A stretch of 44,354 nt of DNA from Vectrevirus LF31P3, in sequence record OZ035776.1; one strand, 5' to 3'. How positions within the stretch are numbered: the stretch's first letter is position 1; each line of letters starts with the position of its first letter. The notes below the pieces were generated by a model. The model had not been told where the DNA came from. It saw only the letters and a list, made by a program, of their open reading frames with translations, and did not search any database. Shown here one piece after another: positions 1 through 44,354 of the stretch. The translations under genes were made by a program, and so were the position numbers.

Positions 1-29
1 TAATAAGTTCAAGATTTGGAGGGAGAAGC

Positions 30-329
30 GTGAGCGTACACAATAAACATGCAGCTACAGAGGACGAGGTTGGCATTCTGCATGGTGCTATTACCAAAAT
101 CTTCAATAAGAAAGCACAGGCAATACTGGACACTATAGAAGAAGACCCTGATGCAGCATTACATTTAGTGTCTGGTAAGGATATTGGTGCGATGTGTAAG
201 TGGGTTCTTGATAACGGCATTACCGCCACACCTGCTGCACAGCAGGAAGAGTCCAAGTTATCTAAGCGCCTCAAGGCTATCCGAGAGGCATCCAGTGGTA
301 AGATAATTCAATTCACTAAGGAGGATTGA
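30..329 (+). CDS. putative terminase small subunit (T7 gp18-like position)
   Basis: 99-aa ORF with GTG start 5 nt after ggaggga; stop overlaps large terminase start; follows the holin-like ORF at window end in the permuted map. No motif recognised, assignment is positional. Confidence 0.5.
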   Translation: MSVHNKHAATEDEVGILHGAITKIFNKKAQAILDTIEEDPDAALHLVSGKDIGAMCKWVLDNGITATPAAQQEESKLSKRLKAIREASSGKIIQFTKED

Positions 330-2227
330 TGGCTAAGGCAAGAGAATCACAAGCGGAGGCTCTTGCCAGATGGGAGATGCTACAGGAGTTACAGCAGACC
401 TTTCCTTACACAGCGGAAGGTTTGCTTCTCTTTGCAGATACAGTTATTCATAACTTAATTGCAGGCAACCCTCATCTGATTCGTATGCAGGCGGATATCT
501 TGAAGTTCCTATTTTACGGACACAAGTACCGCCTCATCGAAGCGCCTCGTGGTATCGCTAAGACAACACTATCAGCAATCTATACGGTATTCCGTATTAT
601 TCATGAACCGCATAAGCGTATCATGGTTGTGTCCCAAAACGCCAAGCGAGCAGAGGAAATCGCAGGTTGGGTAGTTAAAATCTTCCGTGGCTTAGACTTT
701 CTTGAGTTTATGCTGCCGGATATCTACGCTGGGGACCGTGCATCCGTTAAGGCGTTTGAGATTCATTACACCCTACGTGGCAGTGATAAGTCTCCTTCTG
801 TATCATGTTACTCAATCGAAGCAGGTATGCAGGGTGCTCGTGCTGATATTATTCTAGCGGATGACGTAGAGTCGATGCAGAATGCTCGTACGGCAGCGGG
901 CCGTGCCTTGCTTGAGGAACTGACTAAGGAGTTTGAATCTATCAACCAGTTTGGGGATATCATTTACCTTGGTACACCTCAGAACGTAAACTCTATCTAC
1001 AACAACCTACCTGCTCGTGGTTACTCTGTTCGTATCTGGACTGCGCGTTACCCTTCAGTAGAGCAAGAGCAATGTTATGGCGACTTCCTTGCACCTATGA
1101 TTGTTCAAGATATGAAGGACAACCCAGCACTTCGCTCAGGGTACGGGTTGGATGGTAATAGTGGTGCACCTTGTGCCCCTGAAATGTATGATGATGAAGT
1201 CCTGATTGAGAAGGAAATCTCTCAGGGTGCTGCTAAGTTCCAGCTTCAGTTCATGCTTAACACTCGCATGATGGATGCTGACAGATACCCATTACGCCTG
1301 AACAATCTAATCTTCACCTCGTTTGGTACAGAGGAAGTCCCTGTGATGCCTACGTGGAGTAATGATTCCATAAACATCATTGGTGATGCACCTAAGTATG
1401 GTAACAAGCCTACGGATTTCATGTACAGACCTGTAGCTCGCCCATACGAATGGGGTGCTGTCTCCCGCAAGATTATGTATATTGACCCTGCGGGTGGTGG
1501 TAAGAACGGAGATGAGACGGGTGTAGCCATCGTATTCCTGCACGGCACATTCATTTATGTGTATCAGTGCTTTGGTGTACCTGGCGGATACCGAGAGTCG
1601 TCCCTGAATCGCATTGTGCAGGCCGCAAAGCAGGCGGGTGTTAAAGAGGTATTCATTGAGAAGAACTTTGGTCATGGCGCGTTTGAGGCGGTAATTAAGC
1701 CGTACTTTGAACGAGAGTGGCCTGTAACTCTGGAAGAGGATTACGCCACCGGACAGAAAGAGTTGCGTATCATTGAGACGCTGGAGCCGCTCATGGCAGC
1801 CCATAGGCTTATCTTCAATGCAGAGATGGTGAAGTCAGACTTTGAGTCGGTACAGCACTATCCGCTTGAACTACGCATGTCCTACAGTCTTTTCAATCAA
1901 ATGTCGAACATAACGATTGAGAAGAACAGCCTCCGGCATGATGACCGCCTAGACGCCCTGTATGGCGCTATACGGCAATTAACTTCTCAGATAGACTATG
2001 ACGAGGTTACACGGATTAATCGCCTCAGAGCGCAGGAGATGCGCGATTACATCCATGCTATGAACACACCTCATCTACGCAGGGCAATGCTATATGGAGA
2101 TTACGGTACTGAGAGAAGAGTGACCAACACTTCCGTAGCGATGCAGCAGCGAGTTTACGGGCAGAACTACCGAAATAAATCGGCAAGCAGAAATACACTT
2201 TCTGCAAGAATTTCAAGGACTTATTAA
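329..2227 (+). CDS. terminase large subunit (T7 gp19-like)
   Basis: About 630 aa; Walker A-like PRGIAKTT; ATG at 329 preceded by aaggagg (the ORF track begins 3 nt earlier at TTG 326); typical position and size. Confidence 0.9.
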   Translation: MAKARESQAEALARWEMLQELQQTFPYTAEGLLLFADTVIHNLIAGNPHLIRMQADILKFLFYGHKYRLIEAPRGIAKTTLSAIYTVFRIIHEPHKRIMVVSQNAKRAEEIAGWVVKIFRGLDFLEFMLPDIYAGDRASVKAFEIHYTLRGSDKSPSVSCYSIEAGMQGARADIILADDVESMQNARTAAGRALLEELTKEFESINQFGDIIYLGTPQNVNSIYNNLPARGYSVRIWTARYPSVEQEQCYGDFLAPMIVQDMKDNPALRSGYGLDGNSGAPCAPEMYDDEVLIEKEISQGAAKFQLQFMLNTRMMDADRYPLRLNNLIFTSFGTEEVPVMPTWSNDSINIIGDAPKYGNKPTDFMYRPVARPYEWGAVSRKIMYIDPAGGGKNGDETGVAIVFLHGTFIYVYQCFGVPGGYRESSLNRIVQAAKQAGVKEVFIEKNFGHGAFEAVIKPYFEREWPVTLEEDYATGQKELRIIETLEPLMAAHRLIFNAEMVKSDFESVQHYPLELRMSYSLFNQMSNITIEKNSLRHDDRLDALYGAIRQLTSQIDYDEVTRINRLRAQEMRDYIHAMNTPHLRRAMLYGDYGTERRVTNTSVAMQQRVYGQNYRNKSASRNTLSARISRTY

Positions 2228-2248
2228 TTACTGGACACTATAGAAGGG
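2226..2248 (+). promoter_or_regulatory. phage RNAP promoter (aattactggacactatagaaggg), +1 G at 2243
   Basis: Match to the recurring 23-bp motif with SP6-type core GACACTATAGAAG; directly after terminase stop (T7 phiOR-like position). Confidence 0.75.
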
Positions 2249-2383
2249 AGGCCCAGATAATAAGATAAATAATAGGTAATATATAGGTTAACCTAGGTTA
2301 TATAGGTATGCCTTAGTATGGGTGTACTCCTGTACACCCTATTCCTTACTACCTTACTATATTTACATAATAGGAGAGAGACA

Positions 2384-2662
2384 ATGGCTAATGATTATAG
2401 TAGTCAACCATTAACAGGTAAGTCTAAGAGAAAGCAGGTACAACCTGTAAGTGAAGAACTAATGCTTCCGGTAATCAAAAAAGAGGAAGCTAGTAAGAAA
2501 AGCAATGTTATTAATGATGCCACCAAATCAGGTAAACAGAAAGGGGCCATGGTGTGCCTTGAAGTGGACGGTGGTGTATTGAAGATTGCTATCGCGGTTG
2601 ATGGCAAAGAAGATTCAGAGTGGAAGTTAGTAACAGTGGAACCAACTGTTACCCCAGTTTAA
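2384..2662 (+). CDS. hypothetical protein, paralog A (SGKQKGAMV motif)
   Basis: ATG at 2384 preceded by aggagagaga; shares the motif block (L/M)PV.KKE...SGKQKGAMV.LE......IA.A with the next gene. Confidence 0.6.
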   Translation: MANDYSSQPLTGKSKRKQVQPVSEELMLPVIKKEEASKKSNVINDATKSGKQKGAMVCLEVDGGVLKIAIAVDGKEDSEWKLVTVEPTVTPV

Positions 2663-2680
2663 GAGAAGGAGGAAGATTAC

Positions 2681-2971
2681 ATGGCTAAATATGGTACTAC
2701 AGGTTCTGTTACTGGTCAGGCTTTTCGAGTAAAAGCAGTACAAACTATTGCAACGGCAATCCCGATGCCTGTTGTTAAAGAAGCAGACCTTAAGAGTAAA
2801 GACCACCCTATCAACATCAAACATTTATCAGGTAAACAGAAAGGTGCAATGGTTGCTCTTGAGAAAGGTGACACAACCCTGCATATTGCTGTTGCACGTG
2901 GCAGTGAACCAACAGACCCTTGGGATGTAACTGGTATGGAAGGGGAAGCTGTTACTCCAGCAGAGGTATAA
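2681..2971 (+). CDS. hypothetical protein, paralog B (SGKQKGAMV motif)
   Basis: ATG preceded by gaaggagg; tandem paralog of 2384..2662. Confidence 0.6.
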   Translation: MAKYGTTGSVTGQAFRVKAVQTIATAIPMPVVKEADLKSKDHPINIKHLSGKQKGAMVALEKGDTTLHIAVARGSEPTDPWDVTGMEGEAVTPAEV

Positions 2972-2973
2972 TA

Positions 2974-3318
2974 ATGCTTAATAAATACTTCAAGCGTAAA
3001 GAGTTTGCTTGCCGTTGTGGCTGCGGTATATCCACTGTTGATGCTGAATTACTACAGGTAGTAACAGATGTGCGTGAGCACTTTGGTTCTCCTGTAGTTA
3101 TCACTTCGGGGCATCGCTGTGCTAAGCACAATGCTAATGTAGGAGGAGCTAAGAACTCCATGCATCTTACTGGTAAGGCTGCTGACATTAAGGTACGAGG
3201 CATCTTACCTTCTGATGTACATAAGTATCTTACTGATAAGTACCAAGGCAAATATGGGATTGGTAAGTATAACTCCTTTACTCATATTGATGTACGTGAC
3301 GGGTGTGCACGATGGTAG
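2974..3318 (+). CDS. endolysin, peptidase M15-like (zinc D-Ala-D-Ala carboxypeptidase-type fold)
   Basis: Motif SGHRCxxHNxxVGGAxNSxHLxGxAADI typical of M15/VanY-like cell-wall peptidases; ATG at 2974 (internal Met of the longer track ORF) directly after the upstream stop. Confidence 0.75.
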   Translation: MLNKYFKRKEFACRCGCGISTVDAELLQVVTDVREHFGSPVVITSGHRCAKHNANVGGAKNSMHLTGKAADIKVRGILPSDVHKYLTDKYQGKYGIGKYNSFTHIDVRDGCARW

Positions 3319-3426
3319 GTTGTGTTGCATGGTGTGAACGCATGGTTGCTAAGGCTTCAGAGGAAGGCAACTATGAAGATTGGCAGAACTACTCAACTTT
3401 ATTATCTCAATGGAAAGGGAGATGCA

Positions 3427-3576
3427 ATGAAAAAGCTGTTCAAATCTAAGAAGGTTGTAGGTGCACTAGTTGCATTGGCAATTGCTCTTGTTTCTGTAGG
3501 TCTTGGTGTAGACCTTGGCTCTGGCACGGAATCCTCTGTGACAGACGTGGTCTGCCAAGTGATCACCTGTGAATAA
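3427..3576 (+). CDS. small membrane protein (lysis-associated?)
   Basis: 49 aa, MKKLFKSKK followed by a hydrophobic helix; aaggga 6 nt upstream of ATG; sits between endolysin and spanin-like genes. Confidence 0.4.
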   Translation: MKKLFKSKKVVGALVALAIALVSVGLGVDLGSGTESSVTDVVCQVITCE

Positions 3577-3790
3577 GTTTCTAGAAGTGCTGGCAGGTCT
3601 TATTGGCCTGCTTGTCTCTGCTAAGAAGAAACAAGAAGAGAAGGAGGCACAAAGTGAAGCGAATCATGTTAGTGACAATCCTGCTGATTGGTTCGCTGAC
3701 CACTTCCGGGTGTCAGCAGGCGTTACCAGAGAAAGCAATGGTGAAACCTCTGAGGCCGACGCTGACGGCAGTTTACGAGGTAGACGATAA
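3569..3790 (+). CDS. putative i-spanin (Rz-like)
   Basis: N-terminal transmembrane segment then charged region; GTG start overlapping upstream stop (coupling); contains an overlapping +1-frame lipoprotein gene. Confidence 0.5.
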   Translation: MNKFLEVLAGLIGLLVSAKKKQEEKEAQSEANHVSDNPADWFADHFRVSAGVTRESNGETSEADADGSLRGRR

Positions 3791-3863
3791 AGTCTGCTTC
3801 AGTAAGCCTGATGCTACAAAATTAGGTTTGTATATTCTTTCGCTAGAACGCGGATATAATTAA
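3654..3863 (+). CDS. putative o-spanin (Rz1-like outer-membrane lipoprotein)
   Basis: Overlaps the Rz-like gene in another frame; signal peptide with lipobox LTTSGC; GTG start 6 nt after aaggagg (ATG alternative at 3666). Confidence 0.55.
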   Translation: MKRIMLVTILLIGSLTTSGCQQALPEKAMVKPLRPTLTAVYEVDDKVCFSKPDATKLGLYILSLERGYN

Positions 3864-3892
3864 TACATAGCTTTATATATCAGTGTCTTACG

Positions 3893-3915
3893 ATTTACTG
3901 GACACTATAGAAGAG
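3893..3915 (+). promoter_or_regulatory. phage RNAP promoter (atttactggacactatagaagag), +1 G at 3910
   Basis: Full match to the most common promoter variant; upstream of the tailspike genes. Confidence 0.8.
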
Positions 3916-3994
3916 GTAAGATAGCGCCGTTCTTTTGAGCGGCCTATTACTAGCCAATCTTCATGGTGAGGGTTGGAAAGTAATAGGAGGTTTA

Positions 3995-5887
3995 ATGGCA
4001 AGATTAACTCGCCCTGTTAGTGTATTTAATAGTCTGATGGATATTACTTACCCATGCTCCACTGATGGTGGTAAAGCGGAACTACTACAGGTTATACCCG
4101 GACGTATGTCTGGTGGTGGTATCCTACTTTGGGACGCCAGTATGCCTCAGTCCAATCATAATGGTATTACCATCCTCAGCCCTGAAGCTAAATGGGATGG
4201 TACTCTAGAAGGTTTTAAGGCCTATAGGGAAAGTGGAGGGACTGGCAATGGTTGCTGGGTTCGACCACGCAAAGGTACTGATCTGATGGCATCTTGGGCT
4301 GGTGTTGACACAGACGGGGACTGGATTGCGGATGAGCCACTTATGGCGCTGTGTCAGATTGCACATACACAACGTCGTAATATACGCATAGACTCTGGTG
4401 CTGTCATTCGTTGCGGTTTCACAACTCCGATTTCTCAGCAAGACAAGCACAACATTCTATCTCAAACATCTTTTGTATTACGTGGTTTAAAGAACTTCTC
4501 CATATATGCTGAGCAAGATGCAGAGATAACCACAGACCACCCTGTACATCGTGAGCGTACAGTATTCTTCTTGGACGGTTGCGATAAGGTTACAATTTCT
4601 GGTCTTAAGTTTAATTCTGATTTCAGCGATTATTCTTTCGAACCTAATAGTCCCTATGAGCACCATATCAATGAACACTGGTTAGGTGTAGTTGCAGAGG
4701 CTTGTGGTACTGTTGAGGTTCGCAGATGTAGGTTCAATGCACCTCAGTTTGCTGTAAAGGCCGACTGTTTTAATAGAACAGACGGTAGGTGGAATGACAC
4801 AGTTGCAGTAAAAGATTGTTTCTTCCAGTATGCTACAAACTATTGCTTTTTATCACGTAAGTTACGACATTACATCTTCTCTGATAATGAAGTAAGATTT
4901 AATGGACGTAAGTGGCATACATATGGAGAGGCTTGTGCCCCTACTACCTATACTGAGAATCAGATTATCACTCGTAACCGTTTCATAGATCAGATTGCTG
5001 GTCAAAGCTGTATAACTCCTGGTTCTTATGCTAAGCAAGTACTTATTTCAGATAACTTCTGTCAACGTAGTAATGGTATCTTTGTTGAGATAGGCAGTGC
5101 TAGTAATATTAATATTCTTAACAACGTCTCCAAATCTACAGGTGAACGCATCGTCCACGGAAGTGATAAGTATGCAGGAACTACACACATCCTTCTAGTA
5201 TCTGGGGCAGTTGATGATGAACCTGCTGGTGGGCTAAGTAATATCTTGATTCAAGGTAATAACTTCCAAGGCGGTGGTTATGCTTTACAAGAGTACAATA
5301 CAGGCATTCCTATTCGTCGCGGGTTGGATATTCTTAATAACCACCTTGTAGACTGTATTCCACCAGCCTGTACTAACCAATCCTTTAAGTATATTAGGGT
5401 AGAAGGTAACTACATCCAAGCACCGGATGATTACCCAGATATGACTATTGGAGGTCAACACTCTATTATCAAGGATAATGTCCTTATCGGTGTGCGATTG
5501 AGGGCTAGAGATTTAGGTTATACTGTTGTAGGGTTAAAAGTAATAGGTAATACTTTTACTGCAAATAGTGTAGCATCTAAGTTCCCTGCACTGATAGACT
5601 ACACTGATCTAGAAGATCTTGAAGCTTATGACAACGCAGCAGGTATTCAGGCATCTTATGATAGCTTTATAGTAGCACCTGATAACTGTAATAAAATTAG
5701 CTTTATGAAAGTCGGTATGGTTGAAGGTTTTACACAGACACCAGCAGTGGTTTATGGTAGTAAGTTGCAAGGCCAGAAGGCAGGTGCGATTGTTGGCAAT
5801 AGTGCACCTGGGTCTGTACATGGTTGTGCTGCATTCGTGAGTACTTCTAGTGGTGGTTGGGGTTTTATAAACTACGTTCCCGCATAA
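3995..5887 (+). CDS. tailspike protein 1 (probable polysaccharide depolymerase, beta-helix type)
   Basis: 630 aa after terminase/lysis genes as in SP6-like phages; ATG at 3995 preceded by aggagg; Asn/Gly/Ser-rich repetitive sequence consistent with a parallel beta-helix. No named catalytic motif recognised. Confidence 0.55.
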   Translation: MARLTRPVSVFNSLMDITYPCSTDGGKAELLQVIPGRMSGGGILLWDASMPQSNHNGITILSPEAKWDGTLEGFKAYRESGGTGNGCWVRPRKGTDLMASWAGVDTDGDWIADEPLMALCQIAHTQRRNIRIDSGAVIRCGFTTPISQQDKHNILSQTSFVLRGLKNFSIYAEQDAEITTDHPVHRERTVFFLDGCDKVTISGLKFNSDFSDYSFEPNSPYEHHINEHWLGVVAEACGTVEVRRCRFNAPQFAVKADCFNRTDGRWNDTVAVKDCFFQYATNYCFLSRKLRHYIFSDNEVRFNGRKWHTYGEACAPTTYTENQIITRNRFIDQIAGQSCITPGSYAKQVLISDNFCQRSNGIFVEIGSASNINILNNVSKSTGERIVHGSDKYAGTTHILLVSGAVDDEPAGGLSNILIQGNNFQGGGYALQEYNTGIPIRRGLDILNNHLVDCIPPACTNQSFKYIRVEGNYIQAPDDYPDMTIGGQHSIIKDNVLIGVRLRARDLGYTVVGLKVIGNTFTANSVASKFPALIDYTDLEDLEAYDNAAGIQASYDSFIVAPDNCNKISFMKVGMVEGFTQTPAVVYGSKLQGQKAGAIVGNSAPGSVHGCAAFVSTSSGGWGFINYVPA

Positions 5888-5893
5888 TCACAA

Positions 5894-5916
5894 GGCAGTG
5901 CGTAAGCACTGCTTTT
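5894..5916 (+). terminator. hairpin with GNRA loop (GTAA) followed by TTTT between the two tailspike genes
   Basis: 8-bp stem, loop gtaa, then tttt; possible attenuator. Confidence 0.45.
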
Positions 5917-5972
5917 CACGTAACTTTTCTTAAAGGTTATCATGGTGGTAGCCTTTCAGAAAAGGAGGTTAC

Positions 5973-8156
5973 ATGCTTCAAAGATTAGGGGCAATGTTTG
6001 TTCGGTACAAAAATAAAGTAGGTAATGCTATCGAGCGTACACTACAAAGTAAATTACAGGATGTAGTAAGTGTAAAGGATTATGGCGCTATTGGTGATGG
6101 AGTATATCGTTCACTTGGTGCTAAATTTACCACGTTAAGTATGGCACAAGTAGTATACCCGCATGCGGAAAGTTTAACTCAATCGCAAGATTGGGCGGCT
6201 ATTCAGGCTGCACTTAATTCTCACTCAAAAGTGTACATTCCAGCAGGTAAGTACATGCTATCTGATACCATTGAGATGCGCGGCGGTCAAACTCTGCAAG
6301 GTGACGGTATTGATTCTTGGGTTGCAGGTTATGCTGGGTTTGTAAAAGATAATCAAGGCACTCACCTCATAATGGTGGGAGAGGGAAATAAGAAGTATAC
6401 ATTAGATCATGTATCTAACTTCGATGTAGAAGGTGGTGTCATAGACAACCCAGCTAAGGGTGACGCTTATACTGCCACTGCACCTTCCCCTAATTACTCA
6501 TTTACTGACTTCACTAATGCTAACGCCTCTGGTGCACAACGTGCTACATTGAAACATTTCAGTGTAGCATTACGTTGCACAGGTCACGGTGGTGTTTATC
6601 TTCGTGACTTCCGTATTGTGCCTAATCACAGAGGGCAAGAAGGTTATAAGGATGAGTTGTCAACTGCATTAGGGGACGCATGGGATGTAGGTATTTGGCT
6701 GGAGAATACATCTGACTCAGTGTTATCTTCTGTGCAAGCAGTAGGTTACTGGCGCATTGCAGGTGTTATGAAGACTTGTATACCACAAGAGGGTTCCTTT
6801 GTTGGTGGAGATCGTGATAGGGTATACAATTGCACATTACAAGGTTATCGTGGCTTCTTAGCACGTTCGCATGATACTTACCAAGTAGAAGAAGTATCAG
6901 GTAACACTGTATCGATTAAGTGGTCTGCATCTCACACTTTCGAACCTTCTGGTAAAGTTCGTATCCAAGGGAAAGACCGTAGTTATACTAGCCTGTCTGT
7001 ATCTGGTGACAAATTAGTTTTCAATGGTATTGACGATGTATCAGGTATTAATACCAATAGCTATGTGAGAGTTTCAGGGTCTTCATTCGGAATGTCTGCT
7101 ACTCAACTAAATAACACATACATCGCTGCATTAAACCATCATGCTCGCTTGCCAGCAACCTCTAACCTTTTAGATAATGGGTTTGTTACTTCGGCAGCTT
7201 GCTATGAAGTTGCAGGTGAACCAATTCGTGCCATAAAATTATCTAACTGTACTGTCATTACTTGGGATGACATCTTAGGTATGACTGGTGGTATTCGGGA
7301 CTTCCAGACGACAGATACTTACTTCGAGTCTCAGCCTTTCCGTACTTCTGTGCAAGGCTTGGCAAGCACCACACAACCTGCTGGTTCTCGCATGATTGCA
7401 CTTCGTGGACGTCAAGGTTCTAAAACTACAGGCTATCAAGCTATCGGTTGTACTTATGGGCCAGGTGTAGACCTAAGCCCTCGTTATGAAAGCGATGTAT
7501 CTCGTTACACAACTTCCGGTGGTATGTTCAATCCAAGAGAAGATTTGAACACAACTAAGCAGTTACCAATGAGGCAAGACGCTACTGAGCTATCTTCTAC
7601 TTCTGACTTATTCCTTACACATGCTGCAGGTGGGAAGGCCTATGTTGGCGCTACCTCTGGTGATGCAACGCTTCAATCTAGAACTGGATCATTGAATATC
7701 CAATCAGGACTTCGTGTACGCATTGGTGGCACTGATGGTAGTGGTTGGTACATTGCTGACAGTGCTAAGTTGACACCTACTGCTGACAATGCAAGGGCTT
7801 GTGGACAGCCTAATGGACGATGGACTGTTGTCTATGCTGTTAATGGTACAATCCAGACTTCTGATGGTAGATTCAAGGAAATCCTTGAGATTGAACAGGC
7901 AGAACTTGATGCTGGTCTTGAATTATCAGCAAACCTAATTAAGTATCGGTGGAATGGGGAAGATAAAATTCACTTTGGTTGCATAGCACAAGAAGTGATG
8001 TTAATACTGGAGAAACATGGCCTAGACCCATTACAATATGATATGGTTCAGTATGATGAGGAGGCAGACATCTTTGGGGTAAACTATGCTGAACTCAACA
8101 GCTTCTGTATTGCAGCATTATCGAGGAAGTTAAATGCCATTAATCAGATCAGTTAA
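5973..8156 (+). CDS. tailspike protein 2 with C-terminal intramolecular-chaperone (peptidase S74-like) domain
   Basis: N-terminal VKDYGAIGDG motif (pectate-lyase/beta-helix tailspike signature); C-terminal SDGRFKE ... GCIAQEV resembles the autoproteolytic chaperone domain of endosialidase-type spikes; aaggagg before ATG. Confidence 0.75.
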   Translation: MLQRLGAMFVRYKNKVGNAIERTLQSKLQDVVSVKDYGAIGDGVYRSLGAKFTTLSMAQVVYPHAESLTQSQDWAAIQAALNSHSKVYIPAGKYMLSDTIEMRGGQTLQGDGIDSWVAGYAGFVKDNQGTHLIMVGEGNKKYTLDHVSNFDVEGGVIDNPAKGDAYTATAPSPNYSFTDFTNANASGAQRATLKHFSVALRCTGHGGVYLRDFRIVPNHRGQEGYKDELSTALGDAWDVGIWLENTSDSVLSSVQAVGYWRIAGVMKTCIPQEGSFVGGDRDRVYNCTLQGYRGFLARSHDTYQVEEVSGNTVSIKWSASHTFEPSGKVRIQGKDRSYTSLSVSGDKLVFNGIDDVSGINTNSYVRVSGSSFGMSATQLNNTYIAALNHHARLPATSNLLDNGFVTSAACYEVAGEPIRAIKLSNCTVITWDDILGMTGGIRDFQTTDTYFESQPFRTSVQGLASTTQPAGSRMIALRGRQGSKTTGYQAIGCTYGPGVDLSPRYESDVSRYTTSGGMFNPREDLNTTKQLPMRQDATELSSTSDLFLTHAAGGKAYVGATSGDATLQSRTGSLNIQSGLRVRIGGTDGSGWYIADSAKLTPTADNARACGQPNGRWTVVYAVNGTIQTSDGRFKEILEIEQAELDAGLELSANLIKYRWNGEDKIHFGCIAQEVMLILEKHGLDPLQYDMVQYDEEADIFGVNYAELNSFCIAALSRKLNAINQIS

Positions 8157-8280
8157 GCAAAGTGCTGTACGCCAGAACACAGAAGAGCTTATTCAATCAG
8201 GACGTGACCCTAAGCAGGCTTATGCCATTGCCAAGGATATACAACGTCGTACCTTGAAGAAACCTTCTGCATCTTCTGCG
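8134..8280 (+). CDS. small basic ORF (48 aa), hypothetical
   Basis: gagg near ATG, overlaps tailspike 2 stop; weak evidence only. Confidence 0.25.
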
Positions 8281-9250
8281 TAAGCAGATTAATATCTTAG
8301 TGTACACAAGGGCAGACTTATGCTAGCTCACAGCACACCTATGAGTGCCGCTCTGGAGTCTATGACTTGTTCCCTGACTATCTAGGTTTGCTCTTAGTGT
8401 ATTCCAAAGGAGGTAACATGCAAGAGGAGAATTGGGATGTGTAATGTTGGATATGGAGAAGGTTGAACCTTAGTGTTGTACAAGGATTAACCAAAGTCAA
8501 AATTTTGATATAGGCGTGTGTCAGCTCTCTCGCCCTCGCCCTCGCCGGGTTGCCCCCATATGGGGTCGGTCGGCGGTTGACCTAGGAATTGGGCTGGGCG
8601 GGTCCGTCTTCAACCTGCTGCCGCAGGAAGCTCGACGGGTGGGCGAGGGCTTGCCTTGTACTCGCTTAGTGGTACACAAGGAGAGCGCCTAGGAAGCGCT
8701 AGGGCGCGCCTTAGTATTAGACAAGGTGATTGCCTTAGTTCAACCGCTTAGGGCTTACACGGGCCGTTTTAGGGCCACTCCTGAGCGTTTGACAGGGTGT
8801 GAGGGTGTGGGCTATCTGTTTGTTTCGTCGCTGGCGCTCCTCACTTCGTTTCGCTAGCGCTCCACTCACAAGCCTGACGTGTACCTTAGTTACTACCTTA
8901 TGCTATTACTTGATGGATAGCTTAGGTTAAACTTAGTGGACTACCTTAGTTAAAGCCTTAGTGCTTATCTTAGTAATAGCTTAGTAGTGTACCTTAGTAA
9001 GTCTTAGTGTCTTCTCTTAGTGATTGCACATGCAAGCATGTAAGATGCCATTAGGTCGCGGTCGGTAGACCGCTAAAGAGAGAGAATAGTAATAAGATGC
9101 AGTAGGAGGGACACCAGAAACCTAGCCAACCTAGCCTATCCTAGCTCTGTATCTATTGCTTTTCCTTAGTCTCACATGTTAGACAACCTAGGTTTACCTT
9201 AGTAGTTGTGACATGTATCACATAAATAATCTATCTTAGTGAAACTTAGT
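8280..9250. repeat. terminal-region short-repeat arrays (CTTAGT core, about 20 copies; densest 8880..9030)
   Basis: Repeated (c)cttagt(g/a) units in an ORF-free region between the last late gene and the first early promoter; analogous to repeat arrays near T7-group genome ends. Confidence 0.6.
8526..8650. repeat. GC-rich inverted-repeat element
   Basis: cgccctcgccctcgcc (8531..8546) is mirrored by gggcgagggc (8641..8650) about 100 nt away; internal palindrome ccccatatgggg; markedly more GC-rich than surrounding sequence. Confidence 0.5.
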
Positions 9251-9251
9251 G

Positions 9252-9280
9252 TTGACACCGACAATCAACAGGTATACATT
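9252..9280 (+). promoter_or_regulatory. host sigma70-type early promoter (TTGACA-N17-TACATT)
   Basis: Perfect -35 hexamer, 17-nt spacer, -10-like TACATT; upstream of first early ORFs. Confidence 0.55.
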
Positions 9281-9429
9281 AGCAATCACTGAGATGGACC
9301 TAGCAAGTTGTCTCAGGTTATAAGCAGGAGAATTGATGCGTAAGCCATAGCTAGTGGATGCAGTCGCATGAAGGCTTGAGTAAGGGGCCGTTTAATACCT
9401 TCTTCCTCTGGAGACAACGCTTATAACAC

Positions 9430-9445
9430 CGCTCTTTAACAATTT
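9430..9445 (+). promoter_or_regulatory. boxA-like antitermination element 1 (cgctctttaacaattt)
   Basis: Identical to the rrn-type boxA core GCTCTTTAACAATTT; in early leader. Confidence 0.6.
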
Positions 9446-9501
9446 GCTTAGTGTAACCTATGTATGCCGTGGTTAATTACTTATTGAATGAGGAATTAAC
9501 T

Positions 9502-9597
9502 ATGAATTACGAAGAAATGTACGAAGTTTACTTTAACTCGACTGATGAGGGCGAAGAAGTCTTGTCTTATGCTGAGTTTGTGGAGGCTTTATCATGA
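9502..9597 (+). CDS. small acidic early ORF (31 aa)
   Basis: gagga before ATG; ATGA overlap with next ORF. Confidence 0.3.
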   Translation: MNYEEMYEVYFNSTDEGEEVLSYAEFVEALS

Positions 9598-9759
9598 TTC
9601 TGAATAACCGTGAATTGTCCATTCTCTTCACTCTGTTATGCTACATGATTCGTAACAACGAATTACTTACAGATGACGAGTTGGCACTGTATCACCGCTT
9701 TATTAACGAAGGTTGGACCGATACAGTTAATCAATACCGTAACATGATAGATGAGTTGA

Positions 9760-9770
9760 GGGGGGGGGGG
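9760..9770. repeat. G11 homopolymer
   Basis: Eleven consecutive G read directly. Confidence 0.9.
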
Positions 9771-9772
9771 TT

Positions 9773-9982
<210 letters not shown>

Positions 9983-9987
9983 AAATA

Positions 9988-10212
9988 ATGTATCAACATG
10001 AGGTATTCTTTGAATCAGCTAGCGAAGCTATTCGCTTCCGTGATGATATGATGCAAGCTGGTGTAGGCGTTGATGTGTATCACTATTTGATAGATTACGA
10101 CACTGAATATCACCGAGTTACCTTAGTATCTGAGTATGACAACCAAGTCGTTACTGAGTATCTAGGCAGTGAAGATTACGATTACGATGAAGTAATCACG
10201 ACAAATCTCTAA
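9988..10212 (+). CDS. small acidic early protein (74 aa, D/E/Y-rich)
   Basis: ATG at 9988; intact copy of the duplicated unit. The track ORF 9790..10212 would prepend a polyproline stretch translated from the C tract. Confidence 0.5.
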   Translation: MYQHEVFFESASEAIRFRDDMMQAGVGVDVYHYLIDYDTEYHRVTLVSEYDNQVVTEYLGSEDYDYDEVITTNL

Positions 10213-10220
10213 ATTAACTG

Positions 10221-10249
10221 TTGACAGCCACGGCATACAAGGTTACATT
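10221..10249 (+). promoter_or_regulatory. host sigma70-type early promoter (TTGACA-N17-TACATT), second copy
   Basis: Same architecture as 9252..9280. Confidence 0.55.
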
Positions 10250-10281
10250 AAGCATCAAGACGGCGACGTCTTTAAACATCC

Positions 10282-10297
10282 CGCTCTTTAACAATAT
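10282..10297 (+). promoter_or_regulatory. boxA-like element 2 (cgctctttaacaatat)
   Basis: Preceded by hairpin aagacg-GCGA-cgtctt (10257..10272, GNRA loop), i.e. boxB-like stem-loop then boxA. Confidence 0.6.
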
Positions 10298-10340
10298 GGT
10301 TTGTGTCTTGATAGGCTAACTAACTAACTAAGGTAATTAT

Positions 10341-10451
10341 CATGAAAGGTTTAATTTGTGTAGAACGTATGGTCAATGGTAAACTTGAAATATTACCACT
10401 GGAAAACCAATCTAGCTTCAAAGAGTGGTATGGCTGTTTCTCACTGATTTA
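10341..10451 (+). CDS. small early ORF (36 aa)
   Basis: Weak SD (aagg); between boxA elements. Confidence 0.3.
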
Positions 10452-10494
10452 AGGTAAAGGCTGGCACTAGTCAGCCTATCAAGGCGCAAACCAG

Positions 10495-10510
10495 GCTCTT
10501 TAACAATTTG
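10495..10510 (+). promoter_or_regulatory. boxA-like element 3 (ggctctttaacaattt)
   Basis: Preceded by hairpin aggctg-gcactagt-cagcct (10458..10477). Confidence 0.6.
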
Positions 10511-10602
10511 GATAAAGCTTCTTAGTCTGGATAGGTTAAACCTAGGAGATTCTCTTGAGTCTCCTATAATGTAACCTAACTAACTAAATGAGGATTAATA
10601 AC

Positions 10603-10956
10603 ATGGCTATGTCTAATATGACTTACTCTCAGGTTTACAACACCGCTCATGCTGCATTAGTTGAACGTATCTGGAATGATGATATTGATTGTATCGATAA
10701 CGCACATGATGCAATCCATGAGGTAGCGGACAGTGCTGTACCAATCTATTATGCTGACATCTTCTCAGTGATGGCGAGTGAAGGTATTGATCACTTCTTC
10801 GAAGACTCCGACCTGATGCCAGATACTAAGGATGTAACGGTCGTACTACAAGCCCGTATTTATGAACAACTCACCATTGATTTATGGGAACGTGTTCAAG
10901 ATATGATTGTTGCGTACACCAATTACGCTGAGGATTCAGAAGAAGAGGAAGAATAA
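10603..10956 (+). CDS. ocr: Ocr-like DNA mimic (T7 gene 0.3 family), anti-restriction
   Basis: Begins MAMSNMTY and contains [19 protein letters not shown] ... LMPDTKDV ... [15 protein letters not shown], recalled as close to T7 Ocr; acidic C-terminal tail; gagga before ATG. Confidence 0.85.
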
Positions 10957-10957
10957 G

Positions 10958-11071
10958 ATGGAAAAGCTATACAACTTCATCTTTTCAGACGGTGTAACCC
11001 TGAAGTGTTCCCTGCGTTTCGCACAAATTCGTGAGGAAGTACTAGGCACTACATACAAACTATTTAGCTGA
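10958..11071 (+). CDS. small early ORF (37 aa)
   Basis: aggaag 7 nt upstream of ATG. Confidence 0.3.
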   Translation: MEKLYNFIFSDGVTLKCSLRFAQIREEVLGTTYKLFS

Positions 11072-11084
11072 CACTATAAGAGAA
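11062..11084 (+). promoter_or_regulatory. variant phage promoter-like site (atttagctgacactataAgag)
   Basis: Close match to the promoter motif but A instead of G at +1; possibly the first, weak phage promoter. Confidence 0.4.
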
Positions 11085-11147
11085 GGCTTAACAAGGCGTT
11101 ACTAAGGTAGCGCCTGATTAAACTTTCACTTACTAGGAGTTAAGACT

Positions 11148-11375
11148 ATGGATTTAGATAGCATCATTATGGCATTTGCTCTTATTGGCTTAAGCTGGTG
11201 CTCCTATCACCTTTACCGTGAGTTCTTATTTGATAAAGCTAAACGCAAACTAAGAAAGGAAGGCGGTAATTACCTTTGTGTAAGAGGTGGGCTTGTAGAA
11301 TACATTGCACCTAACGGCACGGAATGCGCCATTAGCAAAGATGCATTTATAGAAACGTGGCATTACATCAAGTAA
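11148..11375 (+). CDS. hypothetical small membrane protein (75 aa)
   Basis: taggag before ATG; N-terminal hydrophobic helix. Confidence 0.5.
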   Translation: MDLDSIIMAFALIGLSWCSYHLYREFLFDKAKRKLRKEGGNYLCVRGGLVEYIAPNGTECAISKDAFIETWHYIK

Positions 11376-11438
11376 CTAACCTATAGCCTACCTGAGTGGG
11401 CTATGTGATATTTACTTACACTATATAAGGTGATTACT

Positions 11439-12323
11439 ATGACTACTGAAAACACCCTCGTGTCTGTCCGTGAAGCTGCAACCGCTGAAATCAAGCAACA
11501 TTTAGACAATATCGGCACTTCTTACATCAAAGTAGGGGCTTGTCTGAATGAGTTACGCGGAGACTTTGAAGGTCAAAAAGAGTTTTTAGCCTATGTTGAA
11601 GCAGAGTTTGCCATTAAGAAGGCACAATGTTACAAGCTGATGAGTGTAGCCCGTGTCTTTGAAGGCGATGATCGCTTTAAAGGCGTGGCGATGCGTGTAA
11701 TGCTGGCGCTTGTTCCTTTCGCTGATGAAAATATAATCATGGAGAAGGCCGCAGAACTCGCCGCAAATGGCAAGCTGGACACTAATGCCGTAAACGCCCT
11801 GATTGAACCTAAGAAAGAGTCAAAGGCCGAAACGGTACAATCTAAGGCTGAGACAGTAAAACCGCAGGAGAACGCGACTGAGTCCGCAGAATTACAGGAA
11901 ATGCAAGCGACGCAGGTAGTGCCACCCGCGAGCGAGCAGGAGGCCGACGAATCAGCACCTTGGGAAGAGGAAAGCAAGCCGGAAGTGCCTAAGGCCGCGC
12001 CACTGGATAACACGGCTAACACCGAGAATGCCACTATTGCTGGTCTGCTGGCACAAATTAAAGCACTGACCGAGCAATTACAGGTAGCTAATGACCGCAT
12101 TGCCTCCTTAAGCAGCGCACGCGAAAGCAAGAAAGCAGCCGCACCTATGCTGCCGCAGTTCAAATCTTCCTGCTTCTACGCTCGCTTAGGCTTGAGCGCG
12201 GAGGAGGCAACGAAGAAAACAGCAGTTAACAAGGCACGCCGCGAACTGGTTAAGCTAGGCTACGGCGAAGGCCATGAAGCATGGCCCTTAATCTCTGAGG
12301 CAGTAGAAGAATTAACTAAGTAA
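11439..12323 (+). CDS. hypothetical early protein (two domains joined by a low-complexity acidic linker)
   Basis: About 295 aa in the position of T7 gene 0.7, but no kinase motifs recognised. Confidence 0.65.
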   Translation: MTTENTLVSVREAATAEIKQHLDNIGTSYIKVGACLNELRGDFEGQKEFLAYVEAEFAIKKAQCYKLMSVARVFEGDDRFKGVAMRVMLALVPFADENIIMEKAAELAANGKLDTNAVNALIEPKKESKAETVQSKAETVKPQENATESAELQEMQATQVVPPASEQEADESAPWEEESKPEVPKAAPLDNTANTENATIAGLLAQIKALTEQLQVANDRIASLSSARESKKAAAPMLPQFKSSCFYARLGLSAEEATKKTAVNKARRELVKLGYGEGHEAWPLISEAVEELTK

Positions 12324-12386
12324 CCTTATCGGTGGCATCTTCTTAGGTGTCACCTATTAAGGTTTCTTTCACTAGGAGTAAACAAG

Positions 12387-15014
12387 ATGCAAGACCTACA
12401 CGCTATTCAACTTCAACTTGAAGAAGAAATGTTTAACGGCGGTATCCGTCGCTTTGAAGCGGACCAACAACGCCAGATTGCATCCGGTAATGAATCAGAC
12501 ACGGCATGGAATCGCCGCTTATTGTCCGAGTTAATCGCGCCAATGGCTGAAGGTATTCAGGCATACAAGGAAGAATATGAAGGCAAGCGAGGCCGTGCAC
12601 CACGTGCATTGGCTTTCATTAACTGCGTAGAAAATGAAGTGGCAGCGTATATCACGATGAAGATCGTAATGGATATGCTTAACACTGATGTAACCTTGCA
12701 AGCTATCGCTATGAATGTAGCTGACCGCATTGAGGACCAAGTACGTTTTAGCAAGCTGGAAGGTCACGCCGCCAAATACTTTGAGAAAGTTAAGAAGTCA
12801 CTTAAGGCAAGTAAGACTAAATCATATCGCCATGCGCACAACGTAGCGGTCGTGGCTGAGAAGTCAGTAGCTGACCGTGACGCTGATTTCTCTCGCTGGG
12901 AGGCGTGGCCTAAAGATACCTTGCTACAAATTGGTATGACCTTGCTAGAAATACTGGAAAATAGTGTATTCTTCAATGGTCAGCCTGTCTTTCTTCGCAC
13001 CTTGCGCACTAATGGTGGCAAGCATGGCGTTTACTACTTACAGACTAGCGAACACGTGGGTGAATGGATAACTGCATTTAAAGAGCACGTAGCTCAGCTC
13101 AGTCCTGCCTATGCACCTTGCGTTATTCCTCCGCGTCCGTGGGTTTCTCCGTTTAATGGTGGCTTCCATACTGAGAAAGTAGCAAGCCGTATTCGTCTGG
13201 TAAAAGGCAACCGCGAGCACGTCCGTAAGCTGACCAAAAAGCAAATGCCAGCGGTTTACAAGGCTGTTAACGCCTTACAAGCTACTAAGTGGCAGGTTAA
13301 CAAGGAAGTATTGCAGGTAGTAGAAGATGTTATTCGTCTAGACCTCGGTTATGGTGTACCTTCCTTTAAGCCGCTCATTGACCGCGAGAACAAACCAGCT
13401 AACCCTGTACCTCTTGAGTTCCAACACCTGCGAGGCCGTGAACTGAAAGAGATGCTTACGCCAGAACAGTGGCAAGCCTTCATCAACTGGAAAGGTGAAT
13501 GTACCAAGCTGTATACCGCTGAAACTAAGCGCGGCAGCAAGTCGGCGGCAACCGTTCGCATGGTCGGGCAGGCCCGTAAATACAGCCAGTTTGACGCAAT
13601 ATACTTCGTGTATGCACTGGACAGCCGCTCACGCGTTTATGCGCAATCTAGCACACTCTCACCGCAATCAAATGACTTAGGCAAGGCGTTACTACGCTTT
13701 ACCGAAGGGCAGACCATAAACAGCACTGAGGCGCTTAAGTGGTTTTTGGTGAACGGGGCGAATAACTGGGGTTGGGATAAGAAAACTTTTGACGTGCGTA
13801 CCGCTAACGTGCTGGATGGCGAATTTCAAGACATGTGCCGCGACATTGCAGCCGACCCGCTGACCTTCACTCAATGGGTAAATGCCGACTCCCCTTATGG
13901 CTTCCTTGCATGGTGCTTTGAATATGCGCGTTATCTGGATGCACTGGATGAAGGCACGCAAGACCAATTCATGACGCACCTACCCGTCCATCAAGACGGC
14001 AGTTGCTCTGGTATCCAGCACTATAGCGCGATGTTACGCGATGAAGTAGGTGCGAAAGCAGTAAACCTTAAGCCTTCTGACTCCCCTCAAGATATTTATG
14101 GCGCGGTTGCGCAGGTTGTTATCCAGAAGAATTACGCCTACATGAATGCAGACGATGCAGAGACTTTCACATCTGGAAGCGTCACACTTACAGGTGCAGA
14201 ACTGCGTAGCATGGCTAGTGCGTGGGATATGATAGGAATCACTCGCGGATTGACCAAAAAGCCCGTAATGACACTACCTTATGGCAGCACACGTCTAACC
14301 TGCCGTGAATCAGTGATTGATTATATCGTTGATTTGGAAGAAAAAGAGGCCCAACGAGCTATTGCGGAAGGGCGTACCGCCAATCCTGTACATCCTTTTG
14401 ATAATGACCGTAAGGACAGCCTGACACCTAGCGCAGCTTATAACTATATGACAGCTTTAATCTGGCCTTCTATTTCGGAAGTGGTTAAAGCTCCTATAGT
14501 GGCAATGAAAATGATTCGTCAGCTTGCCCGTTTCGCAGCTAAAAGGAATGAAGGCTTAGAGTATACCTTGCCTACTGGCTTCATCTTGCAACAAAAGATA
14601 ATGGCGACAGATATGCTCCGCGTATCTACTTGCTTGATGGGAGAAATCAAGATGAGTCTACAGATTGAAACGGACGTAGTGGATGAAACGGCTATGATGG
14701 GCGCTGCTGCTCCTAACTTTGTGCATGGTCATGATGCCAGCCACCTTATCTTAACAGTCTGCGACCTTGTTGATAAAGGGATTACATCTATCGCAGTCAT
14801 TCATGATTCTTTCGGTACTCACGCAGGCCGTACAGCCGATCTACGTGATAGTCTAAGGGCAGAAATGGTGAAGATGTATCAAGGCCGTAATGCCCTGCAA
14901 AGCCTGTTAGATGAGCATGAAGAACGCTGGTTAGTAGACACCGGAATCCAAGTGCCAGAGCAAGGAGAGTTTGACCTTAACGAAATCTTAGTATCTGACT
15001 ATTGCTTCGCATAA
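12387..15014 (+). CDS. single-subunit DNA-dependent RNA polymerase (T7/SP6 type)
   Basis: 875 aa; recognisable phage RNAP motifs ([22 protein letters not shown]); N-terminus resembles SP6 RNAP as recalled. Confidence 0.95.
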
Positions 15015-15021
15015 TATTAAT

Positions 15022-15056
15022 AGGCCATTCCTTCGGGAGTGGCCTTTTCTTTTACC
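15022..15056 (+). terminator. rho-independent terminator (9-bp stem, UUCG tetraloop, U-run); early terminator
   Basis: ggccattcc-ttcg-ggagtggcc followed by ttttctttt immediately after the RNAP gene. Confidence 0.75.
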
Positions 15057-15077
15057 TACTACCGGTAACATTTCATT

Positions 15078-15093
15078 AACATAAAGTGTCTCA
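15078..15093. repeat. perfect 16-bp palindrome GTCTCACATGTGAGAC (copy 1)
   Basis: Exact palindrome immediately upstream of a phage promoter. Confidence 0.9.
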
Positions 15094-15095
15094 CA

Positions 15096-15118
15096 TGTGA
15101 GACTTATTTACCGGACAC
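15096..15118 (+). promoter_or_regulatory. phage RNAP promoter (atttaccggacactataggatag), +1 G at 15113
   Basis: CCGG variant of the promoter motif; first of two tandem promoters between RNAP and gene 1.1-like ORF. Confidence 0.7.
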
Positions 15119-15269
15119 TATAGGATAGCCGTCGGAGACGGGAAAGAAAGGGAAGATAAAGGATATAAAGGAAGTAATAGGTATTAAAGGTTATATAGGT
15201 TTACCTAGGAATACCTATTACCTTCTTCCTTCCTCTTATTTCTACTTAGAGGAAGGGCAGACCTAAGTT

Positions 15270-15285
15270 GTCTCACATGTGAGAC
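15270..15285. repeat. perfect 16-bp palindrome GTCTCACATGTGAGAC (copy 2)
   Basis: Exact palindrome immediately upstream of the second tandem promoter. Confidence 0.9.
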
Positions 15286-15290
15286 TTCGT

Positions 15291-15313
15291 ATTTACCGGA
15301 CAGTATAGATAAG
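15291..15313 (+). promoter_or_regulatory. variant phage promoter-like site (atttaccggacaGtatagataag)
   Basis: One mismatch in the conserved core (cagtatag); second tandem promoter. Confidence 0.5.
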
Positions 15314-15338
15314 ATTAACTCACTTTGGAGATTTAACC

Positions 15339-15467
15339 ATGCGCAACTTCGAAAAGATGGCCCGTAAAGCTAACCATTTTGACATGGAAGAAGGGCAGAA
15401 GAAAGGCAAGAAGCTGAATAAACCTGTCCGTGACCGTGCATCTAAACGCGCTGCGTGGGAGTTCTAA
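15339..15467 (+). CDS. T7 gene 1.1-like small basic protein (42 aa)
   Basis: Begins MRNFEKM and has KLNK..RDR..KR pattern like T7 gp1.1 as recalled; ggag before ATG; directly upstream of primase/helicase. Confidence 0.6.
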   Translation: MRNFEKMARKANHFDMEEGQKKGKKLNKPVRDRASKRAAWEF

Positions 15468-15470
15468 GTT

Positions 15471-17459
15471 ATGGCTATTATTCAGAATGTACCGTGTCCT
15501 GCCTGTCAAAAGAATGGACATGATATTACTGGTAACCATCTTATGATATTTGAGGATGGCGCTGGTTACTGTAACCGTGGTCACTTCCATGATAACGGTA
15601 AACCTTATTACCACAAGCCGGAAGGTGGCATCGAGATAACCGAGTTACCTATTACTGGCAATATCAAATATACACCTTCTCAATTCAAAGAAATGGAGAA
15701 GGAAGGGAAGATAAGTGACCCTAAGCTACGCGCCATCGCACTTGGTGGTATGCGTATGAAAGACCGTTGGGAGGTTATGAATGAGCAAGAAAGGGCAGAC
15801 CAAGAAGCAGAGTGGAAACTTGATGTTGAATGGTTCCTCACGCTTAAGCGTAAGAACCTTGTATCCCGTCACATTCGAGGTGACATCGCAGCAATGTACG
15901 ATGTGCGCGTTGGACACGATGAAGAGGGAAGAGTCAACCGTCACTATTATCCACGATATGAAAAGGGTGTGCTTGTTGGAGCAAAATGCCGGACGTTGCC
16001 GAAGGATTTTAAGTTCGGACACCTAGGTAAACTCTTTGGTATGCAAGATCTTTTCGGTATGAACACTTTGTCTCACGTGTTAGACAAGGGGAGACGAAAG
16101 GATTGCTTGCTTATTGTAGGCGGTGAACTTGATGCACTAGCAGCGCAGCAGATGCTCCTTGATTCTGCCAAAGGTACTAAGTGGGAGGGTCAGCCATACC
16201 ATGTATGGTCTGTCAACAAAGGCGAGTCTTGCCTTGAAGAGATAGTGCAGAACCGTGAGCATATCGCCCAATTCAAGAAGATTATTTGGGGCTTCGATGG
16301 GGATGAGGTAGGGCAGAAGCAGAACCAGCAAGCGGCTCGCCTGTTTCCTGGCAAATCCTATATCCTTGAGTACCCTTCTGGTTGCAAAGATGCCAACAAG
16401 GCATTGATGGCTGGCAAGGCTAAAGAGTTTGTTGATGCATGGTTTAATGCCAAGTCATCTGATGAAGTCTTTGGTAGCCAGATTAAATCTATCGCATCTC
16501 AAAGGGATAAGCTCAAGGCTGCACGTCCAGAGCAAGGACTATCATGGCCTTGGCCTAAGCTGAACAAGGTAACGCTAGGTATTCGTAAGAACCAACTTAT
16601 CATTGTAGGTGCAGGATCTGGTGTAGGTAAGACTGAGTTCCTTCGTGAAGTAGTTAAGCACCTCATTGAAGAACACGGTGAATCTGTAGGCATCATTTCT
16701 ACAGAAGACCCGATGGTCAAGGTTTCCCGTGCTTTTATCGGCAAGTGGATTGATAAGCGTATTGAGTTACCGCCAACCAACGACCCGAAAGAAGATGGAT
16801 ACCGTGAGGTGTTCGACTACACCGAGGAAGAAGCTAACGCCGCCATTGATTATGTAGCTGATACAGGTAAGCTGTTTGTAGCTGACCTAGAGGGTGACTA
16901 TTCGATGGAAAAGGTAGAGCAAACTTGCCTAGAGTTTGAGGCTATGGGCATTTCTAATATCATCATTGATAACTTAACGGGGATTAAATTAGATGAGCGT
17001 GCTTTTGGTGGGAAGGTTGGTGCACTTGATGAATGCGTCAAGCGGATTGGTACTATCAAAGACCGACACCCGGTTACTATATTCCTTGTATCACACCTTA
17101 CACGTCCTCCGGCAAACCGTACCCAACACGAAGAAGGTGGCGAGGTTATCCTTTCTGACTTCCGAGGCTCAGGCGCTATCGGATTCTGGGCATCTTACGC
17201 CTTGGGGATTGAGCGTAATACAAGAGCTGAAACGCTTGACGAAAGGACTACCACGTACATCTCATGTGTCAAAGACCGCGACCAAGGTATCTACACTGGA
17301 ACCAAGGTCATGCTTAAGGGTGACATTCAAACCGGACGTTTAATGGAACCACAAGCCCGTACTAAGTCATTTGATACAGGTGAAGCAAGGCAACAAGAAG
17401 TACCAGATTTACCGGACACTATAGAAGAGACTAACTTCGATGAAGAAAGTGAGTTCTGA
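15471..17459 (+). CDS. DNA primase/helicase (T7 gp4-like)
   Basis: N-terminal zinc ribbon CPACQ...CNRGH; Walker A GAGSGVGKT; 662 aa. Confidence 0.95.
   Translation: MAIIQNVPCPACQKNGHDITGNHLMIFEDGAGYCNRGHFHDNGKPYYHKPEGGIEITELPITGNIKYTPSQFKEMEKEGKISDPKLRAIALGGMRMKDRWEVMNEQERADQEAEWKLDVEWFLTLKRKNLVSRHIRGDIAAMYDVRVGHDEEGRVNRHYYPRYEKGVLVGAKCRTLPKDFKFGHLGKLFGMQDLFGMNTLSHVLDKGRRKDCLLIVGGELDALAAQQMLLDSAKGTKWEGQPYHVWSVNKGESCLEEIVQNREHIAQFKKIIWGFDGDEVGQKQNQQAARLFPGKSYILEYPSGCKDANKALMAGKAKEFVDAWFNAKSSDEVFGSQIKSIASQRDKLKAARPEQGLSWPWPKLNKVTLGIRKNQLIIVGAGSGVGKTEFLREVVKHLIEEHGESVGIISTEDPMVKVSRAFIGKWIDKRIELPPTNDPKEDGYREVFDYTEEEANAAIDYVADTGKLFVADLEGDYSMEKVEQTCLEFEAMGISNIIIDNLTGIKLDERAFGGKVGALDECVKRIGTIKDRHPVTIFLVSHLTRPPANRTQHEEGGEVILSDFRGSGAIGFWASYALGIERNTRAETLDERTTTYISCVKDRDQGIYTGTKVMLKGDIQTGRLMEPQARTKSFDTGEARQQEVPDLPDTIEETNFDEESEF
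17407..17429 (+). promoter_or_regulatory. phage RNAP promoter (atttaccggacactatagaagag), +1 G at 17424
   Basis: Lies inside the 3' end of the primase/helicase gene. Confidence 0.7.
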
Positions 17460-17480
17460 TTAGTGTATTTATCAGGGCTT

Positions 17481-17496
17481 GTCTCACATGTGAGAC
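17481..17496. repeat. perfect 16-bp palindrome GTCTCACATGTGAGAC (copy 3)
   Basis: Flanking bases extend the stem (gctt...aggc); followed by tctt. Confidence 0.9.
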
Positions 17497-17535
17497 AGGC
17501 TCTTATTAAGTACATTAAATAACTGGAGATTAACT

Positions 17536-18219
17536 ATGTGCAAATTAGTATTAAATGAAGGTGATAAAGTTCGTAATATTAATACACAATCTGAACGTAG
17601 AGGCTGGATTGGTTATGTAGGTGTCATTTCAGAGAACTATTATACTGTTATGTACACTAATGGTCATGCTCAAAGCTATCTTAAGCGATTAGCCCATAAA
17701 TATCTTGAGAAAATTGTAGAAGCAGACAACCAATGCAAGTGTATACATGATGAACTTTGTTATAAGTGTGCTCGCCAGATGCTTAAGAATTTCCTAGCTC
17801 CTCTTTATTATGGTGCTGGTCCTCAAACACTAGCAGAGTACATGGCAGAAAAGAAAACCACACTCAAGAAAGAGCGTCGCAATGTAATCACTGGTAAGAC
17901 TCAAAGTGAAATGATTAAGCAATGTGGCACTGCACTAGGTGTTACGCAGTTTAACACTCGTGCTCTTGGTAAATCCACAGGACAAGCTATGGTAAAGATT
18001 GGCGAAGCCATGATGCATCCAAATGTACCTGTACGAATCATGGATGTTGACCATGCAATCACAGAGCATGGCACACCACGGCGTGTAGCTAATAATCATT
18101 TCGCCGACACTATAGAAGGTATTATTCGTAAGCAAGGTTTGAAGGGTCTTCACATCTTAAATGGTGAAGAATTACTGTACCTACCTATCGTTACTGAAGA
18201 AACATACGTGAATATCTAA
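17536..18219 (+). CDS. hypothetical protein (227 aa, Cys-rich, visibly AT-rich codon usage)
   Basis: ggagat before ATG; Cys cluster CKCIHDELCYKC; no family recognised. Confidence 0.6.
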   Translation: MCKLVLNEGDKVRNINTQSERRGWIGYVGVISENYYTVMYTNGHAQSYLKRLAHKYLEKIVEADNQCKCIHDELCYKCARQMLKNFLAPLYYGAGPQTLAEYMAEKKTTLKKERRNVITGKTQSEMIKQCGTALGVTQFNTRALGKSTGQAMVKIGEAMMHPNVPVRIMDVDHAITEHGTPRRVANNHFADTIEGIIRKQGLKGLHILNGEELLYLPIVTEETYVNI

Positions 18220-18229
18220 GGAGTTAATC

Positions 18230-18448
18230 ATGACTAAGGTATTAATTTATATGCGTGGACCTCATAAATGCTATGCAGTTGTAGCACCAAATGGTGTTAA
18301 GCCCTATAGTACTTCAAAAGGATTGGCATTAATAGGTGCTAGTAGTAGTGCAAGTTTCCAAATGGAACTTTTTGGTCATTGGACTGAACGGCAATTCCGT
18401 GAGGATTTTAAAGTCATTGGCAGCTTCATGGTGAAACATGCAGAATAA
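18230..18448 (+). CDS. hypothetical protein (72 aa)
   Basis: taaggag before ATG. Confidence 0.5.
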   Translation: MTKVLIYMRGPHKCYAVVAPNGVKPYSTSKGLALIGASSSASFQMELFGHWTERQFREDFKVIGSFMVKHAE

Positions 18449-18614
18449 ACATAGTCTTAAAATGTTCGATGGTCATGAAGACCTGCAAGCCAAGATTACT
18501 AACCAAGCCTTCCTGTTCGCACAGTTAACTATGGCTGAGGCCAAGAAGAATAGCCTGACGCGTGAACAGGTTATCAAGGAAAGTGAAGTGAACCGTAAGA
18601 TTCGCAGTCGATAA
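18438..18614 (+). CDS. hypothetical small protein (58 aa)
   Basis: ATG overlapping upstream stop; weak. Confidence 0.3.
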   Translation: MQNKHSLKMFDGHEDLQAKITNQAFLFAQLTMAEAKKNSLTREQVIKESEVNRKIRSR

Positions 18615-18671
18615 GTCAAGGGTTGTCTCACACGTGAGACAGCCTTTCATCATATTGATTGGAGGTGCACT

Positions 18672-18779
18672 ATGCCACGTGATTATGATTCTGATTGGGA
18701 CTACTATGACTCAATGAATCCAAAACCCGAACGTTCAGATGATTACTACGAAACAGAGGCAATGTATGAAGATTATTGA
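18672..18779 (+). CDS. small highly acidic Tyr-rich ORF (35 aa)
   Basis: ggagg before ATG; overlaps DNAP start. Confidence 0.35.
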   Translation: MPRDYDSDWDYYDSMNPKPERSDDYYETEAMYEDY

Positions 18780-21312
18780 TTGGAAGAAGGAAGCGGAAGG
18801 GCGGATCCTAGTTATGGACGCCGAATCAAAAGGCTTGCTTGATGCCATACGCTATGGTCATCGTGAAGATGTGCACATCATTTGCTGCATGGATTTACTC
18901 ACCACTGAGGAGTTCCTATTCTTCGACCCATATGAGATGCGTGACCCTGAGGCAAGGGAACGCCTGAAGGAGTGGGAAGGCCATCAAGACGGAACCTTGG
19001 TTGATGGTGTTAACTTCCTGAAGCATTGTGAAGCTATTGTGTCACAGAACTTCCTAGGGTATGACGGTCTTCTCTTTGAGAAAGCATTCCCTGATATTTG
19101 GAAAGGCTTTAACTATACCGAGAAGCGCGGCAAGGGCAGACTCCGTGCTGATCTGTGTCCGGTGCGAGTCATGGATACGCTGGTGATGAGTCGCCTGTTA
19201 AACCCCGATAGACGCCTTCCTCCGCAAGCATATGCCAAAGGTATGGGTAACGTCGCCCCTCACTCAATTGAGGCGCACGGCATCCGTATAGGCCGCTATA
19301 AACCAGAGAACGAGGACTGGTCTAAACTAACTGATCACATGGTTCACCGTGTACGTGAGGATGTGGCGATTGGTCGTGACCTGTTCCTCTGGCTCTTTAA
19401 CGGGGAATGGATGGAGCACAAACGCCGTGGCGTGAACAAACGTACTGGCCTAGGGATTGAGACAGCCTTCCATATGGAGTCCATTGTGGCGCTGGAGATG
19501 AGCCGTCAGGCCGAGCGCGGGTTCCGTCTGGATATTGACAAAGCACTAGCGCGATGCGAAGAATTGGACGCTAAGATTGACGAGACAGTCGCAGCGTTCC
19601 GCCCTCACATGCCTATGCGTATCAAGTCTAAACCTTTTAAACCGGAAGAAAAGAATGAAGTATGCCAACGCGCAAATGAGTATGGAGCTAGCAACAATAT
19701 ACCTACTGTCCTTGACCCCTCACACTTTCTTCATGCCGAGAGACGAGGAGATCGCAAGACAGTATGGAGTGTCACTACTAAGTCTGGTGATTGGTCGGCT
19801 AGTGTCAAGAAAGACTTTCCTCACCTTAGAGGAAACCGTAATGACACGCCAAGTATCAAGTGGATTGGTGCTTACTCGCCTGTTACTTTCGAAGAGATTC
19901 CCTTGGGTAACAGGGATACAGTTAAGCAAGTGCTCTATGATTATGGATGGAAAGGTGTTGAATTTAACGATACCGAGCAAGCGCATCTCGATGAGTATGG
20001 CGTATTACCAAAACCTTGGAGTGGAAAGATAAATGAAAAGTCTCTTACTTTATGGCAAGAGAGAGCCGCACGTGAAGGTAAAACAGTACCCGATTGGTGC
20101 TTGGGTATCGCTGCATGGTACATACTCGTATCCCGTCGTGGTCAGATACTCAACCGTGGTGACGTTGAAGCCTTCAACGAGAAGGGAACGTGGCCCTCGC
20201 AGGCTGGTGTACGAAAGTGTCGCGGCCTTGTACCTGTAGCATTCAACAAGGAGCTAGGAATCAATGCGCAGCAATACTACGAAAGGTACGGATGCTGGCC
20301 TACGTCAGACAAGGATGACGGGGAGTGGCGTGTTCCAGCTGTTGCTATTAGCATTGGCACTTCTACGTTCCGTATGCGTCATCGTAACGTGGTTAATATT
20401 CCTGCCCGTGGCTTGTATCCTTTACGTGATCTATTCATAGCAGGTAAAGGCAAGCTAATCCTTGGTTGTGACGGTGCAGGTCTTGAACTGCGCGTCCTGT
20501 CTCACTTCATGAATGACCCTGAGTACCAAGAGATTGTATTGCATGGTGACATCCATACACATAACCAGATGAAGGCTGGTCTTCCTAAGCGTGACATGGC
20601 GAAGACGTTTATATACGCTTTCCTCTATGGCTCTGGTATAGCTAACCTTGCAGCAGTCTGCGGTGTTACTGAGGAAGAAATGAAGGAAGTTGTGGCAAGA
20701 TTCGAGATTGAACTACCGTCTCTTGCACGTCTTCGTGAGAATGTTATCGCACAAGGTAACAAGTTTGGCTACCTGCAAGCACCTGATGGGCATTGGGGTC
20801 GCATCCGCATGTCTGGTGGTGAACTTAAAGAGCACACGATGCTTAACGTATTACTCCAGATGACTGGCTCTTTGTGTATGAAATATGCATTAGTCAAGGC
20901 ATTTGCAGTAATGCGCAAGGAAGGTGTAGCCTTGGATGCTATGGGAAATCCTTGTGGTGTGGCTAACGTGCATGATGAAATCCAGATGGAAGTTCCTGAA
21001 GAGGAGGTCTTGTATCTTAACTACGACCTACCTTTCACCTTAGATGGGTTCGAAACAGAGAAGGCTGCTGTGAAAGCAGTGTTCGATGCAGAGGAGAAAC
21101 GTGTTCATGTGGATTCTGAAGGACGTATGTGGTCTGCTGCAAACCTCGTTAGCGTTGATGCTGATGCTGGTGTATTGCATTGCCAGCGCCGTTATCACCG
21201 TGCAGGTCATATCATTGCCGACGCCATGACTTGGGCAGGGCAGTATCTGAAGATGCGTTGCCCGATGGCAGGCGAATATAAGATTGGCGCAAGTTGGAAG
21301 GAAACACACTGA
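18766..21312 (+). CDS. DNA polymerase, family A (T7 gp5-like)
   Basis: Motifs DGAGLELRV (A), KTFIYAFLYGSG (B), VHDEIQ (C); ATG at 18766 chosen over the upstream track start. Confidence 0.95.
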   Translation: MKIIDWKKEAEGRILVMDAESKGLLDAIRYGHREDVHIICCMDLLTTEEFLFFDPYEMRDPEARERLKEWEGHQDGTLVDGVNFLKHCEAIVSQNFLGYDGLLFEKAFPDIWKGFNYTEKRGKGRLRADLCPVRVMDTLVMSRLLNPDRRLPPQAYAKGMGNVAPHSIEAHGIRIGRYKPENEDWSKLTDHMVHRVREDVAIGRDLFLWLFNGEWMEHKRRGVNKRTGLGIETAFHMESIVALEMSRQAERGFRLDIDKALARCEELDAKIDETVAAFRPHMPMRIKSKPFKPEEKNEVCQRANEYGASNNIPTVLDPSHFLHAERRGDRKTVWSVTTKSGDWSASVKKDFPHLRGNRNDTPSIKWIGAYSPVTFEEIPLGNRDTVKQVLYDYGWKGVEFNDTEQAHLDEYGVLPKPWSGKINEKSLTLWQERAAREGKTVPDWCLGIAAWYILVSRRGQILNRGDVEAFNEKGTWPSQAGVRKCRGLVPVAFNKELGINAQQYYERYGCWPTSDKDDGEWRVPAVAISIGTSTFRMRHRNVVNIPARGLYPLRDLFIAGKGKLILGCDGAGLELRVLSHFMNDPEYQEIVLHGDIHTHNQMKAGLPKRDMAKTFIYAFLYGSGIANLAAVCGVTEEEMKEVVARFEIELPSLARLRENVIAQGNKFGYLQAPDGHWGRIRMSGGELKEHTMLNVLLQMTGSLCMKYALVKAFAVMRKEGVALDAMGNPCGVANVHDEIQMEVPEEEVLYLNYDLPFTLDGFETEKAAVKAVFDAEEKRVHVDSEGRMWSAANLVSVDADAGVLHCQRRYHRAGHIIADAMTWAGQYLKMRCPMAGEYKIGASWKETH

Positions 21313-21428
21313 TGAATAGGCTTGACATTGTTTACCTATTCTTCACTTTCTTTCTTGTATTTCTTATGATTGCTTGTTACGGAAGTGTGCAGGTAAATAT
21401 ACCTGATGAAGAGGAAGGATACGACTGA
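21312..21428 (+). CDS. small hydrophobic ORF (38 aa)
   Basis: ATGA overlap with DNAP stop; one predicted helix; weak. Confidence 0.3.
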   Translation: MNRLDIVYLFFTFFLVFLMIACYGSVQVNIPDEEEGYD

Positions 21429-21486
21429 GTTATACTCAAGGTCACTTACGAGTGGCCTTTATGGATAACTTAACTAAGGAAATATT

Positions 21487-21747
21487 ATGATTAAATACAC
21501 TGCTTATCAGTTAACTAAAGACCGTAAGATAGGTATTGAGGTTAAGGCTTGGGAGCGAGGTCATATCTCTGGAGTAATAGAGGTGCGTTCCAATGAAGGT
21601 ATGATGATTAGAAGACACTTTAGTTTCGCTAAATCTACTTGTAAGCATTTAACAGAGGAACAATTCTTACATCATATTATTAATAATATTAAAGCTATCC
21701 AACCTTATGCCAAGCAAGTTGTAGGTAATGTCACAGTAGTGCATTGA
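21487..21747 (+). CDS. hypothetical protein (86 aa)
   Basis: taaggaa before ATG; AT-rich. Confidence 0.5.
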   Translation: MIKYTAYQLTKDRKIGIEVKAWERGHISGVIEVRSNEGMMIRRHFSFAKSTCKHLTEEQFLHHIINNIKAIQPYAKQVVGNVTVVH

Positions 21748-21769
21748 TTTACTGGACACTATAGAAGGA
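21747..21769 (+). promoter_or_regulatory. phage RNAP promoter (atttactggacactatagaagga), +1 G at 21764
   Basis: Full motif match. Confidence 0.8.
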
Positions 21770-21832
21770 AGCCTAGCCAATCTAGGTTTATAAGGTAGTA
21801 TAGGTAATTAAGTAAATATAGGAGATATAAAC

Positions 21833-22210
21833 ATGTCTATGGTAACTACTCTGGTATTTGTAGCTCAATACTTTCGTGGTCTGGCTAATAAGTTCAAGTC
21901 CAAGGCTATCAAAGCTATTGAGTCTCGCATCGAGGCAGTACAGGCAGAGCAAGTTAAAGTTGAAGAACATCGTAGTTCTCAAATGATTGACTGCCATAAC
22001 CGCTACTATGAATCTCGTGATGACCTTAATGCACGCCAAGTCAAAGAGGTTGAAGAGATGCTGGCACGTCACCAGCAAGAGCGCGACAGCCTGAAAGCTG
22101 AATTTGAAGAGAACAAGGCATCCATCGCCCTTGTACATCAAGCCGCATCTGACAGCCTGAAGAAAGAGATTGTTATGCTGGAAATTGAGTTAGACAACCT
22201 GACCAAATAA
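21833..22210 (+). CDS. hypothetical coiled-coil protein (125 aa)
   Basis: aggag before ATG. Confidence 0.55.
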   Translation: MSMVTTLVFVAQYFRGLANKFKSKAIKAIESRIEAVQAEQVKVEEHRSSQMIDCHNRYYESRDDLNARQVKEVEEMLARHQQERDSLKAEFEENKASIALVHQAASDSLKKEIVMLEIELDNLTK

Positions 22211-22231
22211 TTACTGGACACTATAGAACAA
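22209..22231 (+). promoter_or_regulatory. phage RNAP promoter (aattactggacactatagaacaa), +1 G at 22226
   Basis: Motif match; overlaps the stop of the preceding gene. Confidence 0.7.
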
Positions 22232-22287
22232 TAGGTCGGCTTAGTTCGGCCTATGATTGTGTAGTGTAACAATAGGAGACTAAATAA

Positions 22288-23094
22288 ATGGCACGTGGTG
22301 ATTTTGATTTTGGTGCTCAGGTTACTAAAGCTGAAGGTAAGGTTTTTAAGAACCCTGAAGTTGGTGATCATGAAGCAGTAATCTCTGGCATCATTCATGT
22401 GGGTTCCTTCCAAGATATCTTTAAGAAAGGTAATACCACTGAAGTTAAGAAGCCAGCAAACTTTGTTCTTGTTAAGATTGTACTGATGGGTGACGATGAC
22501 AAGAACGAAGATGATTCTCGCATGGAACAGTGGATGGCTGTGCCTCTGAAGTCTGGTGACAAGGCAATCTTGACTAAGTTCCTGAATGCAGTTGACCCTA
22601 AAGAGCTGCTTGGTGGTTTCGATGACTTCATTGGTGAATGCCTGACTGCAACTATGGTTGGCTCTGGCGACAAGAATGATGATGGTACTTTCAAGTATGT
22701 TAACTGGAAAGGCTTTGGCGGTATGCCTGATAAGTTGAAGAAGCTTGTACTGGCTCAGGTAGAAGAGGAAGGTCTGTCTATGACAGGTCATATCACCTTC
22801 GACAAGCTGACCAAAGAAATCCTTGATGACATCCCAGCTAACTTGGTGCGTCAATACTTTCTTAATGAAACACCTCGTGGTAAGAACCTGTCTGTTGCTG
22901 GTTCTCACGTAGAAGCAATCATTAAAGCTGCTCGTGAAGAAGACCCAGAGTGGAAGAAAGCCAAGAAGAAAGATGACGAGGATGCTACTCCAGCTAATCG
23001 TAAATCTCTGGATACTGGTGAGTCTGTTCCACAGGAAGTACCTGAAGCAGAAGATACACCTGCACCGGAGATGGATGAGGACGCAGAATATTAA
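22288..23094 (+). CDS. hypothetical protein with acidic C-terminal tail ending in Tyr; candidate ssDNA-binding protein (T7 gp2.5-like role)
   Basis: 268 aa; taggagac before ATG; C-terminus EMDEDAEY resembles the acidic tail with terminal aromatic of phage SSBs. Functional call is inference. Confidence 0.45.
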   Translation: MARGDFDFGAQVTKAEGKVFKNPEVGDHEAVISGIIHVGSFQDIFKKGNTTEVKKPANFVLVKIVLMGDDDKNEDDSRMEQWMAVPLKSGDKAILTKFLNAVDPKELLGGFDDFIGECLTATMVGSGDKNDDGTFKYVNWKGFGGMPDKLKKLVLAQVEEEGLSMTGHITFDKLTKEILDDIPANLVRQYFLNETPRGKNLSVAGSHVEAIIKAAREEDPEWKKAKKKDDEDATPANRKSLDTGESVPQEVPEAEDTPAPEMDEDAEY

Positions 23095-23103
23095 GGAGAA
23101 CTG

Positions 23104-23322
23104 ATGAAAGTACAAATCATAACTCTGCATTGCAAGAAAGGAATCACCACGCTTGGCGGCAATACTTTCCACTCCTTCTCCGAGGGGGAGGTTTATTCTG
23201 ACCTGCACTACATCTGGCGCGATGGACAGCACGTGGTGAACTACAGCGACCCAGCTACGGGGAAACGCCACGGCGTATCGCTTCCGGCGCATGACATTGC
23301 TCAGGTGAACACAGTTTTATAA
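23104..23322 (+). CDS. hypothetical protein (72 aa)
   Basis: taaggaga before ATG. Confidence 0.5.
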   Translation: MKVQIITLHCKKGITTLGGNTFHSFSEGEVYSDLHYIWRDGQHVVNYSDPATGKRHGVSLPAHDIAQVNTVL

Positions 23323-23323
23323 A

Positions 23324-23339
23324 GTCTCACATGTGAGAC
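23324..23339. repeat. perfect 16-bp palindrome GTCTCACATGTGAGAC (copy 4)
   Basis: Between gene stop and next promoter. Confidence 0.9.
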
Positions 23340-23354
23340 AAATCGGTGTCCGGT

Positions 23355-23377
23355 ATTTACTGGACACTATAGAAGAG
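23355..23377 (+). promoter_or_regulatory. phage RNAP promoter (atttactggacactatagaagag), +1 G at 23372
   Basis: Full motif match. Confidence 0.8.
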
Positions 23378-23426
23378 AAGAATTTTAATCGGCGATAATG
23401 CCACAACTAACAAAGGAGAATTTAAT

Positions 23427-23798
23427 ATGTTCAAGATTGAAACTATCGTAAACCGTGTTGTTAAAGGTGCTGCTCTGGTATCCGTTGAGTCTTTCATTAT
23501 CGTCGATGAAGCTGATCAACTGGTAGCTGGTACTAAGGCTTACGATACCCGTGAAGAAGCTCAGGCTAAGATTGACAGCATGGGTAACTTCGCTGCTGGT
23601 CTGGAGTTCGCTCGTGCTTGCTTCCCTGAGCAGGCTGACAAAGCTCAGATCGGTAAGGCTAACATCGTAGCTGAATATCTGGATTGGGTTGCTGCTGGTA
23701 AGCCAGTGAAAGAAGTTAAATCTACTGAAGAAGCTGAAGCAGTAGAAGACCTAGCTGCACCGGTAGATGTTCCGGTAAGCGAAGAAGAAGAGTTTTAA
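23427..23798 (+). CDS. hypothetical acidic protein (123 aa) ending EEEEF; likely highly expressed
   Basis: aaaggaga before ATG, own promoter and downstream hairpin; codons look like the highly expressed late genes. Confidence 0.65.
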   Translation: MFKIETIVNRVVKGAALVSVESFIIVDEADQLVAGTKAYDTREEAQAKIDSMGNFAAGLEFARACFPEQADKAQIGKANIVAEYLDWVAAGKPVKEVKSTEEAEAVEDLAAPVDVPVSEEEEF

Positions 23799-23804
23799 TT
23801 GATG

Positions 23805-23837
23805 CCCTGTCTGCCTTAGTGTAGGCAGGGTCTTTTG
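23805..23837 (+). terminator. terminator-like hairpin followed by tctttt
   Basis: ccctgtctgc ... gtaggcaggg stem with wobble pairs. Confidence 0.45.
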
Positions 23838-23862
23838 CGTAATAGTTATTGGAGAATGAATT

Positions 23863-24159
23863 ATGCCGACTATTGAATCTCGTTTACGCGCTGACTATAA
23901 TAGATACTTTAGCCGCTTACATAGGGATTATATGACACACGTTACAGTATGGTTAGATGGTGAGATATTCTTAGTGTATGAGTATTTACATGATACGGAT
24001 GACCGCTATGACCCTAGTTCCCTCCAAGTAGCAAAGTCTATTGTAGAGCACATCTTGAAGGAGTGGCCTACATGCGACCAAACTTCGACTTCGGAGCTAC
24101 AGTATCGGAAGACAATAACCTGTTGCTGTGGCCAACTGAAGGTAATAGAATCGCTTTAA
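23863..24159 (+). CDS. hypothetical protein (98 aa), overlaps exonuclease start by about 88 nt
   Basis: ggagaatga before ATG; long overlap makes the true 3' end uncertain. Confidence 0.4.
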   Translation: MPTIESRLRADYNRYFSRLHRDYMTHVTVWLDGEIFLVYEYLHDTDDRYDPSSLQVAKSIVEHILKEWPTCDQTSTSELQYRKTITCCCGQLKVIESL

Positions 24160-25100
24160 TAGATGCTGACATGTTACCCTACATCGTAGGTTATACAATC
24201 AGTGACATGACTTATGTACGAGCCACAACTCGTGTTAAGTCAGGACAAGTCCCATCAATCAAAGATACACCTGAGTGTAAGCAAGCGTGTGACCGTGTGA
24301 ACTCCTTGCTTAACTCTTGGGTGTATGCAGCAGAGTGTGATGCAGCTAAGTTATTCATGACGAAATCAGAAGCTAACTTCCGTGTTCGCCTAGCCTTCAC
24401 CAAGCCTTATAAGGGTCAACGTAAGACCGAGAAGCCTCCGTTCTTCTATGAATTGCGAGAGCATCTCTTAGAGGTTCATGGTGCAATCCTGGCAGATGGA
24501 GAAGAGGCTGATGACCTCATGAGTATTGCACAATGGGACAGCCACCGCCGCTTCCAGCAAGATACAGGTAACGAGTTCCCTATCGGTAGCCCAGAGCATA
24601 AAGCATTCTCTGATACTTGCATCGTTTCCTTGGATAAGGATTTGATGATTGTTCCCGGTTGGCACCTTCAGCCGGGACAAGAGAAGAAATGGGTAGAGCC
24701 TATGGGTTGGCTTGAGTTACGCCGTAAGGCTAATGGTCAGGTTAAAGACCTTAAAGGTGCTGGCCTCATGTTTCATTATGCACAGATGATTATCGGTGAT
24801 GATATTGATAACTATGCTGGCATACCTGGACGTGGTGCTAAATACGCCTATGATCTTCTCAAAGATTGTAAGACAGAGAAAGAGTTGTATATGGCAGTGC
24901 TTGGTGCTTACAAGGCTAAGTTCGGACATGGACAAGTTAAGATTAAGAATTACCGAGGTGGTTATCGTATCGGCAAGGCTTTTGACCTGATGCTCGAATG
25001 TGGTCGCCTAGCTCACATGGCAAGATTCAAAGGTGATATATGGCGAGCCGATAAGAACCCAATCTTGTGGGGAGATGATGCGGAATGGTTAGCAAATTAA
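24072..25100 (+). CDS. 5'-3' exonuclease (T7 gp6-like, FEN family)
   Basis: Motifs IALIDADMLPY, KPYKGQRK, GEEADDL, GIPGRGAKYAYDLL; aaggag 8 nt before ATG at 24072. Confidence 0.9.
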   Translation: MRPNFDFGATVSEDNNLLLWPTEGNRIALIDADMLPYIVGYTISDMTYVRATTRVKSGQVPSIKDTPECKQACDRVNSLLNSWVYAAECDAAKLFMTKSEANFRVRLAFTKPYKGQRKTEKPPFFYELREHLLEVHGAILADGEEADDLMSIAQWDSHRRFQQDTGNEFPIGSPEHKAFSDTCIVSLDKDLMIVPGWHLQPGQEKKWVEPMGWLELRRKANGQVKDLKGAGLMFHYAQMIIGDDIDNYAGIPGRGAKYAYDLLKDCKTEKELYMAVLGAYKAKFGHGQVKIKNYRGGYRIGKAFDLMLECGRLAHMARFKGDIWRADKNPILWGDDAEWLAN

Positions 25101-25495
25101 AATCATCGGAGGTAGCAGCTTATAAGAGGGAATTGCTAGAGAAGCAAGGATGGAAGTGCCCACTATGTGGCGGCAGTCTCAAGGCTGTTACTCCTATAAA
25201 CCGTGTACTTGACCATGACCATGAGACAGGATTCTGCCGTGCTGTTGTATGCCGAGGCTGCAATGGTGCAGAAGGAAAGATTAAGGGTGTTATCTCTGGT
25301 TACGGTAAGGCTGGTAACAACCGTTACTTCCAGCTTCAATGGTTAGAGCGACTATATGAATACTGGAAGTTACATAGTACGCCTCAGACAGATAAGTTAT
25401 ATCACAAACATCAAACGGAGGCAGAGAAGCGCGAGGCTAAGAACCGTAAGGCACGCCTTGCTTATGCAAGAAAGAAGGAGGTTAAAGTTGGGTAA
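25085..25495 (+). CDS. endonuclease VII-like Holliday-junction resolvase (HNH-type zinc site)
   Basis: CPLCGG ... LDHDHETG ... CRGCNGAEG pattern as in T4 endo VII-type resolvases. Confidence 0.75.
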   Translation: MVSKLKSSEVAAYKRELLEKQGWKCPLCGGSLKAVTPINRVLDHDHETGFCRAVVCRGCNGAEGKIKGVISGYGKAGNNRYFQLQWLERLYEYWKLHSTPQTDKLYHKHQTEAEKREAKNRKARLAYARKKEVKVG

Positions 25496-26495
25496 GCTTC
25501 GCAGCTTGTACAAAGACTCCGAGGTACTTGATGCAATCGAGCAAGCTACCGACGAGAAAGGTAATGTTAATTACAATGAGATGGCACGTGTATTATCGTG
25601 TCACCCTGTGGGTAAGAAGATTACCCGCCAGTTGGCTCGATACTGGCATGGTCAATTCAAGAAGACCAAGAAGAATGGTGATTATTACCAGACCCTTCTG
25701 CAAGAAGATAAGCGTATCAAAGAAGAGCGTAAGCTCAGGACTCCTGACCGCTACGAGGATTTGGCTATTGTACCATTGCCTGACTCGCCTCATCGAAGTG
25801 TACTGGTAATCCCTGATACTCATGCACCTTATGAGCATCCAGATACCTTAGAGTTCCTTGCAGCAGTCGCGGCACGTTACCGTCCAGATACAGTGGTTCA
25901 CTTAGGAGATGAGGCAGATAAACACGCCCTCTCCTTCCATGACTCTGACCCGAATCTGGATAGTGCTGGCATGGAGCTAGAGAAGGCTCGTGTCTTCATG
26001 CACAAGTTGCACAAGATGTTCCCTGTGATGCGCCTGTGTCATTCTAATCACGGCTCTATGCACTTCCGTAAGGCAAGCGCCAAGGGTATTCCAGTGCAAT
26101 ATCTTCGCACCTACCGTGAAGTCTTCTTCCCAAATGGAGGTGGCGACCAGTGGGATTGGCAACATACGCACGTCCTTGAGTTGCCGAATGGTGAACAAGT
26201 GGCATTCAAGCATCAACCTGCTGGCTCTGTCCTAGCAGATGCAGCGCATGAGCGTATGAACCTTGTGTGTGGTCACTTGCACGGTAAGATGTCTGTGGAG
26301 TACGCACGTAATACACATGAACAGTATTGGGCTGTGCAAGGTGGCTGCTTAATTGATGAGTCATCCCGTGCATTTGCCTATGGTCGTGAGTCTAAATACA
26401 AGCCAGCATTAGGTTGTGTGGTCATTCTGGAGGGTGTGCCTCACATCGTCCCGATGCAAACCAATAGCGACAACCGTTGGATTGGCAAGATTTAG
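25488..26495 (+). CDS. calcineurin-like metallophosphoesterase
   Basis: Motifs IPDTHAPY (DxH), LGDEAD (GDxxD), CHSNHG (NH); TTG start 6 nt after aaggagg preferred over in-frame ATG at 25464 which lacks an SD. Confidence 0.7.
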   Translation: MGKLRSLYKDSEVLDAIEQATDEKGNVNYNEMARVLSCHPVGKKITRQLARYWHGQFKKTKKNGDYYQTLLQEDKRIKEERKLRTPDRYEDLAIVPLPDSPHRSVLVIPDTHAPYEHPDTLEFLAAVAARYRPDTVVHLGDEADKHALSFHDSDPNLDSAGMELEKARVFMHKLHKMFPVMRLCHSNHGSMHFRKASAKGIPVQYLRTYREVFFPNGGGDQWDWQHTHVLELPNGEQVAFKHQPAGSVLADAAHERMNLVCGHLHGKMSVEYARNTHEQYWAVQGGCLIDESSRAFAYGRESKYKPALGCVVILEGVPHIVPMQTNSDNRWIGKI

Positions 26496-26512
26496 TTGAC
26501 ACTATAGAACAA
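26490..26512 (+). promoter_or_regulatory. phage RNAP promoter (atttagttgacactatagaacaa), +1 G at 26507
   Basis: Closest of all to the canonical SP6 promoter as recalled (atttagGtgacactatag). Confidence 0.7.
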
Positions 26513-26595
26513 AGGGCTAGGTAAGACTTTATCGGCTGGCGTATCCAAATGATATTGCACTAGCCCTTGATTGTATAGTGAATGGAGGATTCAAT

Positions 26596-27099
26596 ATGTC
26601 ACACTATGAATGTAAGAAGTGTCATAAGCGTTATGATTACTGTACTTGTGGTCAAGAGAAAACATCTTTTAAAATTGGAGACAAGGTATTTCGTAATGAA
26701 AAAGATTCGATTCCTTGGAATCAATACTGCAAAGAAGCTGGTATTGACCCTGATAGCCCTGTAACCATAGATGATATTGATGGCATTAACTTGTGCTTTC
26801 GTGAGGTGAGGGGTACAGGTTGGGATTCCAAAAAATTCAAACTTGCATCTGATAAGTTAGACAACAATATGGTAACTCAGCCTAAGCACTACGAGTTCTT
26901 TGATGGTGTAGAGGCAATCACTATCATTGCCCGCAGTATGACTGAAAAGCAATTCGCTGGGTACTGCATGGGTAATGCCCTTAAGTATCGCCTGCGTGCA
27001 GGTAAGAAGTTCAATACTGAAGAAGACTTGAAGAAGGCAGACTATTATAAAGAGTTATTCCAGAAGCATCGTCACGAATGTATTGATGAGGATATTTAA
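26596..27099 (+). CDS. hypothetical protein with N-terminal zinc-ribbon (CKKCH...CTCG)
   Basis: ggagga 6 nt before ATG; AT-rich; no family assigned with confidence. Confidence 0.55.
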   Translation: MSHYECKKCHKRYDYCTCGQEKTSFKIGDKVFRNEKDSIPWNQYCKEAGIDPDSPVTIDDIDGINLCFREVRGTGWDSKKFKLASDKLDNNMVTQPKHYEFFDGVEAITIIARSMTEKQFAGYCMGNALKYRLRAGKKFNTEEDLKKADYYKELFQKHRHECIDEDI

Positions 27100-27100
27100 T

Positions 27101-27274
27101 ATGGAAGGTAAACTGTATAGAGGGTACTTCGGTAACTTATATAAAGTAAGCTCTCGCGGTTTTGTATTGACCTCTGATGATGAAGGTGCAATGTGGCACC
27201 TAAGTGCATATGGTTCTAACTTAGCATACTTTAAAGAGGCAATAGTCAAAGGTGTGATGAAGGAGGTGAAATGA
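27101..27274 (+). CDS. hypothetical small protein (57 aa)
   Basis: gagga before ATG; overlaps upstream stop. Confidence 0.4.
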   Translation: MEGKLYRGYFGNLYKVSSRGFVLTSDDEGAMWHLSAYGSNLAYFKEAIVKGVMKEVK

Positions 27275-28218
27275 ATATCTTCCAATTCCTAGGCCTTCCA
27301 GAAGACCACCGCAACCACCCATTCATGCTGGTGAAGCATCGCGGTGAAGTACCTGAGAAGAAACTAACATTTCCATGTTATGCACAGGTGAAACGAGATG
27401 GTATCTTTTCTGCTGTTGTTATTCGCACTGATGGTGTCGTTGGCATTTTTGGTCGCACTGGTAAGAAACTGGCAAACACTGAAGGCCTCGAACAAACATT
27501 TGCTACCTTTCCGGTTGGCATTTATCTTGGTGAGCTTCAGTCTATGGCCATTGATATCTACCTTGAGGCAATCTCTGGGGTTGTGAACCCTAATCGCACT
27601 GAGCCACTTGATTTCATAGGCCAGCAGATTAAAGACAACCTGTATATCGACTTCTTCGATATGTTAACTATTAAGGCATTCCATGATGGATTCACTGATG
27701 TTTCTTATCTCAAACGTTACGATGCTTTACATCGCCGCATCGGCGCTCATCTTAGCGGGTACAACGCTATCCTTCCTATTACTCCTTGCCATAATGAGCG
27801 AGAAGTTGAAGCGTTTGCGCAAGAGCAGATAGACGCAGGCCGAGAAGGTGCTGTGTTTAAACTGGACTGTGATTATGAAGCAGGACATAAAGGTTATCGT
27901 CAGACTAAAGAAGTCCGTAAGGTAACTTATGACCTTACTTGTATTGGCTTTGAAGAAGGTAAAGGTAAGTACAAAGGTAAGGTAGCTAACCTCATTTTCA
28001 AATGGAAAGGAGGCAAGACAATCAAAGCTATGTTAGGTAAAGGGTGGACTCATGCAGATGCAGAACAGATGTTCCACGATATTAAACATGGTGGGCGATT
28101 GAATGTCATTGGTAAAATCTTTGAAGTCAAAGGTCTTCAGGATTCAAGCAAGGGCAACATTCGTCTGCCCAAAGCGGGAGAATTAAGACATGACAAAGAT
28201 GAACCAGATTTCTTTTGA
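27271..28218 (+). CDS. ATP-dependent ligase (nucleotidyltransferase superfamily; DNA ligase-like)
   Basis: Motif I KRDGIF (adenylation lysine), motif IV EGAVFK, lysine-rich motif V region; gaaggagg before ATG. Confidence 0.75.
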   Translation: MNIFQFLGLPEDHRNHPFMLVKHRGEVPEKKLTFPCYAQVKRDGIFSAVVIRTDGVVGIFGRTGKKLANTEGLEQTFATFPVGIYLGELQSMAIDIYLEAISGVVNPNRTEPLDFIGQQIKDNLYIDFFDMLTIKAFHDGFTDVSYLKRYDALHRRIGAHLSGYNAILPITPCHNEREVEAFAQEQIDAGREGAVFKLDCDYEAGHKGYRQTKEVRKVTYDLTCIGFEEGKGKYKGKVANLIFKWKGGKTIKAMLGKGWTHADAEQMFHDIKHGGRLNVIGKIFEVKGLQDSSKGNIRLPKAGELRHDKDEPDFF

Positions 28219-28402
28219 TAGCATGAAGGCAACTCGTGCAGTTGAGGTAGCAGAAGCTATCTTTGAAACTTTATCCTGTGGCATGGAAGTGCCATATACT
28301 TTACTTGCTGATGCAGAAGAACTTGGTCTTTCTGTAGAAGCTATCCAAGAGAAGGTTGACGAATTATATGGTACAGACGAAGAAACCGACGATTTCATTT
28401 GA
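28190..28402 (+). CDS. hypothetical acidic protein (70 aa)
   Basis: ggaga before ATG; overlaps ligase 3' end. Confidence 0.4.
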   Translation: MTKMNQISFDSMKATRAVEVAEAIFETLSCGMEVPYTLLADAEELGLSVEAIQEKVDELYGTDEETDDFI

Positions 28403-28406
28403 AGGA

Positions 28407-28535
28407 ATGGAGATGCTTGAGATAATTCTCAAGCCTTCTTCTCCGAAGGTGACTAAGACTCATGAAGAGTTAATCGTCGATGAAGTGAAGCGTTACATCA
28501 TGGATTGTGTCAGAGCACAACTGGTGGTCCAATGA
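28407..28535 (+). CDS. hypothetical small ORF (42 aa)
   Basis: gaagga before ATG; ATGA overlap with next gene. Confidence 0.3.
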   Translation: MEMLEIILKPSSPKVTKTHEELIVDEVKRYIMDCVRAQLVVQ

Positions 28536-28993
28536 TACGTCCAGCTTCCTTCCTAGATATTCCTGAGATTATAAACCTTGGGAATAAATATGTGGAAGAG
28601 GAAGTCAAGGTAGTGGCCCATCACTCAGCCTCATGGAATGCAGAACAAAGCGCACATAACCTTTGCGCATCTCTTAGTAGAGAAGATTTATTCCTATGGG
28701 TTGCTGTAGATGAAGGGCGGATTGTAGGGTTCCTGTGGGCTGGCTATCACGAGTTGGCCCCTTGGACACCTGTAAGGGTTGCCTCTGACATTCTCTTTTA
28801 TATTATACCAGAGAAGCGAGGAACCCTACTTGGTATGCGTCTCATCAAAGCCCTAAAGCAATGGGCTAGTGATAATGAATGCTCTGAGGTTCGCCTGTCT
28901 ATCGCCTCTGGTATTAATGAAGAACGTGTCGGACGTATGTATAAGCGACTTGGCTTTGAACCGTTTGGCACTGTGTACAACCTGAAGTTCTAA
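28532..28993 (+). CDS. putative GNAT-family N-acetyltransferase
   Basis: Motif-A-like EKRGTLLGMRLIKAL and C-terminal YKRLGFEP; start is the internal ATG at 28532. Confidence 0.5.
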   Translation: MIRPASFLDIPEIINLGNKYVEEEVKVVAHHSASWNAEQSAHNLCASLSREDLFLWVAVDEGRIVGFLWAGYHELAPWTPVRVASDILFYIIPEKRGTLLGMRLIKALKQWASDNECSEVRLSIASGINEERVGRMYKRLGFEPFGTVYNLKF

Positions 28994-29002
28994 GGAGATA
29001 AC

Positions 29003-29212
29003 ATGGGTGTTGTAAAGAAAGCATTTAAGGCTATCGGTCTTGCTCAAGATGCACCACGTATTGAAGCCAAAGTCCCAGCACAGCAGCTTGAGCGTAAGCC
29101 TGAGACTGAAGCTGAAGATATTCAAATTGGTGCAGGCGGTGATGATGCGACTGCATCTGCAAAAGGTAAGCGCGGCCTTGTCCGTCCGGTAGCTTCTAGC
29201 TTGAAGGTGTAA
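29003..29212 (+). CDS. small virion-associated protein candidate (T7 gp6.7-like position)
   Basis: taaggagata before ATG; directly upstream of portal. Confidence 0.45.
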   Translation: MGVVKKAFKAIGLAQDAPRIEAKVPAQQLERKPETEAEDIQIGAGGDDATASAKGKRGLVRPVASSLKV

Positions 29213-29213
29213 T

Positions 29214-30764
29214 ATGAAACAGAGCACAGATTTGGAGTATGGAGGTAAGCGGTCTAAGATACCTAAGCTATGGGAGAAGTTCTCCACTAAACGTAGCTCT
29301 TTCCTTGATAGGGCGAAGCATTACTCCAAATTAACCTTGCCCTATCTGATGAATGACAAAGGTGATAACGAGACTTCGCAGAATGGATGGCAAGGTGTAG
29401 GTGCTCAGGCAACTAATCATCTAGCCAACAAGCTAGCGCAAGTACTATTCCCTGCACAGCGTTCCTTCTTCCGTGTAGACTTAACTGCACAAGGTGAGAA
29501 GGTTCTTAATCAGCGTGGCCTGAAGAAGACAGAGCTAGCTACCATCTTCGCTCAAGTGGAAACACGGGCAATGAAAGAGTTAGAGCAACGTCAATTCCGG
29601 CCTGCTGTAGTGGAAGCATTCAAGCATCTTATTGTTGCTGGTAGCTGTATGCTATACAAGCCGAGCAAAGGTGCAATCAGTGCTATCCCAATGCATCACT
29701 ATGTAGTTAACCGTGATACCAATGGCGACCTGTTAGACATTATCTTACTGCAAGAGAAAGCCTTACGCACCTTTGACCCAGCTACACGTGCTGTAGTAGA
29801 GGTTGGCTTGAAAGGTAAGAAGTGCAAGGAAGATGACAGCGTTAAGCTGTACACACATGCTAAGTATCTTGGTGATGGATTTTGGGAACTCAAGCAATCT
29901 GCTGATGATATCCCTGTGGGTAAGGTGAGTAAAATCAAATCAGAAAAGCTACCTTTCATCCCATTAACTTGGAAGCGAAGCTATGGTGAGGATTGGGGTC
30001 GCCCTCTTGCAGAGGATTACTCCGGTGATTTATTCGTTATCCAATTCTTATCTGAAGCGGTTGCCCGTGGTGCTGCGCTGATGGCAGATATTAAGTACCT
30101 GATTCGTCCGGGTGCTCAAACTGATGTTGACCACTTTGTTAACTCTGGCACTGGTGAAGTTGTCACTGGTGTAGAAGAAGATATCCATATTGTACAGTTA
30201 GGTAAGTATGCAGACCTCACACCTATTAGCGCGGTTCTAGAGGTATACACTCGCCGTATCGGTGTTGTCTTCATGATGGAGACAATGACACGCCGTGACG
30301 CCGAACGTGTTACTGCTGTAGAAATCCAGCGAGATGCGTTAGAGATTGAGCAGAACATGGGTGGTGTATACTCCCTCTTTGCTACTACTATGCAATCGCC
30401 AGTAGCGATGTGGGGTCTGCTGGAGGCAGGGGAGTCCTTCACTAGTGACTTAGTGGACCCTGTGATTATCACAGGTATTGAAGCTTTAGGACGCATGGCT
30501 GAGTTGGATAAACTGGCTAACTTTGCTCAGTATATGTCACTGCCATTACAATGGCCTGAGCCTGTCCTAGCTGCTGTGAAATGGCCTGACTATATGGATT
30601 GGGTGCGTGGTCAAATCTCTGCTGAACTGCCGTTCCTTAAATCAGCTGAAGAGATGGCACAAGAACAGGAAGCACAGATGCAAGCACAGCAAGCACAGAT
30701 GCTTGAAGAAGGTGTGGCTAAGGCCGTGCCGGGTGTAATTCAACAAGAACTTAAGGAGGCGTAA
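29214..30764 (+). CDS. portal (head-to-tail connector) protein
   Basis: 516 aa; blocks WQGVGAQATNHLANKLAQVLFP and GGVYS resemble T7 gp8 as recalled; gaaggtg before ATG. Confidence 0.9.
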   Translation: MKQSTDLEYGGKRSKIPKLWEKFSTKRSSFLDRAKHYSKLTLPYLMNDKGDNETSQNGWQGVGAQATNHLANKLAQVLFPAQRSFFRVDLTAQGEKVLNQRGLKKTELATIFAQVETRAMKELEQRQFRPAVVEAFKHLIVAGSCMLYKPSKGAISAIPMHHYVVNRDTNGDLLDIILLQEKALRTFDPATRAVVEVGLKGKKCKEDDSVKLYTHAKYLGDGFWELKQSADDIPVGKVSKIKSEKLPFIPLTWKRSYGEDWGRPLAEDYSGDLFVIQFLSEAVARGAALMADIKYLIRPGAQTDVDHFVNSGTGEVVTGVEEDIHIVQLGKYADLTPISAVLEVYTRRIGVVFMMETMTRRDAERVTAVEIQRDALEIEQNMGGVYSLFATTMQSPVAMWGLLEAGESFTSDLVDPVIITGIEALGRMAELDKLANFAQYMSLPLQWPEPVLAAVKWPDYMDWVRGQISAELPFLKSAEEMAQEQEAQMQAQQAQMLEEGVAKAVPGVIQQELKEA

Positions 30765-31684
30765 TGTCTTTCTCATTTACTGAACCGTCAACCACTCACC
30801 CTACTACTGAAGAGGGTCCGGTAGAAACCAAGGAGGTAACAACTGATGCTGCTACTACTGATGCTACTGCTGACGCTGGCACTGCTGTACAAGATGACAA
30901 TGCTGGTGCACAACCTACTGAAGACACCGGAGGAGAAGCTTCTGGACAGCCTTCAGAAAAAGGAGACAATGACGGAGAGAATGGTGAATCTAAGCCAGAT
31001 GATACCGCGACCGACACTGAGGAAGTGCAATACTTCTTCGGAGAACATGAAGTAACAATAGACATCCCACAGGATGTAACTGACAGCCTTAAAGAGAAAG
31101 GCATTGATGCCAAGCAGGTTGCCAAGGAACTATATTCCAAAGGTGGCAAGTTTGAACTGTCAGATGCAACCAAGCAGAAATTGTATGATGCTTTTGGCAA
31201 GTTTGCGGTAGATGCTTACCTGTCAGGTCTTAAGGCTCAAAATGAAGCCTTCTTCCTGAAAGAAGCCAACGCAGCTAAAGAGTTGGAAGCAGCTAACACC
31301 CAACGCTTCTCTGATGTTTCTAAGGAAATTGGTGGCGAAGAAGGTTGGTCCCGTCTTGAGGAGTGGGCGCTTGAAACGCTATCCGATGACGAACTCACGG
31401 CATTCAATGCTGTGATGGAGTCTGGCAACCAGTACCTCCAGCAGTACGCTGTGCGTGAACTGGAGAGCCGCCGTAAGGCTGCACAGGGTGATGATAGGCC
31501 ATCCCTGATTGAGCCATCAGCACCTGCTAAGGCTAATGAAGAGAATGGCCCACTGACGCGAGATCAGTACGTTCAAGCAATCGCAACTCTTAGCCAGAAG
31601 TACGGCAATGACCGTAAAGCTATGGCAGAAGCTCAGGCTAAACTGGACGCCCGTCGCCGTGCTGGCATGGCTCGCGGTATCTAA
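30764..31684 (+). CDS. capsid assembly (scaffolding) protein
   Basis: 306 aa, very acidic and Ala/Glu-rich, between portal and capsid; aaggagg before ATG. Confidence 0.75.
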   Translation: MSFSFTEPSTTHPTTEEGPVETKEVTTDAATTDATADAGTAVQDDNAGAQPTEDTGGEASGQPSEKGDNDGENGESKPDDTATDTEEVQYFFGEHEVTIDIPQDVTDSLKEKGIDAKQVAKELYSKGGKFELSDATKQKLYDAFGKFAVDAYLSGLKAQNEAFFLKEANAAKELEAANTQRFSDVSKEIGGEEGWSRLEEWALETLSDDELTAFNAVMESGNQYLQQYAVRELESRRKAAQGDDRPSLIEPSAPAKANEENGPLTRDQYVQAIATLSQKYGNDRKAMAEAQAKLDARRRAGMARGI

Positions 31685-31690
31685 TTCAGT

Positions 31691-31713
31691 ATTTACTGGA
31701 CACTATAGAAGGG
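31691..31713 (+). promoter_or_regulatory. phage RNAP promoter (atttactggacactatagaaggg), +1 G at 31708
   Basis: Full motif, followed by gggaga; upstream of capsid gene. Confidence 0.85.
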
Positions 31714-31763
31714 AGAAAAGTTCTCCCTAGTTATCAATTTGATTTATAAGGAGATTATAATAC

Positions 31764-32972
31764 ATGTCTACACCGAATACTCTGACTAACGTTGCTGTAT
31801 CTGCATCCGGTGAGGTTGACAGCCTTCTCATTGAGAAGTTTAATGGTAAGGTCAATGAGCAGTACCTGAAAGGTGAGAACATTCTGTCCTACTTTGATGT
31901 ACAAACTGTTACTGGCACTAACACAGTGAGCAACAAATATTTGGGCGAAACTGAGTTGCAGGTGCTAGCACCGGGTCAGTCTCCTAATGCCACCCCTACT
32001 CAGGCGGATAAAAACCAATTGGTAATTGATACCACTGTCATTGCTCGTAACACTGTGGCTCACATCCACGATGTACAAGGTGACATCGATAGCCTGAAAC
32101 CAAAACTGGCTATGAACCAAGCCAAGCAACTGAAACGTCTGGAAGACCAGATGGCAATTCAGCAGATGCTGTTAGGCGGTATTGCTAACACCAAGGCCGA
32201 ACGTAACAAGCCGCGTGTTAAAGGGCATGGCTTCTCTATCAACGTTAACGTAACTGAGAGTGAAGCACTGGCTAACCCTCAGTATGTTATGGCTGCGGTA
32301 GAGTATGCTCTGGAGCAACAGCTTGAGCAGGAAGTGGACATCTCTGATGTAGCTATCATGATGCCGTGGAAGTTCTTCAATGCTCTGCGTGATGCAGACC
32401 GAATTGTAGATAAGACTTACACTATCAGCCAGTCTGGTGCAACCATTAATGGCTTCGTTCTCTCTTCTTATAACTGCCCTGTGATCCCGTCTAACCGATT
32501 CCCTACCTTCGCTCAGAATCAGGCTCACCACCTGTTGTCTAATGAAGATAACGGCTATCGTTATGACCCTATCGCAGAGATGAATGGTGCAGTTGCTGTT
32601 CTGTTCACTGCCGACGCACTGCTGGTGGGTCGTACCATTGAAGTGACTGGTGACATCTTCTATGAGAAGAAAGAGAAGACTTATTACATTGACACCTTCA
32701 TGGCTGAGGGTGCAATCCCTGACCGTTGGGAAGCAGTGTCTGTAGTTACCACTAAACGTAATGCAACTACTGGTGCTGCTGAAGATTCTGGTGATGATCA
32801 CGCAACCGTACTGGCTCGTGCACAGCGTAAGGCTGTATATGTCAAAACAGAAGGTGCTGCGGCTGCATTCTCTGCTGCCCCAGCAGGTATCCAAGCGGAA
32901 GACCTTGTAGCGGCGGTACGTGCTGTAATGGCAAATGACATCAAGCCGACTGCAATGAAACCTGCTGAGTAA
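31764..32972 (+). CDS. major capsid protein
   Basis: 402 aa, after scaffold, own strong promoter and downstream terminator. Confidence 0.85.
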   Translation: MSTPNTLTNVAVSASGEVDSLLIEKFNGKVNEQYLKGENILSYFDVQTVTGTNTVSNKYLGETELQVLAPGQSPNATPTQADKNQLVIDTTVIARNTVAHIHDVQGDIDSLKPKLAMNQAKQLKRLEDQMAIQQMLLGGIANTKAERNKPRVKGHGFSINVNVTESEALANPQYVMAAVEYALEQQLEQEVDISDVAIMMPWKFFNALRDADRIVDKTYTISQSGATINGFVLSSYNCPVIPSNRFPTFAQNQAHHLLSNEDNGYRYDPIAEMNGAVAVLFTADALLVGRTIEVTGDIFYEKKEKTYYIDTFMAEGAIPDRWEAVSVVTTKRNATTGAAEDSGDDHATVLARAQRKAVYVKTEGAAAAFSAAPAGIQAEDLVAAVRAVMANDIKPTAMKPAE

Positions 32973-32981
32973 TACCTATGC

Positions 32982-33017
32982 CCTATCTACCTTGCGTAGG
33001 TAGGGTTATTTTTGTTA
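32982..33017 (+). terminator. terminator after capsid gene (T7 Tphi-like position): 9-bp stem, 7-nt loop, U-run
   Basis: ccctatcta-ccttgcg-taggtaggg then ttatttttgtt. Confidence 0.7.
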
Positions 33018-33026
33018 GGAGGATTC

Positions 33027-33764
33027 ATGCCTGTAATTAGACAAACCAGTAAAGTAGGACACATGATGGAAGATGTGGCCTTCCAGATTATTGATAGTAA
33101 ACTTGAAGCGGTCAACCTGTGTATGCGAGCTATTGGTCGTGAGGGTGTGGATTCTCTCGACTCAGGGGACTTGGACGCAGAAGATGCAAGCAAGATGATC
33201 GACATCGTATCCCAGCGGTTCCAGTACAACAAAGGAGGTGGCTGGTGGTTCAATCGTGAACCAAATTGGCAGATTGCACCTGATACCAATGGTGAAGTCA
33301 ATTTACCTAACAACTGCCTAGCAGTATTGCAGTGTTACGCTTTAGGTGAAAAGAAAGTACCTATGACTATGCGAGCAGGTAAGCTCTACTCTACTTGGAG
33401 TCACACCTTTGATATGCGTAAGCATGTTAATGCTAATGGTATGATTCGTCTTACCTTACTCACCTTACTACCCTACGAGCATTTACCTACAAGTGTAATG
33501 CAGGCTATTGCCTATCAAGCTGCTGTAGAGTTTATTGTGTCTAAGGATGCAGATCAGACTAAGCTAGCCACTGCGCAGCAGATAGCCACTCAGCTTCTTA
33601 TGGATGTACAATCTGAGCAAATGTCACAGAAGCGATTAAACATGCTGGTACATAACCCCACTCAGCGTCAGTTTGGTATCATGGCTGGTGGCTCTCAGAA
33701 TGTACCTGCTTACTCTCATTCACCTTATGAGAGTTGGGCGCTCCGTCCGTGGGAGGATCGTTAA
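33027..33764 (+). CDS. tail tubular protein A (gp11-like)
   Basis: Position between capsid and tail tube B; aggagg before ATG at 33027. Confidence 0.65.
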   Translation: MPVIRQTSKVGHMMEDVAFQIIDSKLEAVNLCMRAIGREGVDSLDSGDLDAEDASKMIDIVSQRFQYNKGGGWWFNREPNWQIAPDTNGEVNLPNNCLAVLQCYALGEKKVPMTMRAGKLYSTWSHTFDMRKHVNANGMIRLTLLTLLPYEHLPTSVMQAIAYQAAVEFIVSKDADQTKLATAQQIATQLLMDVQSEQMSQKRLNMLVHNPTQRQFGIMAGGSQNVPAYSHSPYESWALRPWEDR

Positions 33765-36166
33765 TGGAAGTACAAGGTTCATTAGGTAGACAAATCCAAG
33801 GGATTAGCCAGCAGCCGCCAGCGGTACGCTTGGATGGTCAGTGCACAGCTATGGTTAATATGATACCTGATGTAGTGAATGGTACTCAATCACGCATGGG
33901 TACAACTCATATTGCAAAGATACTTGATGCGGGGACTGATGACATGGCTACTCATCATTATCGCAGAGGTGATGGTGATGAAGAGTATTTCTTCACGTTG
34001 AAGAAAGGACAAGTTCCTGAGATATTTGATAAGTATGGGCGCAAATGTAATGTGACTTCACAAGATGCACCTATGACTTACTTAACTGAAGTAGTCAACC
34101 CAAGGGAAGATGTGCAATTTATGACTATTGCAGATGTAACCTTTATGCTTAATCGAAGAAAGGTAGTTAAAGCTCGTACTGATAAATCACCAAAGGTTGG
34201 AAATAAGGCGATTGTCTTCTGCGCCTATGGCCAATATGGGACTACTTATAAAATTATAATTGATGGCAATGTAGCAGCTACACGTACCACCCCTGACGGT
34301 GGTGAAGCGGGTCAAGTTGTAAATATAAGAACAGAAGACATTACAAACCATCTTTATGATAGTTTACAGCAATGGAGTGGTATTAATGCCTACAACATCC
34401 AGAAAGATGGAACAAGTATCTTTATTGAAAAGAAAGATGGTAGCTCTTTTAATATTACTACAGAAGATGGTGCAAAAGGTAAGGACTTAGTAGCCATAAA
34501 GAACCGTGTAGCCTCTACCGACCTTCTACCCTCCCGTGCACCTGAAGGTTACAAAGTGCAAGTATGGCCTACTGGAAGTAAACCGGAGTCACGTTATTGG
34601 CTGGAAGCAGAACCAAAAGAGGGGAATTTAGTATCATGGCAAGAGACAGTAGCGGCGGATGTTTTACTTGGCTTTGATAAAGGGACCATGCCGTATATTA
34701 TTGAGCGTACAGGTATCATTGATGGTATTGCTCAATTTAAGATTAGGCAGGGTGACTGGGAAGACCGCAAGGTGGGGGATGACCTCACTAACCCTATGCC
34801 GTCTTTCATTGATGAAGAAGTTCCTCAGACAATTGGCGGAATGTTCATGGTGCAGAACCGTTTATGCTTTACAGCAGGTGAAGCTGTCATTGCATCACGC
34901 ACTTCCTACTTCTTTGATTTCTTTCGTTATACGGTTATCTCTGCATTGGCAACTGACCCATTTGATATTTTCTCAGATGCTAGTGAAGTCTACCAGTTAA
35001 AACATGCAGTGACCTTAGATGGCGCTACCGTGTTGTTCTCTGATAAGTCACAATTCATACTGCCAGGAGATAAGCCTTTAGAGAAGTCAAATGCATTGCT
35101 TAAGCCTGTTACAACATTTGAAGTGAACAATAAAGTGAAGCCAGTAGTAACTGGTGAATCGGTAATGTTTGCCACTAATGATGGTTCTTACTCTGGTGTA
35201 CGAGAGTTCTATACAGACTCTTATAGTGACACTAAGAAGGCACAAGCAATCACAAGTCATGTGAATAAACTCATCGAAGGTAACATTACCAACATGGCAG
35301 CAAGCACCAATGTCAACAGGTTACTTGTCACTACCGATAAGTATCGTAACATAATCTACTGCTACGATTGGTTATGGCAAGGAACAGACCGTGTACAATC
35401 AGCATGGCATGTATGGAAGTGGCCTATAGGTACAAAGGTGCGAGGTATGTTTTATTCTGGCGAATTACTTTACCTGCTCCTTGAGAGAGGCAATGGTGTC
35501 TATCTGGAGAAGATGGATATGGGTGATGCATTAACCTATGGTTTAAATGATCGCATCCGAATGGATAGACAGGCAGAGTTAATCTTCCAGCATTTCAAAG
35601 CAGAAGATGAATGGGTATCTGAACCGCTACCTTGGGTTCCTACTAACCCAGAACTTTTAGATTGCATCTTAATCGAGGGTTGGGATTCATATATTGGTGG
35701 TTCTTTCCTATTCAAATACAACCCCGGTGATAACACCTTGTCTACAACCTTTGATATGCATGATGATAGCCACGTAAAAGCGAAGGTTATTGTTGGTCAG
35801 ATTTACCCTCAAGAGTTTGAACCAACACCTGTAGTTATCAGAGATAGGCAAGACCGTGTATCTTATATTGATGTACCTGTTGTGGGATTAGTTCACCTTA
35901 ATCTTGATATGTATCCTGATTTCTCCGTGGAGGTTAAGAATGTGAAGAGTGGTAAAGTACGCAGGGTGCTAGCGTCAAACCGTATAGGTGGTGCTCTCAA
36001 CAATACAGTAGGTTATGTTGAACCAAGAGAAGGTGTCTTCAGATTCCCACTGAGAGCTAAGAGTACGGATGCTGTTTATCGTATTATTGTAGAATCACCT
36101 CACACATTCCAGCTTCGTGATATTGAGTGGGAAGGGAGCTACAATCCAACCAAAAGGAGGGTCTAA
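33764..36166 (+). CDS. tail tubular protein B (gp12-like)
   Basis: About 800 aa; N-terminal GISQQPP block like T7 gp12; TAATG overlap with upstream gene. Confidence 0.85.
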   Translation: MEVQGSLGRQIQGISQQPPAVRLDGQCTAMVNMIPDVVNGTQSRMGTTHIAKILDAGTDDMATHHYRRGDGDEEYFFTLKKGQVPEIFDKYGRKCNVTSQDAPMTYLTEVVNPREDVQFMTIADVTFMLNRRKVVKARTDKSPKVGNKAIVFCAYGQYGTTYKIIIDGNVAATRTTPDGGEAGQVVNIRTEDITNHLYDSLQQWSGINAYNIQKDGTSIFIEKKDGSSFNITTEDGAKGKDLVAIKNRVASTDLLPSRAPEGYKVQVWPTGSKPESRYWLEAEPKEGNLVSWQETVAADVLLGFDKGTMPYIIERTGIIDGIAQFKIRQGDWEDRKVGDDLTNPMPSFIDEEVPQTIGGMFMVQNRLCFTAGEAVIASRTSYFFDFFRYTVISALATDPFDIFSDASEVYQLKHAVTLDGATVLFSDKSQFILPGDKPLEKSNALLKPVTTFEVNNKVKPVVTGESVMFATNDGSYSGVREFYTDSYSDTKKAQAITSHVNKLIEGNITNMAASTNVNRLLVTTDKYRNIIYCYDWLWQGTDRVQSAWHVWKWPIGTKVRGMFYSGELLYLLLERGNGVYLEKMDMGDALTYGLNDRIRMDRQAELIFQHFKAEDEWVSEPLPWVPTNPELLDCILIEGWDSYIGGSFLFKYNPGDNTLSTTFDMHDDSHVKAKVIVGQIYPQEFEPTPVVIRDRQDRVSYIDVPVVGLVHLNLDMYPDFSVEVKNVKSGKVRRVLASNRIGGALNNTVGYVEPREGVFRFPLRAKSTDAVYRIIVESPHTFQLRDIEWEGSYNPTKRRV

Positions 36167-36912
36167 TGGCTATAGGTTCAGCCGTTATGGCTGGTATGTC
36201 TTCTATTGGTAGTATGTTTGCAGGTAGCGGTGCAGCAGCCGCTGCTGGGGGTACTGCCGCAGCAGCAGGAGGGACAGCCGCCGCAGGTGGCGGAGGTTTG
36301 CTTGGCTCCCTTGGTAGTTTCTTAGGAGGTTCTTCTGCTGGCTTCTCTAATGCAGGACTGCTTAGTGCAGGTATGCAAGGTCTTGGGCTTCTAGGCAATC
36401 TTTTTGGTGGAAGTGATGAAGCCAAAGCTATGAAGAAAGCTCAGGAGGAGCAATGGCGGCAGCAGTTAATTGCTACACAAGAAGCATATAAGACAGTAGC
36501 AGATGCAGAACGCTCTGCTGCTAAACAGTATCATGCGGATGCAATAAGCAATCAGGCTTCACTGCTACAGCAAAGAGCGCAGGTTGCACTACTTGCAGGT
36601 GCAACTGGCACTGGTGGTAACTCTGTATCTTCTATGCTGAATGACTTAGCAGCAGAGGGCGGGAGGAACCAGAGTACAATTATTGATAACTATGAGAATC
36701 AGAAGATTAACTTCACCAATCAGCTTAAGTCTATCCAGCGAGGTGGACAGATGCAGATGCGTGAGTTTAAGAAGCCTTCTGCCGTGAGCACCTTGGTGCA
36801 AGGTATACCGAGTCTGGCATCTGCCTATGTAACAGGCAGTAAGTCCGGCATGTCTTTAGGTAAAGCTTTAACTGATTCTCGTACATATTCATCTGGAACA
36901 AGAGGTATTTAA
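36166..36912 (+). CDS. internal virion protein (Gly/Ala-rich, gp13/14-like)
   Basis: 248 aa; aaggaggg before ATG; position. Confidence 0.6.
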   Translation: MAIGSAVMAGMSSIGSMFAGSGAAAAAGGTAAAAGGTAAAGGGGLLGSLGSFLGGSSAGFSNAGLLSAGMQGLGLLGNLFGGSDEAKAMKKAQEEQWRQQLIATQEAYKTVADAERSAAKQYHADAISNQASLLQQRAQVALLAGATGTGGNSVSSMLNDLAAEGGRNQSTIIDNYENQKINFTNQLKSIQRGGQMQMREFKKPSAVSTLVQGIPSLASAYVTGSKSGMSLGKALTDSRTYSSGTRGI

Positions 36913-39860
36913 TGGCAATTGAGCGACAAGCAGTACAAGGTCTGCCACAAGTGCAGGCCACTTCTCCTAATGTCATGACCTTTGCACCTCAGCGAGTTGG
37001 AGGTGTGGAGGCTGGCGTAGCTTCTACCTCCGGTAGTCGATTTATCGAAGACCTTATTCGAGCAGCCAGTAGTGTAGCTGATGTAACCACTGGTATCCTT
37101 AATCAAAAGATTGAGGAAGATAAGGTTGTTCAAATGGAACGGGCATATAACGGATTAATGCCTTCTGAGGATGCAACTCGTGGTGGCGCTCGTGCTAACA
37201 TGCTTGTCAAAGCTCAACTGCTAGCTAATGATGAAGCAGCACGAATGAAAGACATGGCTACTCGTTTCCAAGGAACGGATGACGAGTGGACACAACTTAT
37301 GGTTGACTCTCGTAATGAGATGCAGAATAAGCTGTTCCAGCAATACCCTGAGTTGCAAGGTGACAAAGATACTATGCGTATGGTCACTAATGTCTTCCAA
37401 GAACAGCAGCCTCAGATTTGGGCTACACGAACCCAGCATAAACTTGACCGTGAACAAGCAGACCGTGAGGATACCTTTGACGGGCGAGTGGCTTCTACTT
37501 GGGATTCTAATATTGACCCTGAAGCCTCTGGCTATGCTTTACAGGAACGAATCCGCGAAGGTCTTACTCAAGGATTACTACCTGAACAGATGCACAAGAA
37601 GTTAGTCCAGCGAGCAATTTCACTTGCACAAGGCGGTGATGTTAGCATGGCTGAAGCCCTGAAGTATGTGAAGGACGATAAGGGTGTTTCTGTTTATGCT
37701 AAGAATCCACAGCTTATCACAGCCATCACTAGTGGTAATGCAGTTTGGGCTAGGAATAATGTAGCTGATGTAACTCGTATGTCTTTCGAAGTTAAAGAAT
37801 CCTACCTTGCAGGTGATTTAACTGATGAAGAATTGTTGGAACGAGCACAGCACATTAATAATCTGACAGGTAACTCTGTCTTCTCTAATCCAGAGCTAGA
37901 GGCACTGATGCGCCAACGGGCTAAGCAGAATGCAGAGCTAGGTGCAATGCAGGATATGCGACGTGAGCTTTACTCCGACCGCCTGACTGGCTTCCAAGGT
38001 AAGACTGATAAAGAGAAGAAGGCTTACATTGATGTTATCAAACAGGATAGCCAACTTTATGCAGACCAGCAAATCAAACAACGTGGCTTGGACCCTTACA
38101 GTCAAGAGGCTGAAGCTATTCGTGGTGCAGTGGAAGTGCAGCGCCTGCAATTCATGAACTCCAAAGGCTTAGTGGATGATACCTTTGAGTCTCGTATCAA
38201 AGCCATGGAATCTATGCTATCGCCTGAGCACTTTGCCAAGGGCGAACCACAGGAGTTGATGACTATTCGCCAGTTGTGGGAACAGTTGCCAGAAGAGAGC
38301 CGAGGTGTCTTTGGTGACACGGTGAATGGCTACATGGATAACTACAACACTGCACTACAAATGGGAGAGACACCTTTGCAGGCTGCAAGGTTTGCGCGTG
38401 AAGCACAGCAGAAATTCTCTCGTACTGAGAAGGAAACCAAGAAGTTCAACTCAGCTATTGGAGATGCACTGGATGAGGTATCTGGTGCTGGCTGGTTTGA
38501 TGGTAAAACCGAAGTGTCAGACTTAGGTAAAGCTATTGCGGAAGAAGAGTTACGAGCTAAGGCCAATATGTTGTGGTCTAGTGGTATGCGTAACATGGAT
38601 TCTATCAAGAAGGCTTTAATTACTTGGGGCAATAAACGCTACACTCAATCAGAGGATGCAAAGACTTCCGGTGGCTATTTCATTAAAGGTGATTACACTT
38701 CTGCATCTGATATGCTTATGTCAGTTGGGAAAGGCGTAAACCCTACCGATGTACCTCTGGCGCTTGGTAGGTATGTAGAAACACAGATGCCAGAATTGAA
38801 GAAGGAGCTTCAAGAGTGGGAAACTAAAGATGATATATACATTGATTACAATGAACAGAAAGGTACTTTCGTGATTCGTGCTGGTGCAGCAGGTCGCCCT
38901 CTTTCTGGAGTAATCCCTGTAACCTCTTTAGATACCACTTCACTACTAGATTCTGCCTATCAGAAGAAAGTAGAGGAACGAGATAAAGGCGAGTATGTTC
39001 ACCCGTATCGTACAGATATTGGTGCACAAGAGCCTATGCCAGCTAAACCAACTGCCAAAGATATTGGTAAATTTGGACTAGCTAACTTCCTCATGTCTTC
39101 TGCTTTTGCTTCTGGCGAGAATCTGCCTTCTAACTTCGAGATTAACTACCGAGGTAATATGCAACAATTCTATGACAAGCTAGCTATGGATGAGAATAAA
39201 GATAAAGTTGGCTTTAATAAGGCAACTGGAACCTTTACTCCATATAAAGACGCTCACGGTGAGTCTATCGGTTACGGTCATTTCTTAACGGAAGAAGAGA
39301 AGCGAAACGGGTATATTAAGATTGGCGATGAACTAGTTCCCTATCGAGGGTCTATGTCTCAGCTTACAGAGAGCAAGGCTCGCGCTCTTATGGAGCAAGA
39401 TGCTAAGAAGCATGTGCCTCCTACTCGTGACTGGAAGATTCCGTTTGACCAGATGCACCCTGCACAGCAACGTGGCTTGATGGATTTAAGCTACAATTTA
39501 GGTAAAGGTGGAATCCAGAACTCACCGCGTGCTCTTGCTGCATTCAAAGCTGGTAAGCTTACGGAAGGCTTTATCGAAATGCTGGGCACTGCATCAAGTG
39601 AAGGTAAGCGTATTCCTGGTCTACTGAAGCGACGTGCTGAGGCATACAATATGGCATCTGCTGGTGGTGTGCCTAAGATTACCGAAGTGGAGACTCGTGA
39701 AGATGGCTCCATGTGGGTTAGGTTTGGTGGACCTATGCCAGCAGGTTCTGTCTCGGCCTGGACTCATAAACGTATTGGCGCGGATGGTTGGTATCAGGTT
39801 TATGAGTCTGCACCTACCAAGTTAGCTAAAGGTTCTAAGGTAGGTAAAGTTAAGTTGTAG
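36912..39860 (+). CDS. internal virion (ejection) protein with T4-lysozyme-like (GH24) domain
   Basis: C-terminal segment YKDAHGESIGYGHFLT ... GLLKRRAEAYNMA parallels the T4 lysozyme active-site region YKDTEGYYTIGIGHLLT. Confidence 0.75.
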   Translation: MAIERQAVQGLPQVQATSPNVMTFAPQRVGGVEAGVASTSGSRFIEDLIRAASSVADVTTGILNQKIEEDKVVQMERAYNGLMPSEDATRGGARANMLVKAQLLANDEAARMKDMATRFQGTDDEWTQLMVDSRNEMQNKLFQQYPELQGDKDTMRMVTNVFQEQQPQIWATRTQHKLDREQADREDTFDGRVASTWDSNIDPEASGYALQERIREGLTQGLLPEQMHKKLVQRAISLAQGGDVSMAEALKYVKDDKGVSVYAKNPQLITAITSGNAVWARNNVADVTRMSFEVKESYLAGDLTDEELLERAQHINNLTGNSVFSNPELEALMRQRAKQNAELGAMQDMRRELYSDRLTGFQGKTDKEKKAYIDVIKQDSQLYADQQIKQRGLDPYSQEAEAIRGAVEVQRLQFMNSKGLVDDTFESRIKAMESMLSPEHFAKGEPQELMTIRQLWEQLPEESRGVFGDTVNGYMDNYNTALQMGETPLQAARFAREAQQKFSRTEKETKKFNSAIGDALDEVSGAGWFDGKTEVSDLGKAIAEEELRAKANMLWSSGMRNMDSIKKALITWGNKRYTQSEDAKTSGGYFIKGDYTSASDMLMSVGKGVNPTDVPLALGRYVETQMPELKKELQEWETKDDIYIDYNEQKGTFVIRAGAAGRPLSGVIPVTSLDTTSLLDSAYQKKVEERDKGEYVHPYRTDIGAQEPMPAKPTAKDIGKFGLANFLMSSAFASGENLPSNFEINYRGNMQQFYDKLAMDENKDKVGFNKATGTFTPYKDAHGESIGYGHFLTEEEKRNGYIKIGDELVPYRGSMSQLTESKARALMEQDAKKHVPPTRDWKIPFDQMHPAQQRGLMDLSYNLGKGGIQNSPRALAAFKAGKLTEGFIEMLGTASSEGKRIPGLLKRRAEAYNMASAGGVPKITEVETREDGSMWVRFGGPMPAGSVSAWTHKRIGADGWYQVYESAPTKLAKGSKVGKVKL

Positions 39861-39877
39861 TACCTAACTCAAGGCTT

Positions 39878-39893
39878 GTCTCACATGTGAGAC
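39878..39893. repeat. perfect 16-bp palindrome GTCTCACATGTGAGAC (copy 5)
   Basis: Between the two large internal virion protein genes; flanks extend the stem. Confidence 0.9.
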
Positions 39894-39925
39894 AGGTCTT
39901 TATGATAGGCACTATGGAGGGAATT

Positions 39926-42900
39926 ATGGAACAAGACATTAAGACTAATTGGGCTGGATATGTCCAGTCTACTCCTGAGCCGTTTTCTATTGAGGCGGCT
40001 CCGGTATCGGCTCCTACGATACGCCAGCGTAATGAGTTACAAGAGCAAGTTCTTGAAGCTAAAGCTGACGCTGATATCTTAGGTGCTGTAGGTGCTGCCT
40101 TCCAGAATGAGTGGTTGGCATTCGGAGGCAAGAGGTGGTATGACCGTGCCACTGCTGATTTCACACCTCAACCAGACTTTGAGATACAACCTGAGCAACG
40201 TGAAGCACTGCGTTTCAAATATGGTACGGATATGATGCAGACAATCACTGAGGGTGTTCGTTCTGAGGATGAATTGAACTTCCGTATTCAGAATGCTGAT
40301 GAAGACCTTGAGCGCAATAAGCGCATTGCTCAGGCTGGCTGGGTTGGCTCTGTGGCGACGACTGGCGCTGCTGTGCTTGACCCTGTGGGATGGGTTGCCT
40401 CTATTCCAACCGGTGGTGCCGCTAAAGTTGGACTCGTAGGCCGTGCTGTGCGTGGCGCTATCGCCGCTGGCGTGAGTAATGCCGCTATTGAATCCGTATT
40501 GGTCCAAGGTGACATGACTCGTGATTTGGATGACATTATGGTAGCACTAGGTTCCGGTATGGCGATGGGTGGCGTTATTGGCGCTGTAGCGCGTGGTAGG
40601 GCCACTAAGCTCAGTGAGCAAGGGGATGACAGGGCTGCGAGCATTGTGCGCAGTGCAGACGCAGGGGACCGCTATGTGCGTGCTGTTGCTGATGATAGTA
40701 TCGGTGCGATGCGTGTTAAGGGTGAAGAGGTACTCACTGAGGGTGCATTTGATATCTCTAGCAAAGGTGAAGATTTGCTGAAAACCCTACAGCGGGAAGG
40801 TAATGCAATTGATATGACCCCTCGCCGCTGGGCCGGAACTCTGTCTGCCCTTGGTACTGTCGTACATTCCTCTCAGGATGCAAGTGTACGCGGCCTTGGT
40901 GCTCGCCTGTTTGAGTCCCCCCAAGGCTTAGGTATGCAGAAGGCATCTGCTAGTCTCATGCAGAATACTAACTTGAACCGTCTGAAATCTGCTGATATGA
41001 ATCGTTTCAACGATGGGTTCGATTTATGGCTCAAAGAGAATAATATCAACCCGGTTGCAGGTCATACTAACTCTCACTATGTGCAGCAATATAATGAGAA
41101 GGTATGGGAAGCTGTACGCATCGGTATGGATGAGTCTACGCCTAAGTCTATCCGTATGGCAGCAGAAGGGCAGCAAGCTATGTATCGTGAAGCATTAGCA
41201 TTACGTCAACGCTCTGGTGAAGCTGGGTTTGAAAAGGTTAAAGCAGATGATAAGTACATGCCTGATATTTTTGACAGTATGAAGGCTCGTCGTCAGTTCA
41301 GTATGCACGATAAAGAGGACATCATTGAGTTATTCTCTCGTGCATACCAGAATGGTTCTCGTAAGGTTCCAAAGGAAGTGGCTGATGATATTGCACGAGC
41401 ACAAGTAAACCGCGTTGCTGATGCCACCTTGACCGGACAGCTTAGCTTTGAAAAGGCTATGTCTGGTCAAACCAAAGCAGAATATGAAGCACTCATGCGC
41501 AAAGCAGGCTTTAGTGATGAAGAGATTGAAAAGATGGTAGAAGCTCTGGATAGTAAAGAAACCAGAGATAATATCTCTAACCGAGCTAAGATGAGTTTAG
41601 GCTTAGATGTTACTCAAGAGTACAATGGTATTCGTATTCGTGACTTTATGAACACTAACGTGGAAGAGTTAACAGATAACTACATGAAGGAAGCGGCAGG
41701 TGGTGCTGCCTTGGCTCGTCAAGGTTTCTCTACCTATCAGGCTGCACTTAATGCAATTGATCTTGTAGAGCGAAATGCACGAAATGCAGCTAAAGATACA
41801 AAAGCACACGCACAATTTGAAGCGGAGTCGGCTAAGATCCGTCAATCAGAGCCTGATTACAAGAAGGCACAAGAGAAGATTGAAGAGTTAAAGAAGCGAC
41901 TTAAATTGAAAGAGAAAGATGAAGCAGCAGGTCTGGCTATTGATGAAGAAATCCGTCAGATGCGAGAGGGGCTTCGCTTGATTATGGGTAAATCTATCGA
42001 TTCAAACCCACAAGATTTGTCTACTAAAATGCTGCGTCGTGGGCGTGACATTACAGGCGTACTTCGCTTAGGTCAGATGGGCTTCGCACAGCTAGGTGAA
42101 CTTGCTAACTTCATGGGTGAGTTTGGTATTGCTGCCACCACTATGGCTTTAGGTAAGCAATTCCGCTTCACCTCTAAGGCGTTGCGTAATGGCGATGGCT
42201 TCTTTCGAGATAAGAATTTAGCTGAGGTTGAGCGAATGGTAGGTTACATTGGTGAAGACAACTGGCTAACAACTAAGGGTGCGCGTCCAGATGAGTTTGG
42301 TGATGTAACCACAGTGCGAGGTATGATGGCCCATTTTGACCAGTCCATGAACTCTATACGACGTGCTCAGACAAACCTATCCCTCTTCCGCATGGCACAG
42401 GGTTCTCTGGAGCGAATGACCAATAGGCAAATAGCTTTGTCTTTCATTGACCACCTTGAAGGCAAGAAGATTATTCCTCAGAAGAAACTGGAGGAACTTG
42501 GTCTTACTCAGGAGTTCATGACTAACCTACAGAAGCACTATGATGCTAACTCTAAAGGTTCTGGCTTGCTTGGCTTTGATACAATGCCTTATGCCATGGG
42601 TGAAACTTTAGCTAATGCTATTCGTCGTAAGTCAGGTCTAATTATCCAACGTAACTTCATTGGTGATGAAGGTATCTGGATGAACAAAGCACTAGGTAAG
42701 ACATTTGCACAGCTTAAGTCATTCTCTCTTGTATCTGGTGAGAAGCAATTTGGTCGAGGGATTCGCCACGATAAGATTGGTCTAGCTAAGAAGACAGCCT
42801 TTGGCTTTGCTTTGGGTTCGATGGTGTATGCAGCGAAAGCCTATGTGAACTCTATTGGACGAGAAGACCAAGATGAATATCTGGAAGAGAAGTTATCGCC

Positions 42901-43234
42901 TAAAGGGTTGGCCTTTGGTGCAATGGGTATGATGAGTACAACTGCTGTATTTAGTCTAGGTGGAGATTTCTTAGGTGGCCTAGGTGTTCTGCCTTCTGAG
43001 TTAGTACAATCCCGTTATGAGGCTGGCTTTCAGACTAAGGGTTTGATAGACCAAATACCACTAGTAGGTGTTGGTCAAGATGCATATCGTTTAGCAGATT
43101 CTATAACTAAATACGCAGAGGGTGATACAGAAGGTGTAGATGTGGCACGTAGGGCTTTACGCTTAGTGCCTCTAGCTAATGTAATAGGAATCCAGAACGC
43201 ATTGCGTTATGGCTTAGATGAACTGGAGGATTAA
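39926..43234 (+). CDS. large internal virion protein (gp16-like core/ejection protein)
   Basis: About 1100 aa, Gly/Ala-rich hydrophobic stretch near N-terminus; ggagg before ATG at 39926. Confidence 0.75.
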   Translation: MEQDIKTNWAGYVQSTPEPFSIEAAPVSAPTIRQRNELQEQVLEAKADADILGAVGAAFQNEWLAFGGKRWYDRATADFTPQPDFEIQPEQREALRFKYGTDMMQTITEGVRSEDELNFRIQNADEDLERNKRIAQAGWVGSVATTGAAVLDPVGWVASIPTGGAAKVGLVGRAVRGAIAAGVSNAAIESVLVQGDMTRDLDDIMVALGSGMAMGGVIGAVARGRATKLSEQGDDRAASIVRSADAGDRYVRAVADDSIGAMRVKGEEVLTEGAFDISSKGEDLLKTLQREGNAIDMTPRRWAGTLSALGTVVHSSQDASVRGLGARLFESPQGLGMQKASASLMQNTNLNRLKSADMNRFNDGFDLWLKENNINPVAGHTNSHYVQQYNEKVWEAVRIGMDESTPKSIRMAAEGQQAMYREALALRQRSGEAGFEKVKADDKYMPDIFDSMKARRQFSMHDKEDIIELFSRAYQNGSRKVPKEVADDIARAQVNRVADATLTGQLSFEKAMSGQTKAEYEALMRKAGFSDEEIEKMVEALDSKETRDNISNRAKMSLGLDVTQEYNGIRIRDFMNTNVEELTDNYMKEAAGGAALARQGFSTYQAALNAIDLVERNARNAAKDTKAHAQFEAESAKIRQSEPDYKKAQEKIEELKKRLKLKEKDEAAGLAIDEEIRQMREGLRLIMGKSIDSNPQDLSTKMLRRGRDITGVLRLGQMGFAQLGELANFMGEFGIAATTMALGKQFRFTSKALRNGDGFFRDKNLAEVERMVGYIGEDNWLTTKGARPDEFGDVTTVRGMMAHFDQSMNSIRRAQTNLSLFRMAQGSLERMTNRQIALSFIDHLEGKKIIPQKKLEELGLTQEFMTNLQKHYDANSKGSGLLGFDTMPYAMGETLANAIRRKSGLIIQRNFIGDEGIWMNKALGKTFAQLKSFSLVSGEKQFGRGIRHDKIGLAKKTAFGFALGSMVYAAKAYVNSIGREDQDEYLEEKLSPKGLAFGAMGMMSTTAVFSLGGDFLGGLGVLPSELVQSRYEAGFQTKGLIDQIPLVGVGQDAYRLADSITKYAEGDTEGVDVARRALRLVPLANVIGIQNALRYGLDELED

Positions 43235-44196
43235 TGAGTTATACTTTCACAGAACATATAGCCAACGGTACGCAAGTAACCTATCCCTTTAGCTTTGCTG
43301 GTAGGGATAAAGGTTATCTTCGTGCCTCAGATGTGATAGTGGAGTCTCTTCAAGGTAACACTTGGATTGAGGTTACATCTGGCTGGCAACTAACTGGCAC
43401 GCACCAGATTACTTTTGATGTAGCACCAGTTGCAGGTTTGAAGTTCCGTATTCGAAGGGAAGTACAAAAGGAGTATCCATACGCTGAGTTTGACCGTGGT
43501 GTTACCTTGGATATGAAGTCTTTAAATGGTTCTTTCATTCATATACTGGAGATTACACAGGAGTTACTTGACGGGTTTTATCCAGAAGGATACTTCATTA
43601 AACAGAATGTAAGCTGGGGCGGCAATAAGATTACTGATTTGGCTGATGGCACAAATCCTGGAGATGCAGTAAATAAAGGGCAGCTTGATGCCATCGACAA
43701 GAAGCATACAGATTGGAACGCCAAACAGGACATTGAGATTGCTGGCCTTAAGGCTGGTATGACTTCTGATATTGCGCACAGAACTGTTCCTTGGTACACG
43801 ATAGCCAAAGGTGGTGAGATTTCCGTAAAACCACCTTATGAATTTCAAGATGCACTAGTTTTCCTTAATGGGGTATTGCAGCACCAAATTGTAGGCGCAT
43901 ACTCTATAAGCAACAACACTATCACTTTCGCAGAGCCGCTTGTGGCGGGTACAGAGGTGTATGTGCTGATTGGTAGTCGTGTGGCTACATCTGAACCTAA
44001 TATTCAGTTAGAGTTGAACTTTGACTTAGTAGAAGGTCAACAAGTAGTACAGATTGGCTCTGCATTTAAGTACATTGAGGTCTACCTTGATGGATTATTA
44101 CAACCTAAACTTGCTTATCAGGTAGACGGTGACATTGTTACTTTCTCAGAAAGAGTACCAGAATGCCGGATGACTGCTAAGATTATCACAGCATAA
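43234..44196 (+). CDS. tail fibre-like adaptor protein (T7 gp17 N-terminal-like)
   Basis: 320 aa; size and position fit the adaptor that anchors tailspikes in SP6/K1-5-type phages; TAATG overlap. Confidence 0.65.
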   Translation: MSYTFTEHIANGTQVTYPFSFAGRDKGYLRASDVIVESLQGNTWIEVTSGWQLTGTHQITFDVAPVAGLKFRIRREVQKEYPYAEFDRGVTLDMKSLNGSFIHILEITQELLDGFYPEGYFIKQNVSWGGNKITDLADGTNPGDAVNKGQLDAIDKKHTDWNAKQDIEIAGLKAGMTSDIAHRTVPWYTIAKGGEISVKPPYEFQDALVFLNGVLQHQIVGAYSISNNTITFAEPLVAGTEVYVLIGSRVATSEPNIQLELNFDLVEGQQVVQIGSAFKYIEVYLDGLLQPKLAYQVDGDIVTFSERVPECRMTAKIITA

Positions 44197-44205
44197 GGAG
44201 GTGGG

Positions 44206-44354
44206 ATGATTAACTCCGAACTGGTAGATAGTGGTGTGAAGCTTGCGCCACCTGCACTCGTATCAGGTGGGTACTTCCTCGGTATCAGTTGGGATAATTG
44301 GGTGTTAATAGCAACATTCATTTATACCGTGTTGCAAATTGGGGACTGGTTTTA
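44206..44354 (+). CDS. holin (T7 gp17.5-like), truncated at window end
   Basis: aaggaggtg before ATG; sequence GISWDNWVLIATFIYTVLQIGDW resembles the T7 class II holin as recalled. Confidence 0.6.
   Translation, partial: MINSELVDSGVKLAPPALVSGGYFLGISWDNWVLIATFIYTVLQIGDWF

What the first reader, a model, noticed from the sequence alone, without database searches (positions are those of the whole stretch)
2226..31713. Promoter set has an SP6-type core but a distinct upstream specificity region, in several sub-classes
Eleven promoter-like sites share GACACTATAG(A/G)A but vary at about -8 to -12: ACTGG (2243, 3910, 21764, 22226, 23372, 31708), ACCGG (15113, 15308, 17424), AGTTG (26507) and AGCTG (11079, with A at +1). 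The canonical SP6 promoter as I recall it has AGGTG there. The variants may grade promoter strength or timing, or indicate a shifted polymerase specificity relative to SP6.
Basis: partly seen in the sequence, partly recalled or inferred. Interest (0 to 1): 0.4.

Follow-up and report, generated by a model that had tools for sequence, protein, structure and literature searches.

The report
K1-5/K1E-type phage RNA polymerase promoters
The window is a whole genome of a K1-5/K1E-like coliphage, and the flagged sites are its 13 promoters for the phage's own RNA polymerase, a set found almost base for base in phage K1-5 (sequenced 2004), so the finding is real but ordinary.

Summary
The window holds 13 phage-polymerase promoters, not 11. 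All are on the + strand. All score at least 27 bits with a matrix built from the 13 sites themselves, and nothing else reaches 8 bits. Two of its listed sites (11079, 15308) do not match the stated core.

The window is a circularly permuted Vectrevirus genome. These promoters differ from SP6 at -12 to -10 (CTG/CCG versus GGT). The polymerase specificity loop co-varies: Ser747 here and Arg in SP6, at the position of T7 Asn748. Published work already separates K1E-type from SP6-type polymerase/promoter pairs. A polymerase 99% identical to this one has been tested in vitro on TATTTACTGGACACTATAG; it used the SP6 promoter about equally well.

One small point may be new. The five leftmost promoters in natural genome order all have C at -11 and the eight later ones all have T, which resembles T7 class II/III promoters. 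Whether this grades strength is inferred, not shown.

Verdict: already known, low interest.

The parts
11062..11084 (+). Promoter (-17..+6), +1 = 11079, ATTTAGCTGACACTATA|AGAGAA. It has A at +1 and lies upstream of gp5, gp6 and the RNA polymerase gene. It is the first phage promoter in natural genome order and has C at -11.
   Evidence: 29.0 bits. Identical in K1-5 at 2031 and conserved in 10 Vectrevirus. A-start counterparts occur in SP6 (2121), Kenya-K31 (2203), Klebsiella HY (9588), Pectobacterium PP1 (2710) and pKV-BS375 (45482).
12387..15014 (+). Single-subunit T7-family RNA polymerase gene (875 aa), the enzyme that reads these promoters.
   Evidence: 99% identical to K1-5 gp7, 98% to K1E, 86% to SP6, 35% to T7. 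Hits T7 RNAP structures at E=1e-112. 864/874 identical to the biochemically tested 'No. 2049'.
14598..14687 (+). Specificity loop of the polymerase (residues 738-767, [30 protein letters not shown]). Ser747 (14625-14627) aligns with T7 Asn748, Lys755 with Arg756 and Ser757 with Gln758.
   Evidence: MAFFT and HMMER alignments to T7 RNAP agree. SP6-type phages have RVRTCLMGDIKMS, with Arg at the Asn748 position.
15022..15045 (+). Strong hairpin plus T-run terminator just after the polymerase gene, marking the end of the early unit.
   Evidence: 10 pairs, 6 GC, tail TTTCTTTT. A terminator is annotated after the RNA polymerase gene, at the corresponding position, in relative R4596.
15106..15128 (+). 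Promoter, +1 = 15123, ATTTACCGGACACTATA|GGATAG (ACCGG class). It is the first of a tandem pair after the polymerase gene.
   Evidence: 33.7 bits. Identical in K1-5 at 6037. ACCGG in all 10 Vectrevirus.
15291..15313 (+). Promoter, +1 = 15308, ATTTACCGGACAGTATA|GATAAG (ACCGG class, G at -5). It lies upstream of gp8 and the primase/helicase gene.
   Evidence: 29.4 bits. Identical in K1-5 at 6221. Conserved, including the -5 G, in 9 of 10 Vectrevirus.
17407..17429 (+). Promoter, +1 = 17424, ATTTACCGGACACTATA|GAAGAG (ACCGG class). It is embedded in the 3' end of the primase/helicase ORF, upstream of gp10.
   Evidence: 38.9 bits. ACCGG in all 10 Vectrevirus.
18098..18120 (+). Promoter, +1 = 18115, ATTTCGCCGACACTATA|GAAGGT. 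It is the most deviant upstream half, embedded in the gp10 ORF upstream of gp10.5 to DNA polymerase.
   Evidence: 27.3 bits. K1-5 9027 has ATTTTGCCG. Conserved in 10 Vectrevirus.
21747..21769 (+). Promoter, +1 = 21764, ATTTACTGGACACTATA|GAAGGA (consensus ACTGG class), upstream of gp15.
   Evidence: 38.0 bits. K1-5 12597. ACCGG in PDP21P3 only.
22209..22231 (+). Promoter, +1 = 22226, AATTACTGGACACTATA|GAACAA, upstream of gp16.
   Evidence: 35.4 bits. K1-5 13369 has ACTAG. SP6 13022 has AATTAGGTG with the same GAACAATAG start.
23355..23377 (+). Promoter, +1 = 23372, ATTTACTGGACACTATA|GAAGAG (exact consensus), upstream of gp18.
   Evidence: 39.6 bits. Identical in all 10 Vectrevirus.
23804..23831 (+). 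Strong terminator-like hairpin after gp18.
   Evidence: 11 pairs, tail CTTTTG. A terminator is annotated after the corresponding gene in R4596.
26490..26512 (+). Promoter, +1 = 26507, ATTTAGTTGACACTATA|GAACAA (AGTTG class), upstream of gp23 (nucleotide kinase) and the ligase gene.
   Evidence: 33.2 bits. AGTTG in all 10 Vectrevirus; SP6-type phages have AAGTG here.
31691..31713 (+). Promoter, +1 = 31708, ATTTACTGGACACTATA|GAAGGG, upstream of the major capsid gene.
   Evidence: 38.4 bits. Identical in all 10 Vectrevirus. In KMB14 the orthologous site at 23186 precedes the annotated major capsid protein.
32980..33006 (+). Strong terminator after the major capsid gene, in the position of T7's T-phi.
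   Evidence: 11 pairs, tail TATTTTTG. A terminator is annotated after the capsid gene in R4596.
121..143 (+). Promoter, +1 = 138, CAATACTGGACACTATA|GAAGAA. It is embedded in the small-terminase ORF (gp39), upstream of the large terminase gene.
   Evidence: 30.8 bits. Present in all 10 Vectrevirus. Absent at the orthologous place in SP6 and GRNsp03.
2226..2248 (+). Promoter, +1 = 2243, AATTACTGGACACTATA|GAAGGG, after the large terminase gene and upstream of gp41-45 (the lysis region).
   Evidence: 36.8 bits. K1E has ACCGG here.
3893..3915 (+). Promoter, +1 = 3910, ATTTACTGGACACTATA|GAAGAG (exact consensus), upstream of the two tailspike genes.
   Evidence: 39.6 bits. Vectrevirus NIC06P3 has SP6-type AGGTG at this site.

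Best explanation
The 13 sites are the promoters read by the phage's own single-subunit (T7-family) RNA polymerase, encoded at 12387-15014. The genome is a K1-5/K1E-like Vectrevirus, and this is the standard promoter set of that group.

Each promoter is a 23-bp element from -17 to +6. The AT-rich ATTTA at -17..-13 and the GACACTATA|G core are shared with SP6. Positions -12..-10 are the group-specific part: CTG or CCG here, GGT in SP6.

By homology with T7 promoter complexes, this segment is read in the major groove by the polymerase's specificity loop. That loop carries Ser747 here where SP6-type enzymes carry Arg, at the position of T7 Asn748. This is the likely main cause of the changed preference.

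In natural genome order, host polymerase presumably makes the early transcripts as in T7 (not examined here). The phage polymerase then fires from these promoters to transcribe replication genes, then structural, packaging, lysis and tailspike genes.

The within-genome variants are fixed per site. The five leftmost promoters are off-consensus with C at -11: one before the polymerase gene, a tandem pair after it, one before gp10 and one before the DNA polymerase cluster. The eight later ones have T at -11, and most are at or near consensus. This most likely gives weaker middle promoters and stronger late promoters, as with T7 class II and class III.

Shown: the sites, their significance, their orthology and conservation, and the loop substitution. 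From the literature: the ACTGG promoter works with a 99%-identical polymerase. Inferred: that Ser747 reads -12/-11, and that the variants differ in strength.
For: - Motif statistics: 11 exact core matches against 0.01 expected. 13 sites score at least 27 bits and nothing else reaches 8 bits, all on the coding strand.
- Identity of the genome: up to 96% nucleotide identity to Vectrevirus records.
- K1-5 carries the same 13 sites one-to-one, nearly all identical over -20..+8.
- Across 10 Vectrevirus genomes, positions -17..+3 differ at 0.85% against 5.9% in the flanks, and the variant is kept at each site.
- The polymerase is 99% identical to K1-5 gp7 and 86% to SP6.
- Two alignment methods both place Ser747 at T7 Asn748; SP6-type enzymes have Arg there.
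- Across the 10 polymerase/promoter types sampled (13 phages outside Vectrevirus), Arg or Lys at this residue goes with consensus G at -12 in eight phages and Ser goes with C at -12 in two types (Vectrevirus, Erwinia S2). Vibrio VP505, with Phe and A, fits neither.
- Literature: K1E and SP6 form separate polymerase/promoter specificity clusters (PMC11880802). K1E polymerase with a K1E capsid-gene promoter drives expression (PMC6412113). Polymerase 'No. 2049', 864/874 identical to this one, transcribes from TATTTACTGGACACTATAG... in vitro (PMC13029058).
- Position split: -11 is C at 11079, 15123, 15308, 17424 and 18115, and T at the other eight, in natural order from the physical left end near 8530. 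One such arrangement out of 1287, judged post hoc.
- SP6-type phages also have off-consensus promoters at the same left-hand sites.
Against: - No transcription data exist for this genome or for the ACCGG, AGTTG, AGCTG or CGCCG variants.
- The specificity shift is not exclusive. No. 2049 gave about 3.5% of the T7 reference signal on the SP6 promoter against about 2% on its own consensus (PMC13029058). That enzyme has Gly instead of Ser at 757, and the initial transcribed sequences may have differed between the two templates.
- NIC06P3 carries AGGTG at the tailspike promoter although its loop is K1-5-type.
- T and C at -11 interchange in K1E (ortholog of 2243) and PDP21P3 (ortholog of 21764). 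The -11 base may therefore matter little.
- A simple Arg-reads-G(-11) rule fails in Proteus PM93 (Arg with A at -11) and Klebsiella pKV-BS375 (Arg with T at -11).
- No T7-lysozyme-type regulator was looked for here, so a class II to class III switch mechanism cannot be assumed.
Confidence: 0.9

Rival explanations
1. The within-genome variants are tolerated degeneracy without regulatory meaning. The K1-5-type polymerase is permissive at -12..-10, so the variants are inherited neutral states that look conserved only because the genomes are closely related.
For: T/C swaps at -11 occur in K1E and PDP21P3. A natural AGGTG promoter occurs in NIC06P3. A 99%-identical polymerase uses the SP6 promoter about as well as its own consensus (PMC13029058).
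Against: Promoter positions change 7-fold less than the flanks across 10 genomes, and the variant bases themselves are kept. The -11 C/T split follows genome order exactly. SP6-type phages, Lelliottia phD2B and Pectobacterium PP1 also have off-consensus promoters at the same left-hand sites.
Confidence: 0.3
2. The most deviant sites owe their sequence to overlapping coding constraints, not to tuning. Promoters 138, 17424 and 18115 lie inside ORFs (gp39, gp9, gp10) and must also encode protein.
For: ORF map: 30..329, 15471..17459 and 17536..18219 contain these promoters. The two lowest-scoring upstream halves, CAATA at 138 and ATTTCGCC at 18115, are both intragenic.
Against: 17424 is intragenic yet scores near consensus. 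The deviant sites 11079, 15123, 15308 and 26507 are intergenic. This rival therefore explains at most two sites.
Confidence: 0.2
3. The sub-classes are read by different enzymes or by a modified form of the polymerase, for example through a phage-encoded specificity factor, giving truly separate regulons.
For: Only indirect evidence. There is a clean positional split of -11 C versus T. A conserved 16-bp palindrome abuts two of the three ACCGG promoters.
Against: There is a single polymerase gene in the genome. No precedent exists in the T7 family for promoter-class-specific factors acting through -11. The classes differ by one transition that flips freely in relatives.
Confidence: 0.03

Closest known systems
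Phage K1-5 and K1E promoters for the phage RNA polymerase (Vectrevirus; genomes AY370674 and AM084415)
   Same: The same 13 sites in the same gene context, nearly all identical over -20..+8, with the same variant at each site. The polymerase is 98-99% identical with an identical specificity loop.
   Different: Single-base differences only. K1-5 has GATACTATA at the ortholog of 17424, ACTAG at the ortholog of 22226 and ATTTTGCC at the ortholog of 18115. K1E has ACCGG at the ortholog of 2243.
Canonical SP6 promoters (Zindervirus; ATTTAGGTGACACTATAGAAG)
   Same: Same length, same ATTTA at -17..-13, same GACACTATA|GAAG core, and orthologous positions for 12 of the 13 sites. Both have an A-start promoter before the polymerase gene and off-consensus promoters in the left part of the genome.
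   Different: -12..-10 is GGT in SP6 and CTG/CCG (or GTT, GCT, GCC) here. -11 is always G in SP6 and always a pyrimidine here. The loop has Arg in SP6 and Ser747 here. Promoter 138 has no SP6 counterpart.
T7 class II and class III promoters
   Same: Several copies of one 23-bp element read by one phage polymerase. Off-consensus copies serve the replication genes on the left and consensus copies serve the late genes. There is a tandem pair just after the polymerase gene (like T7 phi1.1A/B) and a terminator after the capsid gene (like T-phi). The T7 side of this comparison is from my own knowledge of T7.
   Different: The sequence differs. There is a phage promoter upstream of the polymerase gene, which T7 lacks. 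Strength differences and any lysozyme-type switch are unproven here.
T7 versus T3 specificity switch (Asn748/Asp at the specificity loop reading -10/-11)
   Same: A change at the aligned loop residue (Ser747 versus Arg) accompanies a change in the -12..-10 promoter bases between close relatives.
   Different: Causality has been shown by mutagenesis for T7/T3 (from my own knowledge) but not for SP6/K1-5. The loop is 3 residues shorter here, and PMC11880802 reports that K1E and SP6 do not obey the T7-derived rules.

Membership tests
K1-5/K1E-type (Vectrevirus) phage-polymerase promoters | Conserved ~23-bp element ATTTAC(T/C)GGACACTATA|GAAG present in many copies, all in the direction of transcription | tested here: met
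   13 sites, all on the + strand, each at least 27 bits with nothing else above 8 bits.
K1-5/K1E-type (Vectrevirus) phage-polymerase promoters | Site-by-site orthology with the promoter-like sites of the K1-5 and K1E genomes | tested here: met
   All 13 sites align to K1-5 and K1E within conserved flanks.
K1-5/K1E-type (Vectrevirus) phage-polymerase promoters | The genome encodes the cognate K1-5-type single-subunit polymerase with specificity loop [13 protein letters not shown] | tested here: met
   ORF 12387-15014 is 99% identical to K1-5 gp7, and the loop is identical in 11 Vectrevirus.
K1-5/K1E-type (Vectrevirus) phage-polymerase promoters | Transcription initiates at the G after TATA with the cognate polymerase | not testable with these tools
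   Literature only. A polymerase 864/874 identical is active on TATTTACTGGACACTATAG... in vitro (PMC13029058). K1E polymerase with a K1E promoter is active in cells (PMC6412113). The other variants have not been tested.
Canonical SP6 promoter (SP6 RNA polymerase specificity) | GGT at -12..-10 (ATTTAGGTGACACTATAG) | tested here: not met
   0 of 13 sites. -11 is C or T at every site. The closest site is 26507, with one mismatch to the 20-mer.
Canonical SP6 promoter (SP6 RNA polymerase specificity) | Cognate polymerase with the SP6-type loop RVRTCLMGDIKMS | tested here: not met
   The window has Ser at the Arg position, plus five further loop differences.
T7-like class II / class III promoter organisation | Off-consensus promoters before DNA-metabolism genes and consensus promoters before late genes | tested here: met
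   The five leftmost promoters have C at -11, and four of them carry further deviations. The exact or near consensus is found at 21764, 23372, 31708, 2243 and 3910. This is a post hoc pattern.
T7-like class II / class III promoter organisation | Measured difference in strength, and differential inhibition by a phage lysozyme-type regulator | not tested
   No activity data exist, and no search was made for a polymerase-binding regulator.

The most novel reading that the evidence does not exclude
The strict split of -11 C (the five promoters from the polymerase operon to the DNA polymerase cluster) versus -11 T (the eight later promoters) marks two kinetic promoter classes for one polymerase. 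The conserved 16-bp palindrome GTCTCACATGTGAGAC abuts the tandem ACCGG promoters and recurs 8 times. It could be an operator or RNA element that adds a second layer of control at the middle genes. That would be a regulatory layer not known to me for SP6-group phages.
Probability: 0.12. Interest if true: 0.4.

Novelty: already known. Interest (0 to 1): 0.1.

Why it matters
It matters little beyond annotation. It confirms that this genome uses the known K1-5/K1E-type transcription system. It also gives a clean 13-site promoter map, which is useful for annotating Vectrevirus genomes; the Vectrevirus records fetched here carry no promoter features. For polymerase engineering there are modest leads. 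One is the natural Ser/Arg difference at the Asn748 position, which goes with C/G at -12 across the Molineuxvirinae lineages sampled. Another is the evidence that the K1-5-type enzyme tolerates the SP6 promoter. If the -11 C/T split proves functional, it would extend the T7 class II/III logic to the SP6 group.

Tried and rejected
- The primary descriptions could not be read. Scholl et al. 2004 (J Mol Biol) was not requested, since the reference lists give no PMC id for it. Look-ups of Dobbins et al. 2004 (PMC374404), Chen & Schneider 2005 (PMC1275584), Scholl et al. 2002 (PMC135020) and Shin et al. 2000 (PMC18112) returned 'not held'. What those papers say about K1-5 promoters, or about SP6 polymerase on -12..-10 mutants, is therefore not cited.
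- Supplements of PMC6412113 and PMC11880802 are not held.
- A full-text search for ATTTACTGGACACTATAGAAG found nothing. The shorter ACTGGACACTATAG found one paper, PMC13029058.
- A simple rule 'Arg at the Asn748 position reads G at -11' was considered and rejected. Proteus PM93 and Klebsiella pKV-BS375 have Arg with A or T at -11. The association with -12 holds better across the sample, but the lineages are not independent.
- I looked for a second copy of the terminal repeat and found none. The window is a circular permutation with one repeat copy, and the physical left end is near 8530.
- The sigma-70 scan was not informative: counts did not exceed shuffles.
- No solved structure of an SP6-group polymerase exists to check the loop contacts.
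- PMC6129954 was checked for SP6 promoter mutant strengths and gave nothing usable.


Full report
**What the window is.** Megablast of the first 25 kb finds 157 phage records. The best are Vectrevirus genomes (T147P1 at 96% identity; also K1E, AAPEc6 and others). The window (44,354 bp) is a circular permutation of such a genome. K1-5's left end maps to about window 8530, and only one copy of the terminal repeat is present. All large ORFs are on the + strand. ORF 12387-15014 is a T7-family single-subunit RNA polymerase. It is 99% identical to K1-5 gp7, 98% to K1E, 86% to SP6 and 35% to T7.

**Checking the observation.** GACACTATAGRA occurs 11 times, all on the + strand, against 0.01 expected. 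Allowing mismatches and using the upstream context gives 13 sites, with +1 at 138, 2243, 3910, 11079, 15123, 15308, 17424, 18115, 21764, 22226, 23372, 26507 and 31708. A matrix built from these 13 sites scores each of them at 27-40 bits, and no other position on either strand reaches 8 bits. This shows a clean gap, although the matrix is self-derived.

- It omits 138 and 18115.
- It gives 15113 for 15123.
- It includes 15308 (GACAGTATAGAT) and 11079 (GACACTATAAGA), which do not fit the stated shared core.

The pentamers at -13..-9 are ACTGG x7, ACCGG x3, AGTTG, AGCTG and CGCCG. Variation is confined to -12 (C10/G3), -11 (T8/C5) and -10 (G10/T2/C1). Position -9 and the whole stretch -8..-1 are invariant apart from one G at -5. 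The recalled SP6 consensus AGGTG is correct.

**Relatives.**
- K1-5 (AY370674) has the same 13 sites one-to-one, and nearly all are identical over -20..+8.
- I aligned 300-400-bp windows around each site to 10 Vectrevirus genomes: K1-5, K1E, T147P1, KMB14, R4596, T145P2, PhiNW-E1, NIC06P3, PDP21P3 and PDP21P6. Every site is present in every genome, and the variant is kept at each site with few exceptions.
- Over -17..+3 the difference rate is 0.85% (22/2600), against 5.9% (1776/30101) in the flanks. The promoters, variant bases included, are therefore under purifying selection.
- The exceptions are K1E with ACCGG at the ortholog of 2243, PDP21P3 with ACCGG at the ortholog of 21764 and ATCTG at that of 11079, K1-5 with ACTAG at the ortholog of 22226, and R4596 with TGCAG at that of 18115. 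Most relatives, K1-5 included, have TGCCG rather than the window's CGCCG at the ortholog of 18115.
- NIC06P3 has SP6-type AGGTG at the ortholog of 3910.
- The SP6-type phages (SP6, GRNsp03, Kenya-K31, Klebsiella HY) have orthologous promoters at 12 of the 13 places, with GGT, GGG, AGT, CGT, AGG, GGA or TGT at -12..-10 and G at -11 in all of them. Site 138 has no SP6 counterpart.

**The polymerase side.** MAFFT and HMMER both align the window's [13 protein letters not shown] with T7 R746-L-N748-LMFLGQF-R756-L-Q758. This gives Arg745=R746, Ser747=N748, Lys755=R756 and Ser757=Q758. All 11 Vectrevirus enzymes share this loop. SP6, GRNsp03, Kenya-K31 and Klebsiella HY have RVRTCLMGDIKMS, with Arg at the N748 position. 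The two loops differ at six positions (D742E, S747R, E753D, I760V, V764I, T768A, window residue first). Only position 747 aligns with a T7 base-contacting residue; that Asn748, Arg756 and Gln758 contact bases is from my own knowledge of the T7 promoter complexes.

De novo promoter finding in more distant relatives gave these consensus sequences:

| Phage | Residue at N748 position | Promoter consensus |
|---|---|---|
| Proteus PM93 | Arg | AATTAGAGACCACTATAG |
| Klebsiella pKV-BS375 | Arg | TAATAGTGGCGAGTATAG |
| Lelliottia phD2B | Arg | AATTAGGGGCTACTATAG |
| Pectobacterium PP1 | Lys | AATTAGGGCGGACTATAG |
| Erwinia S2 | Ser | AATAACCACCCAGTATAG |
| Vibrio VP505 | Phe | AATTAACCTACCCTATAG |

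Arg or Lys goes with consensus G at -12 in eight phages, and Ser goes with C at -12 in two polymerase types (Vectrevirus, Erwinia S2). Vibrio VP505, with Phe and A at -12, fits neither. This is suggestive co-variation, but the lineages are related and the sample is small. A rule tying Arg to G at -11 fails in PM93 and pKV. No structure of an SP6-group polymerase is available.

**What is already published.**
- PMC11880802 (NAR 2025) mined polymerase/promoter pairs from phage genomes. It places K1E and SP6 in separate specificity clusters defined by the residues at N748/R756/Q758 and five promoter bases. It notes that both deviate from T7-derived rules.
- PMC6412113 (NAR 2019) uses K1E and K1-5 polymerases with their capsid-gene promoters.
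- PMC13029058 (Microorganisms 2026) characterises polymerase 'No. 2049', whose printed sequence is 864/874 identical to the window's enzyme. The only loop difference is S757G.
- That paper's working promoter is TATTTACTGGACACTATAGGAGGA. The enzyme gave about 2% of the T7 reference signal on its own consensus and 3.5% on the SP6 promoter. Changes at +2 and +5 raised output up to 10.6%.
- The ACTGG promoter is thus experimentally validated for an almost identical enzyme. That enzyme is not orthogonal to the SP6 promoter.
- NIC06P3's natural AGGTG tailspike promoter sits in an otherwise Vectrevirus-like upstream flank, with an unrelated gene downstream. This fits the same tolerance, and it suggests that the conserved core serves as a recombination joint for tailspike cassettes.

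**The sub-classes.** The natural order from the left end is 11079, 15123, 15308, 17424, 18115 | 21764, 22226, 23372, 26507, 31708, 138, 2243, 3910. Position -11 is C in the first five and T in the last eight. That is one arrangement out of 1287, though the pattern was noticed post hoc.

The first five promoters serve gp5-gp6-polymerase, gp8 and primase/helicase, gp10, and gp10.5 to DNA polymerase. Four of them carry further deviations: A at +1, GGATAG, G at -5, and ATTTCGCC. The later group includes the exact consensus ATTTACTGGACACTATAGAAGAG at 23372 and 3910, and near-consensus sites before gp15, the capsid gene and the lysis region. The gene assignments come from the orthologous KMB14 and K1E annotations.

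SP6-type phages, Lelliottia phD2B and Pectobacterium PP1 also show off-consensus promoters at the same left-hand sites. Strong + strand terminators follow the polymerase gene (15022-15045), gp18 (23804-23831) and the capsid gene (32980-33006). This layout mirrors T7's class II and class III promoters and its TE and T-phi terminators. Graded strength is therefore the most economical reading, but nothing measured supports it yet.

Part of the deviation is probably due to coding overlap. Sites 138, 17424 and 18115 lie inside ORFs, and 138 and 18115 have the two weakest upstream halves. The free T/C swaps at -11 in K1E and PDP21P3 argue that the effect of -11, if any, is modest.

**Verdict.** It is the standard, already described promoter set of K1-5/K1E-like phages, together with the known polymerase-loop difference from SP6. 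The only possibly unreported details are the strict -11 split by genome position, the Ser/Arg to C/G(-12) association across genera, and the palindrome noted in passing. Interest is low.

Noticed in passing
window 9169, 15088, 15270, 16070, 17481, 18625, 23324, 39878 (16 bp each): A perfect 16-bp palindrome, GTCTCACATGTGAGAC, occurs 8 times (5 perfect copies; 0.18 expected). Two copies end 2 and 5 bp upstream of the -17 edge of the tandem ACCGG promoters 15123 and 15308, and one ends 15 bp upstream of promoter 23372. Three copies (17481, 18625, 39878) have flanks that extend the stem to 13 bp (-18 to -20 kcal/mol, z -4.6 to -6.0) in intergenic spacers. K1-5, K1E, T147P1, KMB14, R4596 and NIC06P3 hold 6-8 copies each, in the same order along the genome. 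SP6, GRNsp03, PM93 and pKV-BS375 have none, and Erwinia S2 has degenerate copies. No paper in the library contains the string. It could be an operator or an RNA hairpin.
   Followed up: partly
L010 (Vectrevirus NIC06P3, OZ035778) about 4575-4597; ortholog of window 3893-3915: The tailspike promoter is the canonical SP6 type (ATTTAGGTGACACTATAGAAGAG) in a genome whose polymerase loop is K1-5-type. The upstream flank is 91% identical to the window, and similarity stops about 40 bp downstream of +1. This suggests a recombination joint at the promoter for tailspike cassette exchange, and tolerance of AGGTG by the K1-5-type enzyme.
   Followed up: partly
window 11062-11084; SP6 (L002) 2121; L017 2203; L019 9588; L021 2710; L015 45482: A phage promoter with A at +1 (TATA|AGAG or AGAT) sits upstream of the gp5-gp6-polymerase genes. 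It is conserved from Vectrevirus and SP6-type phages to Pectobacterium PP1 and Klebsiella pKV-BS375. This implies positive feedback on the polymerase gene through an unusual start base.
   Followed up: partly
window 121-143: Promoter 138 lies inside the small-terminase ORF. It is present in all Vectrevirus checked, but the orthologous SP6 and GRNsp03 sequence (CTGCAATCCTAGCTGCGGTAGAAGAAGAT) is not a promoter. The difference may be a lineage-specific gain in Vectrevirus or a loss in the SP6 lineage.
   Followed up: partly
window about 8477-8814: The window is a circular permutation that starts in gene 38/39. K1-5's terminal repeat and physical ends map to about 8477-8814, and only one repeat copy is present.
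   Followed up: yes
window 11409-11431: A degenerate promoter-like sequence, ATATTTACTTACACTATATAAGG (T at -9 and T at +1), lies just after a hairpin (11382-11405) and just before gp6. It scores below 8 bits with the 13-site matrix and may be a decayed or very weak site.
   Followed up: no
polymerase loops and promoters of L002, L013-L021 compared with window 14598-14687: Across the Molineuxvirinae-like lineages sampled, Arg or Lys at the T7-Asn748 position goes with G at promoter -12 and Ser goes with C at -12. The -9..-5 core also changes genus by genus (GACAC, ACCAC, GCGAG, GCTAC, CGGAC, CCCAG).
   Followed up: partly

Follow-up and report, generated by a model that had tools for sequence, protein, structure and literature searches.

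Conserved phased arrays of a TAGGT unit in a subset of phage promoter leaders of the SP6/K1-5 group, and their likeness to T7-type replication origins

The window, by which is meant the whole 44,354-base stretch of DNA that was analysed, is a circularly permuted K1-5-like genome (Vectrevirus, Molineuxvirinae, Autographiviridae). It is about 97% identical to K1-5, and a 1.4-kb piece that spans the array region described below is 97-99% identical to K1-5 and many Vectrevirus records. The large open reading frames are all on the + strand, and the physical ends of the genome fall near 8.7-9.3 kb in window coordinates. Transcription by the phage RNA polymerase is served by about 13 promoters with the core GGACACTATAG(A/G)A. 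Three of these promoters are followed by a phased array of short direct repeats, as are two of ten in Erwinia phage S2 and two of nine in the more distant Erwinia phage VL73; no arrays were found behind the remaining phage promoters of the window and the compared genomes.

The first array-bearing promoter (site 1; 2226-2243, + strand, +1 = 2243) follows the large terminase gene, has the exact genome promoter core GGACACTATAGAAG and is part of repeat family D1/D2. The second (site 2; 15106-15123, + strand, +1 = 15123) matches the core and is the first of two tandem promoters that follow the RNA polymerase gene (12387-15014, + strand). The other tandem promoter (15291-15308, + strand, +1 = 15308) is also a core match but has no array behind it, and is followed by a gene (15339-15467, + strand) for a basic, 42-residue homologue of the gene 1.1 product (Pfam PF08200, E = 8e-14). 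The third promoter (site 3; 21747-21764, + strand, +1 = 21764), again a core match, lies ahead of the phrog_7450 gene.

Array 1 (2272-2308, + strand) consists of four ATAGGT(A/T) units that start at 2273, 2284, 2294 and 2303 with spacings of 11, 10 and 9 nt, spans +31 to +65 from the transcription start at 2243, and includes a 12-bp palindrome, TAACCTAGGTTA, at 2288-2299. Array 2 (15146-15200, + strand) consists of six phased AGG units, the first at about 15147 and the others at 15158, 15167, 15178, 15188 and 15196; the last three read TAGGT (15178), AAGGT (15188) and TAGGT (15196), and the earlier ones AGGG near 15147 and AAGGA, in phase, at 15158 and 15167. In array 3 (21772-21809, + strand) the sequence CCTAGCC is followed by TAGGT at 21783, AAGGT at 21792 and TAGGT at 21801. 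This array lacks an inverted arm, and a Shine-Dalgarno sequence and an ATG (21833) come next. All of the arrays are on the sense strand, within transcripts and 20-80 nt downstream of +1, with the first unit at +20 to +31 (+24 at site 2 once its phased AGG units, which precede the TAGGT units, are included). An earlier note on this DNA had reported clusters of three to four TAGGT or AAGGT pentamers behind three promoters. Its coordinates hold for sites 1 and 3, but transcription at site 2 starts at 15123 rather than at 15113, and the cluster given there as 15169-15191 was placed about 9 nt too far to the left. The longer similarity that had been noticed between the leaders is borne out by two exact matches, the 12-mer GGTTATATAGGT at 2296 and 15189 in sites 1 and 2, and ATAGGTAAT at 2272 and 21800 in sites 1 and 3.

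The arrays are real, phased and non-random, and are limited to a special subset of promoters. A cluster rule that was fixed before the relatives were examined, requiring at least three copies of [ACT]AGGT with successive starts 7-13 nt apart, found the three reported sites and no others on the + strand of the 44-kb genome and, on the - strand, only the inverted arm of site 2 (15203-15224). When the rule was applied to shuffled sequence, a mean of 0.06 clusters and a maximum of one were obtained, so that the clusters of the earlier note stand as enriched over shuffled controls. None of 300 dinucleotide-preserving shuffles contained four TAGGT within 45 nt, and random placement of an equal number of motifs gave a probability of 0.015 for at least three clusters. 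Sites 2 and 3 are statistically weak when considered alone, and their strength derives from conservation.

The consensus of 101 units in 20 arrays is (A/C)TAGGTA(A/G)T. The search pattern dictated AGG in this consensus, and a T to either side of AGG is strongly preferred. Adjacent units are 9 nt apart in 34 cases and 10 nt apart in 27 (mean 9.4), and decayed units leave gaps that are multiples of 9-10 nt. The mean is shorter than the 10.5 bp of B-DNA, and the helical-repeat spacing suggested in the earlier note is not supported. Array leaders are AT-rich, with 63-68% A+T in their first 75 nt and about 75% in the array cores compared with 55% for the genome, and they exceed all other leaders in G-over-C skew (+0.4 to +0.7) and in purine content. 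The trinucleotide 5'-GCA-3', reportedly the site used by the SP6 primase, which may not be the site of K1-5, is absent from the + strand of the arrays and occurs once on the - strand, at 2309-2311.

The leaders of sites 1 and 2 are built in a common order: promoter, purine-rich start (GAAGGAAGGCC...), array, stable hairpin and a pyrimidine-rich tract with one or two inverted, degenerate units. Beyond this tract lies the next gene at site 1, versus a palindrome and the second promoter at site 2. The 3' edge of array 1 is occupied by GCCTTAGT (2309-2316, + strand), which is conserved in K1-5, K1E, CrRp3, SP6, K44 and HY and whose sequence is that of the terminal-array unit CCTTAGT. A G+C-rich hairpin with a terminator-like score, GGGTGTAC-TCCT-GTACACCC (2320-2339, + strand), and its pyrimidine-rich (U/C) tail come next. 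The counterpart of this hairpin in SP6, GGGAGGTA..TACCTCCC, differs by four pairs that are changed on both sides; the counterparts are GGGTAC..GTACCC in the Klebsiella and Proteus phages and ATCCCCTC..GAGGGGAT in S2. The stem that follows array 1 is maintained, with compensatory changes in its two arms. The pyrimidine-rich tract, CCTTACTACCTTAC (2340-2368, + strand), can be read as inverted, degenerate copies of the unit, and some minimum-free-energy folds pair it with the purine-rich arm upstream. Folding of the whole leader of site 1 was no better than that of shuffles in four of seven genomes (K1-5, ULIP33, SP6 and K1E; z +0.2 to -0.9).

At site 2, a 5'-proximal hairpin, CCGTC-GGA-GACGG (15129-15141, + strand), precedes the array, and its third pair is G-C in seven genomes, A-U in CrRp3 and C-G in HY. 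Inverted units (CCTAGGAATACCTATTACCTTCTTCC; 15203-15228, - strand) form the 3' arm of a predicted 17-bp hairpin with array 2, and the array and inverted arm gave a stem of at least 17 bp in all six genera tested, with folding z values of -1.9 to -4.2. A second hairpin, CCTTCCTCT..AGAGGAAGG (15228-15256, + strand), is followed by a terminator-like palindrome, GTCTCACATGTGAGAC (15270-15285, + strand), directly ahead of the second promoter. As the first promoter transcribes just the array and the hairpins before this palindrome and the second promoter are reached, its transcript would constitute a non-coding unit. At site 3 the array has no arm to pair with, and its folding is not significant (z = -0.1 to -2.2).

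Nine genomes of the same subfamily (SP6, K1E, CrRp3, Klebsiella K1-ULIP33, K44PH129C1, HY, Proteus Pm5460, PM116 and Erwinia S2) were compared with the window, together with the more distant VL73 and with T7. Arrays are present at orthologous promoters in 10 genomes that represent at least five genera. Every Molineuxvirinae genome compared has arrays of 3-8 units behind the promoters that follow the RNA polymerase gene and the large terminase gene. The third array is found ahead of the phrog_7450 gene in the lineages that possess this gene, and has four units in K1E, CrRp3 and ULIP33. The specificity region of the promoters varies by genus (CTGGACAC, AGGTGACAC, AGACCAC, ACCACCC), while the array unit is constant. 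In the alignment of array 1, the TAGGTA of the last unit shows no variation among 10 genomes, and both ATAGG and CCTAGG are nearly invariant; in that of array 2, the AGG columns are invariant in nine genomes. The orthologous leader alignments have invariant TAGG or TAGGTA columns and variable spacers, hairpins and pyrimidine tracts, and RNAalifold found only invariant pairs over the array with a covariation term that was not favourable. Taken together, the alignments and folds indicate that the units are conserved as sequence and the flanking hairpins as structure.

Arrays in more distant phages have the same architecture with different units. The RNA polymerase of VL73 is 43% identical, and arrays of 6-7 units occur behind only two of its promoters, namely that preceding the primase-helicase region and that following the terminase gene, with AGTAAGC or AGAAGC as the unit. 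Since Erwinia phage S2 retains AGGT, host genus does not account for the change of unit in VL73, and the word appears to follow the phage lineage, as judged from this single lineage. T7, K11 and Kvp1 have three phased copies of ACTT(T/A)AAG at the promoter that follows gene 1. In T7 the pattern C[CT]T[AT]AAG identifies three units at 5929-5951, in the AT-rich origin region behind phi1.1B, and the pattern has no other cluster in the T7 genome except in the terminal SRL array. Behind the post-gene-1 promoter of K11 and Kvp1, ACTTAAAG or ACTTTAAG occurs three times at intervals of about 12 nt. The occurrence of arrays with other units in VL73 and the T7 group indicates that the architecture predates the TAGGT word. 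A scan of IMG/VR with the RNA polymerase protein returned close relatives only. Scanning IMG/VR with a fixed pattern returned mostly unrelated viral contigs with iteron-like arrays of TGTAGGT.

The arrays are read here as the conserved cis-acting core of a special class of phage RNA polymerase promoter leaders. The favoured explanation, plausible if still tentative, is that they are what the SP6/K1-5 group has in place of the AT-rich element which, joined to a phage promoter, forms a transcription-primed origin of the T7 type. The primary origins of T7 are phi1.1A and phi1.1B, and phiOR and phi6.5 are secondary origins (PMC8373140). On the T7 map, the spacer between gene 1 and gene 1.1 contains phi1.1A, the R1.1 hairpin, phi1.1B and an AT-rich region, and the PF08200 homologue of gene 1.1 downstream of site 2 identifies that site as the exact counterpart of this spacer. 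Both loci place two tandem phage promoters between the RNA polymerase gene and gene 1.1 or its homologue, with an AT-rich promoter-proximal stretch that carries phased short repeats and a hairpin between the two promoters. They differ in that the K1-5 array is behind the first promoter, and so between both, whereas that of T7 is behind the second, and in that K1-5 has six TAGGTA units at 9-10 nt where T7 has three CTTAAG units at 10-13 nt. Origin activity has been shown only for T7, and the K1-5 site is a candidate.

Site 1 had been likened in the earlier note to phiOR of T7, and its position agrees with this, as the promoter directly follows the large terminase gene and is succeeded by an AT-rich, non-coding leader. 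Unlike site 1, the phiOR leader of T7 has no TAGGT-type array, and phiOR adjoins the right genome end whereas site 1 has about 6.7 kb of lysis and tailspike genes after it. The analogy with the replication promoters of T7 is stronger than had been stated, and the counterpart of the primary origin is site 2 rather than site 1. As in a T7-type origin, a promoter is found directly upstream of each array (+1 = 2243, 15123 and 21764) and an AT-rich stretch immediately after the promoter; location between gene 1 and gene 1.1 with tandem promoters is a property of site 2 only.

The case for an origin is built on this positional homology, on the presence of arrays at only a few promoters, on the parallel arrays of T7-group phages, on the transcription unit of site 2, which is non-coding, and on leaders that are AT-rich and G-over-C skewed. 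GC skew steps up from left to right at site 2 in every genome, T7 with its known origin included. This step fits an origin only weakly, as it is confounded by the boundary between early and middle (early and late) genes.

If the arrays are origin elements, the phage polymerase would start at the promoter and transcribe 20-80 nt of an AT-rich stretch (about 67-75% A+T) that would melt easily and has a G-over-C skewed non-template strand made up of 9-10-nt units of (A/C)TAGGTA(A/G)T. The short transcript might be stopped or released at the following hairpin and pyrimidine tract and could then serve as a primer. The displaced TAGGT strand would offer a loading zone for the primase-helicase and a gp2.5-like single-strand-binding protein, and conservation of the unit sequence implies that some component recognizes it sequence-specifically. 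Site 2 (15106-15308) would be the primary origin and sites 1 and 3 secondary origins, the latter two possibly with an extra role in expression of the downstream genes.

Several observations stand against the origin reading. AT-richness alone would not explain an invariant TAGGTA, and the origins of T7 need no sequence-specific factor to function in vitro. The arrays of T7, K11 and Kvp1 are also copies of a leader motif, TTTAACTTTAAG, that is found ahead of many T7 late genes, and the units of the T7 group could therefore be translational rather than origin elements. Array 3 lies directly on a ribosome-binding region and has no counterpart in T7. The compensated hairpins beside arrays 1 and 2 point to selection on RNA, and units spaced 9.4 nt apart on average are out of step with the helical repeat of B-DNA.

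The main alternative, which is possible though less likely, is that the leaders act as RNA, with the array, the inverted pyrimidine arm and the hairpins folding into a long, irregular hairpin that is processed by host RNase III or that tunes stability, termination or translation. The sense orientation of all arrays within transcripts would suit such a role. In T7, host RNase III processes the R1.1 site, which is situated, like the site 2 hairpin, between two tandem post-gene-1 promoters (phi1.1A and phi1.1B in T7). As is predicted for site 2, R1.1 and other RNase III sites of T7 involve irregular hairpins, with about two turns of double-stranded RNA, in promoter-proximal intergenic leaders; the stems of R1.1 and R1.3 also use AAGGTC/GGCCTT, and the annotation of gh-1 includes putative RNase III sites in the corresponding spacers. 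The site 2 stem of at least 17 bp, with its z values of -1.9 to -4.2 across six genera, and the compensatory changes in the 5' hairpin of site 2 and the G+C-rich hairpin of site 1 favour a role at the RNA level (processing, stability or termination), and the 3' arm always holds an inverted copy of the unit, although in shifted registers. On the other hand, each RNase III site of T7 is one hairpin of about 50 nt and lacks phased direct repeats. Site 3 has neither a partner arm nor a significant fold, and the leader of site 1 folds no better than shuffles in K1-5, ULIP33, SP6 and K1E. Most TAGGT units are in loops or unpaired stretches, the pairs that RNAalifold places in the array are invariant, without favourable covariation, and a stem would not need 4-8 phased copies of an invariant pentamer. 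Rfam 15 gave no match at the gathering score in the whole window and only chance-level matches in the leaders, among them weak, sub-threshold matches to miRNA-precursor models that reflect the shape of the site 2 hairpin. The origin and RNA readings may be regarded as compatible rather than exclusive, given that the T7 origin and R1.1 occupy one spacer.

It is improbable, though not without support, that the arrays are binding sites at which a sequence-specific phage or host protein regulates the three transcription units, on DNA or on nascent RNA, for instance as a polymerase roadblock or timing switch or as a translational repressor. Such sites would account for conservation at the level of sequence and for the regular phasing, and the arrays lie 20-80 nt past +1, a distance at which a T7-type polymerase would be blocked by a bound protein. 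A head-to-head pair, ACCTAGGT, occurs once in each array. VL73 has arrays of AGTAAGC at the same two positions while S2 keeps AGGT, so that the unit follows the phage lineage, but this argument is drawn from a single lineage. The gene sets downstream, which comprise replication genes, a coiled-coil protein, and late and lysis genes, have no obvious common timing. Protein binding had also been proposed in the earlier note, yet family and structure scans of the genes that neighbour the arrays and of the unassigned early and middle genes revealed no DNA- or RNA-binding family, no solved relative and hence no candidate binder.

A broader and decidedly speculative proposal, also improbable, is that origin-type promoters throughout the T7 supergroup, in which replication is generally taken to begin without a sequence-specific initiator, are marked by a lineage-specific phased array which would constitute a new origin-recognition code that co-evolves with the phage. 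The words of the code would be TAGGTA in the SP6/K1-5 group, AGTAAGC in VL73 and ACTT(T/A)AAG in the T7 group, and its reader, acting on either the displaced strand or the nascent RNA, might be a phage-encoded protein or the replisome itself.

The leader arrays are very unlikely to be internal copies of the terminal short-repeat arrays that are recognized, like the latter, by one factor such as the small terminase subunit or a maturation factor. The SRL and SRR arrays next to the terminal repeat of T7 are likewise phased copies of a short, lineage-specific word. The arrays that flank the terminal repeat of the window (8700-9250) carry, on the - strand, ACTAAGGTA repeated every 12 nt. Leader 6-mers are enriched at the ends of K44, Pm5460, S2 and VL73 (p 3e-4 to 6e-18), and GCCTTAGT closes array 1. 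The K1-5 terminal unit overlaps the leader unit in AAGGTA only, however, and the terminal arrays differ from the leader arrays in period (12 versus 9-10 nt), in strand, which is the opposite one, and in their defining word, CTAAG. In the reverse test, the 6-mers that define the ends (ACTAAG, CCTTAG) formed internal clusters in none of 11 genomes. In SP6, leader words are not enriched at the ends (p = 0.7), in the window they are so only marginally (p = 0.03), and AGGTA-type words are enriched at the ends of VL73 and T7 as well, which indicates that the enrichment is not specific to the lineage. Because of the failed reverse test, the absence in SP6 and the lack of lineage specificity, it is not claimed that one factor reads both types of array.

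It is harder still to credit that the arrays have no function of their own and are tandem repeats made by slippage and inherited within leaders that are conserved for other reasons: the unit length equals the period, which formally makes each array a degenerate 9-10-nt tandem repeat, and unit number ranges from 3 to 8, but the arrays persist at orthologous sites despite changed flanks, changed hairpins and changed promoters, TAGG stays invariant among variable spacers, and VL73 and the T7 group share the architecture with different units.

The arrays are not members of the iteron class to which the earlier note had likened them. Iterons are about 17-22 bp in length, are spaced by whole helical turns and are read by an initiator of the Rep or O type that is encoded by an adjacent gene. 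The arrays resemble the iterons of lambda ori, RK2 and pSC101 in having at least three direct repeats in regular phase by an AT-rich region, sometimes with inverted copies. They differ from them in unit length (9-10 nt) and in period, which averages 9.4 nt and does not correspond to repeats of 17-22 bp at integral turns. No initiator gene was found, as the flanking and unassigned genes scanned encode no Rep- or O-like protein and no DNA-binding family.

Other candidates were considered and set aside. TAGGT occurs within the SP6 promoter, ATTTAGGTGACAC, but the arrays are not promoter decoys, since the promoters of K1-5 and of the Proteus and Erwinia phages differ from that of SP6 and the TAGGT arrays persist across these genera. 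Promotion of R-loops by G-rich RNA is not general, as the G-over-C skew of the VL73 arrays is just +0.14 to +0.21. CsrA requires a GGA core; some units are AGGA, but the invariant units contain GGU without GGA, and a CsrA sponge was rejected. Complementarity to 16S rRNA (Shine-Dalgarno-like AGGU, and near the epsilon region) amounts to matches of 4-8 nt, which is the chance level for a 1.5-kb RNA. Against a coding role stand TAG stops in shifting frames and the lack of a conserved mini-ORF. Similarities to the sites of host response regulators, NarL, Fis, IHF and DnaA, none of which gave a consistent match, are presumably resemblances only.

As far as was found, the feature is best classed as a promoter-associated, origin-type leader of the T7 supergroup with an array that is not described in the literature searched. 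That literature, which did not include the two original genome papers, makes no mention of the repeats or of a replication origin for the SP6 group, and no mapping of the start of replication in SP6 or K1-5 was found in it. Both SP6 and K1-5 serve as models and as therapeutic phages, and the polymerase and promoter of SP6 are standard laboratory tools. For these phages the arrays provide three precise, conserved and easily mutated candidate sites. If the arrays are RNA elements, they would represent a conserved leader module that controls replication and lysis genes. If they are origin elements, the T7 paradigm of a promoter and AT-rich DNA would gain a component that is both sequence-specific and lineage-specific, and orthogonal replicons based on the SP6 family could be designed.

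The design of a phage promoter followed by a phased array and a hairpin extends to the more distant Erwinia phage VL73, in which it occurs at 4347-4420 and 36034-36105, two sites that correspond in genome position to those of the SP6 group. The phased unit in VL73 is AGTAAGC or AGAAGC, whereas that of the SP6 group is TAGGT. The post-gene-1 promoter is followed by three phased units, ACTT(T/A)AAG or CTTAAG, in T7 (5929-5951), K11 (approximately 3170-3210) and Kvp1 (approximately 3105-3140). The T7 units fall within the AT-rich segment of that phage's primary origin, and the same word is also a leader motif ahead of several T7 late genes. Long TGTAGGT(C/T) arrays with 9-10 nt spacing, adjoining AT-rich stretches, are found in unrelated viral contigs from IMG/VR (loci L040, L063, L092, L097, L105, L041, L090 and L111, among others). 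Such arrays are of the classical iteron-like kind, belong to other phage groups and bear no relation to the TAGGT arrays of the window.

The array at site 2, between the RNA polymerase gene and the gene 1.1 homologue, is followed directly by inserted genes for HNH homing endonucleases in two unrelated lineages, those of Erwinia phage S2 (7019-7471) and Proteus phage PM116 (6674-7087), where the insertions precede the gene 1.1/primase region. Downstream of array 1, which follows the large terminase gene, are two paralogous genes, each about 95 codons long (2384-2662 and 2681-2971), that belong to phrog_2725 and have longer versions in S2 and VL73. Both paralogues share a conserved INxxxLSGKQKGA motif, and neither has a match in Pfam. 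Many records label the pair 'acetyl-CoA acetyltransferase', an annotation that looks spurious. Two other genes, annotated as hypothetical (22288-23094 and 23427-23798), encode proteins with acidic C-terminal tails that end in an aromatic residue (EMDEDAEY and SEEEEF, respectively), as in T7 gp2.5, and the 268-residue protein of this pair is probably a single-strand-binding protein.

Other short repeats flank the terminal-repeat region. About 15 copies of CCTTAGT or CTTAGT, many with 12-nt spacing, occur at 8700-9250, together with three copies of CCTAGC at 9121-9141. The short repeats at 8700-9250 are the counterpart of the SRL and SRR arrays of T7, and terminal arrays of this kind are also present in SP6, K1E, ULIP33, K44, Pm5460 and PM116. 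Within the terminal-repeat region is ATCTGTT (8814-8820, in the context GGGCTATCTGTTTGTTTCG), which is kept in SP6 and in the Klebsiella and Proteus phages and matches the class II signal for pausing and termination at the T7 concatemer junction. The early region contains a 113-nt direct repeat (9773-9885 and 9983-10095, 84% identity), and CCGCTCTTTAACAAT is present in three copies in the window, at 9429, 10281 and 10493.

The perfect palindrome GTCTCACATGTGAGAC, or a close variant of it, is found in at least eight copies of 16-22 nt on the + strand of the window, at 9165, 15088, 15270, 16066, 17477, 18620, 23320 and 39874. The copies are frequently placed 4-10 nt 5' of a phage promoter or directly 3' of a gene, and the palindrome scores as terminator-like. 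Its counterpart is GTCTAACGTGTTGGAC in SP6 and GTCCAACATGTTGGAC in the Klebsiella and Proteus phages, and S2 and VL73 likewise have their own lineage-specific versions. The palindrome could be a terminator for the phage polymerase, or it could be an operator site bound by a dimeric protein.

What the first reader, a model, noticed from the sequence alone, without database searches (positions are those of the whole stretch)
5973..8156. Tailspike with C-terminal self-cleaving chaperone domain; two spikes form a host-range module
Tailspike 2 combines an N-terminal VKDYGAIGDG beta-helix signature with a C-terminal SDGRFKE ... GCIAQEV segment like the intramolecular chaperone of endosialidase-type spikes, with predicted cleavage just before DGRFKE near nt 7860. 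Tailspike 1 (3995..5887) is a second, unrelated beta-helix-like protein. Both look AT-richer than the core genes by eye, consistent with horizontally exchanged receptor-binding cassettes.
Basis: partly seen in the sequence, partly recalled or inferred. Interest (0 to 1): 0.4.

Follow-up and report, generated by a model that had tools for sequence, protein, structure and literature searches.

The report
K1-5-type phage tailspike pair, self-cleaving chaperone

Summary
The window is a complete Vectrevirus genome (K1-5/SP6-like podovirus). ORF 5973..8156 (727 aa) occupies the gp47 slot, which holds the endosialidase in K1-5. ORF 3995..5887 (630 aa) occupies the gp46 slot, which holds the K5 lyase.

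Spike 2 has three parts:
- a K1-5-type N-terminal docking peptide (MLQRLGAMFVR);
- a pectate-lyase-like beta-helix body (PF12708), whose closest solved relative is the Klebsiella phage Kp7 tail fibre 7Y5S;
- a Peptidase_S74 intramolecular chaperone domain (aa 630-727), scoring above Pfam's gathering cut-off.

The catalytic Ser630/Lys635 dyad, the folding sensor Arg616, Asp605 and Thr629 sit at exactly the spacing seen in T5 pb1. An AlphaFold model of the C-terminus matches only the three solved chaperone domains.

The expected cut is Thr629|Ser630 (nt 7859/7860).

Cassette exchange is shown directly. Phage T147P1 has the same backbone (97%) and the same spike 1 but a different spike 2. Phage KMB14 has the same spike 2 (99%) paired with a K5 lyase.

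The spikes' total GC is modestly low. Their GC3 (31% against 43%) is the lowest among the large genes.

Cleavage, enzyme chemistry and receptor remain untested. This is a new member of a known kind, of low interest.

The parts
3894..3916 (+). SP6/K1-5-type phage RNA polymerase promoter-like site (TTTACTGGACACTATAGAAGAGG) upstream of spike 1. No such site lies between the two spikes, so they are probably co-transcribed.
   Evidence: Pattern search found 9 full-pattern sites of this kind on the + strand of the window (12 CACTATAG core matches in all); sequence read.
3995..5887 (+). Tailspike 1 (630 aa) in the gp46 slot. Its N-terminal heptapeptide MARLTRP (3995-4015) corresponds to the K1-5 MAKLTKP adaptor-docking peptide. 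The body is a beta-helix-like receptor-binding module with no S74 domain.
   Evidence: ORF and ribosome-binding site. phrog_24092 tail fibre, E 4.6e-95. Pfam Beta_helix is below threshold, 17.9 bits, but homologues carry PF13229. Their N-termini vary between PF09008, PF18668 and PF03906. 98.5% nt identity to T147P1 and 90% to PSK8. Docking-peptide alignment. No similarity to K5 lyase.
5885..5989 (+). Conserved linker between the cassettes: the spike 1 stop, a hairpin GCAGTGC-GTAA-GCACTGC (5895-5912) followed by TTTT, the spike 2 ribosome-binding site and the first codons of spike 2. Probable recombination junction and possible partial terminator.
   Evidence: 91% nt identity to K1-5 across this stretch only, while both flanking bodies are unrelated. 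The LL11 record annotates a terminator at the equivalent place. The hairpin was seen. The generic scan did not call a + strand terminator because the T run is only 4 long.
5973..8156 (+). Tailspike 2 precursor (727 aa, 78.9 kDa) in the gp47 slot.
   Evidence: ORF. 99% identical to the KMB14 'tail fibers protein' WPK27916. phrog_1171 tail spike, E 6.6e-80. Masses.
5973..6062 (+). N-terminal adaptor-docking region of spike 2 (aa 1-30). It includes the undecapeptide MLQRLGAMFVR, equivalent to K1-5 gp47 MIQRLGSSLVK.
   Evidence: Alignment of gp47-slot proteins from K1-5, LL11, PSK8, T147P1 and KMB14. 56% identity to K1-5 gp47 over aa 1-43. Peptide definition from PMC6872550.
6066..7742 (+). Beta-helix receptor-binding and presumed depolymerase body (about aa 32-590). 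It starts with the VKDYGAIGDG motif and contains a predicted beta-rich insertion at about aa 300-370.
   Evidence: PF12708 over aa 32-155. 4RU5/4RU4 sequence hits over aa 23-124. Top Foldseek hits are the LKA1 gp49 and phi297 tailspikes. Profile hit to the Kp7 tail fibre 7Y5S, E 4.9e-60, over nearly the full length. The AF2 model is poor in aa 431-563.
7743..7859 (+). C-terminal stalk preceding the cut site (aa 591-629). It carries Asp605, the folding-sensor Arg616 and Thr629, and is the end of the predicted mature spike.
   Evidence: Aligns to the triple-beta-helix ends of T5 pb1, endoNF and Kp7. Residue spacing is identical to T5 pb1 Asp1239/Arg1250/Thr1263. Conservation counts. Pfam End_tail_spike C-terminal piece over aa 596-629, below threshold.
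7860..8153 (+). Peptidase_S74 C-terminal intramolecular chaperone domain (aa 630-727, 98 aa, 11.2 kDa, pI 4.4). The catalytic residues are Ser630 (nt 7860-7862) and Lys635 (nt 7875-7877).
   Evidence: PF13884 over aa 630-684, 32.4 bits against a cut-off of 22. PDB hits 4UW8, 7Y5S, 9VVR, 6EU4, 3GW6 and 3GUD. AF2 C-terminal model pLDDT is above 90 over aa 640-727. Foldseek hits only chaperone structures, TMq 0.50-0.64.
8134..8283 (+). gp48 homologue (49 aa). Its start overlaps the last 23 nt of spike 2, and it marks the downstream conserved boundary of the spike 2 cassette.
   Evidence: Nucleotide identity of 91-94% to K1-5, T147P1 and PSK8 resumes exactly at 8134 (LL11: 92% from 8124). K1-5 gene 48 overlaps gp47 in the same way. 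Sequence read.
43234..44196 (+). Tailspike adaptor (gp37 homologue, 320 aa) that carries both spikes on the tail.
   Evidence: 99% identical to K1-5 gp37. Phage_T7_tail N-terminal domain PF03906, 27.2 bits against a cut-off of 25.2.

Best explanation
The window is a K1-5-like (Vectrevirus) podovirus genome, and 3995..8156 is its two-tailspike receptor-recognition module. One phage promoter probably drives both genes.

Each spike docks by a short conserved N-terminal peptide onto a separate site of the gp37 adaptor. This gives the virion two independent polysaccharide-recognising spikes. The docking mode is inferred from K1-5.

Spike 2 is made as a 78.9-kDa precursor. Its last 98 residues form a Peptidase_S74 intramolecular chaperone. 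The proposed sequence of events is:
1. Three chaperone domains trimerise and nucleate folding of the upstream C-terminal stalk and beta-helix.
2. Correct folding places Arg616 of a neighbouring chain next to Asp605 and Thr629.
3. Ser630, activated by Lys635, then cleaves the Thr629-Ser630 bond.
4. The 11-kDa chaperone is released. A stable 67.7-kDa mature spike (aa 1-629) remains on the virion.

The beta-helix body most likely binds and depolymerises an E. coli surface polysaccharide, either capsule or O antigen, of unknown type.

The bodies of both spikes are cassettes swapped by recombination in the conserved flanks at 4008, 5885-6037 and 8134.

Shown here: gene order, domain content, catalytic residues, fold similarity, breakpoints and natural recombinants. 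Inferred: cleavage itself, trimerisation, enzymatic activity and receptor.
For: Genome identity and synteny with K1-5:
- 71 Vectrevirus-type records cover at least 80% of the backbone at about 94-97% identity.
- The same gene order runs from the lysis genes through spike 1, spike 2 and gp48.
- The adaptor is 99% identical to K1-5 gp37.
- The docking peptides are conserved (with PMC6872550).

S74 chaperone domain:
- Pfam hit above the gathering cut-off.
- Sequence hits to T5 pb1, endoNF CIMCD, Kp7, AS12 gp42 and the chaperone domain 3GUD.
- D605, R616, T629, S630 and K635 have the same spacing as T5 pb1 D1239, R1250, T1263, S1264 and K1269.
- These residues are conserved in at least 26 of 27 ungapped homologues.
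- The C-terminal AF2 model has pLDDT 81.8. Its only significant Foldseek hits are 4UW8, 3GW6 and 3GUD.
- Both K1-5 spikes also carry S74.

Beta-helix body: PF12708, the LKA1 gp49 and phi297 tailspikes as top fold hits, and a full-length 7Y5S profile hit, E 4.9e-60.

Cassette exchange:
- Breakpoints mapped.
- T147P1 has the same backbone and spike 1 but a different spike 2.
- KMB14 has the same spike 2 together with a K5 lyase.
- The spike 2 body plus chaperone also occurs behind P22-type, TSP1/gp66-type and T7-type N-termini.
- GC3 is the lowest among the large genes.
Against: - There is no experimental evidence of processing for this protein or for its 99% homologue in KMB14.
- The full-length AF2 model is poor (mean pLDDT 59.9; aa 431-563 below 50), so the body fold rests mainly on sequence profiles.
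- Only monomers could be modelled, so neither the trimeric geometry nor the inter-chain Arg616 contact was tested.
- No catalytic residues could be assigned in the beta-helix. I did not see an LKA1-type H494/D497/H499 motif when reading the sequence, and I ran no alignment to check it. Lyase, hydrolase and binding-only roles all remain open.
- In one solved homologue (phi29 gp12) the serine was modelled on the mature side, so the exact bond is uncertain by one residue.
- Low total GC is not unique to the spikes.
Confidence: 0.85

Rival explanations
1. The S74-like domain is present but is not cleaved. It stays on the mature spike as a permanent C-terminal trimerisation or binding domain.
For: - Cleavage was not observed here.
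- The solved Kp7 tail fibre chain 7Y5S (668 aa) still contains its chaperone region, to residue 666, in the deposited sequence. Whether that protein was mutated is unknown to me.
- This chaperone is a short version: 98 aa against 133 aa in T5 pb1.
Against: - Every residue implicated in autoproteolysis is intact and at the canonical spacing.
- The T5 paper reports that an uncleaved chaperone masks the receptor-binding tip.
- The similarly short K1-5 gp47 chaperone (106 aa) belongs to the endosialidase group, for which processing is the accepted mechanism.
Confidence: 0.07
2. Spike 2 is a binding-only receptor protein without depolymerase activity. Its beta-helix is a scaffold rather than an enzyme.
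For: - No catalytic residues could be assigned.
- Similarity to the characterised lyase LKA1 gp49 is strong only for aa 23-124.
- The middle of the model has low confidence.
Against: - The PF12708 pectate-lyase-like domain is present.
- The nearest characterised relatives are polysaccharide-degrading tailspikes: LKA1 gp49, and the Kp7 protein, which PMC12737672 describes as a depolymerase.
- Both spikes in the same slots of K1-5 are enzymes.
Confidence: 0.12
3. The lower GC of the two spike genes does not reflect recent horizontal acquisition. It reflects amino-acid composition, or ordinary within-genome variation of late genes.
For: - Total GC is only about 1.6-1.9 sd below the mean of the large genes.
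- 9-15% of same-size windows in the genome are as AT-rich.
- The nozzle gene (42.2%) and several small genes are as low or lower.
Against: - GC3, which is largely free of amino-acid constraints, is the lowest of all genes of at least 250 aa: 31% against a minimum of 35.5% elsewhere.
- Comparative genomics shows the exchange independently of composition.
Confidence: 0.2

Closest known systems
Coliphage K1-5 dual tailspike system: gp46 K5 lyase, gp47 endosialidase and gp37 adaptor (Scholl et al.; Leiman et al. 2007, as summarised in PMC6872550)
   Same: - Same genus and same gene order.
- The adaptor is 99% identical.
- The same hepta- and undecapeptide-type docking N-termini are present.
- The same conserved linker lies between the spikes.
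- The same gp48 overlap occurs downstream.
- The gp47-slot spike ends in a short S74 chaperone, 98 aa here against 106 aa in K1-5.
   Different: - Both receptor-binding bodies differ. Spike 1 has no similarity to K5 lyase and has no S74 domain.
- Spike 2 has a pectate-lyase-like beta-helix in place of the endosialidase beta-propeller.
- The chaperone domain is only 29% identical to that of K1-5 gp47.
- The receptors are therefore not K1 or K5, and remain unknown.
C-terminal intramolecular chaperone domain, MEROPS/Pfam Peptidase_S74: endoNF of K1F (3GW6), T5 pb1 (4UW8) and the neck-appendage-protein chaperone (3GUD)
   Same: - Ser-x4-Lys dyad.
- Upstream Thr, Arg (Ser minus 14) and Asp (Ser minus 25).
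- The same helix / hairpin / helix / hairpin / long C-terminal helix layout.
- Significant sequence and fold matches.
   Different: - It is shorter than the T5 domain (133 aa).
- Autocleavage and trimer formation were not demonstrated here.
Klebsiella phage Kp7 tail fibre / depolymerase (PDB 7Y5S)
   Same: - Closest solved protein over the full length, with a profile E of 4.9e-60.
- Similar N-terminal peptide, beta-helix body and C-terminal chaperone.
   Different: - By single-sequence search only the N-terminal 40 aa and the C-terminal 110 aa align, so the bodies are divergent.
- The host genus and receptor are different.
Pseudomonas phage LKA1 gp49 and phi297 tailspikes (4RU4, 4RU5), O-antigen lyases
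   Same: - Strong similarity at the start of the beta-helix, aa 23-124, E 1e-18.
- Top Foldseek hits for the full-length model.
- A beta-rich insertion interrupts the helix in both.
   Different: - LKA1 gp49 ends in a discoidin-like domain, not an S74 chaperone.
- I did not recognise the proposed LKA1 catalytic His/Asp/His cluster when reading the sequence. No alignment was run to check it.
Escherichia phage vB-Eco-KMB14 'tail fibers protein' WPK27916 (OR424384)
   Same: 717 of 727 residues identical, in the same slot of the same genus.
   Different: It is paired there with a K5-lyase-type spike 1. The deposited annotation names it only as a tail fibre protein. The one paper found that mentions KMB14 in context (PMC12031403) concerns endolysins only.

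Membership tests
Peptidase_S74 / C-terminal intramolecular chaperone domain (CIMCD) | Sequence match to the family model above the curated threshold | tested here: met
   PF13884 over aa 630-684, 32.4 bits against a gathering score of 22, E 1.2e-7, covering model positions 1-58 of 58.
Peptidase_S74 / C-terminal intramolecular chaperone domain (CIMCD) | Catalytic Ser-Lys dyad with Ser-x4-Lys spacing at the start of the domain | tested here: met
   Ser630 and Lys635 align to T5 pb1 Ser1264 and Lys1269. Ser and Lys are present in at least 26 of 27 ungapped homologues.
Peptidase_S74 / C-terminal intramolecular chaperone domain (CIMCD) | Upstream folding-sensor Arg, with Asp and Thr forming the oxyanion site, in the preceding stalk | tested here: met
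   Arg616 (Ser minus 14), Asp605 (Ser minus 25) and Thr629 (Ser minus 1) have the same offsets as T5 pb1 Arg1250, Asp1239 and Thr1263, and are conserved. This is sequence-level only. The inter-chain geometry was not modelled.
Peptidase_S74 / C-terminal intramolecular chaperone domain (CIMCD) | CIMCD fold | tested here: met
   In the AF2 model of aa 590-727, residues 640-727 have pLDDT above 90. Its eight best Foldseek PDB hits are all chains of 4UW8, 3GW6 or 3GUD, with TMq 0.50-0.64 and probability 1.00. The next hit has E above 0.1.
Peptidase_S74 / C-terminal intramolecular chaperone domain (CIMCD) | Autoproteolytic release after trimerisation, with the domain absent from the mature virion protein | not testable with these tools
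   This needs SDS-PAGE or mass spectrometry of the expressed protein and of virions, and S630A and K635A mutants.
K1-5/SP6-type adaptor-mounted dual tailspike module | gp37-type adaptor with a T7-tail-fibre-like N-terminal domain and no receptor-binding domain of its own | tested here: met
   ORF 43234..44196 (320 aa) is 99% identical to K1-5 gp37. PF03906 scores above its cut-off.
K1-5/SP6-type adaptor-mounted dual tailspike module | Two adjacent spike genes, each with a short conserved N-terminal docking peptide (MAKLTKP type and MIQRLGSSLVK type) | tested here: met
   MARLTRP is 5 of 7 identical, with two K-to-R changes. MLQRLGAMFVR is 6 of 11 identical. Both were aligned with K1-5, LL11, PSK8 and T147P1. 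Peptide definitions are from PMC6872550.
K1-5/SP6-type adaptor-mounted dual tailspike module | Conserved flanks and linker with unrelated spike bodies (cassette exchange) | tested here: met
   The segments up to 4008, 5885-5989 and from 8134 are conserved with K1-5, while the bodies are unrelated. T147P1 and KMB14 each share one spike with the window.
K1-5/SP6-type adaptor-mounted dual tailspike module | Both spikes physically present on the virion | not testable with these tools
   This needs cryo-EM or virion proteomics.
Beta-helix polysaccharide depolymerase tailspikes (pectate-lyase-like superfamily) | Right-handed parallel beta-helix domain | tested here: met
   PF12708 scores above its cut-off. 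Profile hits include many beta-helix enzymes and tailspikes. Foldseek top hits are 4RU4 and 4RU5. However, the model is poor in its C-terminal half.
Beta-helix polysaccharide depolymerase tailspikes (pectate-lyase-like superfamily) | Identifiable catalytic residues and demonstrated glycan cleavage | tested here: inconclusive
   No catalytic residues could be transferred from LKA1 gp49. I ran no alignment for this, and activity cannot be tested in silico.
Endosialidase (GH58) tailspikes | Beta-propeller sialidase catalytic domain (PF12217) with beta-barrel (PF12195) | tested here: not met
   Spike 2 shows only the last 34 residues of PF12219, below threshold, plus S74. It has no PF12217 or PF12195, whereas K1-5 gp47 has all of these. 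Spike 2 is therefore endosialidase-like only in its chaperone.

The most novel reading that the evidence does not exclude
Spike 2 and its roughly 40%-identical relatives form a family. The relatives occur in a Kayfunavirus (YZ1), in P22-like E. coli prophages and in other Vectreviruses. This family may be an uncharacterised depolymerase that targets an E. coli surface glycan other than the O antigen, for example a capsular K antigen. The hint is that the YZ1-type receptor-binding protein was reported in prophages of strains from several O serogroups (PMC10408124). If so, the enzyme would have a new substrate specificity, with an LKA1 gp49-like helix-plus-insertion architecture coupled to a short S74 chaperone.
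Probability: 0.3. Interest if true: 0.3.

Novelty: new member of a known kind. Interest (0 to 1): 0.15.

Why it matters
The practical value is modest.

- The finding annotates correctly a protein that public records call only 'tail fibers protein' or 'hypothetical protein'.
- It predicts the mature spike (aa 1-629, 67.7 kDa). Anyone expressing this depolymerase for capsule typing or antivirulence work needs that boundary.
- The window, T147P1 and KMB14 form a clean natural example of single-cassette swapping on a 97%-identical backbone. Such cases are useful for training host-range predictors.

It does not change what is understood about tailspike folding or modular exchange.

Tried and rejected
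- **Spike 1 as a K5 lyase variant.** The length is nearly identical to K1-5 gp46 (630 aa against 632). Rejected: there is no similarity beyond the first 7 residues.

- **Spike 2 as an endosialidase.** Rejected: no beta-propeller or beta-barrel domains are present. Only the stalk end and the chaperone are shared with K1-5 gp47.

- **Full-length AF2 model for fold assignment of the body.** The quality was poor (pLDDT 59.9) and the TM-scores are meaningless. I used it only for ranked local hits, and re-modelled the C-terminus alone.

- **First attempt to model the C-terminus.** I re-ran it without that row.

- **PDB sequence search for spike 1.** No hits.

- **Literature on KMB14.** Only one endolysin survey; nothing on the spike or its host's capsule.

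- **Generic terminator and sigma-70 promoter scan of 3700-8600.** Counts equalled the shuffled expectation, so they are uninformative. The inter-spike hairpin was not called on the + strand because it is followed by only four T residues.

- **Transferring LKA1 gp49 catalytic residues.** No matching motif was recognised by eye, and I made no alignment.
Full report
**What the window is**

All long ORFs lie on the + strand. The 24.9-kb core (12000-36900) is 94-97% identical to 71 deposited K1-5-like phages of the genus Vectrevirus (Autographiviridae, Molineuxvirinae). The closest is Vectrevirus T147P1, at 97.1% identity over 100% of the query. The window is therefore a circularly permuted, complete K1-5/SP6-like podovirus genome.

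The finding's two ORFs follow the lysis genes and precede a gp48 homologue. This is where K1-5 has gp46 (K5 lyase) and gp47 (K1 endosialidase).

**Observation check**

ORF 5973..8156 (727 aa, ATG) is real and has a strong ribosome-binding site, AAGGAGG.
- VKDYGAIGDG, aa 34-43
- SDGRFKE, aa 630-636
- GCIAQEV, aa 669-675

The Ser630 codon is nt 7860-7862.

Spike 1 starts at ATG 3995. It is preceded by AGGAGG and by an SP6/K1-5-type promoter, TTTACTGGACACTATAGAAGAGG, at 3894-3916. No such promoter lies between the spikes. There is only a conserved hairpin at 5895-5912 followed by TTTT. The two spikes share no sequence similarity.

**Spike 2 anatomy**

Pfam gives two matches above the curated cut-offs:
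- PF12708 (pectate-lyase-like) at aa 32-155
- PF13884 Peptidase_S74 at aa 630-684

Single-sequence PDB searches hit two groups of structures:
- The LKA1 gp49 and phi297 tailspikes, at aa 23-124.
- Proteins with an intramolecular chaperone, at aa 592-700: T5 pb1 (4UW8), Kp7 tail fibre (7Y5S), endoNF CIMCD (3GW6), AS12 gp42 (6EU4) and the neck appendage protein chaperone (3GUD).

A profile built from 38 homologues matches the Kp7 tail fibre 7Y5S over nearly its whole length, E 4.9e-60. Published descriptions treat 7Y5S as a Klebsiella beta-helix depolymerase with an intramolecular chaperone.

**Chaperone domain and cut site**

The T5 pb1 structure paper (PMC4690869) makes these points:
- The scissile bond is Thr1263-Ser1264.
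- Ser1264 is activated by Lys1269.
- Arg1250 of a neighbouring chain sits between Asp1239 and Thr1263 and acts as a folding sensor.
- The serine leaves with the chaperone in T5 and K1F. In phi29 it was modelled on the mature side, with weaker density.

Spike 2 has Asp605, Arg616, Thr629, Ser630 and Lys635 at exactly those offsets. All five are present in at least 26 of 27 ungapped homologues.

The full-length AlphaFold model was poor (pLDDT 59.9). A model of aa 590-727 had pLDDT above 90 for aa 640-727. Its only significant Foldseek PDB hits were 4UW8, 3GW6 and 3GUD, with TMq 0.50-0.64 and probability 1.00. Everything else had E above 0.1.

The predicted products are a 67.7-kDa mature spike (aa 1-629) and an 11.2-kDa acidic chaperone of 98 aa. 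The most likely cut is at nt 7859/7860, one residue upstream of 'just before DGRFKE'.

**The module**

- The adaptor ORF 43234..44196 is 99% identical to K1-5 gp37 and has the T7-tail N-terminal domain.
- Spike 1 begins MARLTRP (K1-5: MAKLTKP).
- Spike 2 begins MLQRLGAMFVR (K1-5: MIQRLGSSLVK).
- These are the docking peptides described for K1-5, K1E and SP6.

**Cassette exchange**

Nucleotide comparison places the breakpoints precisely. Similarity to K1-5 and LL11:
- runs up to 4008, five codons into spike 1;
- reappears at 5885-5989, or up to 6037 in LL11 and T147P1;
- resumes at 8134, the start codon of gp48, which overlaps the last 23 nt of spike 2.

The spike 1 body is shared with T147P1 (98.5%) and PSK8 (90%). 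The spike 2 body is shared only with KMB14 (98.7% nt, 717 of 727 aa). In KMB14 it is paired with a K5-lyase-type spike.

T147P1 has the same backbone and the same spike 1, but a 570-aa beta-helix spike 2 without S74. No record among 50,697 phage genomes has this pair together.

The spike 2 body plus chaperone also occurs, at about 42% identity, behind three other N-termini:
- P22-type head-binding
- TSP1/gp66-type
- T7-type, as in the Kayfunavirus YZ1

Spike 1 homologues show the same variety of N-termini.

S74 presence goes with the cassette, not the slot. Both K1-5 spikes have it. The spike 2 of LL11, T147P1 and PSK8 lacks it. A separate junction at about aa 594 is suggested by NTNC80A, which shares only the stalk plus chaperone, at 71% aa identity.

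**Composition**

- Total GC of the spikes is 42.1% and 42.9%, against 46.5 +/- 2.3% for the other large genes. This is a modest difference, and several backbone genes match it.
- GC3 is 31.5% and 30.9%, against 42.6 +/- 4.7% (minimum 35.5%). This is the lowest among genes of at least 250 aa.

The comparative genomics is the real evidence for exchange.

**What remains unknown**

Autocleavage, trimerisation, enzymatic chemistry and the receptor were not and could not be tested here. No catalytic residues could be transferred from LKA1 gp49. The YZ1-type relative was reported in prophages of several O serogroups. That hints at, but does not show, a non-O-antigen receptor.

**Verdict**

It describes the textbook K1-5-type dual tailspike module and the textbook S74 intramolecular chaperone, in a protein 99% identical to one already deposited. 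It is a new, uncharacterised member of a known kind, and interest is low.

Noticed in passing
window 9886-9982 (within mechanical ORF 9790..10212): A run of about 97 nt of C (93% C) that would encode a poly-proline tract. It is flanked by a diverged direct repeat of the same coding segment of about 85 nt (roughly 9800-9885 and 10012-10097). It looks like a sequencing or assembly artefact joining two copies or variants of an early gene, rather than biology.
   Followed up: partly
window 8892-9021: Degenerate tandem repeats of 23-24 and 48 nt (CTTAGT...-type) in the roughly 1.3-kb non-coding stretch 8300-9590, plus a perfect (CTCGCC)x3 at 8529-8546. This is probably the genome-end or early control region of the permuted K1-5-like genome.
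   Followed up: no
window 8134-8283: The 49-aa gp48 homologue starts 23 nt before the spike 2 stop, in another reading frame. Its ribosome-binding site (GAGGAAG, 8122-8128) and start codon are embedded in the last codons of the chaperone domain. The downstream recombination boundary of the cassette coincides exactly with this start codon.
   Followed up: partly
window 7752-8153 (spike 2 aa 594-727) against phage NTNC80A OP018999: Only the stalk plus chaperone is shared with another phage's spike, which has a different body and is annotated 'cell wall surface anchor family protein'. Identity is 71% aa and 86% nt. This suggests a second, internal exchange junction just upstream of the chaperone.
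   Followed up: no
window 2227-2250, 3894-3917, 15107-15130, 17408-17431, 21748-21771, 22210-22233, 23356-23379, 26491-26514 and 31692-31715: Nine + strand matches to an SP6/K1-5-type phage promoter pattern (..ACTGGACACTATAGAAG..). They give a provisional transcription map of the genome.
   Followed up: no

Follow-up and report, generated by a model that had tools for sequence, protein, structure and literature searches.

Arrays of CTTAGT repeats at the predicted concatemer junction of Vectrevirus LF31P3 and their proposed role in genome maturation

The non-coding DNA at positions 8284-9459 of the Vectrevirus LF31P3 record (OZ035776.1) would be the concatemer-junction region of this phage, and the arrays of the hexamer CTTAGT that run through it can be proposed, with moderate confidence, to be cis signals read by a phage factor, most likely terminase, during maturation. 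A role of such arrays in the processing of concatemer junctions has long been supposed. The anatomy of the region, its homology to the termini of related phages, the constraint on the hexamers, their strict orientation and the lineage specificity of the motif can all be read from the sequence comparisons described here, and from these we infer the protein that would read the motif and the step at which it would be read. The feature is already known in kind from T7 and T3, and it has homologues in the published genomes of SP6, K1-5 and K1E.

The window, meaning here the whole stretch of 44,354 nt that was analysed, holds the entire genome of a Vectrevirus (SP6/K1-5/K1E group, Autographiviridae) in circularly permuted form, opened at an arbitrary point. 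This assignment follows from protein homology, the promoters, the placement of the genes on one strand and a nearly monotonic GC skew. The RNA polymerase, primase, DNA polymerase, portal and capsid proteins are 79-92% identical to their SP6 counterparts, with an RNAP-sized ORF at 12387-15014 showing 86% identity to SP6 gp7, and tail fibre and tailspike proteins are also encoded. The + strand carries all genes, the cumulative GC skew climbs almost monotonically, and at least 10 phage promoters share the core ACTGGACACTATAGAAG. The terminal region is 85-93% identical to that of Vectrevirus genomes (K1E, K1-5, mutPK1A2 and PhiNW-E1) and has a more distant kinship to Zindervirus (SP6) and other Molineuxvirinae. 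In a circularly permuted assembly of this kind the terminal repeat is predicted to have collapsed to a single copy.

An earlier note on this DNA, made from its letters alone, had described a 1.4-kb stretch with no ORF of 60 aa or more. This holds for 8157 to 9593, and the true intergenic gap is 8284-9459, i.e., 1176 bp without a credible gene between the stop codon of a gp48-like gene, whose product is 81% identical to SP6 gp48, and the first early ORF. No ORF in it exceeds 58 aa. Some records annotate small ORFs in this interval, which are unlikely to be genes because relatives differ by many indels and by a direct terminal repeat (DTR) of 174-288 bp. The terminase genes and the elements of the junction are as follows, in window coordinates:

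30-329, TerS gene (PHROG family match)
326-2227, TerL gene (PHROG family match)
8134-8283, + strand, gp48-like gene of 49 aa, the last before the genome right end (phrog_2423, E = 1.7e-22)
8296-8485, + strand, right-end CTTAGT copies before the DTR, at 8296, 8393 and 8469, with an ACAAGG extension on those at 8296 and 8469
8488-8525, + strand, the most widely conserved block, just outside the DTR left end, AACCAAAGTCAAAATTTTGATATAGGCGTGTGTCAGC
8526-8530 to 8814, + strand, predicted DTR of ~287 bp (285-289), placed by homology with the DTRs of linear relatives
8665-8739, + strand, CTTAGT copies inside the DTR, at 8665, 8710 and 8734, with an ACAAGG extension on the first two
8814-8820, + strand, ATCTGTT, the sequence of a class II pause/termination signal, straddling the DTR right edge
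8885-9021, + strand, dense left-end array of nine CTTAGT copies just right of the DTR
9022-9120, + strand, highly conserved non-coding block, from the left-end alignment
9121-9145, + strand, second short repeat, CCTAGC, in three copies at 9121, 9130 and 9140
9165-9250, + strand, four further CTTAGT copies at 9165, 9198, 9235 and 9245
9252-9280, + strand, candidate sigma-70-type early promoter, TTGACA-17-TACATT (10/12 matches)
9447-9452, + strand, CTTAGT copy apart from the others, shortly before the first early ORF
9460-9597, + strand, first early ORF (phrog_2061)

The DTR can be located by comparison with linear relatives. Exact repeats computed from both ends of four linear records measure 174 bp in SP6, 234 bp in K1-5, 288 bp in K1E and 286 bp in mutPK1A2. 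A DTR is also annotated in the records of mutPK1A2 (as a 'redundant repeat'), Mt1B1_P10 (267 bp), phD2B and UAB_Phi78. In five of five linear records the repeat starts inside a 4-bp window of the sequence ...GGCGTGTGTCAGC^TCTCTCGCCCTCGCC and ends at ...GGGCTA^TCTGTT. Each of these boundary blocks occurs only once in the window, at 8528 and at 8803-8814, the left boundary varying within 8526-8530 with the reference record. An alignment of nine phages shows both blocks to be nearly invariant and the DTR interior to be highly variable. On this homology the termini of the isolate would lie at 8526-8530 and 8814, inside the interval 8160..9250 in which the earlier note had expected the ends and the DTR to be found. 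The same note had held that the repeat could not be delimited from a single collapsed copy, a view that does not stand, the five records delimiting it by homology to ~2 bp. A sixth record, that of UAB_Phi78, compared over its positions 1-180, is annotated with both DTR edges ~12-15 bp further left, and because of this offset a working uncertainty of +/-15 bp is attached to the edges. For UAB_Phi78 the mapping of the ends was experimental, with Bal31 digestion followed up by run-off sequencing (PMC4837284). Either the cut sites of this phage truly differ from those of SP6, K1-5, K1E, mutPK1A2 and Mt1B1_P10 or one of the mappings is imprecise.

The block at 8488-8525 contains a 12-bp palindrome, TCAAAATTTTGA (8497-8508). 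It is nearly invariant in the nine phages and is also present in phD2B and PmP19. When Proteus, Klebsiella and Lelliottia phages are compared, matching is confined to the part of the query that holds this block (query 205-280). Such conservation makes it the probable recognition or cleavage context of the left-end cut.

The CTTAGT repeats stand on both sides of the predicted cuts at ~8526-8530 and 8814/8815, with three copies before the DTR, three inside and fourteen after. The earlier note had counted about 20 copies, and there are indeed 20 on the + strand in 8296-9452, 19 of them within 8280-9250 plus the one at 9447; none is found on the - strand in 8100-9600. Outside the region the background is 0.43 copies per kb per strand, and in 1157 bp 0.5 copies are expected where 20 are observed (Poisson P = 2e-25). 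On both strands of the whole window there are 57 matches, compared with 29.7 +/- 4.9 in dinucleotide-preserving shuffles, and none of 100 shuffles reached 57. The repeats are densest where the note had placed them, at 8880..9030, with nine copies at 8885-9021. Eight of these, at 8932-9021, are spaced 13, 12, 12, 11, 13, 10 and 13 bp apart. The flanks follow the consensus y-CTTAGT-g, with C or T at -1 in 15/20 copies and G at +1 in 11/20.

Repeated gtacacaagg units had also been reported. Two exact copies exist (8302 and 8672), which are not significant on their own; the string is the 3′ extension of a composite unit, CTTAGTG-N3-4-ACAAGG, that is present four times (8296, 8469, 8665 and 8710). 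Part of the ACAAGG extension recurs as an inverted copy, CCTTGTAC, at 8654-8661. A reading of the dense array as a hairpin element was rejected because it folds more weakly than shuffled sequence, with less single-strand structure (z = +1.85).

The termini of SP6, K1-5, K1E, mutPK1A2 and other Zindervirus and Vectrevirus phages carry the same CTTAGT copies, including the eight copies of the dense block in the same order and spacing, and they match the window in the cut-site blocks and in the hairpin-bearing block to the right of the array. The differences are small. The DTR of the window is of the long (K1E-like) type, and there is an extra CTTAGT at 8885 that lies in a 12-bp insertion relative to these phages. 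The three right-end copies have homologues in K1E, K1-5, SP6 and PST_H2. The spacer before the DTR also holds a 64-bp insertion (8312-8375) that is common to the window and Salmonella phage PST_H2. It is absent from K1E, K1-5, SP6 and PhiNW-E1. This distribution hints that the terminal regions of Vectrevirus and Zindervirus have recombined.

When the dense block of eight relatives is compared with the window, identity is 0.96 in the hexamer columns and 0.69 in the spacer columns. For the distant SP6, PST_H2 and Kpp-61 the values are 0.89 for the hexamers and 0.47 for the spacers. The 13-12-12-11-13-10-13 spacing recurs in K1E, K1-5, mutPK1A2, PhiNW-E1 and PDP21P3. Judged by their excess over the background and by these alignments, the arrays are highly non-random and the hexamers under selection. 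This bears on the idea that the repeats arose through slippage or unequal recombination in the non-coding termini and persist as tolerated by-products that nothing reads. Short, imperfectly spaced, non-coding copies that number 15-20 among relatives would suit such an origin, as would a DTR interior whose length varies greatly (174-288 bp) and motifs that differ from lineage to lineage in the way that concerted turnover would produce. However, hexamers that are kept while the spacers around them diverge to 0.47 identity, an order and spacing of eight copies retained across genera, a complete strand bias (20 to 0) and a T7 junction with the same three-part distribution of an unrelated motif make the idea of mere by-products quite improbable.

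In T7 the top hexamer of the junction is CTAAAG, with two copies before the DTR, three inside and eight just after it, and none on the other strand. T3 shows a similar distribution of C(C/T)TAAAG. T7 and T3 thus resemble the window in having a motif of 6-7 bp arrayed in non-coding DNA upstream of the early host promoters, with every copy on the transcribed strand, with few copies before the DTR, three inside and at least eight just after, and with ATCTGTT at the right edge of the repeat. The array-DTR-array layout is the same in T7 and T3, which bears out the analogy with T7-group genome ends drawn in the earlier note, and because of this shared pattern before, inside and after the DTR the CTTAGT arrays can be regarded as the SP6-group counterpart of a T7-group feature. 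The motif itself differs, being CTTAGTG in the window and CCTAAAG in T7, and the DTR of the window (~287 bp) is longer than that of T7 (160 bp) or T3 (231 bp). A further difference is that the window has no phage promoter near either end, whereas phiOL (T7 and T3) and phiOR (T7) are annotated close to the junction.

The array motif turns over between phage lineages. CTTAGTG is carried by Vectrevirus, by Zindervirus and by Klebsiella phage Kpp-61. Proteus phage PmP19 and Klebsiella phage K13PH07C1L carry (c)CATAGTG(c) instead, with 12-14 copies of the core ATAGTG on one strand, and Lelliottia phage phD2B (annotated DTR of 262 bp) has nine copies of CATGATG in its first 650 bp. The phages with CATAGTG or CATGATG retain both cut-site blocks and the overall layout. 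The two Klebsiella phages differ from each other, Kpp-61 having CTTAGT and K13PH07C1L having CATAGTG; across the phages compared the array motif tracks phage lineage and not host, which points to a phage-encoded reader. In phD2B no copy of its own motif CATGATG precedes the DTR, and the right-end copies may thus be dispensable. The exchange of the motif around conserved cut sites is a modest comparative point. The terminal repeat of PmP19 (~1170-1340), like that of K13PH07C1L, also bears CTGTGGATAAC in direct repetition, about six times. This unit is complementary to the DnaA-box consensus TTATCCACA; the window contains none of these boxes.

Right of the dense array, the conserved block at 9022-9120 holds the hairpin GCGGTC-GGTA-GACCGC (9058-9073; -7.4 kcal/mol, z = -2.8). 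A single snoRNA match at chance level was all that Rfam (E <= 1) returned for 8000-10300, and hence there is no known RNA family in this interval. The first and third CCTAGC copies that follow the block are kept in most relatives and the middle copy is variable. The candidate promoter at 9252-9280 is conserved in relatives and lies ~724 bp from the predicted left end.

The last CTTAGT copy (9245) abuts the -35 hexamer of this first early promoter, a placement that counts against a role in packaging since it also fits early transcription. The arrays might then control early transcription or genome entry, with a factor of host or phage origin binding them at the DNA end that enters first; in the case of entry they would affect the halt of the ~0.7-0.9 kb that enters before transcription pulls in the remainder. 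The left array does lie between the genome left end and the first sigma-70-type promoter, which is itself 724 bp from this end as predicted. Two copies (9235 and 9245) adjoin the -35 element at 9252 and another copy precedes the first ORF, and in PmP19 and K13PH07C1L, with their different motif, ATAGTGgTTGACA likewise abuts the TTGACA of the first early promoter. Nevertheless, control of early transcription or entry is unlikely. The far right end of the genome and the DTR interior have copies as well, hundreds of base pairs from any promoter, and 230-370 bp separate the dense block from the promoter downstream of it. In addition, a motif that follows phage lineage, with Klebsiella phages having either version, argues against a host factor.

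ATCTGTT is a sequence-specific class II pause/termination signal of T7 RNA polymerase (bioRxiv 10.1101/2021.01.11.426313), and the T7 concatemer junction has been described as a class II terminator whose seven-base motif is strictly conserved (bioRxiv 10.64898/2026.02.12.705533). In the 44-kb window ATCTGTT occurs once on the + strand, at the DTR right edge, the other four occurrences being on the - strand. It is found at the same edge in SP6 (174) and phD2B (262), and in T7 and T3 it is at 161 and 232, next to DTRs of 160 and 231 bp. A search for phage promoters found none in 8284-9460, the nearest upstream one being at 3897-3913, and a search of 8000-10300 for intrinsic terminators detected none. 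With no promoter after 3897-3913 and no intrinsic terminator, late tail-gene transcripts would enter the repeat and meet ATCTGTT. The copy at 8814-8820 is thus a putative pause site for the phage's own polymerase.

Two readings of the arrays in terms of promoters were set aside. They were considered as degenerate promoters of the phage and rejected as such because no phage promoter was found in the terminal region. SP6 and the window share CTTAGT despite differing promoter specificity regions, that of the window reading ACTGGACACTATAG with no GGTGACACTATAG. A resemblance of the reverse complement CACTAAG to the promoter core CACTATAG was likewise dropped, because CCTAAAG of T7 has no such resemblance.

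Under the favoured reading, the junction would be ordered as a non-coding right end, a collapsed DTR, a pause signal and a non-coding left end that runs up to the early host-type promoters, and a phage-encoded factor, most likely the terminase complex (TerS and TerL), would read the arrays as cis-acting DNA signals. As the left end enters the cell first it would be packaged last (last-in-first-out), so that packaging of the T7 type would begin at the right and move leftward. On this scheme the first DNA to be packaged would carry the copies before and inside the DTR. These would lie beside the initiating cut at the DTR right edge, and a paused polymerase would mark the site of this cut. The motor would meet the dense, one-orientation array ~70-500 bp before the final cut at ~8526-8530, and the array might announce, in an orientation-dependent way, that the end is near, in a manner comparable to lambda cosQ. 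Alternatively, the dense array might serve as a platform for duplicating the repeat. [quoted passage not shown] Packaging of plasmids by T7 needs an origin, a pac site and the terminal repeat (PMC13236587). A literature search found no experiment on a packaging need for the repeats or on terminase binding to them; searches with the motif strings returned primer noise only, and a search by names of the T7 arrays gave nothing relevant.

Repeat-based terminase sites are familiar from other phages, including the R sites of lambda cosB together with cosQ, the pac hexamers of P1 and pacL/pacR of SPP1. Like the arrays in the window, these are short repeats beside a fixed cleavage site, orientation-dependent and specific to a phage lineage. 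In lambda, P1 and SPP1 it has been shown experimentally that the small terminase subunit binds the repeats or that they help to end packaging, whereas for the arrays described here such a role is proposed from the sequence.

If terminase reads the motif, the small subunit would be expected to change together with it. TerS is 79% identical to that of SP6, 70% to that of phD2B and 68% to that of PmP19, values similar to those of other proteins, with scattered substitutions and no visible co-variation with the motif across the CTTAGTG, CATGATG and CATAGTG lineages. In phD2B (36141-38783) the TerL gene is split by an inserted homing-endonuclease gene and annotated as two CDS; TerL of the window aligns to both halves.

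A more specific and rather speculative version of the packaging role, for which we see only a modest chance, is that the array motif (CTTAGTG, CATAGTG or CATGATG, and CCTAAAG in T7) forms a lineage-specific 'self' code, the cleavage blocks being generic across Molineuxvirinae and the dense block a cosQ-like signal for the final cut. By this motif the packaging machinery would distinguish concatemers of its own phage from those of relatives in the same cell, and if this is true a swap of the motif should re-target packaging. The combination of conserved cut sites, selected hexamers and a motif replaced wholesale between lineages independently of host offers an experimental handle, with a possible use in engineering SP6/K1-type phagemids or transducing particles.

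In its direct repeats and their fairly even spacing the left-end array also resembles iterons, and it could in principle be an iteron-type secondary replication origin or priming zone. T7 has secondary origins near both ends, and the six or so DnaA-box-like CTGTGGATAAC units of the PmP19 DTR would accord with such a function. The window, however, is devoid of DnaA boxes and, in 8284-9460, of any phage promoter akin to T7 phiOL/phiOR. The units of 6-7 bp are far below the size of typical iterons (~17-22 bp) and no initiator gene is adjacent. An origin of this type is therefore highly improbable, and a signal for packaging continues to be the preferred interpretation of the arrays.

As a gain for annotation, the genome is to be re-opened at ~8528 and a DTR of ~287 bp added at the right end. 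Its length is affected elsewhere as well. Between a poly-G run (9760-9771) and a poly-C tract of ~98 nt (9886-9983) the 114 bp that follow are present a second time in degraded form (81% identity), and window positions 9772-9884 and 9983-10095 both align to K1-5 955-1067. An error of sequencing or assembly almost certainly produced the segment 9760-9983, which interrupts early genes and makes the genome ~225 bp too long.

Two further repeated sequences are scattered through the window. The 10-mer AAGGGCAGAC is present five times on the + strand (8308, 13705, 15253, 15791 and 19132), one copy coming directly after the first CTTAGTGTACAC unit at the right end and another lying beside a palindrome at 15270. 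This perfect 16-bp palindrome, GTCTCACATGTGAGAC, is itself found five times (15088, 15270, 17481, 23324 and 39878). Three of the copies closely precede phage promoters or sequences resembling them, and two belong to a GC-flanked hairpin context. The palindrome may act as an operator or, in RNA, as a processing or terminator hairpin. The terminal region also holds a half-degenerate version, GTCTCACATGTTAGAC, at 9169-9184 beside a CTTAGT copy.

Follow-up and report, generated by a model that had tools for sequence, protein, structure and literature searches.

A GC-rich segment of the Vectrevirus LF31P3 genome as the probable left part of a collapsed, T7-type terminal repeat

Main

The sequence record OZ035776.1 of Vectrevirus LF31P3, analysed here as one window of 44,354 nucleotides, is a complete K1E-like genome of the SP6 supergroup in circularly permuted form, its two ends abutting at K1E positions 37061 and 37078. 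A GC-rich segment at positions 8526–8650 had been singled out in a first-pass annotation as a discrete element bounded by inverted repeats. We find that it is very probably best explained as the left part of a direct terminal repeat (DTR) that has collapsed to a single copy in this permuted, K1E-like genome, the ends of which would be formed by T7-type concatemer processing, by analogy with the known systems. On this evidence the segment is an ordinary feature of an already described kind, the terminal repeat of T7-type phages.

Results

A single repeat copy at the genome junction

The right end of K1E (44820–45251) aligned to positions 8383–8814 of LF31P3 and the K1E left end (1–1223) to 8528–9760; because these two alignments overlap over 8528–8814, we take that overlap to be the DTR (Table 1), with a left boundary uncertain by approximately 2 nt (8526–8530). 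Homology to both ends of end-defined relatives was collinear, the overlap coinciding exactly with the repeat, and the repeat sequence occurs in OZ035776.1 as a single copy, mid-genome. Collapse of a DTR into the middle of a contig is documented assembly behaviour (PMC10438801), and the DTR of a related SP6-like phage has been mapped by run-off sequencing (PMC4837284). Sequence comparison identifies the GC-rich segment as the left 123 bp (around 40–43%) of a DTR of approximately 287 bp and not as a discrete element, and position 8650 is no true right boundary, as it falls inside a variable spacer of the DTR.

Both boundaries recur in relatives with defined ends. The first base of the segment (8526–8528) coincides with the left end of five such phages, which bears out the expectation that physical ends or a terminal repeat would be found here: the left end lies within 2 nt of 8528 in SP6, K1-5, K1E, mutPK1A2 and RoP3a alike, megablast placed position 1 of the K1E, KAW1A4500 and mutPK1A2 records at 8528/8529, and K1E and LF31P3 are identical from −30 to +21 about the left cut. 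The right boundary, ...GTGGGCTA immediately before TCTGTT, is identical in the same five phages (5/5). The physical ends of LF31P3 DNA are accordingly predicted, from homology. Exact DTR lengths are 288 bp in K1E, 286 in mutPK1A2, 283 in RoP3a, 234 in K1-5 and 174 in SP6; the mutPK1A2 repeat is annotated as a 'redundant repeat' in its record, and 'redundant repeat', 'terminal repeat' or an unlabelled repeat_region is annotated in mutPK1A2, RoP3a, T3, gh-1, KP34 and Era103.

In the alignment, SP6 begins 2 nt before the K1E-type start and K1-5 2 nt after it. Deposited left ends are up to 4 nt apart among relatives, for which method or biology may account.

The segment is gene-free, as originally described, with the last conserved gene (phrog_2423) ending at 8283 and the next ORF starting from 9460. 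It also lies, as proposed, after the last late gene and before the early promoters, an early promoter-like site being at 9252.

Table 1 Features of the terminal-repeat junction and related machinery in OZ035776.1
Feature	Position	Strand	Basis or remark
T7-type small and large terminase genes	30..2227	+	Pfam DNA_Packaging_2 (3e-16), Terminase-T7_RNaseH-like (1.6e-35)
Last SP6-type phage promoter upstream of junction	3889..3916	+	PWM scan
Conserved right-unique flank AACCAAAGTCAAAATTTTGATATAGGCGTGTGTCAGCTC	8483..8527	+	Just left of repeat
Predicted physical left end, 5'-TCTC, two overlapping TCTC	8526..8531	+	Record starts of relatives
Direct terminal repeat (DTR), one collapsed copy, 287 bp	8528..8814	+	Homology to K1E ends
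Tandem hexamers GCCCTC-GCCCTC, then GCCGG	8532..8548	+	Includes left inverted-repeat arm 8532-8541
C-run/ATAT/G-run palindrome (C)CCCCATATGGGG	8553..8565	.	Local form of CCCC-RTAG motif
Variable GC-rich spacer	8566..8650	.	Indels versus K1-5- and SP6-type repeats
Right half of DTR with CTTAGT-type short repeats at 8665, 8710, 8734	8665..8760	+	
Right-terminal block TTGACA-(AGGGTGTG)x2-GGCT-ATCTGTT-TGTTTC	8789..8826	+	DTR ends at A8814
CTTAGT short-repeat array, left-unique region	8885..9250	+	Analogous to T7 CCTAAAG arrays
Best candidate early host promoter TTGACA-17-TACATT	9252..9280	+	10/12 consensus, pattern match only
Single-subunit phage RNA polymerase	12387..15014	+	Pfam RNA_pol (9e-90), RPOL_N (1.5e-31)

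A conserved left end

Sequence conservation is concentrated at the left cut. The flank from about −45 to −1 is nearly invariant in 21 SP6-group sequences and holds a perfect AT-rich palindrome, TCAAAATTTTGA, at 8497–8508, 20–31 nt left of the cut; T7 has TTTAAA at −32 to −27. The repeat itself starts with TCTC, a terminus also found in T7, T3, K1F, K30, SP6 and K1E, and its first 40 nt or so (TCTC, two hexamers, GCCGG and C-run/ATA(T)/G-run) are nearly invariant. Tandem Repeats Finder (TRF) reported a period of 6 in three copies at 8529–8546, and across 18 SP6-group loci the hexamers are invariant save for a concerted GCCCTC/GGCCTC switch that affects both copies and is never mixed. The suggestion that the segment carries a packaging or concatemer-processing signal is accordingly kept for these first 40 nt, which are best read in that way, but not for a 125-bp element bounded by inverted repeats.

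Within this left module, the internal palindrome CCCCATATGGGG is exact and occurs once, at 8554–8565, as first reported; perfect 12-nt palindromes are not rare per se, with 15 genome-wide against approximately 11 expected. Its loop varies in relatives (ATA, ATAT, TAT or GTA), and in T3, K1F and phiKMV the CCCC-RTAG motif is not palindromic. What recurs is the position: in 10 of the 13 Autographiviridae examined, the CCCC-RTAG core begins 25–29 nt inside the left end, compared with a genome-wide frequency of 5–9e-5 per nt. Carriers include T7, T3, K1F, gh-1, phiKMV, KP34, Era103, SP6 and K1E, the repeats of which are otherwise unalignable.

A GC-rich spacer that evolves freely

The GC content of 8526–8650 is 0.696 compared with 0.451 for the genome (125-nt windows: mean 0.451, s.d. 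0.055), confirming the impression of a GC-rich segment; the sole other place at such a level, 9820–10042, is a poly-C artefact. Elevated GC is common to all 25 SP6-group repeats examined (mean 0.61) and plausibly stabilizes annealing of the repeat or the terminal duplex. The segment is 86–98% identical to close relatives.

Both strings given as the bounding inverted repeat occur once, CGCCCTCGCCCTCGCC at 8531 and GGGTGGGCGAGGGC at 8637, and their truly complementary core is a perfect 10 bp formed by GCCCTCGCCC (8532–8541) with GGGCGAGGGC (8641–8650). A 10-bp match arose between the two 25-nt edges in 8 of 20,000 shuffles and anywhere in the segment in 31 of 3,000. The repeat is therefore real and above chance in this genome, but it is lineage-specific and does not delimit an element. 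Its left arm occupies the same site in every relative; the right arm decays, being found only in OZ035776.1, L014, T147P1, LI10P3a and T205P4, and the inverted repeat as a whole is absent from K1-5- and SP6-type repeats. Among 13 close relatives 6 of its 10 pairs are broken and none shows a compensatory change; because it decays in close relatives without compensation, it is not a conserved stem.

The spacer, of some 85 bp, is largely missing from SP6-type repeats and differs from K1-5- and SP6-type repeats by indels of 26, 22, 28, 16 and other lengths. It holds a nested hairpin in LF31P3 (CCGTC at 8604–8608 with GACGG at 8634–8638, around CCTGC at 8614–8618 with GCAGG at 8623–8627); spacer hairpins are conserved but invariant and so yield no covariation. 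Overall the GC-rich spacer evolves freely.

We also considered covariation between the hexamer type and an internal inverted hexamer (GCCCTC with GAGGGC, GGCCTC with GAGGCC, and G·U variants) and rejected it on systematic counts: among CC-type repeats an inverted copy of the same type was present in 10 of 20 and of the opposite type in 7 of 20, with neither in 9 of all 25 repeats. In these repeats the sequence that best complements the terminus was inconsistent in position, mostly not above shuffles, and often the repeat's own right end, GTGAGGGTGTGGGC.

The right edge and the short-repeat arrays

The right half of the DTR is conserved in the K1E and K1-5 groups, and the right-terminal block is nearly invariant in 15 junctions, with ATCTGTT itself invariant. 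This motif, at 8813–8820 (T-ATCTGTT) and followed by a T-rich tract, matches the class II pause and termination consensus HATCTGTT (PMC11347151). It is the sole sense-strand copy in OZ035776.1; K1E has a second one inside its RNA polymerase gene, so the motif is not strictly excluded elsewhere. For the invariant TTGACA at 8789–8794, a scan for sigma-70 promoters gave no match, the sole −10 at 18 nt being TATCTG (3/6).

The short repeat CTTAGT is concentrated around the junction, with 20 of 34 genome copies in 8280–9480 (16.7 per kb compared with 0.32 per kb elsewhere), all in one orientation with 0 reverse-complement copies. TRF detected arrays at 8892–9021.

Machinery for transcription and packaging

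LF31P3 encodes a T7-type terminase pair, the genes having 92.8% nucleotide identity to K1E genes 39/40A, and a single-subunit RNA polymerase that is presumed to be the reader of the ATCTGTT signal. A PWM scan found 13 phage promoters, all on the + strand, with none in 5900–9700, and no terminator-like site was predicted in 7900–9700. Given the last promoter at 3889 and no predicted terminator before the repeat, read-through of 3935–8283 into the repeat is plausible.

Alternative readings of the segment

The bounding repeat and inner hairpins might instead act as DNA in this lineage, for example as a single-strand fold-back that primes or protects the end during repeat duplication. This is improbable, although it has several points in its favour. 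The low shuffle frequency of the perfect 10-bp repeat, given above, is joined by a DNA fold with z = −2.1, and a hairpin intermediate is reported for T7 concatemer processing (PMC4281155, which cites Chung and Hinkle 1990). Different hairpins stand at the same position in relatives (CCGTC-TTC-GACGG, a version of this stem whose loop is GGA, and, in L027, GTACTAG-TTAA-CTGGTAC), and in EcoP_C the inner hairpin is exactly flipped. However, the outer repeat is missing or disrupted in the majority of relatives, whose ends must still be processed, SP6-type repeats have nothing of this part, and there are no compensatory changes. The T7 hairpin, moreover, presumably forms left of the repeat and not inside it, which also counts against the fold-back.

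Still less likely is a structured RNA, whether a stable 3' end of late read-through transcripts or a regulatory RNA, with the bounding repeat as its closing stem. The segment is probably transcribed through read-through, its RNA fold of −66.2 kcal/mol (z = −2.3; 3 of 200 shuffles as good) uses the bounding stem in the minimum-free-energy structure, and some variant right arms pair on the sense strand only via G·U. Comparison among relatives nonetheless led us to reject this reading, which the first-pass annotation had offered. Rfam at E ≤ 1 across 8000–10300 gave no match besides a chance snoRNA outside the segment. In the consensus that RNAalifold derived from 13 relatives the bounding stem does not appear, and the covariation term is −0.32 kcal/mol; explicit counts found 0 of 24 pairs changed on both sides, with a covariation score reached by all 500 shuffles, so that the search for covariation returned 0 compensatory pairs. 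The bounding helix is 78.5% paired over the relatives, its broken pairs being simply lost, K1-5- and SP6-type repeats lack most of the segment owing to large indels, and the complement to the terminus behaves no better, as described above.

That a foreign or mobile remnant (MITE-like, flanked by terminal inverted repeats) was inserted at this end of the genome could be suspected from a GC content 25 points above the genome, the inverted repeats at the edges and the spacer indels between relatives, but is effectively refuted. The segment is a single copy in its genome and does not have the marks of a MITE or foreign insertion, and a nucleotide search retrieved it from 79 phage records, all of SP6-group relatives and all at the same position; 5,426 complete E. 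coli genomes and 72,556 plasmids (distant mode) gave no hit, on which ground we rejected a host or plasmid origin. GC-richness is shared by the whole set of 25 repeats, and the left 'terminal repeat' arm is the most conserved, functional-looking part of the genome end.

Equally hard to credit is a protein-coding segment like K1E 'gene 48' (44868..45083), which extends 120 nt into the right-hand repeat copy: a 58-codon open frame with a GTG start (8516–8692) spans the segment and a 71-codon ORF is annotated there in K1E, but neither ORF belongs to a PHROG family, the start codon of the K1E ORF is TTG and the frame is closed over its upstream part in OZ035776.1, stop codons are expected to be missing from GC-rich sequence, and indels of 1, 7, 16, 20, 22, 26, 28 and 29 nt within the ORF among relatives disrupt the frame where they are not multiples of three, so that we rejected this candidate.

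Discussion

The preferred reading, a collapsed DTR whose left part is the GC-rich segment, places LF31P3 beside the Molineuxvirinae K1E, mutPK1A2, K1-5 and SP6, with which it shares the position of the repeat, the left terminus, the hexamers, the C-run/ATA/G-run and the right boundary. It differs from them in having a single, mid-assembly copy of the repeat in a permuted record, and in that the spacer carries the perfect 10-bp inverted copy of the terminal hexamers common only to LF31P3, L014, T147P1, LI10P3a and T205P4.

T7 and T3 show the same arrangement at a greater distance: a non-coding direct repeat that separates the last late gene from the early promoters, a 5'-TCTC end, a C-run/ATA/G-run approximately 26 nt inside it, ATCTGTT at the right edge, flanking oriented arrays of short repeats (CCTAAAG in T7, CTTAGT in LF31P3), and genes for a T7-type terminase pair and a single-subunit RNA polymerase. 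In the T7 record the DTR is 160 bp, starts with TCTC and has CCCCCATAGGGGG at 26–38 and ATCTGTT at 161; in T3, as in T7, ATCTGTT stands at DTR+1. Outside these shared motifs, however, nothing is alignable, and compared with T7 the LF31P3 repeat is longer and much more GC-rich (0.61 versus 0.52).

By this analogy, T7-type concatemer processing is the most likely mechanism. Replication would yield concatemers with one repeat copy between adjacent genomes, as in T7 and T3. Late transcription from the promoter at 3889 would cross the repeat, and pausing of the phage RNA polymerase at T-ATCTGTT would mark the right edge, where a T7-type terminase recruited to the pause site would cut the right end. 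The conserved flank and the left module would direct another cut or nick, placed 5' of TCTC at approximately 8528; the CCCC-RTAG core, at a fixed distance of around 26 bp inside the left end, lies within the module that would direct this cut and is a candidate for a role in it. Copying of the repeat would then leave both daughter genomes with one.

The pausing step draws on the class II terminators of T7 RNA polymerase (PTH, VSV, rrnB T1 and CJ). Their HATCTGTT core recurs exactly in LF31P3, again in the non-template strand and with a T-rich tract behind it (T-ATCTGTT-TGTTTC). The resemblance is one of motif, with a putative function, and the T-run of LF31P3 is interrupted. In T7 CJ an interrupted T-run leads to pausing rather than efficient termination (PMC11617373). 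Pausing of an SP6/K1E-type RNA polymerase at ATCTGTT is putative, no test of it being found in the literature searched. LF31P3 also has no phiOR-like promoter just upstream of the repeat and no homologue of T7 lysozyme (gp3.5) that tblastn could detect (best E = 0.017 over 26 aa); both accessories are features of T7 itself and not of the class, and their absence marks how the LF31P3 mechanism may differ from that of T7.

For annotation, the OZ035776.1 assembly is permuted and one repeat copy short: the true genome should start at approximately 8528 and be around 287 bp longer, roughly 44.6 kb including a poly-C artefact near 9886.

More broadly, the distant SP6/K1E group shows the same three landmarks that end formation leaves in T7, namely the TCTC end, the internal C-run/RTAG and the ATCTGTT at the right edge. 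We tentatively raise the idea, which we consider more doubtful than not, that C-run/RTAG is a family-wide left-end signal that forms, with the AT-rich palindrome some 25–30 nt outside the end, a bipartite recognition site of fixed distance. No description of such a left-end signal was found in the literature searched; the signal may nevertheless be known already, for example within T3 pacB. If the idea is right, the bipartite site might serve the final left-end cut by the terminase, or retain the last-packaged end in the portal or tail channel. The fixed distance of C-run/RTAG across Autographiviridae subfamilies is the only part of these findings worth more work, as a candidate signal for left-end cleavage or retention.

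The GC-rich segment is the left part of a terminal repeat

The GC-rich segment with bounding inverted repeats and an internal palindrome described in the first-pass annotation is present: it begins TCTCTCGCCCTCGCCCTCGCCGGGTTGCCCCCATATGGGGTCGG and ends GACGGGTGGGCGAGGGC, its GC content is 0.696 compared with 0.451 for the whole window (125-nt windows: mean 0.451, s.d. 0.055), a level matched at just one other genome site, and the strings quoted for it occur once each, at 8531, 8637 and 8554. Its two 25-nt edges share a 10-bp complementary core, a match reached in 8 of 20,000 shuffles. Perfect 12-nt palindromes are not unusual alone in the window (15 observed versus around 11 expected), and the fold z-scores of the segment are modest (−2.1 as DNA, −2.3 as RNA).

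The window is a complete genome in circular permutation, starting near the small terminase gene, because its long ORFs all lie on the + strand, it has 13 SP6-type promoters (consensus ATTTACTGGACACTATAGAAG) and encodes a single-subunit RNA polymerase (RNAP) and a T7-type terminase pair, megablast with 8200–9500 matched 136 phage records (mostly Escherichia Vectrevirus), and it is collinear with the whole K1E genome at 85–97% identity. The last base of the window corresponds to K1E 37061 and base 17 to 37078, so the two ends abut. The large terminase gene is uninterrupted in the window, whereas in K1E it is split into 40A/40B by an insertion of around 750 bp with a putative homing endonuclease (gene 40.5); at this site, window 1495/1496, the aligned K1E position skips from 38556 to 39303.

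Position 1 of the K1E, mutPK1A2 and KAW1A4500 records aligns to window 8528/8529. The right end of K1E aligns to 8383–8814 and its left end to 8528–9760, and their overlap is the direct terminal repeat (DTR), present in the window as a single copy; collapse of DTRs into the contig interior is documented for short-read assemblies of T7-like phages (PMC10438801). Comparing both ends of each record gave exact DTRs of 288 bp (K1E), 286 bp (mutPK1A2, annotated 'redundant repeat'), 234 bp (K1-5), 174 bp (SP6) and 283 bp (RoP3a); repeats of 179–428 bp, one run-off-sequenced, are reported for other SP6-like phages (PMC4837284, PMC6563267, PMC5543629). In all five of these relatives the left end lies at most 2 nt from TCTC/TCGCCCTCGCC and the right boundary falls exactly at ...GTGGGCTA/TCTGTT. 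By homology, the segment corresponds to the left 123 bp of a K1E-like DTR, starting at the physical left end. The leading reading of the first-pass annotation, a genome end or terminal repeat with a processing signal, was right, and the segment is a known feature, correctly observed. Its start, 8526, is the SP6-type end; 8650 matches no boundary.

Features of the repeat region and of other loci discussed in the text
Feature	Window position	Content
Large terminase gene	326–2227	
Last gene	8134–8283	matches phrog_2423
AT-rich palindrome in block (a)	8497–8508	TCAAAATTTTGA
58-codon ORF	8516–8692	
GC-rich segment	8526–8650	
DTR	8528–8814	around 287 bp
Terminal hexamers	8532–8543	
Bounding repeat core	8532–8541 with 8641–8650	10 bp
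Inner hairpin 1	8604–8608/8634–8638	CCGTC/GACGG
Inner hairpin 2	8614–8618/8623–8627	CCTGC/GCAGG
Block (a)		conserved; around 45 nt of right-unique flank up to the cut
Block (b)		conserved; first ~40 nt of repeat: TCTC, two hexamers, GCCGG, 3–4 nt, C-run/ATA(T)/G-run
Block (c)		conserved; last ~45 nt of repeat: TTGACA-(AGGGTGTG)x2-GGCT-ATCTGTT
Perfect TTGACA	8789–8794 (region 8789–8818)	
Class II signal	8813–8826	T-ATCTGTT-TGTTTC; last base of repeat, A8814
G12 run	9760–9771	
Degraded copy of following sequence	9772–9885	around 115 nt
Poly-C run	9886–9982	around 97 nt, broken by A, G, G

Conserved blocks enclose a variable spacer

Alignment of 15 junctions, 21 left flanks and 13 K1E-type elements delimited three conserved blocks, (a) to (c). 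The stretch between (b) and (c) is variable and indel-rich, and K1-5- and SP6-type repeats lack the 26-nt block that follows the palindrome and the greater part of 8566–8650. Judged from these alignments, the segment is a conserved end module of around 40 bp, after which comes a GC-rich spacer that evolves freely. GC-richness itself is a property of the SP6 group, in which 25 distinct repeats have a mean GC of 0.61 versus around 0.45 for the genomes.

The terminal hexamers are either both GCCCTC or both GGCCTC, with mixed pairs at 0 of 18 SP6-group loci; mixed forms are present in unrelated GC-rich contigs matching the same search pattern. They change in concert between the two forms across the window and relatives (L008, L015, L025, L037 and L046), which suggests that slippage or conversion homogenizes them, or that they are recognized as a repeated unit. 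Separately, CTTAGT occurs 20 times in a single orientation within 8280–9480 (16.7 per kb versus 0.32 per kb elsewhere), with copies flanking the repeat on either side and others within its right half, and these arrays mirror the CCTAAAG arrays of T7.

The inverted repeats are not maintained as a stem

The segment had also been taken as a discrete element bounded by inverted repeats, or possibly a structured RNA; neither idea is supported. The right arm GGGCGAGGGC is limited to the window and the relatives L014, T147P1, LI10P3a and T205P4, with GGCTGAGGG, GGCTGAGGT, GCCTAGAGC and similar variants in other close relatives. The position of the best complement to the terminus is not consistent, and its match is mostly no better than in shuffles; an internal inverted hexamer tracking the terminal hexamer type was rejected by systematic counting. 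RNAalifold on 13 sequences did not recover the bounding stem (covariation term −0.32 kcal/mol), and an explicit count found 0 pairs with changes on both sides. In the bounding helix 78.5% of cells are paired and 6 of 10 pairs are simply broken; its covariation score was reached by 500 of 500 shuffles. The bounding repeat does exist in this genome but is not preserved as a stem, and a structured RNA, for which Rfam also gave no match, is not supported.

The two inner hairpins are conserved and invariant, and are uninformative either way because they do not vary. At the same position some relatives have a shorter hairpin, CCGTC-TTC-GACGG, and L027 a different one; in phage vB_EcoP_C the equivalent of 8614–8627 reads CCTGC-GGCA-GCAGG in place of CCTGC-TGCC-GCAGG, of which it is the exact reverse complement, a loop flip of the type that template switching at a palindrome generates. 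These differences are a hint of palindrome-driven turnover, not of a defined structure.

A gene could be read from the 58-codon ORF, comparable to K1E 'gene 48', but neither has a PHROG family, whereas the true last gene does, and relatives carry indels of 1, 7, 16, 20, 22, 26, 28 and 29 nt inside the ORF. The suggestion of a foreign remnant is not supported, with 0 matches in 5,426 E. coli genomes and 72,556 plasmids, and 79 phage records have the segment at this very position.

The sole other GC spike of the genome, 9760–9987, almost certainly arose as an artefact of sequencing or assembly (homopolymer reads): its block of around 215 nt occurs in 0 of 75 related phage records, and the extra copy is 76–78% identical to relatives versus 90–93% for the second copy. 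ORF 9790–10212 crosses the poly-C block as poly-proline. Another probable homopolymer artefact is a run of around 29 T in the metagenomic contig L032 (IMG/VR contig 3300045988_001199), located just upstream of the conserved flank and around 60–90 nt to the left of the repeat.

A probable T7-like scheme for end processing

T7 packaging runs from right to left, and the T7 hairpin lies just left of the repeat. In the sequence records themselves, the 160-bp T7 repeat starts with TCTC, carries CCCCCATAGGGGG at nt 26–38 and is directly followed by ATCTGTT; T3 has the same right boundary. The class II signal for T7 RNAP consists of HATCTGTT with a T-rich tract after it (PMC11347151). According to passages in PMC11347151, bioRxiv 10.1101/2021.01.11.426313, bioRxiv 10.64898/2026.02.12.705533 and PMC3276506 (citing Zhang and Studier 2004), the RNAP–lysozyme complex pauses there and engages the gp18/gp19 terminase, starting maturation and packaging. 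Concatemers hold one repeat copy, whose duplication has to accompany cleavage; a hairpin intermediate was observed as well (PMC4281155; PMC10438801).

Sense-strand ATCTGTT has a single copy in the window genome. The last phage promoter upstream of the repeat is at 3889 and a scan of 7900–9700 found no terminator-like site before the repeat, so late transcription should reach the class II signal through the repeat. Following the T7 scheme, RNAP would pause where the repeat ends on the right and terminase would cut there; blocks (a) and (b) would direct a second cut on the 5′ side of TCTC, and the repeat would be copied. Details could differ from T7, which has a lysozyme and phiOR, whereas a tblastn search of the window yielded no T7-lysozyme homologue and a promoter scan no phiOR-like promoter near the repeat; in K1E, moreover, sense-strand ATCTGTT occurs a second time, at 4580. 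In the literature searched, we found no experiment on whether an SP6-type RNAP pauses at class II signals.

The TTGACA in block (c) is invariant in 24 of 25 SP6-group repeats and is followed 18 nt downstream by TATCTG, a hexamer overlapping the ATCTGTT signal; the pair is absent from the promoter scan output because of its poor −10 match. As the T7 concatemer junction signal itself can work as a sigma-70 promoter (preprint, bioRxiv 10.64898/2026.02.12.705533), it is conceivable that the right end of the repeat holds a first-entering early promoter. In phiKMV, LKA1 and KP34, ATCTGTT is absent at the right edge and a common TGCCT[C/T]T-like sequence directly follows the repeat (CCTTGCCTCTC, TGCCTCTTTTGCC, TGCCTTGCTTATTT); the Era103 boundary is ATCTATCC. 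These may be equivalent boundary or pause signals for divergent RNAPs.

A left-end motif at a fixed distance across the family

The core of the palindrome, CCCC(N)RTA[G/T], starts at nt 25–29 from the left end in 10 of 13 genomes examined (T7, T3, K1F, gh-1, phiKMV, KP34, Era103, SP6, K1-5 and K1E), against a genome-wide frequency of 5–9 × 10−5 per nt. The KP34 motif is identical to the T7 13-mer; K30, LKA1 and Syn5 have a C-run at that place without RTAG. We found no description of the motif in the literature searched, a search that did not extend to the classical papers, and we claim no novelty for it. Because the motif is non-palindromic in T3, K1F and phiKMV (for example, CCCCATAGCCCC), the conserved feature is sequence at a constant distance from the end rather than a hairpin. 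The residual interest, a modest one, lies in this family-wide motif, whose fixed spacing points to protein recognition, either by the terminase during left-end cleavage or by proteins of the portal or tail holding the last-packaged end.

What the first reader, a model, noticed from the sequence alone, without database searches (positions are those of the whole stretch)
15078..15093. Dispersed family of a perfect 16-bp palindrome GTCTCACATGTGAGAC
Five exact copies (15078, 15270, 17481, 23324, 39878) plus three one-mismatch variants (9169 gtctcacatgtTagac, 16070 gtctcacGtgtTagac inside the primase gene, 18625 gtctcacaCgtgagac). Exact recurrence of a 16-mer five times in 44 kb is far beyond chance. 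Most copies are intergenic, several immediately upstream of phage promoters or after gene ends, and flanking bases often extend the stem. Candidates: RNase III processing sites or phage-RNAP pause/termination hairpins insulating transcription units, or a binding site for a dimeric protein. Full-length sequence conservation favours sequence-specific recognition over structure alone.
Basis: seen in the sequence. Interest (0 to 1): 0.55.

Follow-up and report, generated by a model that had tools for sequence, protein, structure and literature searches.

The report
Dispersed palindromes bound by phage protein
A 16-base palindrome repeated eight times in this K1-5/SP6-like phage genome is most likely the DNA docking site of a conserved early phage protein (a ParB/KorB-like DNA binder of previously unknown function), because one amino acid of that protein changes hand in hand with the palindrome's sequence across many related phages; three of the copies also sit on top of RNase III-type RNA processing hairpins.

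Summary
The repeat family is real: 5 exact and 3 variant copies against 0 and 0.18 expected. The first coordinate is 15088, not 15078, and copy 16070 has 2 mismatches. The window is a whole, circularly permuted Vectrevirus (K1-5-like) genome.

The motif occurs at orthologous positions throughout the SP6-like phages, in lineage-specific versions: GTCTCAC, GTCCAAC, GTCTAAC, GTCTACA and GTCTAGT half-sites, as 16- or 17-mers.

There are two layers.

1. Three copies (17481, 18625, 39878) cap roughly 57-nt hairpins. A covariance model built only from T7 RNase III sites recovers them, and their flanks hold 102 G·U against 1 C·A. These are RNase III-type RNA processing signals.

2. The 16-mer core itself behaves like a two-fold symmetric DNA site. 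The half-sites are conserved, the centre is free, the edges are sharp, and copies inside the RNAP and primase genes override codon and even amino-acid choice.

Binding is inferred, not shown. The downstream role, probably KorB-like control of early and middle transcription, is open.

The parts
9169..9184 (.). Left-end variant copy GTCTCACATGTTAGAC (half-sites GTCTCAC and GTCTAAC). It lies about 350 bp past the terminal repeat and 24 nt upstream of the first sigma70-like -35 hexamer (9208).
   Evidence: An orthologous left-end copy, preceded by CCTT(A), is present in every lineage examined.
15088..15103 (.). Exact copy, 73 nt after the RNAP gene and past the early terminator (15022-15045). It ends 2 nt upstream of the phage promoter at 15106-15123.
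15270..15285 (.). Exact copy that ends 5 nt upstream of the phage promoter at 15291-15308.
16070..16085 (.). In-gene copy GTCTCACGTGTTAGAC inside the primase/helicase gene, read as S-H-V-L-D. The perfect K1-5-type palindrome would create an in-frame TGA.
   Evidence: Four of 6 third-codon positions in the motif are invariant, against 0 of 31 in the flanks. The codons switch with motif type: TCT-CAC..TTA against TCC-AAC..TTG, with an H/N amino-acid change.
17481..17496 (.). Exact copy at the apex of the RNase III-type hairpin after the primase/helicase gene.
17461..17517 (+). RNase III-type processing hairpin (lower stem, internal loop, 13-bp upper stem). The predicted cut is after 17506, by alignment to T7 CCUUUAU^GAU.
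   Evidence: MFE -31.5 on the + strand against -17.2 on the - strand. T7-derived model, 17.7 bits, E 0.1 (marginal).
18625..18640 (.). One-mismatch copy (central CACG) at the apex of the hairpin upstream of gene 12 and the DNA polymerase gene.
18605..18661 (+). RNase III-type processing hairpin. The predicted cut is after 18650.
   Evidence: MFE -29.0 against -14.5; 22 bits, E 0.009.
23324..23339 (.). Exact copy that starts 1 nt after the gp17 stop codon and ends 15 nt upstream of the phage promoter at 23355-23372.
39878..39893 (.). Exact copy at the apex of the hairpin between gp35 and gp36. It is the only copy in the late region.
39858..39914 (+). RNase III-type processing hairpin with flanks ACUCAAGG...CUUUAUGAU, as in T7 R-sites. 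The predicted cut is after 39903.
   Evidence: 33.3 bits, E 1.5e-5.
11439..12323 (+). Gene for early protein gp6 in K1-5 numbering (SP6 gp7), 294 aa. It is the proposed palindrome-binding protein. It has an N-terminal ParB/KorB-like HTH domain (DUF3102 fold), an acidic disordered linker, a long helix (192-233) and a small C-terminal helical domain. The candidate specificity residue K66 is encoded by codon 11634-11636.

Best explanation
The 16-bp palindrome is the dispersed recognition site (operator-like) of the phage's own early protein gp6. This protein is probably a dimer with a ParB/KorB-type helix-turn-helix domain, and it reads each 7-8 bp half-site (GTC-Y-M-A-C-R) on double-stranded DNA. 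In this phage, Lys66 of the putative recognition helix goes with the GTCTCAC half-site. Relatives with Asn or His carry GTC(C/T)AAC, and relatives with Arg carry GTCTAC(A/C) or GTCTAGT. Where a site falls in one of the very short transcribed intergenic spacers already occupied by a T7-type RNase III processing hairpin, it sits at the hairpin tip. That is the one place where a palindromic insertion keeps the RNA fold, so copies 17481, 18625 and 39878 are at once DNA sites and the apex of RNase III signals. What is shown: the family, its orthologous conservation, nucleotide-level selection inside genes, the RNase III-like architecture, the gp6 fold and the protein-site covariation. What is inferred: physical binding by gp6, dimerisation and the consequence of binding. 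My best guess for the consequence (about 35-40%) is KorB-like global control. In that reading gp6, made early from the same operon as the RNA polymerase, loads on sites concentrated in the early and middle third of the genome. Those sites lie just upstream of the first host-type promoter and of three phage promoters, and in relatives inside the RNAP gene. Binding would then damp or insulate early and middle transcription as infection proceeds.
For: 1. Symmetric-site anatomy. Across 189 distinct copies the outer GTC/GAC and the half-sites are conserved. The centre is only R-Y (AT, GT, AC, GC), fully free (NN) in the L030 lineage, or 3 nt in the Proteus-type (L020) and Vibrio lineages. The conserved block ends sharply at 16-17 nt.
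2. The core is not held by + strand RNA pairing. Outside the three hairpin positions, 19 copies have G·U and 13 have C·A at pair 4-13, and 27 have C·U-type mismatches at pair 5-12. The left-end copy lies upstream of the first promoter.
3. Nucleotide-level selection overrides coding. In the primase copy, 4 of 6 third positions are invariant against 0 of 31 in the flanks. An N-to-H replacement and a TTG-to-TTA change follow the motif type. At the orthologous RNAP site the peptide reads SNVLD, SHVLD or SRCET according to motif type. It drifts (TANVLD, SNAMA, NNVLQ, ALVSE) wherever the site has been lost.
4. gp6 is present in every lineage that has the motif. Its homologues occur in 213 GenBank phage records of about 43-47 kb.
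5. Covariation. Alignment position 66 is only K, N or R, plus H in SP6. Half-site counts are as follows. K genomes: TCAC 242, TAAC 47, CAAC 10. N genomes: CAAC 275, TAAC 67, TCAC 0. R genomes: TACA 62, TAGT 8, TACC 4. Seven contigs retrieved after the rule was formulated were scored: six fit and one was mosaic. On the gp6 tree, K with GTCTCAC arises in at least 4 separate clades.
6. Natural swap. L192 has RNAP 98%, primase 96% and DNAP 98% identical to the window, with K1-5-type promoters. Its gp6 carries K66N as the only type-specific change in the HTH. All six orthologous palindromes are GTCCAAC, with flanks 64-97% identical (most 83-97%).
8. T7 has neither gp6 nor a repeated palindrome.
Confidence: 0.7

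Rival explanations
1. All copies work at the RNA level. The 16-mer would be a short hairpin in the + strand transcripts that serves as an RNase III, pause, terminator or stabiliser element, or as the target of an RNA-binding protein. Its sequence identity would reflect that factor.
For: All genes are on the + strand, and seven of the eight copies lie in transcribed DNA. Three copies cap hairpins that a T7 RNase III-site model recognises. The flanks of those hairpins hold 102 G·U against 1 C·A, and their + strand MFE is far lower than the - strand MFE. Changes at pairs 4/13 and 5/12 are complementary between lineages. SP6 uses U4·G13 in six copies, always in that orientation. A permissive scan flags 15088 and 15270 as hairpin plus T-rich tail. 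In relatives several copies abut Shine-Dalgarno sequences.
Against: Five of the eight copies have only a 6-bp stem, too short for RNase III, and no conserved U-tract. In non-hairpin copies C·A and C·U mismatches are as common as G·U. The stem sequence is conserved while the loop is free, which is the reverse of most RNA-protein hairpin recognition (inference from established knowledge). The left-end copy is upstream of the first promoter. The covarying protein has a double-stranded-DNA-binding ParB/KorB fold.
Confidence: 0.12
2. The palindrome is a protein-binding site on DNA, but the binder is another phage or host protein. The gp6 residue would track the motif only through shared ancestry or linkage.
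For: Binding by gp6 is untested. gp6 lies within 3-12 kb of most sites. Other conserved proteins of unknown function exist (gp10, gp11, gp18).
Against: gp10 and gp11 are missing from some motif-bearing lineages, and gp18 is acidic with a polymerase-binding type tail. Identity of gp18 and gp11 does not follow motif type: gp18 is 94% identical between the window and SP6, and gp11 is 90% identical to L016. Host factors are nearly identical among these enterobacterial hosts, yet the motif differs between phages of the same host genus (L192 against the window, both Vectrevirus). K with GTCTCAC recurs in at least 4 clades of the gp6 tree.
Confidence: 0.1
3. There is no trans-acting factor. The copies would be a selfish or mobile palindromic repeat, or recombination linkers, homogenised by gene conversion.
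For: The copies sit at gene boundaries in a mosaic phage group. Foreign-type copies appear in some genomes (K1-5 at 9570, L010 at 3222, SE29).
Against: Positions are orthologous from E. coli to Vibrio phages and do not vary. Copies persist inside essential genes, under selection at synonymous sites. Conversion tracts would have to be 16 bp or shorter with no flanking homology. Six sites switched type in L192 while most of their flanks stayed 83-97% identical (range 64-97%).
Confidence: 0.04

Closest known systems
KorB and its OB operators on IncP (RK2) plasmids
   Different: gp6 has no ParB/Srx-type N-terminal (CTP-binding) domain and no ParA or KorA partner was looked for. It has an acidic linker, a long helix and a small J-domain-like C-terminus. 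The replicon is a strictly lytic T7-supergroup phage. Several sites lie inside genes or on RNase III hairpins.
ParB-parS and Noc-NBS (16-bp palindromes on bacterial chromosomes); dispersed SopB sites of phage-plasmid N15
   Different: No partition function is expected in a lytic podophage. There is no CTPase or spreading domain. The site sequence is unrelated (GTCTCACATGTGAGAC against TGTTNCACGTGAAACA).
T7 RNase III processing sites (R0.3, R0.5, R1, R1.1, R4.7, R18.5)
   Same: The three hairpin copies share the lower stem, internal loop and upper stem architecture. They share the flank consensus (A)CUCAAGG...CCUUUAU^GAU and an intergenic position on the sense strand. An internal loop restricts cleavage to one strand and leaves a protective 3' hairpin (PMC1540722).
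   Different: The upper stem carries a 10-nt apical extension that is the invariant 16-mer. T7 apices differ from site to site. Five of the eight copies have no RNase III scaffold at all. The window also has a canonical T7-like site without the palindrome (21425-21473).
DUF3102 (PF11300) proteins of phages and bacteria
   Same: The gp6 N-domain matches viral DUF3102 models (Foldseek prob 1.0, TMq 0.6-0.76) and weakly matches the Pfam model.
   Different: I found no described function for DUF3102. Here a specific DNA target and a specificity residue are proposed.

Membership tests
T7-type RNase III processing signal (applies to copies 17481, 18625, 39878) | Hairpin of about 50-60 nt on the transcribed strand, with a lower stem, an internal loop and an upper stem. 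| tested here: met
   MFE -31.5, -29.0 and -26.3 kcal/mol. All three show the same architecture, with a 2x3-nt internal loop and a 13-bp upper stem.
T7-type RNase III processing signal (applies to copies 17481, 18625, 39878) | Match to a covariance model built only from six T7 R-sites. | tested here: met
   39858-39914 scores 33.3 bits (E 1.5e-5), 18605-18661 scores 22 bits (E 0.009) and 17461-17517 scores 17.7 bits (E 0.1, marginal). All are + strand and intergenic. The T7 site coordinates come from my memory of Dunn & Studier 1983 and were checked by folding.
T7-type RNase III processing signal (applies to copies 17481, 18625, 39878) | Structure maintained on the sense strand (G·U tolerated, C·A not). 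| tested here: met
   the 7-bp flanks of 54 distinct hairpin-type copies hold 265 Watson-Crick pairs, 102 G·U and 1 C·A; mean MFE is -25.9 on the + strand against -18.1 on the - strand for the structured class.
T7-type RNase III processing signal (applies to copies 17481, 18625, 39878) | Cleavage by host RNase III at the internal loop. | not testable with these tools
   Needs in vitro cleavage, or end mapping in rnc+ and rnc- cells.
T7-type RNase III processing signal (the other five copies) | A double-helical region long enough for RNase III (about two turns). | tested here: not met
   these copies form only a 6-bp stem, and their flanks pair at chance level (G·U 51-61 against C·A 42).
ParB/KorB-type HTH protein with palindromic sites (parS / OB kind) | A short (13-16 bp) palindrome in several dispersed copies on the replicon. 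| tested here: met
   8 copies in the window, and 6-10 per genome in relatives.
ParB/KorB-type HTH protein with palindromic sites (parS / OB kind) | A protein with the ParB-family DNA-binding fold encoded on the same replicon. | tested here: met
ParB/KorB-type HTH protein with palindromic sites (parS / OB kind) | Protein specificity coupled to site sequence. | tested here: met
   Searches give covariation only: K with GTCTCAC, N or H with GTC(C/T)AAC, R with GTCTAC/GTCTAG. There is one mosaic exception (L193).
ParB/KorB-type HTH protein with palindromic sites (parS / OB kind) | An N-terminal ParB/Srx (CTP-binding) domain. | tested here: not met
   Searches find no Pfam ParB-type domain. One search shows that the HTH domain starts at residue 10. 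gp6 is therefore not filed as a ParB or KorB family member, only as sharing their DNA-binding fold and site logic. A ParA/KorA-type partner was not searched for.
ParB/KorB-type HTH protein with palindromic sites (parS / OB kind) | Direct, sequence-specific binding of the protein to the site. | not testable with these tools
   Needs EMSA, footprinting or ChIP.
Intrinsic (hairpin plus U-tract) terminator | A stable G+C-rich stem followed directly by a U-run. | tested here: not met
   only 15088 and 15270 pass a permissive scan (6-bp stem; the tail is the promoter's AT-rich edge); the other copies have no U-run. The true early terminator is at 15022-15045. Annotated terminators in relative MK373773 do not coincide with the palindromes.
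Curated RNA families (Rfam 15) | Match to any family model. | tested here: not met
   nothing at or near any copy, even at E up to 10.
Mobile palindromic repeats (REP/MITE-like) | Copy positions vary between related genomes, and copies are confined to intergenic DNA. | tested here: not met
   positions are orthologous from E. coli to Vibrio phages, and conserved copies lie inside the RNAP and primase genes.

The most novel reading that the evidence does not exclude
gp6 and its palindromes form a previously unrecognised regulatory network of KorB type, conserved throughout the SP6-like phages (Molineuxvirinae and their Vibrio, Pseudomonas and Aeromonas relatives). In this reading an early DUF3102/ParB-fold protein loads on about ten operator-like sites and acts as a roadblock or insulator. 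It shuts down or partitions early and middle transcription, including synthesis of the phage RNA polymerase itself. That would do the job that gp0.7, gp2 and lysozyme do in T7. It would also come with a one-residue recognition code (Lys for C:G, Asn or His for A:T, Arg for the shifted TAC/TAG half-site) that could be re-engineered.
Probability: 0.3. Interest if true: 0.8.

Novelty: new variant of a known kind. Interest (0 to 1): 0.7.

Why it matters
SP6-like phages have supplied a standard laboratory RNA polymerase and are used for K1 and K5 capsule targeting and for phage therapy. Their temporal control is still poorly understood. From my recollection, which I did not check here, they lack the T7 regulators gp0.7, gp2 and lysozyme.

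If gp6 binds these sites, several things follow:
- A universally conserved 'hypothetical' early protein gets a function.
- The widespread domain DUF3102 gets a first function.
- A phage-wide operator network is revealed that constrains even the amino-acid sequence of the RNA polymerase and the primase.
- A natural series of protein-DNA specificity switches becomes available, including a near-isogenic K66N pair, for studying or engineering recognition.

The finding also maps four or more likely RNase III processing sites, which is useful for interpreting transcriptomes and for genome engineering of these phages.

Tried and rejected
- Rfam scan of the whole window at E up to 10: nothing relevant.
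- Literature: neither the exact 16-mer nor six variant 16-mers appear in the searchable library. Searches on SP6-like phages with RNase III, on transcriptomes and on ParB-like/DUF3102 gave nothing pertinent. The two original genome papers are not held: look-ups for Dobbins 2004 under two PMC ids failed, and Scholl 2004 is cited without a PMC id. So I cannot exclude that the palindrome was mentioned there.
- Terminator idea: rejected for most copies.
- Relation to genome termini or packaging. T7's left end, TCTCACAGTGTAC, resembles the motif, but the K1-5, SP6 and K1E termini do not.
- Primase recognition. T7 primase reads 5'-GTC, which is the invariant edge of the motif. By my recollection SP6 primase reads 5'-GCA, and the flanks are not conserved. 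Not pursued.
- Known host regulator sites compared from memory (CRP, Fis, matS, SlmA SBS, parS): none fits.
- Motif outside the family: the IMG/VR scan shows multi-copy contigs only among SP6-like genomes, with single chance-like hits elsewhere.
- Other candidate proteins (gp10, gp16, gp17, gp18, gp19 and small ORFs): no DNA-binding domain found by Pfam, PHROGs or PDB sequence search. gp16 and gp18 have SSB-like acidic tails.
- Profile search of gp6 against PDB sequences: nothing.
- Foldseek with the full-length model: only weak hits. The domain-only model was needed.
- Public annotations of relatives carry no feature at these sites.

Full report
**What the window is.** The 44,354-bp window is a complete, circularly permuted genome of a Vectrevirus, a K1-5/K1E-like member of the SP6 branch of the T7 supergroup. 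The best GenBank matches are about 96% identical. All genes are on the + strand. One copy of the terminal repeat ends near 8813, so the genetic left end lies around 8.6-8.8 kb in the window. Thirteen phage promoters of the type ATTTAC(C/T)GGACACTATAG were located.

**The observation.** The exact 16-mer GTCTCACATGTGAGAC occurs five times, at 15088, 15270, 17481, 23324 and 39878. None is expected from shuffles. Allowing up to three mismatches gives eight copies against 0.18 expected.
- Copy 16070 has two mismatches, not one.
- Seven copies are intergenic, and 16070 lies in the primase/helicase gene.
- Three copies end 2-15 nt upstream of phage promoters.
- Three have extended stems.
- Seven of the eight lie in the left third of the genome (P = 0.0026).

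**A family-wide element with lineage-specific sequence.** K1-5 and K1E have the same copies at the same places. SP6 has GTCTAACATGTTGGAC or GTCCAAC variants at orthologous places. In 28 IMG/VR loci found through the primase/helicase gene, and in further loci found through gp6, every SP6-like genome has 5-11 copies at orthologous positions. These positions are:
- just upstream of the first host-type promoter at the left end;
- inside the RNA polymerase gene;
- one to three copies after the polymerase gene, next to phage promoters;
- inside the primase gene;
- after the primase/helicase gene;
- before the DNA polymerase gene;
- before gene 18;
- between gp35 and gp36.

The half-site differs by lineage:
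- GTCTCAC in the K1-5 group, Erwinia phages, Vibrio phages and two metagenomic clades;
- GTCCAAC in most others;
- GTCTAAC in SP6 and L195;
- GTCTACA in the L030 group, and GTCTACC in L197;
- GTCTAGT in the PP99 group.

The centre is R-Y in most lineages, any two bases in L030, and three bases in the Proteus-type (L020) and Vibrio lineages. Outside this phage group the motif occurs only as single, chance-like hits. T7 has nothing comparable.

**Layer 1: three copies crown RNase III-type RNA hairpins.** Copies 17481, 18625 and 39878 sit at the tip of hairpins of about 57 nt, with a lower stem, a small internal loop and a 13-bp upper stem.
- These hairpins fold far better as + strand than as - strand: -31.5 against -17.2, -29.0 against -14.5, and -26.3 against -22.2 kcal/mol.
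- Across 54 distinct copies of this class, the seven flanking pairs comprise 265 Watson-Crick pairs, 102 G·U and 1 C·A. That pattern is the signature of selection on the sense-strand RNA.
- Folding the T7 RNase III sites shows the same architecture. I took the coordinates from my memory of Dunn & Studier 1983. The same flank consensus, ACUCAAGG...CCUUUAU^GAU, appears.
- A covariance model built from six T7 sites alone was run over the whole window without filters. Among its six best + strand hits were all three elements, at 33.3, 22 and 17.7 bits. In each, the 16-mer appears as a 10-nt apical insertion.
- The best hit of all, 21425-21473 (51.7 bits, E 5e-10), is a canonical T7-like site without the palindrome.

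Internal loops of this kind restrict RNase III to one cut and leave a protective 3' hairpin (PMC1540722). These three are therefore RNase III-type processing signals by homology. Cleavage itself is untested.

**Layer 2: the 16-mer core is not explained by RNA structure.** The other five copies can form only a 6-bp stem, and their flanks pair at chance level.
- In copies outside the hairpin class, C·A (13) is about as frequent as G·U (19) at pair 4-13. A further 27 copies have a pyrimidine-pyrimidine clash at pair 5-12.
- What is conserved is each half-site, the R/Y symmetry of the centre and a sharp 16-nt boundary. The centre, which would be the loop, is the least constrained part. That is the anatomy of a two-fold symmetric double-stranded DNA site.
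- The left-end copy lies upstream of the first promoter.

Selection acts on the nucleotides even inside genes.
- In the primase copy, four of six third-codon positions are invariant across 25 distinct sequences. None of 31 flanking codons is.
- When the motif type changes, the codons change with it (TCC-AAC-GTG-TTG to TCT-CAC-GTG-TTA), including an Asn-to-His replacement. The perfect K1-5-type palindrome is avoided there because it would create an in-frame TGA.
- At the orthologous site in the RNA polymerase gene the peptide is SNVLD, SHVLD or SRCET according to motif type. It drifts to TANVLD, SNAMA, NNVLQ or ALVSE wherever the site has been lost, as in this window.
- All copies in a genome share one type, and six copies switched together between near-identical genomes (see below). 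Gene conversion over 16 bp without flanking homology is implausible. A trans-acting factor whose specificity evolves must therefore read the site.

**The candidate factor: gp6.** Among conserved proteins of unknown function, gp6 (11439-12323; SP6 gp7) lies immediately upstream of the polymerase gene in the early operon. It is present in every motif-bearing lineage (35-97% identity) and in 213 GenBank phage genomes of this kind.
- Its N-terminal region contains the stretch FLAYVEAEFAIKKAQCY-K-LMSVARVF.
- In a 62-sequence alignment the hyphenated position is only K, N or R, with H in SP6.
- The residue tracks the half-site:

| gp6 residue | Half-sites counted (some loci overlap the same contig) |
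|---|---|
| K | GTCTCAC 242, GTCTAAC 47, GTCCAAC 10 |
| N | GTCCAAC 275, GTCTAAC 67, GTCTCAC 0 |
| R | GTCTACA 62, GTCTAGT 8, GTCTACC 4 |

- The rule was formulated on the first loci and then scored on contigs fetched afterwards. L192, L196 and L195 (N) gave GTCCAAC, GTCCAAC and GTCTAAC. L194 and L198 (K) gave GTCTCAC-type sites. L197 (R) gave GTCTACC. Two Vibrio phages (K) gave GTCTCAC 17-mers.
- The only discordance is Salmonella phage SE29 (L193, K). It has GTCTCAC near the polymerase and primase genes but GTCCAAC at the three hairpin positions, a mosaic.
- On a gp6 tree the residue changes seven times and the half-site type seven times. K with GTCTCAC occurs in at least four separate clades.
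- The cleanest case is L192. Its polymerase, primase and DNA polymerase are 98%, 96% and 98% identical to the window's, and its promoters are of K1-5 type. Its gp6 has K66N as the only type-specific change in the helix-turn-helix. All six orthologous palindromes are GTCCAAC, including the in-gene primase copy. The 60-nt flanks remain 64-97% identical, most of them 83-97%.
- The pairing is chemically sensible, by the usual recognition preferences: Lys goes with a C:G pair at half-site position 5, and Asn or His with A:T. This last point is inference.

**Fold of gp6.** The full-length model is confident for residues 10-122 and disordered for 125-190. It has a long helix at 192-233 and a small C-terminal helical domain.
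- A domain-only model (residues 1-126) has pLDDT 90.3 and pTM 0.77. Its helices span 10-40, 46-57, 61-74 (which contains K66), 85-94, 98-109 and 115-122.
- Against viral models it matches DUF3102 proteins. This agrees with weak Pfam DUF3102 hits.
- There is no ParB-type N-terminal domain. gp6 therefore shares the DNA-binding fold and site logic of KorB and ParB but is not a member of that family.

**How it most likely works.**
- Shown: the points above.
- Inferred: gp6, made early by host RNA polymerase, binds as a dimer to the palindromes on duplex DNA. Dimerisation is suggested by the long helix and the two-fold site.
- The sites are concentrated in the early and middle third of the genome. 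They lie directly upstream of the first host-type promoter and of three phage promoters. In relatives they also lie inside the polymerase gene and just before it.
- The variable spacing to promoters argues against a fixed activating contact. It is compatible with roadblock, insulator or KorB-like repression of transcription arriving from upstream, including feedback on polymerase synthesis. I rate this functional reading at about 35-40%.
- The alternatives are a role in organising replication or bridging DNA. The densest cluster flanks the position of the T7-type primary origin. That is an analogy from established T7 biology and was not tested.
- In the short spacers already filled by RNase III hairpins, a palindromic DNA site can be accommodated only at the hairpin tip. 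This explains the three composite elements.

Noticed in passing
window 21425-21473 (+): A canonical T7-like RNase III processing hairpin without the palindrome (CUGAGUUAUACUCAAGGUCACUUACGAGUGGCCUUUAUGGAUAACUUAA), between the DNA polymerase gene and the next ORF. It was the best hit of the T7-derived model (51.7 bits, E 4.7e-10).
   Followed up: partly
window 5924-5965, 12318-12368, 11370-11417, 10532-10578 (+): Weaker hits of the T7 RNase III-site model (19.6, 18.9, 15.5 and 15.5 bits). All are intergenic. 12318-12368 lies between gp6 and the RNA polymerase gene, where T7 has R1. These are possible further processing sites.
   Followed up: no
window 23345-23367 (+): The promoter of gene 18 is embedded in a hairpin: GGTGTCCGG-TATTTA-CTGGACAC pairs the promoter core with an upstream inverted copy. 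The inverted copy covaries with promoter specificity in relatives (SP6 tgtgtctc..ggggacac, L021 gaccgccc..gggcggac, L027 ggtgcagcac..gtgttgcac). Its function is unknown.
   Followed up: partly
window 8814-8820: The only ATCTGTT in the window lies exactly at the end of the terminal repeat (GGGCTA|TCTGTTTG). This is the sequence of the T7 class II pause/termination signal found at the concatemer junction (the T7 fact is from my own knowledge).
   Followed up: no
window 8885-9016 and 9165: An array of eight CTTAGT repeats lies between the terminal repeat and the left-end palindrome. A ninth overlaps the start of that palindrome (ccTTAGTCTCAC). In all lineages the left-end copy is preceded by CCTT(A).
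   Followed up: no
window 13800-13817 (RNA polymerase gene): The in-gene palindrome present at this orthologous position in most relatives (peptide SNVLD, SHVLD or SRCET) has decayed here and in L192 to accGCTAACGTGCTGGAT (peptide TANVLD). The site is therefore dispensable in the K1-5 group.
   Followed up: yes
window 22288-23094 (gp16) and 23427-23798 (gp18): Both proteins end in acidic tails with a terminal aromatic residue (..PEMDEDAEY and ..VSEEEEF). These resemble the DNA-polymerase-binding tails of T7 gp2.5 and gp4. gp16 is probably the single-strand DNA-binding protein, and gp18 may be another replisome partner.
   Followed up: no
window 12138-12320 (gp6 residues 234-294): The conserved C-terminal domain APMLPQFKSSCFYARLGLSAEEA..VNKARRELVKLGYGEGHEAW resembles helices of a J-domain but lacks HPD. 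There is a weak Foldseek hit to the xRbj J-domain (prob 0.75). This may be a protein-interaction module.
   Followed up: no
window 15124-15141: The transcript from the promoter at 15106 begins with a conserved small hairpin (GATAGCCGTCGGAGACGG), which is also present after the equivalent promoter in SP6 and other relatives. The roughly 165-nt unit between the two post-RNAP palindromes has no ORF and sits where T7 has its primary origin.
   Followed up: no
L193 (Salmonella phage vB_SalP_SE29, PP526725) 1096-11318: A mosaic genome. Its gp6 has K66, and the copies near the RNAP and primase genes are GTCTCAC-type. The three RNase III-hairpin copies are GTCCAAC-type, which suggests a recombinant replication module and tolerance of non-cognate sites at the hairpin positions.
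   Followed up: partly
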